The notes beneath the pieces were generated by a model. It saw only the letters and a list, made by a program, of their open reading frames with translations. It did not search any database and was not told the DNA's origin. A DNA stretch of 64,000 nucleotides from Lingula anatina (taxonomy: Eukaryota; Animalia; Brachiopoda). Shown here one piece after another: positions 1 to 64,000 of this stretch. Numbering within the stretch: position 1 is the stretch's first letter; the number at the start of each line of letters is the position of its first letter. Position numbers and translations under genes: made by a program. The stretch lies in the NCBI GenBank assembly GCA_051362555.1, contig CM120645.1, positions 23,340,934 to 23,404,933 of the forward strand. Reading direction: 5' to 3'.

Positions 1-1
1 T

Positions 2-187
2 GCCGAGCTACCAGAAGGGAAAGATCCCAAAGACATTGACCGATACTGTCCGAGCCTCAAGTATGTTGTCGCTGACAGAGGTTGTAGTGGCCAGTCCGCA
101 CTTACCTCCGCTGGGGTGCGGGCGTATGCTGTTCTGGTGCTGACGGCGGCGTTTTTTGCGGGACGTTTAATTCCTAAAACTGTTTAA
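2..187 (+). CDS. 3' end of an upstream gene; C-terminus resembles a GPI-anchor signal
   Basis: Frame 2 is open from the window start: AELPEGKDPKDIDRYCPSLKYVVADRGCSGQSALTSAGVRAYAVLVLTAAFFAGRLIPKTV* (TAA 185-187). The segment is GC-rich against an AT-rich background. Small residues (CSG) are followed by a spacer and a hydrophobic tail. Confidence 0.5.
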   Translation, partial: AELPEGKDPKDIDRYCPSLKYVVADRGCSGQSALTSAGVRAYAVLVLTAAFFAGRLIPKTV

Positions 188-1625
188 GTGTTTTTTTTAG
201 TTTTAAATAATTGGATCTATGATGTAAATTACATGTATTAACCCCCCCCCAAAAAAAACTTTTTCCCTTACATTCCATGTTAAGTATTGGCATATTTTAG
301 CTTGTTTATATTTGGAAACATTAGTAACCGTATTCAATCGGTGCGTCATCCCAGGGAAGATACATACATATAAACATGATACCTAACCGTGACCTTAAAG
401 TGTTTGACACCTACTTTTTACATTGAGGATTTTTAAAAACGTTTTTATAGTATTATAGCCCCTACTGAGAAAATGTAACTATTGACTTCAGACAGTCACG
501 GAAGACGCTGTCGGCGTGTTTATGACACCAAGTACGTCTTTTATGGCGGCAGTAAACAGAGATAACTGTGTGTTAGAAGACGGCTTCATATTATCACAGG
601 TGCTTGCGTCGTGTAAACTATGGACAAATGTGTCGTGGCTTTTTATGGCGCCTTTTATTGTTATTTATATGAAATATCTTTTAACTTTTGTGTTTTTTAT
701 TTAACATCAGTCTACGACATTCTGGTGCATGTCAGTTTTATTTAGTTGCTGTAAAATAGGTAGAATATTTTATATTAAAAGGGCATTTTTTTATTAAAAT
801 GACATTTCCTTCATTGAGACTTGCTATAGTGCGACACAAATTTAAGACCAAATGTTTATTTTTGATTTGGAAAATGCTTGAAGACTGGGCTTTTCCAACA
901 AAGTGGATGCTATTTATTATCCATAAGAGTACATATGAATCCGTCTACAGGTCATTCAAAATTGCAAAGGGGTGAATTGTTTCATTAATGATTTATACGC
1001 ATCTGAGACATAACGAAGCCCTGATTTTAGTTTGCCTGCAGATATTCATAGCCGTCGAAATTCCATTAATAGTTTATCAATAATTAAATAAATCAATGAA
1101 TTTATCAATCTATGAATGAATCAATCGAATTTGACAAACAGCACTATTATATTAAAAATAATTATTCTCAGCAAAAAAAAAAAAAAAATCGTCGTTTCAT
1201 AGAACATTCAGTACTTGGGTTCGATCACTTGCCTCTTGTCGAAATGCAAAATCAGGCACAAGAAACTCTGGCTGACAGAAGTCATGTCTGTATACAGTAT
1301 ACAATGTGTAATGTGCTTAATAATTATGAACCCTCTGTTCTGTTGACCTTACAGGAAATAAAAGCAGTTCTTATCCGTCACGTCCTCAAATTACGATGGT
1401 CCAACTATACCCGTAAAGAGTGATGCTGAATTGAATTCCGGTGGTTCTCAAAATCCATGACATTTTCGGAGAGCTCGGTTAATGCAAGGATGTCCTTGGT
1501 TTATAGAGGGCAGCTTTCAATAATAATTATGAAAAAAACACGCTGCTCTTTTAAAATATATGTAATGTCATTAGACGCTTGACTTTGATTGTAACAGCCG
1601 TAGATTTACGACCACTTTCAACTTA

Positions 1626-4600
1626 TCACAGCGTTTTAAAGAACAATGCTTCAGCAATCTTGCGCGGCGGAGGACCGGTCATGTTGGCTGGAAGGGCACC
1701 AGGGCCGTTTCTTTCCGTATTTCGTGACCTTTTCAACTTATCATAGTACTTATCACGGATGATAGAAAGACAGTCTCTGTCTGATGTAATGCATCCTGCA
1801 TGGAAAGACTTGGCAACCTCCTGAATTATCCCGAATAACCCACTATTCCAGACCTCAATGGCACGATAGAGGGCGTTGTTCGGCGACTGTTTGTAGACGG
1901 CGAGTTGTCTAGCATAGTCTCTGAAATCCGTCTTCTCTTTTTCGGTAATCAAGCTTTCAACACAAAGGCGATGGACGAGATCTTCCAAATTAAAGGGGCA
2001 CAACTCCACCACTTGAGGCCTTGGTTTCCACTTCAAAAAGGCCTTTATAAAGGTCCACATTGATCTGCTAGACTCATCTGAAAATTCATCAAGTGTGCAT
2101 AGGCAACTGATACAGATTTTATATAAACAAATAGACTGCTTACGAAATAGCTAAAAAAGAAATAACAAAATGAATTCAAAAAGTTCATATCATTTATCAC
2201 CTGTAAAAGAGACAGCCAATATAAACTCAAGTGAATTTTAATGTTCAACAAGAAGGTATTTCAATCAAATTTGCAGATAAAAGTCCCTGTGCGCCATGAA
2301 CTGCATATGTATTCTCACGATTAGAATAGAATGACTGCATTCAAAACCAAAATAGTTGATCCGCGTACTAACAGATCCGAGGATCAAATATGGCCGATTC
2401 ACTATAAAGCTTACCCCTGTCAGTCCGCAGATCAACTTCTTCTGAATGCGGCCAATGACTATAATCAGACCAACTTTATGCTACCATTATACATTCAAAC
2501 ATACAGTGTGTCTAAGAGACCATACGCGGATACTATCGTACTAACTTGGGATCGCACTATCTCCGACGGGATTCTCGCTTATCTGCACTTAACTTAGGCG
2601 GCTTAGATGTCTGTCACGCCTGCTGAGGCTGATAGGGGGGTAACATACTATCGTTTAGTAGCTTTAGCGGGCGTCCCAGACGTCAAAGCCGCTTGGGCTG
2701 AACGCAATTTAGCGAGGGACCCCGTGGGGATGGACCGATGGGAACCCAGTTTAAGGCAACATTACCATTCTTTTGCTGGGTACTCTCGCTGACCGGACGG
2801 CGCATTCCTAAAGTAACTGCCTCGTTAACTCCACGACTTTGTTCACTATCACCTCGAAGGAGGTTCTCTTTGGTGGCACGGCCTTGCTTGTTCTTACCAC
2901 CTAGAAAGCAAATAATCGTGTTTTTTTTTCCGCAAAACCTAAGACCCTTATAGTTCACGTCCCTGTCGCATTTTGTGACTGTGCAAGAACTGTAATATTG
3001 AACTCAAACATAAAACTATATTGACCTCCGCCAGGAATTTAATTTTGGGCCTTCGTTTGTTAATATACAGACAAAAAGCTACTGAGGGAAATTTGATGCA
3101 TATTTTTTTACCCGGGCCATTAATGGTCTTGCATATATACTCGAATCAATTAGATTTTGGTGCCAATCCGTTAATTGATTAAACAATCAATTTTGATTAA
3201 TGAATTAATTAATGACGAGAAATGAGCTGCCTTATTACATGTTAACTCATTCTCTTCATACTGTTCAGTCCACAGATACACAATATTTTTTCTAACAAAA
3301 ACACCAGTTGAGATTTGCTCTAACCTGGTTCGCCAAATGTGCCCTCTAGTGTGGTAGATTTCGTTTCAAAAGTATTGCTGTCCACTTGTTTTTCACGTTG
3401 TTTATCGTCAACAGCAAGACCTGATGTTGCTTTTCGGGTCACTTCAGTCTGCAATCTTGCCCTTACTGGTGGTGTCCCATTCGATCCCGTCTTTATTGGT
3501 GGTGTCCCACTCAGTCCCGTCTTTACTCGTGGTGTCCCATTCGGTTCTGCCTTAGCTGGTTGTGTCCCAGTCGATTCTGTACTAAATGGTTGTGTCCCAC
3601 TCAGTCCCGTATTTACTCGTGGTGTCTCAGTCGGTTCTGCCTTAGCTGGTTGTGTCCCAGTCAATTCTGTACTAAATGGTGATGTCCCACTCAGTCCCGT
3701 CTTTACTCGTGGTGTCCCAGTCGGTTCTGCTATAGCTGGTTGTGTCCCACTCGATTCTGTCCTAACTGGTGGTATCCTAGTCGGTTCTGTCTTAGCTGGT
3801 TGTGTTCCAGTCGATTCTGTACTAAATGGTTGTGTCCCATTCAGTCCCGTCTTTACTCGTGGTGTCCCAGTCGGTTCTGCCTTAGCTGGTTGTGTCCCAG
3901 TCAATTCTGTACTAAATGGTTGTGTTCCACTCAGTCCCGTCTTTACTCGTGGTGTCCCAGTCGGTTCTGTCTTAGCTGGTTGTGTCCCAGTCGATTCTGT
4001 CCTAACTGGTGGTATCCTAGTCGGTTCTGTCTTAGCTGGTTGTGTCCTAGTCAATTCTGTACTAAATGGTGATGTCCCACTCAGTCCCGTATTAACTCGT
4101 GGTGTCCCCGTCGGTTCTGTCTTTACTGATGGTGTCCCAGTCAGTCCCGTCTTTGTTGATGGTGTTCTAATGTGTCCTGTCTTTACTGATGGTGCTCCAG
4201 TCAGTCCCGTCTTTGTTGATGGTGTTCTAATGTGTCCTGTCTTTACTGATGGTGTCCCTGTCAGTCCCGTCTTTGTTGATGGTGTTCTAATGTGTCCTGT
4301 CTTTACTGGTGGTGTTCCAGTCAGTCCCGTCTTTGTTGAGGGTGTTCTAATGTGTCCCGTCTTTACTGATGGTGTCCCAGTATAATTGCCTCGTCTCACT
4401 TGTTTTGTTGGTGACTTCTTCCAATTCTGAATGCTTAGAGATTCTTCTAATTCAGACCAGGGAACATATGATCCGCTGTCGAAGAAACGACACTCCCTTA
4501 AGGCAGCTTCGGACTTAAAACTTCCGACGAGTTGGTGAATTTTGTCTGAAAGAAAAAAGGGCTCAGTTTCTATATATAAACAAAGTTGTATCTTGCTGAC

Positions 4601-7600
4601 TGTAGTATCCTTGGAAGACTAAGGCCGTTTCGAATTAAACGCTTGCTTGGGAACAGACTGCACGATGGGATGTTAATCAATCATTAGCTCTCTTGTTTAT
4701 CAAAATATTACTAGAAACCTAGGCCCAACATACCTGCAGATGGTCCGTTATATTCAACACCGATGTCTTCTTCAGATATACATGATTGCTGAAAGAAAAA
4801 ATCACAACAACTAGACTTACATCCATGATCAAAAATCACTTTAACCTTACATGTTTTGCAATTGATTGTTTCTTAATAATTGTTAAAAATTGTTTTATTC
4901 ATCGACAAAGAAGACTGCTTTAAGTAGAACTGTTTTCTACCTTTAAGGAGCTTCTCTTTTCTGTAGATTTACACGTTGTAAACTTACCTTGTTTTCTGAG
5001 ACTACATGCTGAGTTCGTATGTGTTCCTGGTATTTTCCTGCAGTGACCCACGAGCAACAGTGCTCACAAAATACGGGGGTCTTGGGGCACTGGAACCGTT
5101 TGTGATGTCGAATGTCATGTCTGCAATAGAGGTGAACAGGTCTTCTTCAATGCCTTAATGCAAAAATGTTGATGTATGCAGTGTACATGAGAACTGATCA
5201 TGGGACTTTCAAAAGGTAAGGGGGGTACAGCTTCGTGCCAATAAATAACTACCTTTCAGAACACAACATAAACTTAACTTGGATCAACACATATTTCTTA
5301 GAAGCATCAGATTTTTGAGAAGCAAGTGCAGTCAACGTACCTTTCCACTCTGCTACTGCACGCTGGGCACGTGGTATACCTGGCAGAGCAAAGGGGCTCG
5401 TGGTTCTTGATACTCTTCCTCAGAATCGTCTCCCCACAGATGCAGTGGTACGAGGCATACTCACACCTCTCCACGTGCTCCACCAGCTCCCAGCGATGAA
5501 GGAGATCATGGGGACAGCCCAGAGACTTGTACGGACACGTGGCCGTGGCAAACTTGCACACGGAGAGGTGTCTCTCCAACTGGCTGGGTAGGACCAGATC
5601 CTTGCATCCCGGGTTGGTGCAGACTACGGGGACGAAATCAGGACACTGCTGGCTGGCTTTGAAGGGCAGGTCATTCTCTTTGACTGGCTTGGCTTTGAAA
5701 AGCGACGTGATCCACTTCACCAAGCTCTTTTCTGCTTTACTCTCTCGTCTATTGCTCACTGGTGTCTGGTGCTGTGTTTTTAACGGGCATGTTTTGATAT
5801 GGTCACGGAGAGCTCCTCTGGGTCCACTCTGGCTACACTGAGGGTGAGGGCATGATATCTGCACGTGATCGCAAACACTCTCGTGGATAACCATCTCCCT
5901 GACAGTGCCACTGAACACGCATGGTGAATGAGGGCACGTGACTTTGAGTTCCGCTACCTTGGAGTAGGACGCCATTTCAATGCTTCTGGAAAGTTGGCTG
6001 GCGGCGCCGTGTTTCCTCATGTCGCTGCCTTGAGAAGTGTAATTTTGAAAATGAAGTAGATTTAAGAAGCAAATATGGATTCTTAACAGCATCATTGATT
6101 GCAATATAACAGTATTTATTTGATACCTATTTATCCACCACATCAGAAAAAAAATACTTAAATGTCTCAAGTTTAAAATATTTTTCTATCTTATGAATAA
6201 TGTTTTAACACGCAAACAAAGGATAGAGAGGAGAAAGGCTGAACATTCAGACAAAAAAATGTCTGAATAGGCCAAAGGTCAAAATGGGCGATTTTTCAAA
6301 ATCAGAATACAGACCATAAAGCATTCTTGTATTTGAGTCTTCTTTTAATTATCCTGTTTAAATATTGAAACGTGGCAAGTGACTTTAAGCCAGTTTATCA
6401 TAGAAAACGCACTATATTAAAAAAAGGCTGTTTTTGATTTCAGCAGAATTTCACGTGCTTATAGGTTCATGTATCCAGACAAGGGCACTACAGGACATAA
6501 TCTGATCGTCTTATCAAGCCCAGAATCTCTTACATGTAGGGCCTAAATCAAGTACAGAAATCGGTTCGGCTTTGACAGACAATATTTTACGTTTTTACTG
6601 AGAAAAAAAAACGCCTTGGCGATAAACACGTTCGTCATGCTGGTGCTTGTAATTCCCCGTTTTAACCGCAATAGCTCATCATGGCAGCTTATTCTAATGT
6701 GCAATTTAAGTGCCACAGAGAAATTACACAGTGACAATCAAACGGCTACTCCCCGGAGGTATGATGTAAAACTAAAACACTTTTCACAAAAACTGACCCG
6801 AGCGCACACAAACTGATGAAATACAAATACAATGTCAAATTATCGGTCACAATTTTGTTTATCATACTTACAGATAGCACGTTTCGCCGTGCTTCTCACG
6901 GCTCTTCTGGTCTGTCTCCATAGCAACGGACCTAAGGGACAAAATAACACACCCTTATCGATTCACTTCGACAGTAATATCATTATGACCTAGTTCATGT
7001 ATCAAATTGATTGGGAGAGTTGTGTCCCTAATGCTGGGCGGATTTAGGGTCTTCCAAAAGACGGTCAGATTTTAAAGTTTACATTGATAGGTATCTAATT
7101 TTTTCTGTTGGAAGACGGTCAAAAATAGAGGATATATCAACAAAGATAATTTGGAAGACTGTCAGATAATACACCTGGACCCGCCAATGGTAATGGGCTT
7201 ATTGATAGGTCTATGCTCAAGGTGTACTCTCTATACGTAAAAACCCAAACAATAGTGATATAACACAGGAGTATATGGGGGGGGGGGGGGGGGGGGGCGA
7301 AGGGCAGTTGACATGCATAGATAAGGAGCGCCACCATGCTTCTACCATTGTAGTCTCTCTCCTAAAATTCTGCAAACGTCATACCGTCTTTAATTTCTTA
7401 AATTAAGTCTTGGACATAATAACGATAATAATTCGTTATCATGTCCAAGATTAAGTACAAAACAGACCTCTCTGGAATTAGATGGAATGAAGATAAAAGT
7501 GCCGTCCTTTTGCATTATGGTAGGATTCATGGTTGTCAGTAAAAGGGTGAAAATCTACATCTCGCTGTTTAAAACATACCTGTTTCATGTGACTTAAAAT

Positions 7601-8061
7601 GAAGAGGGGCACAAAGCAACAGGCGTACCTTTACTAGGCTTCCTCAAAAACCATACCAATCTCTGGACAGTACCAGTAGGGTCACGGTAAATGTTGCCTA
7701 GATCAGCCTGAAGTTTTTTCCAGTTTTCTGGAACTTTGCAACGTTCCACTTGAATACTCCTCAGGTTTTTCAGGTTCCTAACGCACAGAGCGTGCTGCAA
7801 CAGGTTCAGGCACAATGGGTTTCCCCAAAAGTCGGGACTCAGGCAGAAGACGACTCTTTTGGCCTGCTCGATGGATGCGTGATTAAACTCGACGACCCAC
7901 CCGCCGGGGACGCAGGCCCCGGAGTGGTTACATGTGAAGCCAAGTTTTTCCAGGACGTCAACGACGGGCGTAATGAGGTAGTCCTCCTCCTCGTGATGGG
8001 CGAAAAACACATGGTGACTGTGTTGCCTTAATCTCGGTGGTTTCACTTTTGGCGTGGGCAT
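1626..8061 (-). CDS. TIR - TRAF-type Zn-finger - repeat linker - CARD-like protein, paralogue 1 (~1013 aa)
   Basis: Exons 8061-7629, 6931-6872, 6028-5341, 5120-4988, 4788-4734, 4545-3325 and 2077-1626; all introns GT-AG, phases consistent, total 3042 nt. TIR motifs HHVFFAH...CVPG...IEQAKRVVFCLSPDF..NPLC. About seven C-x-C..H-x3-C/H fingers. C-terminal LCPFNLEDLVHRL...LITEKEK helical domain. Confidence 0.8.
3465..4380 (-). repeat. Coding minisatellite, 30-nt base unit with 60/120-nt higher-order periods (T/P/G-rich, e.g. TGTQPAKTEP, TGTPSVKT)
   Basis: Direct repeats of ggtgtcccagtc-type units seen directly; encodes most of exon 6 of paralogue 1. Confidence 0.95.
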
Positions 8062-8886
8062 CGTTCTTCCTCTCCCCTACAATGTAAGTGATAGGAAACG
8101 TAATATGTGGCACTGTTGTTTGTCACTCAATATGAGCCTATATAAATTGTCATGTGACAACCCTAAATTCATCCTGTCCTCCCACGGCACCAACGGCAAA
8201 GAAATGTTCCGAATTAAGGTGGCGTTGGGGTCATTTTGATATCCCAAGAAGAAACGAGGTCGGGGACTGGTTCCGAGGAGGATGAGGGTGAGATGGGTGG
8301 GGTGGGGTGGGGATGGAGGGTGTGTGTGTGTGCCTCCTCATAGCTGCCTATAAACCCTGAGTTTTAGAAACACTGCCGTGTCTTGTAACTCAGTGTTCTG
8401 TTCACAGGCATCAATAAGAAGAGAGCATTGGTAGTGCACTTTCACATTCAAATCTTACCCAGCTACTGAACTAATCTTTTTTTGATCATTTAATTAAAGC
8501 TTCAGGTTAGGTTCTAGTAGGGCCTACATAATCGTGAAAGCCGGGACTCTTTGACTTCCCGTGTGTTTGCCAACCAAGATGACAGCCCAACATAATACGC
8601 CCCTCCTCAGCTGATTCATCGGACTGAATATAATCCATCATCAGTCCGGGGGGGGGGGGGGGGAAGGGGGAGAGAGACCCTCTCCCCCTTCCCCCCCCCC
8701 CCCCCTCCCCCACCTCACACAATTTTTTTCAACCACATTAGCCAAAAGTTTAGGAAACAGGGATGGAAGGGTGAGGTGTGTGTGTGTGGGGTGGGGGGTG
8801 ACGGTTATTTTCTTAATGTATAATAAAGTCAGTCATAAAATATTCTGTTAAACTCAAAAGAAAATTTTGGCGAACAGCAACCCCCA

Positions 8887-8898
8887 CACTTTCACTTT
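8887..8898 (-). promoter_or_regulatory. IRF-E/ISRE-like site AAAGTGAAAGTG upstream of paralogue 1 (duplicate at 21038-21049)
   Basis: cactttcacttt on the + strand matches the IRF consensus and is conserved in both duplicated upstream regions. Confidence 0.45.
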
Positions 8899-9267
8899 GC
8901 TAATCCTCCTACTCAGCTGTACCGTAAATGTATATATGCTTCCTGTTAGGCACAAATGTTATCTGCTTTTCTCGGATGAATGTTTAATCTCGAAATTGTT
9001 GGTTAAAGGTTAAATTAAATGGACAATCAGAGCTGGAGATAACGGGACGTGCGGCACAGCGCACTTTTCACTTACGCCTATTGTCTACATAGGATCCTTG
9101 CTAAGGCCAAACGAATTTATAAGTTGATTAACGAGAGATAAGATCTATAGACGAAATGTCGGCCGTTTTTTTAAAATATGTTTAAGAAGCATGGATTTTA
9201 GGTTCAGCCAGTTTTTTTTATGGAGGTGAGGTTGGGAATGGAAATGTCAAATCCACTGATCAGTTAT

Positions 9268-9478
9268 ACCCCCTTTACACTGGACGGCCTCCTTTCTGCG
9301 TCCTCTCTGCGACCATGAAATTTGGCATCGCTGTGGTCTTAATAAGGAAGTACGAGCATTGATTTTGTATCAGAATGAATGCTCAATGATCGGCCAGTTG
9401 TGGGCACGTAAAATATTATAATTCTTTTAACTCTCAAATGGGGCCGTGCTGCTGGACGCCGTCTAGTGTAAAGGGGGC
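9268..9478. mobile_element. MITE (Harbinger-like TIR CCCCCTTTACACTGGACG); related copies at ~26510-26690 and 49626-49843
   Basis: Terminal inverted repeats ccccctttacactggacg ... cgtctagtgtaaaggggg; internal sequence is shared with the other copies. Confidence 0.65.
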
Positions 9479-9670
9479 TTTAGGGTCATCTGAAAACGTA
9501 AGTCCAGTAGCACTAATTGAGTTTTTTTTTTCTGAGATCAGTTACTATGCAAAGTGTATTAACCAAAACAATACCCAGTGCATGTTTTATTTGCATTTAA
9601 ACAAAAGTGCATTTTTTTTCATTTTCTCTAAGTAACGTGGGTCGAGCTCGTTTACCAAATTGTCACACTG

Positions 9671-9910
9671 CAGTGGCGAATTAAGGGGGGGGGAGGGGTC
9701 AGGGGGGTCCTGACCCTCCCCTGCAATTTCTGAAAAAAAAATCACACCAATAGTCCCCTCTTTAAATTAGTGTTTTGACTAGCTGAATCATAGTTCTAAA
9801 CCGTACCGAATGGTACCGTTTACCCTGTAAAAAACCAAAGGGGGGGGGGGGGGTGAGGATCGATTTCGCGTCTGCAGACCCCCCTTCAAATAATCCTGGA
9901 TCCGCCCCTG
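9671..9910. mobile_element. MITE with CAGTGGCG...CGCCCCTG ends (duplicate at ~24455-24700)
   Basis: Imperfect TIRs cagtggcgaatt / ggatccgcccctg with internal G/C tracts, typical of small non-autonomous DNA transposons. Confidence 0.6.
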
Positions 9911-10524
9911 CATTGTCTGGCATCATGTTACATTTTACTTGTCGTCTACTGATAAATCACTGATGAATGAAGTAGATGAAATGTCTGCAAAAACATAATA
10001 TTTTAAATATCTTGATTGTTAAGCAAAATCAGTGTTGACTAATTCAACAAATTTAACTATTTAAAAACCGAACACCTAAATCAAATGTGTACGGGATTTG
10101 CACCGCTTCCTGAGCTTCAAATACTAGAAGGTGATCTGTGACTGGCAGAACACGAGAAACTTCCGTATGCCATCTCTTACCTACCCTCTAATATGTGCAT
10201 TTCATGTACAGTTTCTCTAACGGAACAGTAGAGAAAAGTGTCAGAAATTAACCAGCATATCTGTGAACACAAGTGAAAAATCAATCTGTGCCCTTGGTAA
10301 AGGCCATCTCTTACCCCTTGCATGTCCCGATGTCTGGCGTCTTCTTGTCTAGGCCCGTCACTCACTATGGACAGCCCTTCGATCCCCAGTGTAAATAGTT
10401 TCGATTGTCATTAATAATTTACTGTCTAAATGAGAAACCTCACACTGTCTGGGTGACTTAGTTGACTGTACAGTTATAAATTTGTCAGGTGACGCCGTTT
10501 TATTACATAATTGGTAATCACAGT

Positions 10525-11086
10525 GGGGATTTTTCCTGTTACTAATAATAGATCATGCAAATATAGCCAGGGAATTCCCGTTTGTGAGATTTAACAGAGT
10601 GCGGATTTTCCATGCTGCAGATGTGTGACAAGTGGAGCCAGGTCAAGTGGTACGTATATTGACTGGCAAAGATACATGTATTTTGCTGGGGGGGGGTCAC
10701 AAAGATTTACTTTTTTTATAGAAAATTGCCTGCAGTCTCTTTTTGCTTCTTACACTTTCAAAGATTTTTTCTCATTTGTTCTTTTGAAATTATAAATTAA
10801 AGGTACACTCCATTGGTCTGAAAATTCCCCATATGCTTATTTTTGCCACCTAGAGCACCTTATTAGAACCTTACACCTTAAAAACGATTTAACCCCTTAA
10901 ATACTTCTTTCTGGGTCGTACTTGATGTTGATATTTACATAGGAGCATATAAGGCGATGGTCACTGTTATAATGATTGGCCAACCATTTAAAACTAATTC
11001 AATTAACGGCAGAATCCAAGTTCAGAGAAGGATAGATAAATGAATCACGGGTATCAGAAAATTGTTTATTTCCTCGGGAAAATCCC
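10525..11086. promoter_or_regulatory. Cluster of NF-kB-like sites upstream of paralogue 1
   Basis: GGGGATTTTTCC at 10525-10536, palindromic GGGAATTCCC at 10570-10579, GAAAATTCCCC at 10820-10830 and GGGAAAATCCC at 11076-11086. Confidence 0.6.
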
Positions 11087-11204
11087 ATGGAGTTGACTTT
11101 AAACGACGTGGCCACAGAAAACAAATGTTTTACTTTTAACTGATGACAATCTAATTGAGACAAGTGTCGGAAACCAGTATACGGAATGAGACAGTAGTGG
11201 CCAA

Positions 11205-11598
11205 TATCGGGTGTTACCCAAATGGAACTGGATGCACCAGCCTCCGCTTTCTAAACTCCACAGCGAACGCGTCGGACGCTTTCGTCGCTAACAACAGCCG
11301 GGCTATGGTGTTTACTTTATACGGTTGCAAGTTCGACGTGTCTTGTGTGTTGAAAAACAAAGGGAACACAGGGAATCCGAAGATTCCAGCAGAAATATTT
11401 ATAGGATCAACTTGCTCTTTAGACAGATATTTAAGCAAACAAAGCAAGTGGATTGTTCTCGGGTCCTTGAAATACGAGGAAGACACGAACGGGGCGCGTC
11501 CATCCGGTTATCGGTTTAGACTGAGGGCTGCTTATGAGGCCAGCACGGACAATTTAAAAAGACGGCCAACACTTGGGGGCACCTACGGATATTCATAG
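11205..11598 (+). pseudogene. Captured coding-like fragment of a Cys/N-glycosylation-site-rich extracellular protein at the duplication junction
   Basis: Open frame CYPNGTGCTSLRFLNSTANASD...GTYGYS* with higher GC than its flanks. Its 5' flank is duplicated promoter sequence (matches 26205-26262) and its 3' flank matches ~1042-1310. Confidence 0.4.
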
Positions 11599-13515
11599 AC
11601 GTCAAATTTCATGAATTGTTTATCAATAAAAGAATCAATCAATAAATTTATCAATCTACGAATCGACCAACCAACCAATCGATCGATCACTAATCTAGAG
11701 ATTGAAAATAAGTACTTATATATTGAATAATGTTCTCACCAAGCGTTTTTTACAAAATGCTCAGTTCTTTCGTTCGATCACCTGCCTATTGTTCAAGATA
11801 AATGCAGAACTAAACGCAGAAAACTCACTGTCAGTATGAAGTCAAAACTGTGTCTATGACACCATCTCCATGTGAATCCTGCCATTATCTCGCGATAATA
11901 ATAATGATAATAATGATCATCATCATATTTATTTCTTATAAAGTGCATTCCAATATAATATATGTCAGTGCAGGTCACCGGTATATAATATAAAATTCTT
12001 AAAAAATAACAGTCCAAAAAATGGCACAAACTAAGTACAAACGTTTAAAGACATTAATCGTAAAAAGACTTAGATAATTATCAATTTTTAGAGACAGGCT
12101 AAAACTGTCATTTTCACTTTTAGCTCACAATACAATATAAAAAAGACACAACACAATATAATTACAAAACAAAATGACACAAACTAAGTTTAAAGGTTCA
12201 TAGACATTACTCATTAAAAGACTTTGAAAATGATCAATTTTTAGAGACTTAAAATCTGTCATAATCACCGTCACGTCTAATATAAAGAGTTCCAAAACGT
12301 TGGAAAACAAAGAGCAAATACCTGTGAAAAATTACAATACAAAATGACACAAACGTAGTTTAAAGGTTTAAACACATTAACCATCACAAATAAAATTTGA
12401 AAAAGATGAATTTTTAGAGAGACCAAAAATCTGTCGACATCACTCTCAGCTCCAACATAAAATAGTTCCGTTATGTTGGTGCATGAATAGTAAAAGCCTT
12501 ATCCTCATAAAATGTGTTACAATGTCTCTCTTTTTTTAGGACAGGTTAAGTATAAAATGAAAGAGTTTCTAGTTGGCCTATATTGTTTGCGCTGATGAAT
12601 AATTTCTACGAGGAAACCTGGCGCATATTCTGTAAAAGCTTAAAAACAATAGCAATGTTTTTACATAAACTTCTTTGTAAGATGCGTAGCCAGAACAGCT
12701 CTTGTAAGACTGTAGAAATATTCTATCATAGATATTGATAACTTTGTGCAACTAAAAACGGTGTTTGGAACATTTCTTTTAACCCCGTCCACAAATTACG
12801 AAAATCCAAACTGATATATTTGAGTTATGCTAAATCGGCTTTAGAGGTACCTCTCAAAATTCATGGAGACCCCAATAAACGAAAGGCAGCCTTCAAAATC
12901 AAACCCGCTGCATTATTTTCTGATTAGAATTTAAGGTCGGCAAATATACAGACACCAAACAACAAAGACATTGCAACAAGTTTTACAAAAATAATCTTAT
13001 AAATTAATAAATAAACATTAAAAATCAGTAACTGTACATGTTGGAAGAATAACGTTGCTGATTATCGAAATGAGCCTTTCTTATTAACATAATCACACAG
13101 CTATATTGAAGTAAAAAAAAAATACAACGATTAATTGATTCTTGCACACTTTTTACAAAAAGGATATGACCTAACAAAAATTTACAATAAGGACATGCTA
13201 ATCCACACTAAAAACCTTTACATACATAATGCTGCTAGTAATACACTTCAAACATTCAATAACAAGACATTTAGTACTGTTTGGAATACACATATTTCAC
13301 AGTGTTTCTATTTTTAAGACGTTATTACATATACACTTCATATTGTCCTTGTGGGGCCTTTTAATTGTAACAATATTTTAATTGTTCTATATCTGCTTCT
13401 GGTGGGAATCGCGACACGACAGCCTGTCTTTGACACCCGTCATGTACAGTATGTGTATTGTGTGAGATGCATCGGTCATCCCATAACTTACATATTTTCT
13501 CAGAGGGAGGTATTG

Positions 13516-13681
13516 CAGGCTCGTAGCCAGCAATTGCAAGAGGGGGGTTCTTTTTTTTCTAAAAATGTGGACCTATTGTCATGAAACCTTAGTATAATTA
13601 GATCAAATTTACCCAGAGTGGACCTTTTTCCCAAAAAGGGTTTTTTTTCGAACCCCCCAACCCCTCCTGGATACGGGCCTG
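13516..13681. mobile_element. MITE with 15-bp TIR and TATTG target-site duplication
   Basis: TIRs CAGGCTCGTAGCCAG / CTGGATACGGGCCTG; TATTG at 13511-13515 and 13682-13686. Confidence 0.75.
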
Positions 13682-13748
13682 TATTGGGACTAGACTGTTG
13701 TATCACCCACCCCAAGCCCCAACTTAATTTAAAAAAAATAAATAAAAA

Positions 13749-16700
13749 TTAAAAAAACTTAGTTTTCGAATCCAGGTAAAACAACTTACCAATCGCGAGC
13801 GTCGGGGAACCGGTCCCGCTGGATGGATGGGCACCAGGACCGTTTCCTTTAGCATTTCGTGACCTTTTCAACTTGTAATACTTATCACGGATGATAGAAA
13901 GACATGTACATTCTTTGTCTGACGTAATGCATCCTGCATGGAAAGACTCGGCAACCTCTTGAATTATCCCGAATAACCCACTATTCCAGACCTCAATGGC
14001 ACGATAGAGGGCGTTGTTCGGCGACTGTTTGTAGACGGGCAGTTTACTAGCAAAGTCTCTGAATCCCATCATTTCTTCTCTGCTAATCAAGTATCCACCA
14101 AAAAGGCAATCGACCAGGTCTTCCAAATTAAAGGGGCACAGCTCTTCCACTTGAGCCCATAGTTTCCTCTTGCAAAGGTCTAGAAAGGCGCGAATTGACT
14201 TGTCTGAAAAATTCATTACGTGTACTAAAGTACATGTAACTGAGACAGCTTTTATATAAGCAAATGAATTACTTAATTAATAGATCAAAAGAAAAAATTC
14301 AAAATATTTCATATCATTTATCACATGTGAAAGGGAATCTCGGTGAATTTGAATGTTGAACAAGAAGGAATTAATTTGCAGCTTATAGTTCCTGTACAAG
14401 CCGCGATGAACTACACACACTGGACAATATTCTTACATTGCTTATATTCCGCCTCCTCAGGTTAATAACTTGACGCCTATAACCGTCAGATAATTGCCTG
14501 TATCTTGCCATATTGGAGGAAGACAGTAATGACATTTGCTGTACATGTACAAGACCAGCAGTATAGCGGTTTTATACTCATTAGTCACATCATAAGTAGA
14601 CCAGGCATTATAACTGCCCAAGATCTGCCTACTTTTATTACTCTGATTTAGGGGGTGACACTTCTATTGACCAGTGTATGTATATATGCATTCTGATGAT
14701 TAGAACATTATGACTCATTCGACTAACTTTATATTTACATATCCCATGCAATCGCATATTAATTCAGTGTGTCTAAGACCGTTCTCACAACCAATTGTTT
14801 CGCGGACTAAAGAATCCCGGGATCAAACACGCCCATCCCACTCTAAAGCCTGTGGCATCATCTACAAGTAGACACTGAAAAGATACCCCGCGAGGATTAT
14901 GCGGCAATATTTCAAATGGGTCAACAATATTTAATCCGCGAATCAACTTCGGTTGTTAACATGTCATTATATGGGTCGTTACCATCCTTTTCCTGGGCAT
15001 TTTCGCTGACGGTCCGGCGCCTCCTTAAAGGAACTGCGTTGGCATTTCCACGTCTTTGTGCACCATCATTTTGAGGGAGGTTCTCTTTGGTGGCCAGGCC
15101 ATATAATTTCCCACCATCTAACAAGAGAGAAGAGAAGAAATAATCGTGATTTTTTTTCGCGCAGCCAAAGTAACATCTCTGTTCTAATTTGTAATTATGT
15201 AAAGACTGTAACACTACACCCCGACCTTAGGCCTTTGTTCGTTTGATAGTATACAGCCTAATTCAAAAGGTTACTAACGTAATTCTGATAAAATTTTTCA
15301 GGCCGTGTCGAGAATGGGTTAACTAAATATCAAATAGATTTTGATGGTGACCACTTCTCATTTTATCATGACATCAATCAATTTCAATTGATTGATTAGT
15401 TAATTATGAGAATTAAGGTGTCTTGTTACATCTAAGTTAACTTTCCTGATAGTATTCATTCCACAGATACAATAGGTTTTAATTTCTAACAGAAACATCT
15501 GGTCTAACCTGGTTTGCCAAATGTTCCCTCTAGTTGCTGTGTAGCTGTTTTCGTTTCAGTTGTATTGCTGTCCACGTTCTTTTTAAGCCGTTTATCTTCT
15601 TTTGACCCAATTTTACCTGACTGAGTTGACATAATGTGCCCAGTGTCATCAGTATTTGGCTCGACAGCAAAGTGAAATGTTGCTTTTGGGCTCAATTCGG
15701 GTTGTAACTTCATCGGTCCTCCGCTCACTTGTGAGGTCGATTCCGTCTTTACATGTGGTGTCCCACTCAGTTCTGACAATGCTGACGGTGCACTCTTTGA
15801 ACGGCTTAAACGTTTTTTTAGTTCAGGTGGTGTCGATTCCCTTTTTACTGGTGGTTTCCTAGTCATTTCCGACATTGCTTGGGATGTCCCTCTCAGTCCG
15901 TTCTTAACTGATGATGTCCCAGTCATTTCCGACATTGTTTTCGGTGTCCCAGTCTGTTCCGACATTGCTTGTGCTGTCTCTATCAGACCAGCCATTACTG
16001 GTGATCTTCCAGTCAGTTCCCATATTGTTTTCGGTGTCCCAGTCTGTTCCGACATTGCTTGTGCTGTCTCTATCAGACCCGCCATTACTGGTGGTGTCCC
16101 AGTCTGTTCCCACATTGTTTTCGGTGTCCCAGTCTGTTCCGACATTGCTTGCGGTGTCTCTATCAGACCAGCCATTACTGGTGATGTCCCAGTGAGTTCC
16201 CACATTGTTTTCGGTGTCCAAGTCTGTTCCGACATTGCTTGCTGTGTCACTACCAGTCCGTTCTTACCTGGTGATGTTCCACTCAGTTCAGACATTACTG
16301 ATGATGCCTTGTCCTGTGATCTTGTCTTAACTGGTGATGTTCCACTCAGTTCAGACATAACTGATGATGCCTTGTCCTGTGATCTTGTCTTACCTGGTGA
16401 TGTTCCACTCAGTTCCGACATTACTGATGATGCCTTGTCCTGTGATCTTGTCTTAACTAGTGATGTTCCACTCAGTTCCGACATAACTGATGATGCCTTG
16501 TCCTGTGATCTTGTCTTAACTGGTGATGTTCCACTCAGTTCCGACATTAATGATGATGCCTTGTCCTGTGATCTTGTCTTAACTGGTGATGTTCCACTCA
16601 GTTCCGACATAACTGATGATGCCTTGTCCTGTGATCTTGTCTTACCTGGTGATGTTCCACTCAGTTCCGACATTACTGATGATGCCTTGTCCTGTGATCT

Positions 16701-19700
16701 TGTCTTAACTAGTGATGTTCCACTCAGTTCCGACATAACTGATGATGCCTTGTCCTGTGATCTTGTCTTAACTGGTGATGTTCCACTCAGTTCCGACATT
16801 AATGATGATGCCTTGTCCTGTGATCTTGTCTTAACTGGTGATGTTCCACTCAGTTCCGACATTACTGATGATGCCTTGTCCTGTGATCTTGTCTTAACTA
16901 GTGATGTTCCACTCAGTTCCGACATAACTGATGATGCCTTGTCCTGTGATCTTGTCTTAACTGGTGATGTTCCACTCAGTTCCGACATTAATGATGATGC
17001 CTTGTCCTGTGATCTTGTCTTAACTGGTGATGTTCCACTCAGTTCCGACATTACTGATGATGCCTTGTCCTGTGATCTTGTCTTAACTGGTGGTTTTCCA
17101 CTCGGTCCCATCTTTATAGATGGTGTTCCAATGTACCTTGTCTTTACTGGTGGTGTTCCAGAACAATTGTCTCGTCTCATATGTTTCGTTGGTGGCTTTT
17201 TCTGAGTCTGAATGCTGAGAGATTCTTCCAACTCAGACCAGGGAACATACGATCCGCTGTCCGTGAAACGTCTCACCTTTGTGGCAGGTTCGGACTTACA
17301 GCTTTCGTCGAATTGATGAATTTTGTCTGAAAAGAAAAAGGGATCAGTTTGGCAAATATGCTCGTATAGTACTTACTGTCTGCGGTGTCTTTGTCAGAAT
17401 AGGATCATTTCGAATTTAACGTTTGCTGAAGAACAGACTACACGATTGGTTAATAATTAATAAATAAGTTTCAAGCTTATCAAAATATTATTGCAGCAAA
17501 AACCTTTTTCTACATACCCGTAGACGGTCCTTTATATTGAACATCGGTACCTTCTTCAAATATGCACGATTGCTGAAGTAAAAATCACAACACTTAGACT
17601 CACATCTATGAACAAAAATCATTAAACATTAGATGTTTTGTAATTGATTGTTTCATAATAATTGTTTAATAATTGTTTTATTCATCGACAAAGAAGACTA
17701 GTATGCTTTAAGTAGAACTGTTTTCTACCTTTAAGAAGCTTCTCTTTTCTGTAGATTTACACGTTGTAAACTTACCTTGTTTTCTGAGACTACATGCTGA
17801 GTTCGTATGTGTTCCTGGTATTTTCCGGCAGTGACCCACGAGCAACAGTGTTCGCAAAACACCGGGGTCTTGGGGCACTGGAACCGTTTGTGATGTCGAA
17901 TGTCATGTCTGCAATAGAGGCAAAGACGTCTTCAATGCCTTAATGCAAAAATATTGATGTCAGAAAATATCATGGGACTTTCACAAGGTAAGGGGGGTAC
18001 AATTCGTGTCAATTAATAACCACCTTTCAGAACACAACATAAACTTAACTTGGATCAACACATATTTCTTAGAACCATCAGGTTTTTGAGAACCAAGTGC
18101 AGTCCACGTACCTTTCCACTCTGCTACTGCACGCTGGACATGTGGTATATCTGGCAGGGCAAAGGGGCTCGTGGTTCTTGATACTCTTCCTCAGAATTGT
18201 CTCCCCACAGACGCAGTGGTACGAGGCCCACTCACACCTCTCCACGTGCTCCACCAGCTCCCAGCGATGCAGGAGATTATGGGGACAGCCCAGAGACTTG
18301 TACGGGCACGTGACCGTGGAAAATTTGCACAAGGAGAGGTGTCTCTCCAACTGGCTGGGTAGGACCAGCTCCTTGCATCCTGGGTTGGTGCAGACCACGG
18401 GGACGAAATCAGGACACTGCTGGTTGGCTTGGAAGGGCAGGTCGTTCTCTTTGGCAGGCTTCGCTTTGAAGAGAGACGTGATCCACTTCAACAAGCTCTT
18501 TCCTGCTTTACCATCTCTTCTATTGCTCGTTGGTATCTTGTGCTGTGTTTTCAGCGGGCATGTCTTGATATGTTCACGGAGAGCTCCTCTGGGTCCGCTC
18601 TGGCTACACTGAGGGTGAGGGCATGATATCTGCATGTGATCGCAAACACTTTCGTGGATAACCATCTCCCTGACTGTGCCACTGAATACGCATGGTAGAT
18701 GATGGCACCTGACTTTGAGTTCCGCCACCTTGGAGTAGAACGCCATTTCATTGCTTTTAAAATGTTGGCTGGCGGCGCCATGCTTCCTCATGCCGCTGCC
18801 TTGAGACGTGTAATTTTGAAATGAAGTAGATTTATGAAGCATATGTGCATTCTTAACAGCATCATTGGTTGTAATATAACAGTATTTATTTGATACCTAT
18901 TTATCCAACAAATCAACAAAAATTCACACTTGAAAAATACTTAAATGTCTCAAGTTTAAAATATTTTTCTATCTTATGAATAATATTTAAACACGCAAAC
19001 AAAGGATAGATAAATTCAGACAAAAATATCTATAAAGGTTCCGCCATTTTGGAAGCGGGAGGAGGTTGGGGTCAAAAGGGGCGATTTTTCAAATTCAGAA
19101 AAGAGATCATAAAGCATTCTTGTATTCGAGTCTTCTTTTAATTATCCTGTTTAAAGGGCATTGCAGAATATAATCTGATCAAGCCCAGAATCTCTTACAT
19201 GTAAATCAAGTACAGAAATCGGTTCGGATTTGACAGACGATATTTTAGGTTTTTACTGGGGCAAAAAAACGCCTTGATGATAAACAGGTTCGTCCTGCTG
19301 GTGCTTGTAATTCCCCGTTTTAACCGCCATAGCTCATTATGGTGGCTTATTCTAATGTGCAATTTAAGTGCCACAGAAAAAAAAACTGACCCGAGCATAA
19401 AAAATGATCAAATGCAAATATAAATTATCGGTGACCGCATGGTGCAAACAAAGTTTGTATATCATACTTACAGATAGCACGTTTCACTGTTCTCACGACT
19501 CTTCTGGTCTTTCCCCATAGCAACGAACCTAAGACAAGATATCACACCCTTATGATTCCCTTTGACAGTAATATCACATTTTTGACCTAGTCCATGTGTC
19601 AAATTGATTGGAAGAGTTGTCCCAATGGGCTTATTGTATGTATGGTATTGTATGTATGTAAAAAATGTATGTATGTATGTATAGATAATATAGATAAGGA

Positions 19701-20276
19701 GCGAAGCCATACTTCTACCAATGTAACCCCTTCCCTAGAATCCTGCAAACGTTATACATATACCGTCTTTAATTTCTTAAATTAAGTACAAAACAGACCT
19801 CTGTGGAATAACGATGGAATGAAGATTTAAAGTGCAGAAGAAGTACCTTTACTAGGCTTCGCCAAAAACCGTATTAATCTCTGCAGCGTACTAGGGCCAC
19901 GGTTAATGTTGCCTAGATCAATGCGGTGTTTTTTCCAGTGTTTTGGAACTTTGCAGCCTTTCACTCGAATACTCCTCAGGTTTTTCAGCTTCTTCGCACA
20001 CAGGGCGTGCTGCAGAAGATTCATACACCATGGGTTTCTCCAAAAGTCGGGGCTCAGGCAAAAGACAACCCTTTTGGCCTGCTCGATGGACGCGTAATAA
20101 AACTGGACGACTGGCTTGCCAAGAAAGCAGGCCCCAGAGTGGTTACACGTGAAGCCAAGATTTTTCAGGAAAACAATGAAGGGTGAAATAAGGTGCTCCT
20201 CCTCCTCGTGATGGGCGAAAAACACATGGTGACTGTGTTTCCTTAATTTCGGTGGTTTCACTTTTGGCGTGGACAT
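13749..20276 (-). CDS. TIR - TRAF-type Zn-finger - repeat linker - CARD-like protein, paralogue 2 (~1211 aa)
   Basis: Exons 20276-19847, 19528-19472, 18799-18112, 17908-17776, 17572-17518, 17326-15509 and 14203-13749. Intron phases are identical to paralogue 1 and nucleotide similarity is high. A possible GTAAG donor after 13790 could change the C-terminus. Confidence 0.8.
15870..17095 (-). repeat. Coding tandem repeats: ~13 x 63 nt (KTRSQDKASSVMSELSGTSPV) plus ~4 x 90 nt units
   Basis: Near-identical 63-nt units at ~16270-17095 and 90-nt units at ~15870-16260, seen directly. Confidence 0.95.
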
Positions 20277-21207
20277 CGTTCTTCCTCTCCCCTACAATGT
20301 AAGTGATAGGAAACGTAATATGTGGCACTGTTGTTTGCCACTCAATATGAGCCTATATAAATTGTCATGTGACAACCCTAAATTCATCCTGTCCTCCCAC
20401 GGCACTAACGGCAAAGAAATGTTTCGAAAATAAGGTGCCGTTGGGGTCGTTTTCATATCCCGAGAAGAAAAATTTCGGGCACTGGTTCCGCCATTTTGGA
20501 AGCGGGAGGAGGTTGGGGTGAGGTGGGTGGGGTGCCTCCCCTTAGCTGCATTTATACCCTGAATTTTTTCTGAAATCACTGGAAACCTACTTTTTATCAG
20601 TATGCATCTGCCGTGTCCTGTAACTCAGTTCACGGGCATCAATAAGACCAGTTTCACATTCAAATCTTACCAAGCTGCTGAGCTAATTTTTTGATCATTT
20701 AATTAAAGCTTCAGGTTAGGTTCTAGTAGGGCCTAAATAATCGTGAAAGCCGGGACTCTTTGACCTCCCGTGTGTTCGCCAACCAAGATGAGAGCCCAAC
20801 ATAATACGCCCCTCCCCTGATTCATCGGACCGAATATAATCCATCATCAGTCGAAGGTGGGGGGGGGGGGGGCTCTCCCCTCCCCCCTCCCCCTCACATT
20901 AGCCAGAAGTGCAGGAAGCAGAGATGGAAGGATGGGGGGGGGGAAGGTAACGGTCCCTGTCCTAATGTTTACTTATAAGTAAGTCGTAAAATATTCTGTT
21001 AAACTCAAAAGAAAATCTTCGCGAACAGCAACCTCCTCACTTTCACTTTGCTTATCCTCCTTCTCACCTGTACCGCAATTTGGCGTAAATGTATAAATGC
21101 TTCCTGTTAGGCACAAGTGTTATCTGTTTTTCTCGGATGAATGTTTAATCTCGAAATTGTTGGTTAAAGGTTAAATTAAATGGACAATCAGAGCGGGAGA
21201 TAACGGG

Positions 21208-24081
21208 CTTGCACCCCGCACACGCTGAGACATTTGCCTCAAGAGACCAACAAGGCAGCAAAGCTGTCAAATGTACAGACAAAAAACAGGAAATAACTAT
21301 GCACAAAATAGGCTACTGTCAATTCTGATGCAAAAATACATTATGTTAAACTGCAAATTCAACATCAAATTTTAATTATCCTCAACAGGTAATACCAATG
21401 TAATTAAAATATGTGACAAGTTTACACTTTGAAAATGTATAACTTCCAGAAAAAGAAGTCACTTAGACTGCTTTTCCAACTCAGACTGCATTTTAGTCCT
21501 GTATTTCTTTTTTGAAAGTTTGGCAATCATAAGTAACATGGTTTTCCCATAATGGTCATCATGGCAGCAGCACCCAAAATTGTGTTTTCTTCTATTCTGA
21601 TGCAATATTACATAATGGTTAACAGCATAATGACCGTCAATTTTTAATAATAAAATATACATATCATGGATTTTCAGAAAATGTGACTAGCATGGGTCTT
21701 CAAGCCCGTGGAACTTTAAAGTCACACCTTAAAAATGCCAATATGTGAAAAATTAAATTTTCACAAAATAACTGTTTAACTGGCAGTAAGAATTATCAAA
21801 CAGACTGTATTTCCTACTGAAGCTGTATTTTAGTCCCATGTTTCTTTCCTGTAAGTTTGAGAACAGTAAATGACATGGTTTTTCTTAAATGGTCATCATT
21901 GGAGCAGTGCCCAAAATAGTTTGTTTTTTTTTTCAAATTTTGATGCAATATTACATAATGTTTAACAGCATAATGACCATCAACTTTAATAATAAAATAT
22001 TAGTATTATGGCTATTCAGAAAATGTGACTAGCAAAGGTCTTCAGGCCCATGGAACTTCAAAGTCACAACTTGAAAATGCCAAAATGTAAACAAGACAGC
22101 ACTGTTCTGAAATGTTTTTTTTTCCCATTTTTAACAATTTTTAACATAAAACAAAATTAACAGTTTTCTGCCGTTTTTATATGATCAACTAAGAAAATTG
22201 ATGAGATGGGAAAAATATCAACAGAGCAGTGTTAAATGTCCAATCTCTTCCATTCTGAGATTCTGAACATAGTGAATGATTGAATCTGACAAACTGCAAT
22301 GATATGAGTTTATTTCCATTTTTGAAACTTTATTACACAATACACGATAACAAGTTTACCATCATTTTTACATAATCAACTAATAATGTTGTAAAATTGC
22401 AGGAAATGCCAAACAAACACTTTTACGTATCTTATTAGTTCAATAATGAAACTGTTTACATGCCTAAGAATTGAATCTGAGGAAATGTGAAAAAACTGCA
22501 TTTCTTTAAAATAATTGCCCGATTATGCTGATTTTTGAACTCAACCTGCGTTTTAGCAGGAATGACCACTCCTGTGAGTTTAATGACAATTGGCCCATCT
22601 GTTTTTCTTATATTGTGTTTACAGTGTTGCATATATGCTGAAAAGTGAAAAAAAAGCATAACTTCTACATTAATGGCCCGATCATGCTGATTTTCGAACT
22701 TGACCTGCATTTTATGAATATTCATCAGCTCTGTAAATATACAGCCAAAAAGTAAAACTGCCTTCCACTTATCGTGTTTACAATGAAAGTGCATGGCGCC
22801 GGCGACAGCAACAGTGACAGCAACGACGGCGACGACAGACGCAGGTGATGGCAATATGTACAGACACATCTGTACATATCAACTGTACTGTTTGAGAACA
22901 GTAAGTGACATGGTTTTTCTTAAATGGTCATCATGGGAGCAGTGCCCAAAATAGGTTTTTTTCAAATTTTGATGCAATATTACATAATGTTTAACAGCAT
23001 AATGATCATCAATTTTTAATAATAAAATATTAGTATCATGGGCAAATAGTAAACGTGACTAACAAAGGTTTTTAGGCCGATGGAACTTCAAAGTCACGAC
23101 TTAAAGATGCCAAAATGTAAACAAGACTGCACTGTTCTGAAATGGGTTTTTTTCCATTTTTAACACTTTTTTAACATAAAACAAAATTAATAGGTTACTG
23201 CCATTTTTATAAGGTCAACTAAGAAAATTGATGAGATGTGAAAAATATCAATAGAACAGTGTTAAATGTCCAATTTCTTCCATTCTGAGATTCTGAACAT
23301 AGTGAATGATTGAATCTGACAAACTGCAATGATATGAGTTTATTTCCATTTTTGACACTTTATTACACAATACACGATAACAAGTTTACCATCATTTTTA
23401 CATAATCAACTAACAATGTTGTAAAGATGCAGGAAATGTCAAACAAACACTTTTATGTATCTTATTACTTAAATAATAAGGCTATTAACATGCCTAAGAA
23501 TTAAATCTGAGGAAATCTGAAGAAATGTGAAAAAACAGCATAACTTCTAAAATAATGCCCCGATTATGCTGATTTTCGAACTCAACCTGCGTTTTAGTAA
23601 GACTGACCATTCCTGTGAGTTTCATGACAACAGGCCTAACGGATCTCCTTAAAATGTGTTTACAAGGTTGCATATATGCTGAAAAGTGAAAAAACAGCAT
23701 AACTTCTACAGTAATGGCCCGATCATGCTGATTTTCGAACTTGACCTGCGTTTTATGAATATTCATCAGCTCTGTAAATATAAAGCCAAAAAGTAAAACT
23801 GCCTTCCACTTATCGTGTTTACAAGGAAAGTGCACGGCGACGGCATCGGCATCGGCATCGCCATCGGCATCGGCATCGGCATCGGCATCGGCGACGACAG
23901 ACGCAGGTGATGGCAATATGTACAGACACATCTGTGTCTGTACATAAAAAAATCAAACACGTGAGAAATTTTGCTCAGCCGCGCGAGGGGCAAAAATCTC
24001 ACCGAAATAGCCCCGCACACGATGAGAAAACGGCGCAGCGCAAGTGGCGCGCGCTAAATGCTCACCGTGTGCGGGCCCCCT
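21208..24081. mobile_element. ~2.9-kb non-autonomous DNA transposon inserted upstream of paralogue 2, with an internal ~1-kb direct duplication
   Basis: The empty site is present in copy 1 (gataacgggacgtg at ~9038). TAACGGG occurs at 21201-21207 and 24082-24088. Subterminal inverted repeats are cccgcacacgctgagacattt / aaatgctcaccgtgtgcggg. ~21855-22880 is repeated at ~22890-23945, and (GGCATC)n lies at ~23842-23890. Confidence 0.75.
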
Positions 24082-25586
24082 TAACGGGACGTGCGGCACA
24101 GCGCACCTTTCACTTACGCCTATTATCTAGGATCCTTTCTAAGGCCAAACGAATTAATAAGTTGATTAACGAGAGATAAGATCTATAGACGTGGGCCTAA
24201 TTTATTTATTTATATATTTATTTTTTGTGGAGGTGAGGGTGGGAATGGAAATTTTCAAATCCACTGTTCAGCTTGGGTCATTTGAAGACGTAAGTCCAGT
24301 GGTACTAATTAAGATTTTTTCTGAGATCAGTTACTGCTACGTGTATTAACCAAAACAATATCCAGTGCATGTTTTACTTTCATTTTAAACAAAGTACATT
24401 TTTCATTTTCTCTAAGTAACGTGGGTCGAGTTCGTTTACCAAATTGTCACACTGCAGTGGCGAATTTAGGGGGGTGTCAGGGGGGTCCTGACCCTCCCCT
24501 CCGATTTCTGAAAAAAATCATACCAATGGCCCCCTCTTGAAATTAGAATTATGACTAGCTGAATTATAGTTCTAAACCGTACCGAATGGCACCGTTCACC
24601 CAATAAAAAAACAAAAAGGGGGGGGGGGGGGTGAAGATCGGTTTCGCATCCGCAGACCCCCCCCCCCCCCCCCCTTCAAATAATCCTGGATCCGCCCCTG
24701 CATTGTCTGACATCATGTTACATTTTACTCGTCGTCTACTAATAAATTACTGATTCAGGAAGTAGATGAAATGTCTACAAAAACATAATATTTTAAATAT
24801 CTTGATTGTTAAGCAAAATCAGTGTTGATTAATTCAAGAAATTTAAGTATTTAAACACGTGTACCGAACACCTAAATTAAATGTGTGCGAGATTCGCTCG
24901 GCTTCCGAACTTCAGCTACAAGTAAACTGTGTCTTGCAGAATACGAGAAACCTTCGTAATTAGCCAGAGATATATATACATTGTGTAACATATGATCCTA
25001 CAGCCATATTCTTCACGATTTGTGTCTACAGAAAATTTATATTCACACCAAGAAGTTGTATCTCACCACTTGGCTTGAATATTTCATTAGTAACTTTTAA
25101 GTTAAAACCAGTATATTCTGTCATCATATTAAGACATAGCCTATATTTTTGCTCATTCACAAACTGGCAACACAATTACCAACAAAAGAAACGGTAGGCC
25201 TATTATGCGCCGATTGTATTGTTGTTATTATATTATATATATTGTACAAGGTCATGATAATTTATGATAAATTAAATATATCTGTGAATATGTGTTGAGA
25301 AATTTATCTGTGACCCTGGTAAAGAGTATTTCTTACACCTCGCTTCTTCTGTATGTGTAATATCTCGATGTCTGGCGTCTCCTTGTCTAGGCTTGTCACT
25401 CATTAGGGTCAGCCCTTCGATCACCGTTGGCGTTTATGGATGCAACGAATGAACGTCTTGGTTCGGTTGTCATTAATAATTAGCTATCCAGATGAGAAAC
25501 CTCACACTGTCTGGGTGACTTAGTTGACTATACAGTTATAAACTTGTCAGGTCACGCCGTTTTATTATATGATTGGAAATCACAGT

Positions 25587-26156
25587 GGGGATTTTTCCTG
25601 TTACTAATAATAGATCATGCAAATATAGCCAGGGAATTCCCGTTTGTGAGATTTAACAGACGTGCGGATTTTCCATGCTGCAGATGTGTGACAAGTGGAG
25701 CCAGGTGAAGTGGTACGTATATTGACTGGCAAAGATACATGTATTTTGCTAGGGGGGGGGGGGCACAAAGATTTACTTTTTTTATAGAAAATTGCCTGCA
25801 GTCTGTTTTTGCTTCTTACGCTTTCAAAGATTTTTTCATCATTTTTTCTTTTGAAATTATAAATTAAAGGTACACTCCATTGGTCTGAAAATTCCCCATA
25901 TGTTTATTTTGCCATCTAGAGCGCCTTATTAGAACCTTACATACACCTTAAAAACAATTTGACCCCTTAAATACTTCTTTCTGGAGCGCACTTGATGTTG
26001 ATTTTTACATAGGAGCATACAGGGTGATGGTCGCTGTTATAATGACTGGCCAACCATTTTAAACGAATTCAATTAACGGCGGAATCCAAGTTCAGAGAAG
26101 GATAGATAAATGAAACACGGGTATTAGAAAATTGTTTATTTCCTCGGGAAAATCCC
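25587..26156. promoter_or_regulatory. Duplicated NF-kB-like site cluster upstream of paralogue 2
   Basis: The same four motifs at 25587-25598, 25632-25641, 25887-25897 and 26146-26156. Confidence 0.6.
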
Positions 26157-26893
26157 ATGGAGTTGACTTTAAACGACGTGGCCACATGCAGAAAAAAAAA
26201 GATTTAATCTAATTGAGACAAGTGTCGGAAACCAGTATACGGAATGAGACAGTGGCAGCCAACAGAAAACTTTTAATTGAAGCATATTTTACTTAAATTC
26301 AAATTACAGAACGATCAATTTTTTTTTAATATTTACATTATAAAATATATAAAAATAAAATATTAGGACAAGCAATGAAAAATATAGCTTTAATGCCAAA
26401 TTCAAGTAAATACAATGGCACAATATTTTTCCACTGTAGTAAAAAAAATGCTTGCAGTAAATCACAAGGAGCACCATTCACATGACCCTACAATTATACA
26501 TCTTTTCTGCGTCCTTTTAGCAACCATGAAAACTGGCATCGATGTGGTCGTAGAAAGGAGGCACAAGCATTGTTTTGGTTGCATAATGAATGCTCAATGA
26601 TCAGCCAGTTGTTGGCGGGTAAAGTTTTTACTCTCAAACGGGGCCGTACTACGAAGCGAGAAAGGACGTCATCCAGAGTAAATAAAGGGGGCCTAGGACA
26701 GTACCTGTGCTATACTTCATGAACACAACTGGGGTGAAGAAATCAAGATATGCAGTAAGTGCAAATATCATTTTAAGAATACTGTCTGTTAAAGAGACAG
26801 AATGTCAAAATTACCAACAGACTCACCATATTTATGTCTTAGGATTTTAACCCCTTTGTAAATCACAAACTGTACTTCACTACTACGTCTCCG

Positions 26894-26935
<42 letters not shown>

Positions 26936-27301
26936 AAGACATATGCAAGTTTTCCATCTTAATTCCATACAGCTTTTTATATTTATCAATAAACATATTT
27001 TTCTCATTTGCATTTTGCTTAGATTAAAAAATTTGACAAATAATAACAAAAATTATGAGATCCAACCTATTACTAATTACTATTACTAAACAACAAGATG
27101 AGTTTTTAAAAAGGAAGAGGTACAAACTCCTCACCAGGCACTATCAGTACTGACCCCAACTTAATATAATAATTTAAAAAAAAATCTAACACTACCATAA
27201 CCTTCAAAAATCAAATACAAGAACTTTGACTGGGTTTTTAAAATGGTTTATAAAATGTTTACGTGTAGCATTCATAATATCTTCAATAATATAAAAATCG
27301 C

Positions 27302-27530
27302 CTAGAAAAGCACCTGGAGAATGTTGGCCTCCGCCAAGGAAGCTCAATTCTCATTTTTATTAACTGACTAATTAATCGGTGTGTAGATCACCACCAGTTT
27401 CTAAATCTTTGCTACTTGTACATTTCCAAGTTTCAGAAACTTTCAACAAAATCCTTACATAACTATTTCCATAATGTTGATTACAGACAGACAAATGGAA
27501 CAACAAACATAAGCTCCTTGGGAGAGGTAA
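27302..27530 (-). mobile_element. Short Helitron/Helentron-like repeat (same family as 32632-33060)
   Basis: Reverse complement of the ttacctc..ccaaggag start and the gccttggc..gtgcttttctag end seen at 32632-33060. Confidence 0.45.
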
Positions 27531-27755
27531 TTATTAATCACCAAACACTTTTCAAGTGTTAAAACATCTAAAATATCAACAATTACATGAAGTTTGAAAA
27601 AATGACAACAATAAAAAAAAACAGCCTTTGATTTGCATGATAAAAATTAAGCAGCCATATTTGTTACAAGCTGACTCTCTCCTCAGAACAAGAACTTGGT
27701 TAGGGAAGAATTTTATCTTGTCTCCATCCTGTTTACTGACCATGCTTAAAGTTTT

Positions 27756-30700
27756 TTATTTCAGAAACAAGTACTCTGCCACACCTGGGGGAAGCACCTC
27801 ATCTGCAACTTTTCGAGAGGCTTTTTCATGACATGACTGCTGTGATGAGAAATTTGACGAAAAAGTTAACTGACCGCCATCTTTCCTCTGCTTCTGCCTG
27901 CGCTTGAAAATCACTGCATAACGCTCACACACGTGTTCAAAAAAGGTGATATTTCTATCCAGGTTCCCAGCCTGAAAAGCCTTGATGACATCTTGGACCA
28001 CACCGAATAAATCAGGATTGTGGTACTCTATTGAACGGTACAGGGCTTCGTCCAGTGGGCAGAGCAAGGTTTTGACTTTTTTGGCATGTGTTTCAAACTT
28101 CTTTTTTTCTTTCAAGGTCAGGTAGCTCTTTTCATACAGGTGGTCGATGGTGTCTTTTAAACTGAATGGGCAAAGATTTCCTCGGAAAAGACTTTTAAAT
28201 CCTTGAAACTTTCTTGGGGACTCGACGTGAACTGGTTCTGAAATATAAAATAAATTGTCAGTAATCATGAAATCAAGTAAATATCATTACACTGTACCAG
28301 CAAATACAAAACTGCAGTCTGTGTGAATTTCAATTGTTAAAACACAATAAGTCATCTTGTGGAATAATATACAGCAATGCCTTTCAGAAGATATGATAAA
28401 GGAAGAATTATTGTCTAATGTTAAAAGTACTACAAGAAAAATTCCAAAATTGACTTGAACACCTCACAATCTTTCTACTGAATTTACTTGTGCGAACAAA
28501 CAAAATACCTTTGTTCTTGACAGGGCAGCTCTGACTTCTTGCTTTTGTTTCCTTATTTTTTCTACCAAAAAGTTTCAAGAAGCAATTCTTTGGCCTGGTT
28601 ATGCTGTTTCCTCGCTCCGACCAGGTACAGAGCACATCAGCACCTACTGGGAAATCTGATAAATCCTCGGGACTTACAAGAACAAATTCCTCTTCTTGGT
28701 CGAAACCCTTGTCTCCACTGGACAAATCATGATTAGACTCAGTCTCTTTCCTACAACAAGGGTCTAATTCATTGTAACCATCTGAAGCAGCTGGCAGATG
28801 ATCTGAAACCTCTCGGACATTCTTCGTCACATAGTCATCGCTGGTGTTAAAGCTCCAGCTCTTTTGGTTCTTCATGGCTGACAAAATTTTACGCTTTAAA
28901 ACCATCGCAACTTCACCTTCTGCACAGTTGAAACTTGTGACCTCAGCATGATAATCACTGTCAACTTCACTTTCACCCAAGTCCAACTGACAACTCTTAT
29001 TGTCCATTCTAACTTCACCTATTATTGTGTAGCTTCCACTTTGCCTCCAACTGAGCTCAGTTGCTGAGGTACTACTTTTACTTGCTTGCTCTGATTCAAC
29101 AACTTCCACTGTTAAATTTCCACCATTTGTTTTGCCTTTTATTTTCTCTGGAGAAGTTCTCCCGTATGCATCTCTGACCTGCATAGATAATTTTTTGTCT
29201 AAGTCTGGGGCTTTTATTTCAATTTGATTGGTCTCACTTGCTAAGCCATGCTCGCTGTCTAATATATGAGCCCCTGTCCCAGCTTTACTGCATTTTGTCT
29301 TGGTCCCTGTGGCAGTCTCACCATCACTTCTACTTGTGTCTATAATTGACATGTTGCTGTGTGACCTGGCCCCTGTGAACACTGTGCCATTTGGAAAGCT
29401 TGTCTTGGCCCCAGCCGAAGAAGTCTGTCTTGCTTTCTCAACATGAACGTTGGCCTTGTAGGATGACTCCGGGTCTGGAGCCAGCCGACACTCACCAAAC
29501 TGTGGTTCTGTACTATCTTCTGGTATGGCACCACAGTGTGCCTCGCAGTCCACATCTTGAGGTTCCTTGCCCACCGTTTCTGTGACACCCACACCTCTAA
29601 CACCAAGAACATCTCTCTCACTGTTCTCCCTTCCCTGTGTGTTGCCCTTTGAAATTGTGGCAGAGTTACCAGGAACACCTGGTGCATTTCCGACAGACTT
29701 ACACCCCTCAAATTCTGGCACAAATTTTGAAGAGCCCATCGGGTCACATAGACAGGTACCCTCTTGAAATCCAGCTGCTGTTTCCTCATTAGGGTCCCCT
29801 GACTTGGAGAACTGATGCACATTTTTAGGAACACCCAATATGTTTTTCATTGTGTCATGTGGAATCTTGTTTTTCCCTGCGGAATCTTGACGAAGGTGAT
29901 GAACATTTGACAGGTTTGGATGTGTTGTGAGCTGGACGAGTTCTTCCCACGTGGCATCCTCAGATTCATCTTGAACTTTGCACCCACTGTTAACGACAGG
30001 TGGCTGTATGCACTGCTGTTGATCTGTGGTCCCTGTGCAAATGTAATAGTGGCAAAAACTGTGATGCTTGAAAATCCAAGAATTTTTGTAAAACTATGTT
30101 TACACATTCCGTGGTTTTGAAGCATGCATCCACAAAAACAGAGGGGATAAATTTTTCAATAATAAAAATAGTCTTAAAATACCAATCTTAAATATATTAA
30201 ATATAATAAAGTTATTACATGTTTGTGAGGTTAAATATTCTTCTAAAGAAATTATTTGAATACAATCAACATACTTACAATGATTTTGCTTAGGGGAAAT
30301 AATATTTGCACTGTGAGCAGTGGACGTAGTTATTTCCTGGGTTTCCTGTAGTAGAAATGCTTGGTTAAGAACCAAATTTAAAATCAACAGAGAGTGAGAG
30401 TGAGATATCTAATTATGGGTAAACTAATAATTAATCTGATTTTTACTCAGCACAGGTAACTGGGCATTGGATACATACAAAAATGTGAAATATGCAACTT
30501 GTGAATTTTCCCATTTTAGCATACAGGCATGTCTTGGGGGACATTTAGAACAGCAGGCTAACAGATCCGCAGATCAAATATAGCAACCCACTAAAAAACT
30601 TGCTGCTTTATTCCCAATTAGACACTGAACAGATTCCCTGTGGGAATTATGCAACAAACATTCAAGTCAGTCAGCCATATCTGATCTGCAGATCTGTTAG

Positions 30701-32142
30701 TCCGCTGTACTGAATGGGCACTTGGATGATTTCCAGAACACAAACATAAATCTGCCTACCTTTTCTGTGTTCGTGTCATCATCATAAAGATGTTCCTCTG
30801 CCAGGTGGGACACATACTTTGCCACGGTCAGCAACTGACCACAGTATGGACACAGTGCCAGACGCTGGTGACATTTGTCTCTCCTGTGGTTACCCAGTTC
30901 AAGTCTGAAGTACAAGAAAGATTTACATAATAAACTTATAATGGATTCCAACATTCAAGGACTTAAATTGTCCTGAATAAGACATATTTGATATTTTCTT
31001 CAAGATGAGCAATTTAGACAGATTTTACAATTATGAAATTAAAAAAAAAAAAGTGTGTGTGCGTGTATAAAGTTGGTAAGACTATTTCAACAGTAATGAG
31101 ATGAAGATTAACTGTCTCAACTACATTGTAGCTTTTCCCTTGTGCTTGTTAATGCAAATCATAACCATGAATTTATTTTTTATTTCAGAAGAAACATATG
31201 ACGTAAAACCCTCACCTGTCTACCATCTTCTTACACAGCACACACTTCACATTTCTAGCAGGACAGACAGCCTCGTGATGACGCATAAATTCCAACTTCG
31301 GCACCAAGGCTCCGCATGCGCACTGCACATCTGCACAACTGCACACACGCACATGTTCAACAAGTTCATTACGCCGAAGACGCTCCTGTTTGAAAATGCA
31401 CCCATCAAAAGGACAAGGGAGGGGGGTGAAATGGCAAGAGGTCAGGTGACGTGGTAAGTGGGACTTTTGAACAATTTCCCCACAGTTTGGATTCGGGCAG
31501 AGGGTGGGGGAAAATGTCAAGTTTCTCGTTGTTATCTCATATAAACTGTCACTCAGGCAATCAGAGCTCTTCTCATTATTGTCTATGTTCAAAGCGCTTT
31601 TCGCTATAGACCGTATTGCCATGGCAACAGCCTTGATGTGTTCTGCGATAATACATGGCACCTTCTGAATATGCCTGAACCTTCTCTCATTTCGAATTTT
31701 CCTTGTGCATTTGGGAACCTGTCTAAAACTGGCTCCAGAGACTCTGCACTGAAAGCTGGAACTTTTCGCTTTTACAACGGCAGTTTCTTGCAGATAACAT
31801 CTGTTTCTAGTCCCATTTCCACTGAACGAGGCTGAGAATGGACATTTGTTGACGTGACTGCTCAGATTGTGCCGCTGCACCTGCACTGGGCACCGGACAC
31901 CGGGGCATTTGACCAGCTGGTACGGACACTGCCTCAGGTGAAAACATATCTCCTTGGCCTTACAGGTGTGGGAACAGGGGTGGTTGGCACACCGTACGGG
32001 GGTGTTGGCCCCCTTCTGGTACTGTCTTTGTATGGAATACTTCTCTGCCAGTGCCTGTCTGGCCTTCCTCTGGTACTTGCAGCCTGAAGGCAGGTAATAT
32101 AATATACTGTAAAGATCTGTTCTCTATTCTATTCTATTCTAT

Positions 32143-32193
<51 letters not shown>

Positions 32194-33982
32194 TTAGTTG
32201 TATAACCACTGGGAGTCAAGGGCCACATTGAAATCAATACGAAAAAAAATATCATGTTTGAAAATATGAAAGACTAAGCTCAGCTGCAATACTTACATAG
32301 CACCTTGGCCAAAACCTTCATCCCACCATAGACATTTGAAAGGCATCCCATCCCTCGTCTCCTCCTTATAACTGAAAAGGACAGATGTGATTATTTTTTA
32401 CTGCAATTGCTGTTTGATTTATCAATTACCTGAACCAAATTGGGATTGTGTTATTTCCTTTGGTAGTTAACAGCTGAACTCAAAAAGCCATACACAGACT
32501 TCATTAAATTTTTATAATTTTATAATATTAGAAAAAAGGCTAACTTTTAGATTTTGGTAATGGTACATTTATTAACAATGAGAACTACGCTGCCTTGGTG
32601 GAGATCTGTGCACTCTGAATGCTTTTCAAGTTACCTCCGCCAAGGAGGTTATGTTGTCACCCCTGTTTGTTTGTTTGTTTGTATGTCTGTTTGTCATCAA
32701 CATAACTAAAAAAATTATGGATGAATTTCAATGGAATTTTCAGTGTAGGTCAGAAAAGGGTTAACTTAGAAGTGATTAGTTTTTGGTGGTGATCTGGATC
32801 AATAATCAATCAATATTCAATAATCAAAAATAAAAAACTACGTTATGGATCGATTTTGATGAAATTTTCAGGAACTGTCAGGAGTGGGCCAAGGAACAGA
32901 TGATTGGTTTCTGGTGGTGATCCAGATCAATAATCAATCAAAAATCAATAATGAAAAATAAAAAAAAAACTAAATCATAGAATGAAAATTTAGGGGTGAA
33001 ATGGCATTGGGTGGAGACTTTGCTGCCTTGGCAGAGGTCTGCGCTCTCAGTGCTTTTCTAGTTAAATTTGTAGAACCAGTGCCACAACAGCTATAATCTT
33101 ACTGTTACCATGCACATTATTCCAAGTTTATGAACTTCGTATAATTAGGCTGTGTTCACATGGAAAATCTAATTTCTAAAGATCTAAAAATCTATTTGCG
33201 TTATCTTGTGATCACAGTCTGTGCCCTGAATACCCCGCAGTGTAATTACTGGCAGCGCGGAGAAGTAATTACAGCTTAAAAAGTAATTGGCTCGTGCTGC
33301 CCGTAATTACTCCGTGGGGTATTCAGGGCACAGACTGTGATCACAAGATACCGCAAATAGATTTTTTAGAAAATAGATATTCCATGTGAACGGTCCCTTA
33401 ATCATCAACTTAAAAAAAATTTTTTTGGGAAAATGATTTATATAAAAATGCCAGAAAACACCAACATTTTTGAATTTTTTAAGATTTTCCACATATTAGG
33501 CATCTCTCTCTCTCTCTCTCTTTCTCTTTCTCTCTCTTAAACACTCACTTACATCTTGGGTTAGCCAGACATCTTATCAAAGCCTTCACAGCGCTGGTCA
33601 CATCCTTCCCAGGAAGCACATAGCAGTGCCGTAGCTCCCTTGGTATTCTACAAGGCCTCAACTGAGCACATATCACTCTGTTGGCACCCTTTATATACAG
33701 GACTTGGTCTGTCTGGTAACGACAGTATCCGTCCCCGAGGTACTGAGGACTCAAACAAACCACCGCATGTTTGGCACTGAAAATAGAGTCCGTGCAGAAG
33801 GAAAACCTGTTGGCCCCTGCTCGACACTGACCGGTGCGGACATGCTTGTACCCCAGGGCTGTGAGGATGGAGAGGACACACCGCAGGAAGGATTCTTCCT
33901 CTTCATGGTGAGCAAAGAAGGCGTGGTGGGTGTGTCTTGGTAGTGGTGGGGGTGGCGGCATATCCTGTGAATACGATGCCAT
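27756..33982 (-). CDS. TIR - TRAF-type Zn-finger - linker - CARD-like protein, divergent paralogue 3 (~1196 aa)
   Basis: Exons 33982-33553, 32371-32297, 32083-31216, 30904-30760, 30345-30279, 30032-28509 and 28237-27756, with the same intron phases (1,1,2,0,1,1). Conserved motifs: HHAFFAHHEEEE, VVCLSPQY, ELVEHV..C and LCPF.L.D..D.L...ALYR.IE..N..LFG..Q.V...F.AG. The linker is non-repetitive. Confidence 0.78.
32632..33060 (+). mobile_element. Non-autonomous Helitron/Helentron-like repeat
   Basis: Starts ttacctccgccaaggagg, contains (TTTG)n, and ends with the inverted gccttggcagagg plus a short hairpin and CTAG. Confidence 0.5.
33148..33397. mobile_element. Palindromic MITE (Harbinger-like, TTA flanks)
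   Basis: ggctgtgttcacatggaa ... ttccatgtgaacggtccc, with a long internal inverted repeat (atcttgtgatcacagtctgtgccctgaataccc and its reverse complement). Confidence 0.75.
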
Positions 33983-36900
33983 TACTGTGTCTTAGTGGTC
34001 TTCACAGTTACAAATCACTGTATCCGTGTCATACCGGATATAATCCATGACGTCACAATCTATATTCATATAAAACCAAGTGTCCAAGTCATACTGTACC
34101 CAGGTCATAGTAGATATCCATTTCACATTATGTATCCATATTAAACCAGATATGGTACCATAGGTCTTTGCTGAAGAATAATATACCAGTTAGGTACACC
34201 TGAAAAATTAAGTCAAAGGCATAAAAATAATCATAGAGCTAACTTTTTCTTCATAATACCCGTGTCCTATTTTCACTGAAAATGATGATTTATAAACATC
34301 GTCACCAAAATACCAAGCAGAAATATTGTAATTTAAGAAAACAGGAAAACAGCCTATTACTCACTGATGTCAGTTACTAGTATTCCTACTTCCCCATTTT
34401 CTAGGAACAATGAGTGCTGTTAATCAGCATGAGGCACCTTATCTGAGGACACGACAAGATAACCCCAATCCCCCTCCTAATTCCTGTCTGCCAAAAAATA
34501 GGTTGTCTGGTGATTAGCAAGAATGGAAAGCAGCAAATTTGGAGTTTGTCCTGCAAAATTTGTACCTTAATAAAACCAATACTCAGATAACACAAACGAA
34601 TCAAGAAATAACTTGTTTTGGGGTAGTAAAAAAGAATGGTTTGAGATGTGAAAGATTTAAACGTCAGGCTTGCAGTGTACACAGCCTTACAAATATGGCT
34701 GATTGCACACTGAAAAAAATATGCCATCAATCATTTTAACTACTTAGTCATCATGTCTCTAAAATTTTTCTTTAGCACTTCAAATAATTATTTTGGAGTC
34801 CCTTTGAAAAAATTGATTTGAACCAAGAGATGTGATTTGACAGTTAACAATAGAGTAAACACAAGAGATGTACCTAGTACGGCAAAGTACATATTTTGGC
34901 AGGACACATCCGACAATCAGTAATCTAGTTTAATTTTCTGAACCCTTATATAAACAGGAAGGTTGACTTAATGAGGTTGTGAATGGGGAAGTAAAGAAAT
35001 TTTCTGCAAAAGGATATAAGTTATATACCACCTGTGACTTTTTATATACATTTTGAACATTAAATGGCTCTTTTTTATGGCAAAATGCAAGTATAATGAC
35101 TTTCTTTAACTTGTATTTTACATCAATAAGTCTACAGAATATATTTGGATTTTAAACAATATCATAATATTAATAATGATATTATTGCCTCTGCTGAGAG
35201 CCAGGTTATGTTTTTTGGCTTTGTTTTAACAAATTAAAATTAACAACTTAACTTTAAAAGTTATGGACCTTAGTAATTAATATTTTCAATGACTGACTGC
35301 CACTGGATGGACTTGTGACTATGTGTCTCCCTCTGGGTCAGAATGAAATGGGGCTGATCCTGATCTAGGACATACTACTCTTTCATAAACGGGATGTGCT
35401 GTCTCATCGCTTGGCAGCAGGGGAAAAAACTGGCAGTGAAAGATATTATTTTTGTGATAGTTTTCAATGCCTCATGTGACAGGGGTTATCTCTTCATCAA
35501 TGTTGTTCTCCCAGTTACCCTTTTTTCAAAATTATGATATTATCTGCATGGATACACTATCTGCCTGTTTACTCTCTTACATCAACCTCCCCCCTCCCCT
35601 ACCCCATATCTTCACTCTTCCTCGTTGGTATTTGAATTAAAATAAAAAAAACTGTCATTCTCAGGTTCCAGTATAAGCAGCAAGGTTTTTAAGCAACATA
35701 TGTATTATGGTAAAAAAAATTTTCACTTAGAAATTAAATATTAGGTGTTTAGCTTTTCAAAATTATCAACAGGCTAATTTTCAAGTATGACCAAATTTTC
35801 AAAGTAAAAAAAATATATATGTCGAGAAAGAATGGTCTTCTGACAAAATTTTCATTACTAACTATATTTTCAAGTTTTTACTGTATGTAGTTAAACCATG
35901 AGTCAGACGGGTTGTACAGTATTCTCTGTAATAATGTTTACAACTACATAGTCTAAGTCAGGACCAAAACACACTACTTTTTATTGTATGCCCAGGCATG
36001 TCTGCATTATATCTGAATAAATTAAATGCCTGGCTGCCTGTAAAATTTAATACCTACATGTAAGGCTGAAAAAGCAACAAATAACTTTGCTTTTTTTGTA
36101 CAGTACCTCTGCATTATATAATACTGGCACTAATCTAATAGGATTATTTCTTTTAAAAAACTATATTCAACTAACACTGCCAACAAGAAATAACATTTAA
36201 TTATAATGTATAGTAGTTTAATTAGCAACATGTGTTTCGGGTATCTGCTCAGGCATGTTATTATCTGGAATAAAGCGGATGCATGTAACTTTTTCACCAA
36301 TAACCAAAGAAAGGGACTAGCTTATTATTCAATTTAAAAACTAAGTCATGTTTGTGACAAAAACTGAGAAAGAACTAGATTTGACAAATTATTTAATTAT
36401 CAATTACATGTTTCTGAAATACAATTAATTACATTAATTACCCCCTAGTAGCTTGAGTAGGCGTGCCAGACATTTGAGCCATTTACACTGAATGCAATTT
36501 AGAGAGAATCACCCACCCCCCCCAGAGTTAGATCGACGACGAGTTTATGTGGACGCTCCCATACAACAAGTTACAGTAAAAATGAGATTTAAAAAGGTAA
36601 ATCAAAGCACTAGTATCAGACTATATATCGAGAATATAAAAGGTGAGCAGCTGTGTTATTTTTAAATTTTTAAATAAATGAAACATAAAAGAGAAAGAAA
36701 CATTACCGCTAAGTCAACGGATGCTGTGGTAACATAACTACTGCAGTAGTAGTGTGACTAAGGTTTGTTTGCCAACTTTCCCATTACACGGAAGTTGGCA
36801 CGAGGAGAATCTAGTTCTTACCGAGCAAAAACAAAAAACATTTGCCTTAATTTTAAAAATTATTACAAAAATAAGTTGATTTTAATGTTACAAATGTCTT

Positions 36901-37069
36901 ATCAAAATATATGATCAATAAAAAATAGTTTACCGGGATTTATGAAATAAATTTAAAACTCACACTCTGCAGTTAGTAGTTTTGCCTGTCCTCCAGCACG
37001 TTTGTTTTTCATGGAATCATCCAATGAAACGGATTCATTTTCTTCTCTGCTGAACGACTTAAAACACCA

Positions 37070-37088
37070 ACTTCCGCTACTTCCGGCG
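37070..37088. promoter_or_regulatory. Tandem ETS/GABP-like sites in the GNL3 proximal promoter
   Basis: acttccgctacttccggcg about 250 nt upstream of the ATG; typical of ribosome-biogenesis gene promoters. Confidence 0.4.
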
Positions 37089-37327
37089 AAAGAAACGTGA
37101 GCGAGAGATACACGTTGTAACAACAGAAACATACATCGTGAGAAATATACCGGGATTTAATCTCGTCGGTACTCGGTTTTGATGATTTTGCATAAAAAAA
37201 AGAAAATACGAAAATCATTAAGGAAGTTGTGAGAGAATCGCTGAGTTAAGAACGCCGAGAGGCTACTTGATTTTTTTCTGTGCTGATGTTGAAGCGTTTC
37301 ACAAAGTGACAAACACAAGCTTTCAGC

Positions 37328-40300
37328 ATGGTGAAACAGTTTTTCAGTAAGTATATATAAATTTTTCCAATTTGCATGAGGCATGATTTGAAAATAAGAT
37401 ATGGTTTATTCAACCAAAGGTAAAGCAAGATATGTAAATTATTTAGATGTTTTGTCATTATATTTATATTTATGTGAATTGAAATTGTTTTTTATTTTAA
37501 TTTTTGTAATTTAAATTAATTTGTTAATTGATTTAAACCATTCTGTCAAATTGATAAATGCTCATATTGTGGAGATGTTATTTTCAGAAAAGAGGAGCAA
37601 GAGGCTAACATGTAGAAAAAAATACAAAATAGAAAGAAAGGTAAAGTAAACTGATTACAACTTTTTGAGGTGACAGTCAGATTTGGTAGTGTATTTAGAA
37701 TGCTAACTAGACTTTCATATTTGTAGCAACATTGATCTTTTGAAATACAGTAAACTCTTTGAAATCACTGATGCCAAATTGCACTGAATTTAGGTTCAGT
37801 GACTGTGTCAAATGTTTGGTGTGTAAAACTGTGTATGATTTCTTTTCATACGTGTAGCTATATTGATACTGATCAGAATTAATAACATTGTAAACGTGCT
37901 TCATTTTTTGTAATGGTATGTTTGTTTACTTGTTTATTAAAAGAAAAATTTTCCAGGTTAGAGAACACAACAGAAAGAAGAAAAAAGAAGCAAAGAACAA
38001 TCCCAACACTAAATGTGGGTTCATGCTTTTGTCATTAACAGTTGGCAGTAAACATGAAGATAACAGCCATAATAATAATTAGATAATAAATCATTTAGTA
38101 CACACAGTATATGTTGCAATCAACATGACAGTCATAAGTTTAATATCTTGATTTATCATATTTTTATGCCAGAGATTGATAAAATAAGCAAAAGTTTGGT
38201 TGTTTTTTTAGTCCACACAACGCATGTCTTTTTCAGCTAAAAGAAAAGATGTGGCTGTCCCAAACAGTTTGCCTTTTAAAGAAGAAATTTTGAAAGAAGC
38301 TGAAGACAGAAAGAGAAGGGTATTACAATGTATAGGTTCATATATTTCATAGAGTGATTGACGGATCTTGGAAGTTACTGGAATTTATGTTCCTTGCGCT
38401 CATTAGTTTGCCATTATTTTTGACCCACTCTCCTCCAAATCCTATGAAATTTTTTCTTGATTATGTGCTAATTCATGGGACATGGGGATCTCTTGGATGG
38501 CTCCAATTGTAATATGAGTATGTCAGGATAAGAATAGCATTAACTTACTGAACCTGAGGCCGCGGGTACTTTCTGGGATTGTCGAAAGCACATTGAAAAT
38601 TCAAGGTAATGAATTATTTTACAGTTAGAAGAAGAACAGCAACGTCTGAAAGACAAGAGGAAAAAAGACAGACAAAAGGTCTTGGATAAAAAGAGAAATT
38701 TAGCCAGTCTTGCTCAAGATGCACAGAAAAGAACAGAGGAATATGAGAGAAAGGTAAAGCATTGTTTACAGGCATCTTGTATCATGAAAATAATGCTATT
38801 TATTAAAACTGTCTGCATCGTTGTTCGTTGTGGCTGTCATTATTCTTAAATCATAATTCTTTATTAAAATATTTTGTAGCAATATTTGGTTTCTCTTTTA
38901 AATCTGTGCATACCAAGTAAATGAGTAATTGAATAAGCATTAAGTTTTAATTTTACCGGATTTAATATACTTCTTAGTAGATTAGAAAGTTAAAAGAAAT
39001 GAAAATGGTATGGAACAATATTGTTCACATTCTAAGTACACTTCAGTTGAAATATCACTTTGATGTGTCACTTTTAAAAATAACTTATTTCCCAGAATGC
39101 TCTGTCGGGGGAGGAGTCGTCCGCCGCTCTCACTGGCGGAAAACCCGTGGAGTCATCTCTCAAAGCTTACTACAAAGAGTTTAAAAAGGTAAGAACAGTG
39201 ATGGTATATTAGTCAAAGACTGGTATGTACAGACTTTTATTGTCATTGGCTTTTTGTCACATTTTGTATTAAGTTAATAAACTGTGCTTTATATCAGAAA
39301 AAACTATAATAGCAAGCTTGATATTTTTTCTTTTAGTTAGAATGTATCATTGTAAGTTTTTTAAGAAAAATTCCACATGCTAGTTTTCTTCCAGTATTTA
39401 AACTACAACAAAGTAATAAAGTGTATTGAAAAAGGATTTTGTGGTCTCTAGGTAAGATGATAAAACAGAATCTAAATAATGAGAGCAATGTTCTTAGTTA
39501 TCAAGATGGTGGATCCAACTTAGTACATGGATCTTGTCTCTACAAGTCTTCATCAGAAATAAAAATGCAATTAGAACTATTTATCCCTGTGTCGCCATAT
39601 GTTTAATAATAAAGATGTAGTTAGATAGCTCTGTGTCTGAAGGTGTTTCATAATGAAGGTGCCATTAGACCCATTTATCACTGTGTCTGCAGGTGATTGA
39701 GGCAGCAGACGTCATCTTGGAGGTGCTGGATGCCAGGGACCCTGTGGGAAGTCGCTGCCCCCAGGTGGAGCAAGCGGTGATCAGCGCAGGGGCAAACAAG
39801 AAACTGGTGCTAGTCCTCAACAAAATTGGTAAATTTGATTTAATTTATATTTGGTAAAAGTGAATTGTAGGGACAAAATCTTGGCTAATCAACTCCTGAA
39901 ATTGCTCGAGAGAAGTGAATGAGGGTGAGAAGCTATGTCAGGTAATTTGTCGGGGAAAGATTCATTGATTTTAATAGAGTTACATTAGCAAGAGTCACTT
40001 ACTGTTTTCTTTGTTCTGATACCAGTTTGCTATATTGTATGGTAATGCACTTGGTGTATATTGTTATAAATATTTTATTACAACTTTTACCAGATCTTGT
40101 TCCAAAAGAGAATGTTGAAAAGTGGCTGACACATTTGAGGAATGAATTACCCACTGTTGCCTTCAAAGCATCAACTCAGACACAGAAAGAAAACTTGGTG
40201 GGTAACTAGTGTACCGAGAAATGGTTTTATTGGAATTATAGACAGTTGCATTGAAATATAGTTTGATTTCGTGATCATTAGATACTGACTTTTCTTAGTA

Positions 40301-43300
40301 TTTTGTTGACTGGTTCATCTAGATCTTATCTAGACTTGTTCCTATCAGGTTCTTGTTAATCTCTATTAACTCTGGTGTAACATTATTTTCATACTGGAAT
40401 GAATCACATATGTTTTGTGTAAATTGATTTAATATTTGATACTGAAAATACTTTTGAAATTCATCAATTCTGCATGAATTTTTGCTAAAAATTCTAACAT
40501 GATCCAGAACATCGAAAATTAGCAAATGTAAGTCATCATAAACAGTTTCTTAAGTTAGAGTCCAGATTGCCTTGAGAAGCCCTTGATGGAAGCCAATTTT
40601 AACTTATTGTGACATATTAAGGGACTAGAAAATAATCCATATTATTGTTCAAACCAAATTTCTTAATCACATCAGATATTCAATAATAAGATTCATTAAT
40701 CTATTTATTTTGACCACAATTATACAGGGACAGAGTCGAGGCTCACTTCAAAAGACGACAGAAGATCTGCTGAAGTCAAGTCGCTGTGTAGGAGCAGACG
40801 CTCTCCTCAAGTTGCTAGGCAACTACTGTAGAAACCAAGATATCAGGACAGCTATTACTGTGGGGATTGTGGGTAAGTAGAGGATAACTTGACATGTGTT
40901 TGGAAGAAATTACTAGACGATGAAATCAAGTTGAAATTGAACCAGGCCAAATCTGATCTTTGTTCCTAATTTACAGAACATGAAATAATTCTTTTGTGAT
41001 TGAAGCTCATTATATCCCAAATGAGATAAATAACACTCACAGAAATGCATTTACTTGATAAACAATGTGTTACGTGTGACATGTTGTCACAATTGTCTTC
41101 AGGGTTTCCTAACACAGGCAAGAGCAGTATCATCAACAGTCTGAAGAGGTGTAAAGCGTGTGGTGTAGGTGCCACTCCTGGCTTCACCAAGTGAGTAGAA
41201 ATCATGGACAAACAATTTCAATTTTATTTATGTCTACTTCAGGACATTGTACTTATTCACTCATCACTTTAGAGAATAAGGAATATGCCTTAATTAGTCA
41301 CCAGTAATTTTTTTCAAACAGATAAAAAATGTGACTCTTGGCAATACACATTTGTCTCTAGCTCTTAACAAATGTAACCAAATACTCATTACCCCGTTGA
41401 AAAAATAATTTCCTTGCCAGTTGATGAGATTGAAGATACACAAACATTTGAATTGAAGTAAACATTGCTTTAAATTTATGAGAAATCAAGGAAGACAATT
41501 TAATGCTCTCATAAGTTTGCATTATAGGTAAAGATGTAACTTAAATTTTGAATTTAATTAAATTCGGTAATTGGCTTAGTGACTTCATATCTGCAAATTC
41601 TTCTCTCCTGCAGGACCATACAGGAGGTCCACCTGGATAAACACATCAAATTGCTGGACAGTCCGGGTATTGTCATGGCAACGGGATCCTCGGACGCTTC
41701 AGTAATTCTAAGGAATTGTGTGAAGGTAGGAATAACCTGGAGTCACTTTACTCTTTTAACATTACGCAGCTGATGGAATTCTTCCCTCACTTTCATATAT
41801 TATATGTGTCTTATCCCTTTTGTGTGCCTAACCCATCTGGTGGTATTACCTCTCTGACCCTCCAGTTTACAAGAGTATGTCATTTGTTTCAGATTGAGAC
41901 TCTCCCTGACCCCATTTCTCCAGTAGAGGCCATTATGCGGAGATGTAGCAAGCAGCAGGTGAGTAAAATAATATATAATAATAATAATGAGAAGTGGTGT
42001 CCTTAGGACTGCTTACTAGTACAATTTGTGTATTAGTACTTACACACACACACACACATGTATACTGGCAGTGGCTGGAAAATACTTTTGCTGACTCAAG
42101 AAGATGAACAACAAAAATAAGAAATTACTTCAAACGTGAAAAAAAAAAAATATTTGGGCTTGTAAGATATTCAGAACCACTATCATGAATAGACAAATGG
42201 CTTTTAATGTATACACAATACCTTCTGATATGCAGATGCCAAATTAGTTTTATGTACTATACAGTCAGATTAAGACAATTAAAAAGTATCTGGCTGATCT
42301 CTTATCATGACAATTGGAATTATTTCTTGAATGTTTTATCTCTCAGTTGATGCTCCACTACAATGTCCCAGACTACACGGACGTTCAGGAGTTTCTGTCT
42401 CTGCTGGCCACCAAGATGGGCAGATTGAAGAAGGGAGGAGTGCCAGACGTGGACAAGGCAGCGAAGACGGTGTTACAGGACTGGACAAGGTTAGCAATAT
42501 GGGGATGTGTTAAAATGGAAATCACAGAGATTGATGATTTTTCTCTGGATCTACAAAACATTTTGACTCAACAAGAAATAGAAATTATATCAGCTTTGCC
42601 ACATGCCTCTTTTCTCAGCTTGAGAAGAAGGGCCCCAGATGAATAATTAAGATAAAAGACGAAAAAAAAAAAATTACGGAATTTACTTAGTATGAGATAC
42701 ATGTTGACTATTTCAGTGGCAAGATAACATACTACACCCACCCCCCAGAGCAGCACTCTCTCCCTGTCCACCTTGACGCTGCCATAGTGACCCAGCTGAG
42801 CGCCGCCTTCGATGTCGAGAGCCTGATGAAGGAAGACGAGGACACACTGAGAGGTTTTGAATGATTTCATCATCGTTCTTTCTTTTTTTTTTTAACCAGG
42901 ATAGTGCACTCAAAAACTTTGCTTTCCTTTTGAAATTTAAGAAATTTGTTTATTTTTGGAGTAGAAGAAAATAATTGTTTTTGTTTACCGCTATATTACA
43001 GTTCATTGAATAACTCTTGTTGACATCTCTTAAATTTCAACAGTTATGTAGTGGAGTATTTTATATCAATAGACAAGATGGCCTGAAGATGTTTAAGGAG
43101 TTATCATGAAAGAAAATGCGATATAGACTCCATGCAACTTCACTCAATTCACAACAATTGTCAGTCTTAAGTGTATACGGTCTGCAGCATATAAACTGCC
43201 CCCACGCTATATGCCAGTAAAATTTTGTAAATTTGTCCAGTTACTGGTCACTATTTCTGCTTTGGGCTAGCCAATTTTTGGCACTGGAGGACCAGTACAC

Positions 43301-46300
43301 AAATATTTTGGCACAGGTTTTGTATGCTTTTCTATACCAATCATATCCCAGTGATCATAACTCATATCTCCATGCGTTTGCCCTGCCAGATCTGAAGAGT
43401 GTGAGTAGTATGGATATTGTGGTGGAGTCAGCTGGACCCACAGACGGAATTGTCACCGCGGAGGAAGAGGAGGAAGAGAAGATGGAGGAAGAAGAAGATG
43501 CTGAAGAGGTAGACATGTTGTTTTGTTTTCTCCCTTGTTCTTTGATATTCCATTTTACAGTTTATTTATTTATTTATTTGATAAAATGGATTATTACTTT
43601 GGAAAAAACAGTCCTGTATTATACCAAAAAGACATTTTTGATTTGGTTCTTTATCTCACTTAAAGGAACTGATATATTCTGTTATCTGCAAAAGTGACTG
43701 TGGTACTGTAATGTTTCGGAGTAGCGAGGGTTGTGAAGAGAAAAAAATTATACATTGCTTGACAGGATGCTTCCTTATTAATAAGTGATAGACTAAGTTT
43801 ATGTTAGATTTTCAATGTCAGTCTGTCAGTTATTACATAAGAAACTACCTCTCTATAATATTTAATGTATTGACTGACAGAGTAAGTGCAATATTTACAC
43901 AAGTGATTGGAATGGACAGAATGTTTGCTCTACTGCCTCATGAATTGATTATTTCAGTAGGTTTTAACAGCTGCCTTAGAGACACTGTTGGGAAATTTCA
44001 CTCTAATAAACCAGATTTTCACAATAAGCAGTTTATAAAAAACTTTTTAACTAGGTAAGGGGAATGGGGGAAGTTATCTTTATATAACTTATAAGATGAC
44101 TCATCTTGGTAGAACTCTTTGATTAAGCTTAACTAACAATAAGAGGCAGTTTCTGTATTCTCCCCTCCCCTCCCCCCCTTCTCACACACACACACACGCA
44201 CATGCACACGCACACACCTGGGACCTGTCATTTGTCATTTCACAAAGCCATAAAATAATTTAATGTCAGAAATTATATGATATTATATAATGTATTCTCA
44301 TAATTCTTTGAAGGACAAGTGAATGTATAAAATATTTAATGTGACTTTAACCTTTTAATAATAATAATAATATATTTATTTTGAGTCTAAACTCCATATA
44401 AATATGTTCATTAGACTTTACAAATATGTACATACAAATAACAGATAAACAACTGGTCATAACACACTGTGTACACGATCTCGCCTCCCTTTTAATCATT
44501 AAAGCTACAAAAAAATGAATGGTTGGCACAATATCACAGATGAGGATAGTGAAATGAAATCTTCCAGACTTCTCCTTAACAGTTATAGCTAGAATTTTTA
44601 GTGCTTAGCATTTATTTCCTCAGGATATGAATTTTATCTGATTAAGTTCACTCTCAATGCATAATCACATTCCTTCCAGACAGATTTAAATTAAGGATTT
44701 ACTTTGAATTTGCAATGAATAAAAAAAATATAGAAACAACATCATTATGCATATCAAAAATGCCCTTGCTCATCTAATTTACTCATGTGAGACACAACAT
44801 TGTGGACATCACTCACAGCATCTATTTTCTGCTTTAATTTCTTTTTGGTATAGTAACCGTCTATGTCAGCCCCTCCAAAGATTTCATTCATGGGGTTTCT
44901 GCTTACCCTACCACTGGGGAAGTGACTATAGTCTGGTTTTGTTGGCTTTGTAGAAAAGTAAGAGAACCCCACAGTTGGGGTTGTCCTTGTTGCTAGGAGC
45001 CATGGTTCCCGTGGTAACTGTGTTGCCCTGGCAATGGACAAAGTCTCCAAATAGGCATCCCTGTGGATTGTGTTGAGTTTTTGTCGCTTATGGTGTGCAT
45101 TTTTGGGAAACTTATGTCCATTTTGTATAGCAGGAAGAATGGGACTAGATTTAGAATTTTTGCGACTGCCTTGATTGTCTCTGAGATCATTTGGGCTCAG
45201 TCTCATGTTTGGCGTAAAATCCTCCATTTTTTGTTTGTCCTCTCTCTCAAGATCCTCACTAAGAACTGGGGAGTCCACCAGACCAAACCTGTTGTACCAC
45301 AGACTGTCCTTTTCTAGATCATACTCACTGTCCACTGGGGAGGGGACACGTGGTGCCCTCTCTGACCTCTGTGCTCTACCTCTGTCCTGTATCCTGTCCT
45401 GTGATGGAGTTTCTACGAGGTTGCTCTCTTGGTCGGTCCACTTCCATCCACCACATCCTGGACATTGCTGACCTAACGGGACACTGGACGAGGCAGGGTC
45501 ACACTCGCAGGGGTCAACACTGACCGTGTCTTCATTGTCATGGTGACTGGCTGAGGTTAAGGAGAGCAAACTCTCAGGTCTGCTGGTGCTGGGAACAGTG
45601 GGAACGGAATTGTCTTCTTTTGGAAGTGAAGATCGTTTTAGAATGCCCCTGGCTGGCGAAAGTTTTACCTCTAATGCCTTCTTTCTGTTGGCTGGATCAG
45701 TGGATGACTGGGGTCCTATTGGTGGCAGTGAAACTTTCTTCTTTTTTGCCACCACACCAGCTGTGGTTTTAACTTCATTTTTGTCCGTAAATGTGACCCT
45801 CTTGGTGGGTTCGTTCCCTCTGAGTTGTGTGGTGTGGATTCCGCTTTGTTTCCTCTGTTGATTAGGCAACGATTTCCCACTGACACTGGCTGTTGTGTCA
45901 GTATAGAGGTACAGCTGCTGGGGGGACATACCTCTGCTTTTTATTCCAGAATTACACCTTCTTTAGAAGTGGCAAAAATTGTTCCTGACACTGTGTTTCA
46001 TGTATTCCATGTTTCATTTTTGTTTTCAATTCTGTCAAAGGGCAAAGTTTTAAATGTGCTATATTCTTCAGTTCTTGTAATCCTTCTCCGTGCTAAGGCT
46101 CATTCTCGTGTTATGAATAATATTACTGAATTGTTTTCATTTAAATCCTAGTTGAGTAGATGCATGTCATGAATTCCTGCTTTACAAGCCCAATTGATCC
46201 TGTCAACACCATTTGTCTCCAATTAATACACTGAACAGTGACAGGTGACAACTTGAATTTTGTGTACTGTGTTACAGTAATCAATTTGTGCTGTTTGCAG

Positions 46301-48569
46301 TAGCATCCAAATAAATGATTGAAGATGGCGCCGTGGAATTTATCAATCAACTGTCCTCGTTGAGTGGCTTCCAAATGTGATTGATAGATGGGAACTGTTT
46401 CCTATTCCGCTTTGGCCATTGATTTGTCTGCCTCTCAAAATCCTCAGGTCCTTGGGTTCATCTAGTACTCCATTAGCAGCTTTAAGTATTTTCTGATGTA
46501 GCTCTTTTTAATCTATTTGCTCACTGTGGTAGGGTTCTTGGCAGAAAGAAGTAACTAGGGCTCCATGTTGCCTGCACCTGTACAACAGCAACAGATCAGA
46601 ACAGTTTTGGTATTGTGCGTCTAAAAGTCTTCAATTGTGTGGAGTGTGTACTTTATGGCGTGTGATGAGGCTATTCTAATGGATTGGCTCTTTGGAGATT
46701 GTTTATGTAGCTACTTAGCATAGTAAATTGACTGTTTTGACTGGGCACTTTCAATAAATTGACCCGTTTTTAAATGGTGTCACATTTTTTGCTTTATAAT
46801 GAACAACACAGAAAAATATTTTTCTTCTGTGACATTTTGTGAACTCTACTGTTAAATTGTTATCTTAATCTTTCTAAAATGTTTAATGTAGAGAGCGTGT
46901 CGTAGCATGTATTTGCTTTTCAGCTTATGTAATTTCTGTACTTCAGTTGTAAAAGGTTACTTTGCTAAGATCACTGCTGTCATAACCTTTCATAAAATTC
47001 TTCTAAATTGTCTTGTGGTAAGAAGTTGATAGTAGGCTGTGCTTTACATGTGCCCTAGATTTTACTTTTCTGATGTTTTTTTTTCTAAGTTTTCTTACTG
47101 ATATATAAATATTGGATCGAATTGAAAATAAGAATTAGTTAATCGTACCTGTTTGTATTTGGGCTCCTTCCACCACCGCCAGCTCTCTTAATGGGTTAAA
47201 CCACCACCATGTCATTCAATTCTGTTCTTCAGAGACCTCAGTGTCAGTGAGGAGGTCTAAACCTCAATGGCCACAACTCCTCATTGTACAACCAAATAAT
47301 TTTTCATTAAAAAAAGGTGTGATAAATTTGATATTCTGATTTCTCCACAGAAGGGAAAACAAATAGTAGAAGTCAATTAAAAAAACATCAACCCTTTAAT
47401 ATTTAATGACCCTCCGTGACTATTCAGTTTATTCACCAGCAGGATTTGATTATAGAATTATTAATTAGGAACTGTCTTGGTGAAGGTTAAATAAGCAAGG
47501 GGGTGTATTGATAGTTATTGATGTGACCTCTGACCTAACCTTTGACCTGTGACCTAATCTTTGACATCTGTCACTTAGAATCCACTGTGCTCTCTTTGTT
47601 GACAAAATTGATGTCATGCTCTTTTTTAAGCTGTTGTTTACCTGCTTTTCACACAGGTAATTTTATTTGCAGTGTTAAGTGACTGTGCTATGGTAAATTA
47701 GGCACTATAAGTTCCAATGTAAAGAACTGATTAACTTAATTATTCAAACTTTAAAGATTAGGATGTGCTCAGTAATAGGGAACATGTTTGAGGTGGACAA
47801 TTCAACTAGATGTGTACTAGTTGCACTATCAACAACACATTTAACCAAACTTTTGTCAACTTTTTTCATTATATTTATGACCATTTTCAATTGGCAAAAT
47901 TGAGCATACAATATAAAACTTATGCACAGAGTCAAGTTTATAGGTGTTTCAGTAACTATGCATTTAGTAGTACAATAAAATGTTTTATTTGCCTAGATTT
48001 TCCTTTCAGAGTCTGATCTTAGTGCACCTATTCATGTCTCATCTTTGATTTTGACTTGTAGTTAAAGGATGTCACGGTATCCATGGAAACAAAACCAACC
48101 AAGAAGAGCTCGTCCAAGGTTACAGAGAAGAAAAAACAAAACTCTGAGAATGTCCCGAGTCTTAACCAGCAGGTAAACAGAGAAAGAAAACAGGATTTTA
48201 AGAAGATGAAGAAAAAGAGAAAGAGAGCAGGTACAGTACTGAAAATTTTTATTCAAAATACAGGACAATTTTAATTTAGTAAAAATATCCCTCATTTTGT
48301 TACAATATAAAGAAGTGATATCATCAATTACAATTTTCTTAGTTGTCAATCACATCTTGATTTTCATTTAGAGAAAGTCATCAAAGCAACTAATTTCCAA
48401 CAAATTGTCTCTAATTTTTTTTCTGTTGTTAGAATGAGTCTTGACCCATGCTTTGACATCATTTTCAGATGCATTGGCGGGAGAGCTCTCCAGGGCACTA
48501 GATGGCGCTATGAGTGGACTCGGAGCTGAAGCTGAAGAGGATTACGACTTCGGAACAGACTTTAAATGA
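37328..48569 (+). CDS. GNL3: Nucleostemin/GNL3-like circularly permuted nucleolar GTPase
   Basis: Exons 37328-37346, 37588-37640, 37957-38014, 38237-38319, 38625-38753, 39096-39188, 39693-39828, 40094-40197, 40728-40872, 41103-41190, 41614-41725, 41893-41958, 42347-42489, 42717-42853, 43390-43508, 48062-48230 and 48469-48569. Motifs: [42 protein letters not shown] (G4), GFPNTGKSS (G1), DSPG (G3), KKGGVPD and C-terminal DYDFGTDF. Confidence 0.93.
44754..45929 (-). CDS. Nested antisense single-exon ORF, 391-aa uncharacterised, largely disordered protein
   Basis: Long non-repetitive ORF, GC-richer than the surrounding intron. Motifs: RVTF, RGILK, CxC..CPGC and [16 protein letters not shown]. 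Putative acceptor near 46578 and an upstream donor near 47148. Confidence 0.7.
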   Translation of the reverse strand: MSPQQLYLYTDTTASVSGKSLPNQQRKQSGIHTTQLRGNEPTKRVTFTDKNEVKTTAGVVAKKKKVSLPPIGPQSSTDPANRKKALEVKLSPARGILKRSSLPKEDNSVPTVPSTSRPESLLSLTSASHHDNEDTVSVDPCECDPASSSVPLGQQCPGCGGWKWTDQESNLVETPSQDRIQDRGRAQRSERAPRVPSPVDSEYDLEKDSLWYNRFGLVDSPVLSEDLEREDKQKMEDFTPNMRLSPNDLRDNQGSRKNSKSSPILPAIQNGHKFPKNAHHKRQKLNTIHRDAYLETLSIARATQLPREPWLLATRTTPTVGFSYFSTKPTKPDYSHFPSGRVSRNPMNEIFGGADIDGYYTKKKLKQKIDAVSDVHNVVSHMSKLDEQGHF

Positions 48570-51292
48570 GGAGAAAAAAGAGCAGAGACTTTTCAACAAA
48601 AGACACAATCTTCAGTTATTTAAATGCATCTTTATTTTTGAAACTGAGCAAATGTAATCTATGAATTGAGACAAGGTGGCAGAACACAAAATAATTTGGA
48701 AAGACTATCATCATAAATGCACTGGCTGTGAAGAATAAAGAAATTTGTTCAAAAATAATTCTAATTTTTGATTTGACTGAGAAATACCAGGGCTGTCCAA
48801 AGACTTATAATAAAATGACAAATTAGTCATAAAAAAATTCAAATGTTTTTATTTTCATCAGAATGTCAAATATTTGCACTTTCTGTGCAAACTTCATTTT
48901 TGTAGGCAACATTTAACCTTGCTGATTATAATTTTTCTTGCATAATAAATACAGTCACCTCCTAGTAAATTGTATTTCCATTTAATAGCAAGTTAAAACT
49001 TTGTCAAGGTGTACTCGTAACATCTTTAACTGCTGCATATATATCTTCTGTAGAAATCGGTATTGTTCAATTCATGGTTTGAACTACCATATCAACACAG
49101 CTGGGGGTACTATAGATATTTTATTATACCAAGCAATTAATTTCATAAGTCCTTGTCACATTGAGCAGCAGTTTTCTGTATCAAGCCAGCTTGACTATCC
49201 CAGAGGGGCGCAGGGACTCTGTTGAGGCGACTCGTTTACAAAATACCCTGCCTATTAAGTTGTCACTCTCAAACTGAGGCGATACAGAAAATTGCCATTC
49301 GATGTGAAAGGGGCCATAACTATTTGTACAAGCTTTTTTTTTGTATTCAATATACATTGATTGTAGCTTGAAACAAATTAATTCATCTGCATTTTGACCT
49401 AATTACATGTCCACATCAGCCGATATAAAAAAGCATCACAAATCATATTTTGTGATAACAGTCTATAAAAACAATATATACAGATTACATGTTGTAACAA
49501 AACCATTAGAATAGTAATTATATAACATTGCTGTGATGGAATTAAGTATGAATGTAAACAAACCAAACACCACAAATGCCAAGCTGTATATAAATCCTCA
49601 ATCCATGGTGTATAAAACCAGTAAAACCCCCTTTACACTGGACGACGTCCTTTCTGCATCCTGTAATATGGCCCCGTTTGAGAGTTAAAAAAAAAACTTT
49701 ACGTGCCAACAACTGGCCAATCATTGAGCATTCATTCTGCAACCAAAGCGATGCTTGTGCCTCCTTTCTATGACCTCAGCGATACCAGTTTCATAGTCGT
49801 ACAAAGGACGCAGAAAGAATGCCGTCCAGTGTAACGAGGGCTTAAGGGAAAGTTATCTCACTCAAGAATAAATTGCACAGTTGAACATGTGTTGATAAAT
49901 AACAAAATTTCCATACGAAGACTGTCATTGGGCAGTCCATCCAACTGGATCAGCTTCGTTTATAGTTTTACAAATCATTCAATTTGAATTACAACAGTAG
50001 AAAATCACACCATTCAGCTGCTCGCATTTGACAAGCTGAGTGTAAATTTCTCCAAAAAAATTGTTGATCTGTTGAGACTATGAGACTAAAATTGTGCAAG
50101 AATATCCTACTCCAAGCCACCAAGATGCTGAATCCTGTTACATAAGCTGTGAAATTCTTATCACACCACTTGAGTGAATTTTTATCAAGCCACTTAAATA
50201 ATTTTGTTCACTAATTTTTTCTTCTTGATGGCAAAAGGGCAAATATGTACAAAGGAAGCAAAGGAGCATGAATGAAAAACAAAGTAGAAAATCTAAAGAC
50301 AAACATTCATCAGCAGGTAAATCTCTCCCAGCCCTGGCGTACATCACAGTTACAAAGTGACCCAGAGAATGAAGAGAGGGTTTTTAACAGGGCCCCAGAA
50401 AACGTTAGTCAAAACTCAAGAAGGAAATTTTGTAGTCTTTTCACTCAGAATAAGTCTCTCAAAGTTTGTTCCAACGAGCCATTTTTATAAAAACTAAGAA
50501 ATGCTTCAAACACGCAACTGCCATGATTTTGTGGACTTAAATTAAGTTTTCTTGGATCAAAGAAGTCCTTTTTGTTAAACTTCTGAGCTGTGTTCTTTTG
50601 TCAACCATCAACAGGCCCCAGAACTTCAGGGATGAAGAATGCACATTTGGATTTCCTTTATCATAAAAAACATCCATCTTCATCCAGCAATCTTTCAACA
50701 TGCATATTGTTTGGAGGTTTCTTTTTCAATGAACAGTATGGACCAATGAAGATGATAGCTTTTCTGCATATGAATTTGTGGCCACCCATTACAAACAAAT
50801 TACTATGATATAACACTGGCAGTTATATATGATCACCAAGACCACTGTTTGAACTTCATCTATACAACTTTGTTCAACAACATCATCATCTCTGTTCATG
50901 TCAACAATCAAGAAATTTTTGGACAATTTGAAAACATCAGCAGCCAAATAAGAACTACTTAACGTCATGAGCAAGGCGCTAGCCAATCTTCCTAATTTAT
51001 ATAATATTTATTACTTCTACATTATCTAAATGTCAATTTTCTATATATTAACTACTGCATTATTGGGGGAGGTTCCACTGTCAAAATGCTGACTCAGCCA
51101 TTCTTTACATGTCTAGACCTTTGTACACCACTGCTAATATCACTGTCGTCCCTATATATGTATATGATACTAACTACTGGTACTGTATTTGTTATTGTCA
51201 ACACGCGTAGCATATCTCTCGTTGCTGAACTCGTGGAAAGAAACCCGTTTTCTCATTTCTTTGAGGGCCCTGGAAAGAGGGGGGTGTCAGAC

Positions 51293-51333
<41 letters not shown>

Positions 51334-51619
51334 TCCAGACGAGACTTTTTGCAAGGTATGAATGCTTAAAGTTAACAAGGTTTTGAATTATCATCCAAAG
51401 AAATGAGTCCAGAAATTCGACTTTACGCATTTCCATTCCTCCACTTACAGAAGAGCATCTGTTGTGTTCAAAGCCAGATTAATTCTTGTCCTACAGTACA
51501 AAGGCAGCTGAAAGACCTGTGGAGGGCACTCTTCATCAAAAGCACTTAATTTGGTATTTTGTCACTCTCTCTCTCTGTCTCACCGAGTCCATGAACACAG
51601 ACAAATAGGGGAAGTGTTC

Positions 51620-62997
<11,378 letters not shown>

Positions 62998-63220
62998 CTA
63001 CAAATATACAACAAGTTTATTAACATCTGCAGACTCAGAATTCAAGTTAATACAGTATGTATAAATTTACTAATTAAGTGTAAAGTTGAATGTAAATTAT
63101 GCAAAATATTGCCAATGTTATTGGAGGTATATCAACTTTATTAATTGGTCAAAATCTACTAATGTCAAAATTTCGTGCAACCCTGGAACTTATCTTGCTG
63201 TTTTCATAATACCCAGTGTT

Positions 63221-63435
63221 AGACCCCATTCCCAGAGATTAGATCGATCCAAACTAGATTGACCTAACTCCCTGAGGGTTCACGCTAAATAGCTGTCAGC
63301 CGAGCGGGCATGAAAGTTAATTACCCCCTTACAGCTTGCAGTAGGCGGGACGGACATTTAAGCCGGATTATCTGACAGTAATCTAGTGAGACTCCCCACG
63401 GGGATAGATCGATCTAAATGTCTGGGAATACGCCC
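63221..63435. mobile_element. MITE with inverted ends; partial relative at ~36430-36555
   Basis: attcccagagattagatcgatc ... gatcgatctaaatgtctgggaat; the internal taattaccccc...gtaggcg...acattt segment is shared with the 36436 region. Confidence 0.6.
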
Positions 63436-64000
63436 TTAAATTCACATATTTTCATCTAGTCTATAATTTGAATTCATAGTATTACCAGGGCAGCGTTATC
63501 TTACAAGTTATATCTCAGTCATCCAAGTCCTTTTTTTCCTTGCCTCATAACAGTAGCAAAGCAAGGTCAGCCCTTGAGATTGGATGACTCAATCCAGTGC
63601 TCACTTAGTAAATTTTTTATATAAACGTCAAGGTGCCCAGCATCATCCTAAACTTTGGCTATCAGTCAGAAGAAGGATGTTATGTCATCAATTCCAGACG
63701 TCTGCCATGCTGTAAAAGCCCACACGAAACAGTTCCACCCAAGATCTAAAGACCAAATACTGGTCTTAAATATTTGATAAAATCTTAAGTCTACTTTTAC
63801 CCCCCAATAAGCCAGTAAAAGTCCTCTTACTGGGAGTGAAAAAAAAAAAAAAGACTTGAGTTTTACTTTAAGACTAGCAATTTATTCGATCCGACCTCCA
63901 GGGATTTATCCTGAATTGAAAGTTGACCCAAATTTCCAGTCTGAAATTTTCCTGAGTATCCGACCCTAGGAAGACCTCCTATAAACCAGATCTAGGTGAT

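What the first reader, a model, noticed from the sequence alone, without database searches (positions are those of the whole stretch)
1626..33982. Triplicated family of TIR-(TRAF-type ZnF)x7-linker-CARD-like proteins: candidate novel all-in-one innate-immune adaptor
Seen: three intact 7-exon genes with identical intron phases. Each joins an N-terminal TIR domain, about seven TRAF-like zinc fingers (2+5, split by a basic amphipathic insert), a 400-600-aa disordered spacer and a conserved C-terminal helical domain. Known: MyD88 is death domain-TIR, and TRAFs are RING-ZnF-coiled coil-MATH. I do not recognise a characterised protein with TIR first, TRAF fingers without RING/MATH, and a terminal death fold. 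Inference: a lineage-specific fusion that couples TIR-receptor assembly directly to CARD effectors (caspase, RIP2 or MAVS-like), or that acts as a decoy for TRAF recruitment.
Basis: partly seen in the sequence, partly recalled or inferred. Interest (0 to 1): 0.9.

Follow-up and report, generated by a model that had tools for sequence, protein, structure and literature searches.

The report
Brachiopod TIR–TRAF-finger adaptor gene triplet
Three neighbouring brachiopod genes are each predicted to join a Toll-type TIR domain, seven TRAF-type zinc fingers and an orphan helical domain in one protein, a combination found here only in Lingula, which likely acts as a non-enzymatic scaffold in innate-immune signalling.

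Summary
Real, with corrections. Three intact minus-strand genes (A 1058, B 1256, C 1196 aa) from a Lingula genome each encode a TIR domain, seven TRAF-type zinc fingers (2+5), a 485–680-residue low-complexity spacer and a conserved ~110-residue helical end domain. A and B have 8 coding exons, C has 7. C is transcribed, with 4 of 6 introns seen as spliced reads; the TIR junction was not among them. A and B gave almost no reads. Two RefSeq models carry the whole architecture, unnamed. The TIRs lack the NADase glutamate; there is no RING, MATH or membrane segment. The 'CARD' call is unproven: no Pfam hit, no significant fold match, only weak CARD-leaning hints. The end domain had no relative outside Lingula among 1.84 billion proteins. 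Best reading: a lineage-specific, non-catalytic TIR scaffold made by exon shuffling that links TIR complexes to a partner of the end domain (0.4); a dampening decoy is the main rival. The two most relevant surveys (Gerdol 2017, 2018) could not be read.

The parts
1626..8061 (-). Gene A, 8 coding exons (8061-7629, 6931-6872, 6028-5341, 5120-4988, 4788-4734, 4545-3325, 2900-2766, 2077-1626), 1058 aa
   Evidence: close to RefSeq models P0001/P0002; no spliced reads
7629..8061 (-). A exon 1: TIR domain; BB-loop Pro52 kept, Leu87 at the catalytic-Glu position
6872..6931 (-). A micro-exon 2: basic amphipathic segment (predicted exon)
   Evidence: 17 of 19 residues equal to P0002; hydrophobic moment 0.92
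4988..6028 (-). A exons 3-4: seven TRAF-type zinc fingers, 2+5, 55-residue insert
3325..4545 (-). A exon 6: Thr/Gly/Pro-rich spacer with tandem repeats (3461-4381)
1725..2066 (-). A C-terminal helical domain (orphan; death-fold unproven)
13749..20276 (-). Gene B, 8 coding exons (20276-19847, 19528-19472, 18799-18112, 17908-17776, 17572-17518, 17326-15509, 15117-14983, 14203-13749), 1256 aa
   Evidence: no close database copy; no spliced reads
19847..20276 (-). B exon 1: TIR domain; Leu52 at the BB-loop Pro, Leu87 at the catalytic-Glu position
17776..18799 (-). B exons 3-4: seven TRAF-type zinc fingers
15509..17326 (-). B exon 6: spacer with a 63-nt unit x13.4 (16262-17103) and 30/90-nt repeats
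13866..14201 (-). B C-terminal helical domain; AlphaFold2 model of six helices, pLDDT 84
27756..33982 (-). Gene C, 7 coding exons (33982-33553, 32371-32297, 32083-31216, 30904-30760, 30345-30279, 30032-28509, 28237-27756), 1196 aa; transcribed
   Evidence: spliced reads over introns 2, 3, 4, 6; same length as RefSeq XP_013382032.1
33553..33982 (-). C exon 1: TIR domain; Ala55 at the BB-loop Pro, Gln90 at the catalytic-Glu position
   Evidence: read depth over it
30760..32083 (-). C exons 3-4: seven TRAF-type zinc fingers, 114-residue insert
28509..30032 (-). C exon 6: non-repetitive Ser/Glu/Thr-rich spacer
27891..28223 (-). C C-terminal helical domain; AlphaFold2 model of six helices, pLDDT 79

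Best explanation
These are three paralogous Lingula genes, likely built by exon shuffling, whose predicted cytosolic proteins likely act as non-enzymatic scaffolds: the TIR domain would dock on TIR assemblies of Toll-like receptors or adaptors, and the helical end domain, probably a divergent death fold, would recruit a downstream partner. Shown: the domain order in one open frame, loss of the TIR catalytic glutamate, absence of RING, MATH and membrane segments, transcription and most splicing of gene C, purifying selection on TIR and fingers between A and B. Inferred: TIR-TIR docking (from the TLR/MyD88 pathway), the fingers as a rigid binding arm that cannot ubiquitinate, membrane contact through the basic micro-exon, the death-fold identity of the end domain, and an activating output. 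The three copies differ at the BB-loop position (Pro, Leu, Ala), which would give them different TIR partners.
For: TIR closest to animal TLR TIRs (TLR6 E 1.3e-7); Leu/Leu/Gln at the glutamate position, the residue on which cADPR output depended in animal TIRs, a Lingula TLR TIR included (passages of 10.64898/2026.04.20.719644). Fingers closest to TRAF6, TRAF5, TRAF4 among solved structures (E 7.7e-5 to 5e-3). No RING pattern, highest 19-residue hydropathy 1.08-1.32; no MATH in Pfam scans. Domains sit on separate exons with phase-1 introns after the TIR and before the end domain. Gene C: spliced reads at 4 of 6 introns (9, 10, 6 and 11 reads) and depth on one strand over all large coding exons, TIR included, in run X5. 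RefSeq models P0002 and P0004 hold all three domains. A vs B dN/dS 0.40 (TIR, p 0.001) and 0.19-0.20 (fingers, p 2e-5). For a death fold: six helices in both models; CARD chains in 4 of 40 and 7 of 42 shown Foldseek rows, RIP2 CARD first in the second list; the ten best named Atlas hits share the CARD family or clan (scores 0.80-0.82); Lingula carries 186-214 CARD hits as possible partners (PMC8662601 suppl. table 7).
Confidence: 0.4

Rival explanations
1. Dampening decoy: the protein joins TIR complexes but, lacking RING, MATH and catalytic activity, competes with MyD88 and TRAFs and lowers signalling, as TRAFD1/FLN29 does in mammals.
For: Every enzymatic part is missing. TRAFD1 has N-terminal TRAF-type fingers and suppresses TLR4-dependent NF-kB and MAPK activation (passages of PMC4438057); TIR-only MyD88-like proteins of oyster were proposed as competitors (passage of PMC4346834). 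BB-loop proline changed in B and C. C is transcribed in several runs without known challenge.
Against: No TRAF6-binding motif, which TRAFD1 uses; TRAFD1/XAF1 finger profile scores only E 0.59-5.9; a conserved end domain after a 500-residue spacer is more than a simple decoy needs.
Confidence: 0.25
2. The end domain is a new helical family unrelated to death folds, and the protein is a sensor or scaffold with another output, for example a guard whose TRAF-like fingers bait microbial proteins that target TRAFs, with the TIR as the output domain.
Against: Models rest on three sequences only; the weak hints all lean to CARD; fingers are under purifying, not diversifying, selection.
Confidence: 0.2
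3. The fusion is partly an annotation effect: the TIR exon is spliced separately or skipped, and A and B are silent recent duplicates.
For: TIR junction not listed in C; A and B nearly without reads; P0001 and P0003 lack the TIR, and a read-through model (P0007) has retroelement sequence running into a shortened TIR exon.
Against: Same exon order and phases in copies about 30% identical; the frame stays open across all junctions; micro-exon 2 is spliced to the fingers and is out of use without exon 1; similar depth on the TIR exon and the fingers; purifying selection between A and B; only about 6 in 100 of each large run was read.
Confidence: 0.1
4. The TIR is an NAD-cleaving enzyme that makes a cADPR-type signal, and the end domain binds such a signal like the phage sponge Tad1.
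For: Many animal TIRs, one from Lingula, make cADPR; the end-domain profile hit one Tad1 sequence at E 0.018-0.03 in the PDB search.
Against: Leu/Leu/Gln replaces the glutamate. A profile of 70 Tad1 relatives scores the three end domains at 1.9 bits or less; profile-profile probability 1.6-2.2%, beaten by 1 of 40 column shuffles; no phage match by tblastn.
Confidence: 0.05

Closest known systems
MyD88 and MyD88-like adaptors (death domain or CARD + TIR)
   Same: Cytosolic, TLR-type TIR; possibly a death-fold domain in the same chain. TIR+CARD MyD88-like proteins are reported in placozoans (passage of PMC6321704).
   Different: TIR first, not last; seven TRAF fingers and a 500-700-residue spacer in between; the death fold is unproven.
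TRAF2-6
   Same: Array of TRAF-type zinc fingers; best structural-sequence hits are TRAF6, TRAF5, TRAF4.
   Different: No RING, no MATH; TIR in place of the RING; fingers split 2+5 by an insert.
TRAFD1/FLN29 and XAF1
   Same: TRAF-type fingers without RING or MATH, followed by a long low-complexity region; TRAFD1 acts on TLR signalling.
   Different: No TIR in those proteins; no TRAF6-binding motif here; family profile not matched (E 0.59-5.9).
TRIF/TICAM1 (recalled)
   Same: One long chain with a TIR, a TRAF-related module and a C-terminal module that passes the signal on.
   Different: TRIF recruits TRAFs by short motifs and ends in a RHIM; no RHIM or PxQxT motif here, and the fingers are part of the chain.
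Lineage-specific cytosolic TIR proteins of marine invertebrates (ecTIR-DC and unclassified TIR proteins)
   Same: New TIR architectures by domain shuffling and tandem duplication are common in cnidarians, molluscs and brachiopods (passages of PMC5094078, PMC4346834, PMC8662601); Lingula has 102-131 TIR hits.
   Different: No TIR + zf-TRAF architecture was seen in the passages and listings read; the defining papers were not held.

Membership tests
MyD88 | TIR domain | tested here: met
   Pfam TIR/TIR_2; PDB hits to TLR TIRs
MyD88 | N-terminal death domain, C-terminal TIR | tested here: not met
   TIR is residues ~14-144 of 1058-1256
TRAF2-6 | TRAF-type zinc fingers | tested here: met
TRAF2-6 | N-terminal RING | tested here: not met
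   no C3HC4 pattern in 3 of 3; no RING family in Pfam scans
TRAF2-6 | C-terminal coiled coil + MATH | tested here: not met
   no MATH in the exons or in P0001-P0004; end domain is all-helical; coiled coil not tested separately
TRAFD1/XAF1 | TRAF-type fingers without RING or MATH | tested here: met
TRAFD1/XAF1 | Family finger profile PF21366 and TRAF6-binding motif | tested here: not met
   E 0.59 and 5.9, far under the cut-off; PxExx motif 0 of 3
CARD / death-fold clan | Six-helix domain of about 90-110 residues | tested here: met
   predicted, two AlphaFold2 models from a 3-sequence alignment
CARD / death-fold clan | Sequence profile match | tested here: inconclusive
   0 Pfam families; Atlas named hits CARD at 0.80-0.82, a lead only; no HHpred library on hand
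CARD / death-fold clan | Greek-key helical bundle superposing on solved CARD/DED/DD | tested here: inconclusive
CARD / death-fold clan | Homotypic binding or filament formation | not testable with these tools
   needs bench work
NAD-cleaving TIR enzymes | Catalytic glutamate in helix C | tested here: not met
   Leu87, Leu87, Gln90 against TLR6 Glu
TLR / IL-1R receptors | Transmembrane segment and ectodomain before the TIR | tested here: not met
   highest 19-residue hydropathy 1.08-1.32; in-frame stop just before the C start codon; a short upstream exon of A/B is not excluded
Tad1/Acb2 sponge proteins | Match to the family profile over the hairpin and the beta-sheet | tested here: not met
   PF24729 is in the library and was not hit
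ecTIR-DC families (Gerdol 2017) | Architecture listed among the defined families | not testable with these tools
   papers not held; column heads of PMC8662601 suppl. table 4 were not in the text

The most novel reading that the evidence does not exclude
A brachiopod invention that folds three tiers of Toll signalling into one chain: a TIR that reads receptor assembly, a captured TRAF finger arm, and a new death-fold family too divergent for current profiles, with three paralogues tuned to different TIR partners by their BB loops. It would be a MyD88-independent route from TIR receptors to CARD effectors in a lophotrochozoan.
Probability: 0.2. Interest if true: 0.75.

Novelty: new variant of a known kind. 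Interest (0 to 1): 0.5.

Why it matters
Lophotrochozoans lack clear TRIF/TRAM orthologues and their many unclassified TIR proteins have been proposed to fill that role (passage of PMC3308963). This family is a concrete, expressed candidate with a testable anatomy: a TIR fused to TRAF fingers, which was not seen in the literature reached here, and an end domain with no relative outside Lingula. It also offers a natural three-way comparison of BB-loop residues. Interest is held down because shuffled TIR architectures are common in marine invertebrates, the family looks confined to one genus, and the CARD claim is unproven.

Full report
Source. The window is animal DNA of 38% G+C. Its proteins are 92-100% identical, domain by domain, to RefSeq proteins of the brachiopod Lingula anatina, so it comes from Lingula; it is not the same haplotype as the RefSeq scaffolds, since copy B has no close database match (fingers 219/240, end domain 72/93 to P0001). 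No whole genome was held.

Gene structure. Reading the minus strand gave three tandem genes. All introns are GT-AG and no model has an internal stop. A 60-, 57- and 75-nt micro-exon after the TIR exon was found by comparison with RefSeq models P0002 and P0004. With it, A has 8 coding exons (1058 aa), B 8 (1256 aa) and C 7 (1196 aa, the length of XP_013382032.1). A and B are a recent duplicate pair (DNA similarity from 1655-11204 to 13790-26262, introns 74-93% identical); C is old (about 30-36% protein identity).

Domains. Exon 1 is a TIR (Pfam E 3.5e-9 to 6.7e-6), closest among solved structures to TLR6, Hydra TRR-2 and TLR1. Against TLR6, the catalytic-glutamate position holds Leu, Leu and Gln, and the BB-loop proline position holds Pro, Leu and Ala. 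A 2026 preprint found cADPR output of animal TIRs, one from a Lingula TLR included, dependent on that glutamate (abstract and passages; its supplements were not seen and may list these proteins). So these TIRs are most likely non-catalytic. Exons 3-4 carry seven fingers in each gene, 2+5, matched by Pfam zf-TRAF and by TRAF6, TRAF5 and TRAF4 structures. No RING pattern, MATH domain or hydrophobic segment was found. The spacer is 485-680 residues, repeat-built in A and B, unique in C. Scans for TRAF6, PxQxT, pLxIS and RHIM motifs gave none in 3 of 3; a loose TRAF2 pattern gave 0, 1 and 2 matches (motif definitions recalled).

Expression. Four RNA runs laid on gene C gave 205-316 reads each. Joints match intron 2 (5 reads, plus 4 with variant letters), intron 3 (10), intron 4 (6) and intron 6 (11). 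Introns 1 and 5 were not listed; a joint needs 3 reads from 2 starts, and about 6 in 100 of each large run was read. In run X5 the depth is 4.5-10.6 on one strand over the bins of the large coding exons, the TIR exon included; run X7 had almost none. Four runs laid on A and B gave depth 0-0.56 on coding bins and no spliced joint: their expression is not shown. Between A and B, dN/dS is 0.40 for the TIR (Fisher p 0.001), 0.19-0.20 for the fingers (p 2e-5), 0.57 for the end domain (p 0.09) and 1.7 for exon 7 (p 0.36), by a rough Nei-Gojobori count.

Distribution. Word-based searches for longer proteins found 4 of 7,995, 2 of 3,325 and 3 of 155 candidates with the end domain, TIR and fingers; all are Lingula anatina 'uncharacterized' proteins. 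These searches are insensitive (they did not return ordinary TRAFs), so a like architecture with more distant domains elsewhere is not excluded; only the end-domain search was exhaustive. P0002 and P0004 have the full architecture; P0001 lacks the TIR, P0003 lacks the TIR and six fingers, and P0007 runs from retroelement protease sequence into a shortened TIR exon, so one database copy may be damaged.

Mechanism. Shown: architecture, loss of catalytic parts, transcription of C, purifying selection. Inferred: the TIR joins TIR assemblies; the fingers give a binding arm without ligase activity; the basic amphipathic micro-exon (hydrophobic moment 0.92 and 1.10 in A and B) may contact membranes; the end domain passes the signal to a partner, a CARD protein if it is a death fold. 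I give this adaptor model 0.4, a TRAFD1-like dampener 0.25, a sensor or scaffold with a non-death-fold end 0.2, a partial annotation effect 0.1 and an enzyme 0.05.

Comparison and novelty. It fails membership of MyD88 (domain order), TRAFs (no RING, no MATH), TRAFD1/XAF1 (profile, motif), TLRs and NAD-cleaving TIRs, though it may work like MyD88, TRIF (recalled) or TRAFD1. Searches for the architecture found nothing that describes it. I read passages of PMC8195603, PMC5094078, PMC4346834, PMC3308963, PMC4438057, PMC8662601 and PMC6321704 and one supplement part of PMC8662601; other papers were seen as listings only. Gerdol et al. 2017 and 2018, the surveys of metazoan TIR proteins and of Lingula immune genes, were not held and may mention a TIR + zf-TRAF protein. 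Lingula has 102-131 TIR and 186-214 CARD hits, and shuffled TIR architectures are common in marine invertebrates. Verdict: a real new variant of the cytosolic TIR adaptor kind, interest 0.5; 0.75 if the single-chain TIR-to-death-fold route proves true (probability 0.2).

Noticed in passing
window 37300-43700 (+): GNL3/nucleostemin-like GTPase gene (E 2e-8 to human GNL3). It appears to lie head to head with gene C: a possible 5' UTR exon of C ends at 36964 (GT donor) near two CGGAAGT motifs at about 37070-37086, with an AG acceptor before 34200; not tested with reads.
   Followed up: partly
window about 52000-63100 (-): p38 MAP kinase gene (E 1.9e-20 to p38a), a kinase of Toll signalling, about 18 kb from gene C; probably chance neighbourhood.
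   Followed up: partly
window 44757-45962 (-): 402-codon open frame without Pfam match; 97% identical to the start of database model P0007, which ties the RefSeq scaffold to this locus.
   Followed up: partly
P0005 and P0007 (database copies): Gag-protease retroelement sequence precedes a C-type TIR exon that lacks about 33 residues; that model also skips fingers 1-2. Not present in this window's haplotype.
   Followed up: partly
window 8062-8076 and 20277-20291 (-): An AG acceptor and open frame precede the start codon of A and B, and P0002 begins 8 residues earlier, so a short upstream exon may exist; not located.
   Followed up: partly
genes A and B vs P0002: P0002 has B-type residues at 3 N-terminal positions and A-type residues over the rest of the TIR, and dS between A and B ranges from 0.15 to 0.39 by region: hints of gene conversion or unequal crossing-over.
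   Followed up: partly
window 16262-17103: 63-nt coding repeat, 13.4 copies at 96% identity, in the spacer of B: a recent expansion.
   Followed up: no
window 11155-11595 (+): 147-codon open frame between A and B with no Pfam match and a few divergent reads.
   Followed up: no
window 9264-9460, 14434-14682, 32630-33400: Interspersed repeats that draw many partial RNA reads from other loci; two related non-coding-looking repeats at 22459-22878 and 23497-23952.
   Followed up: no
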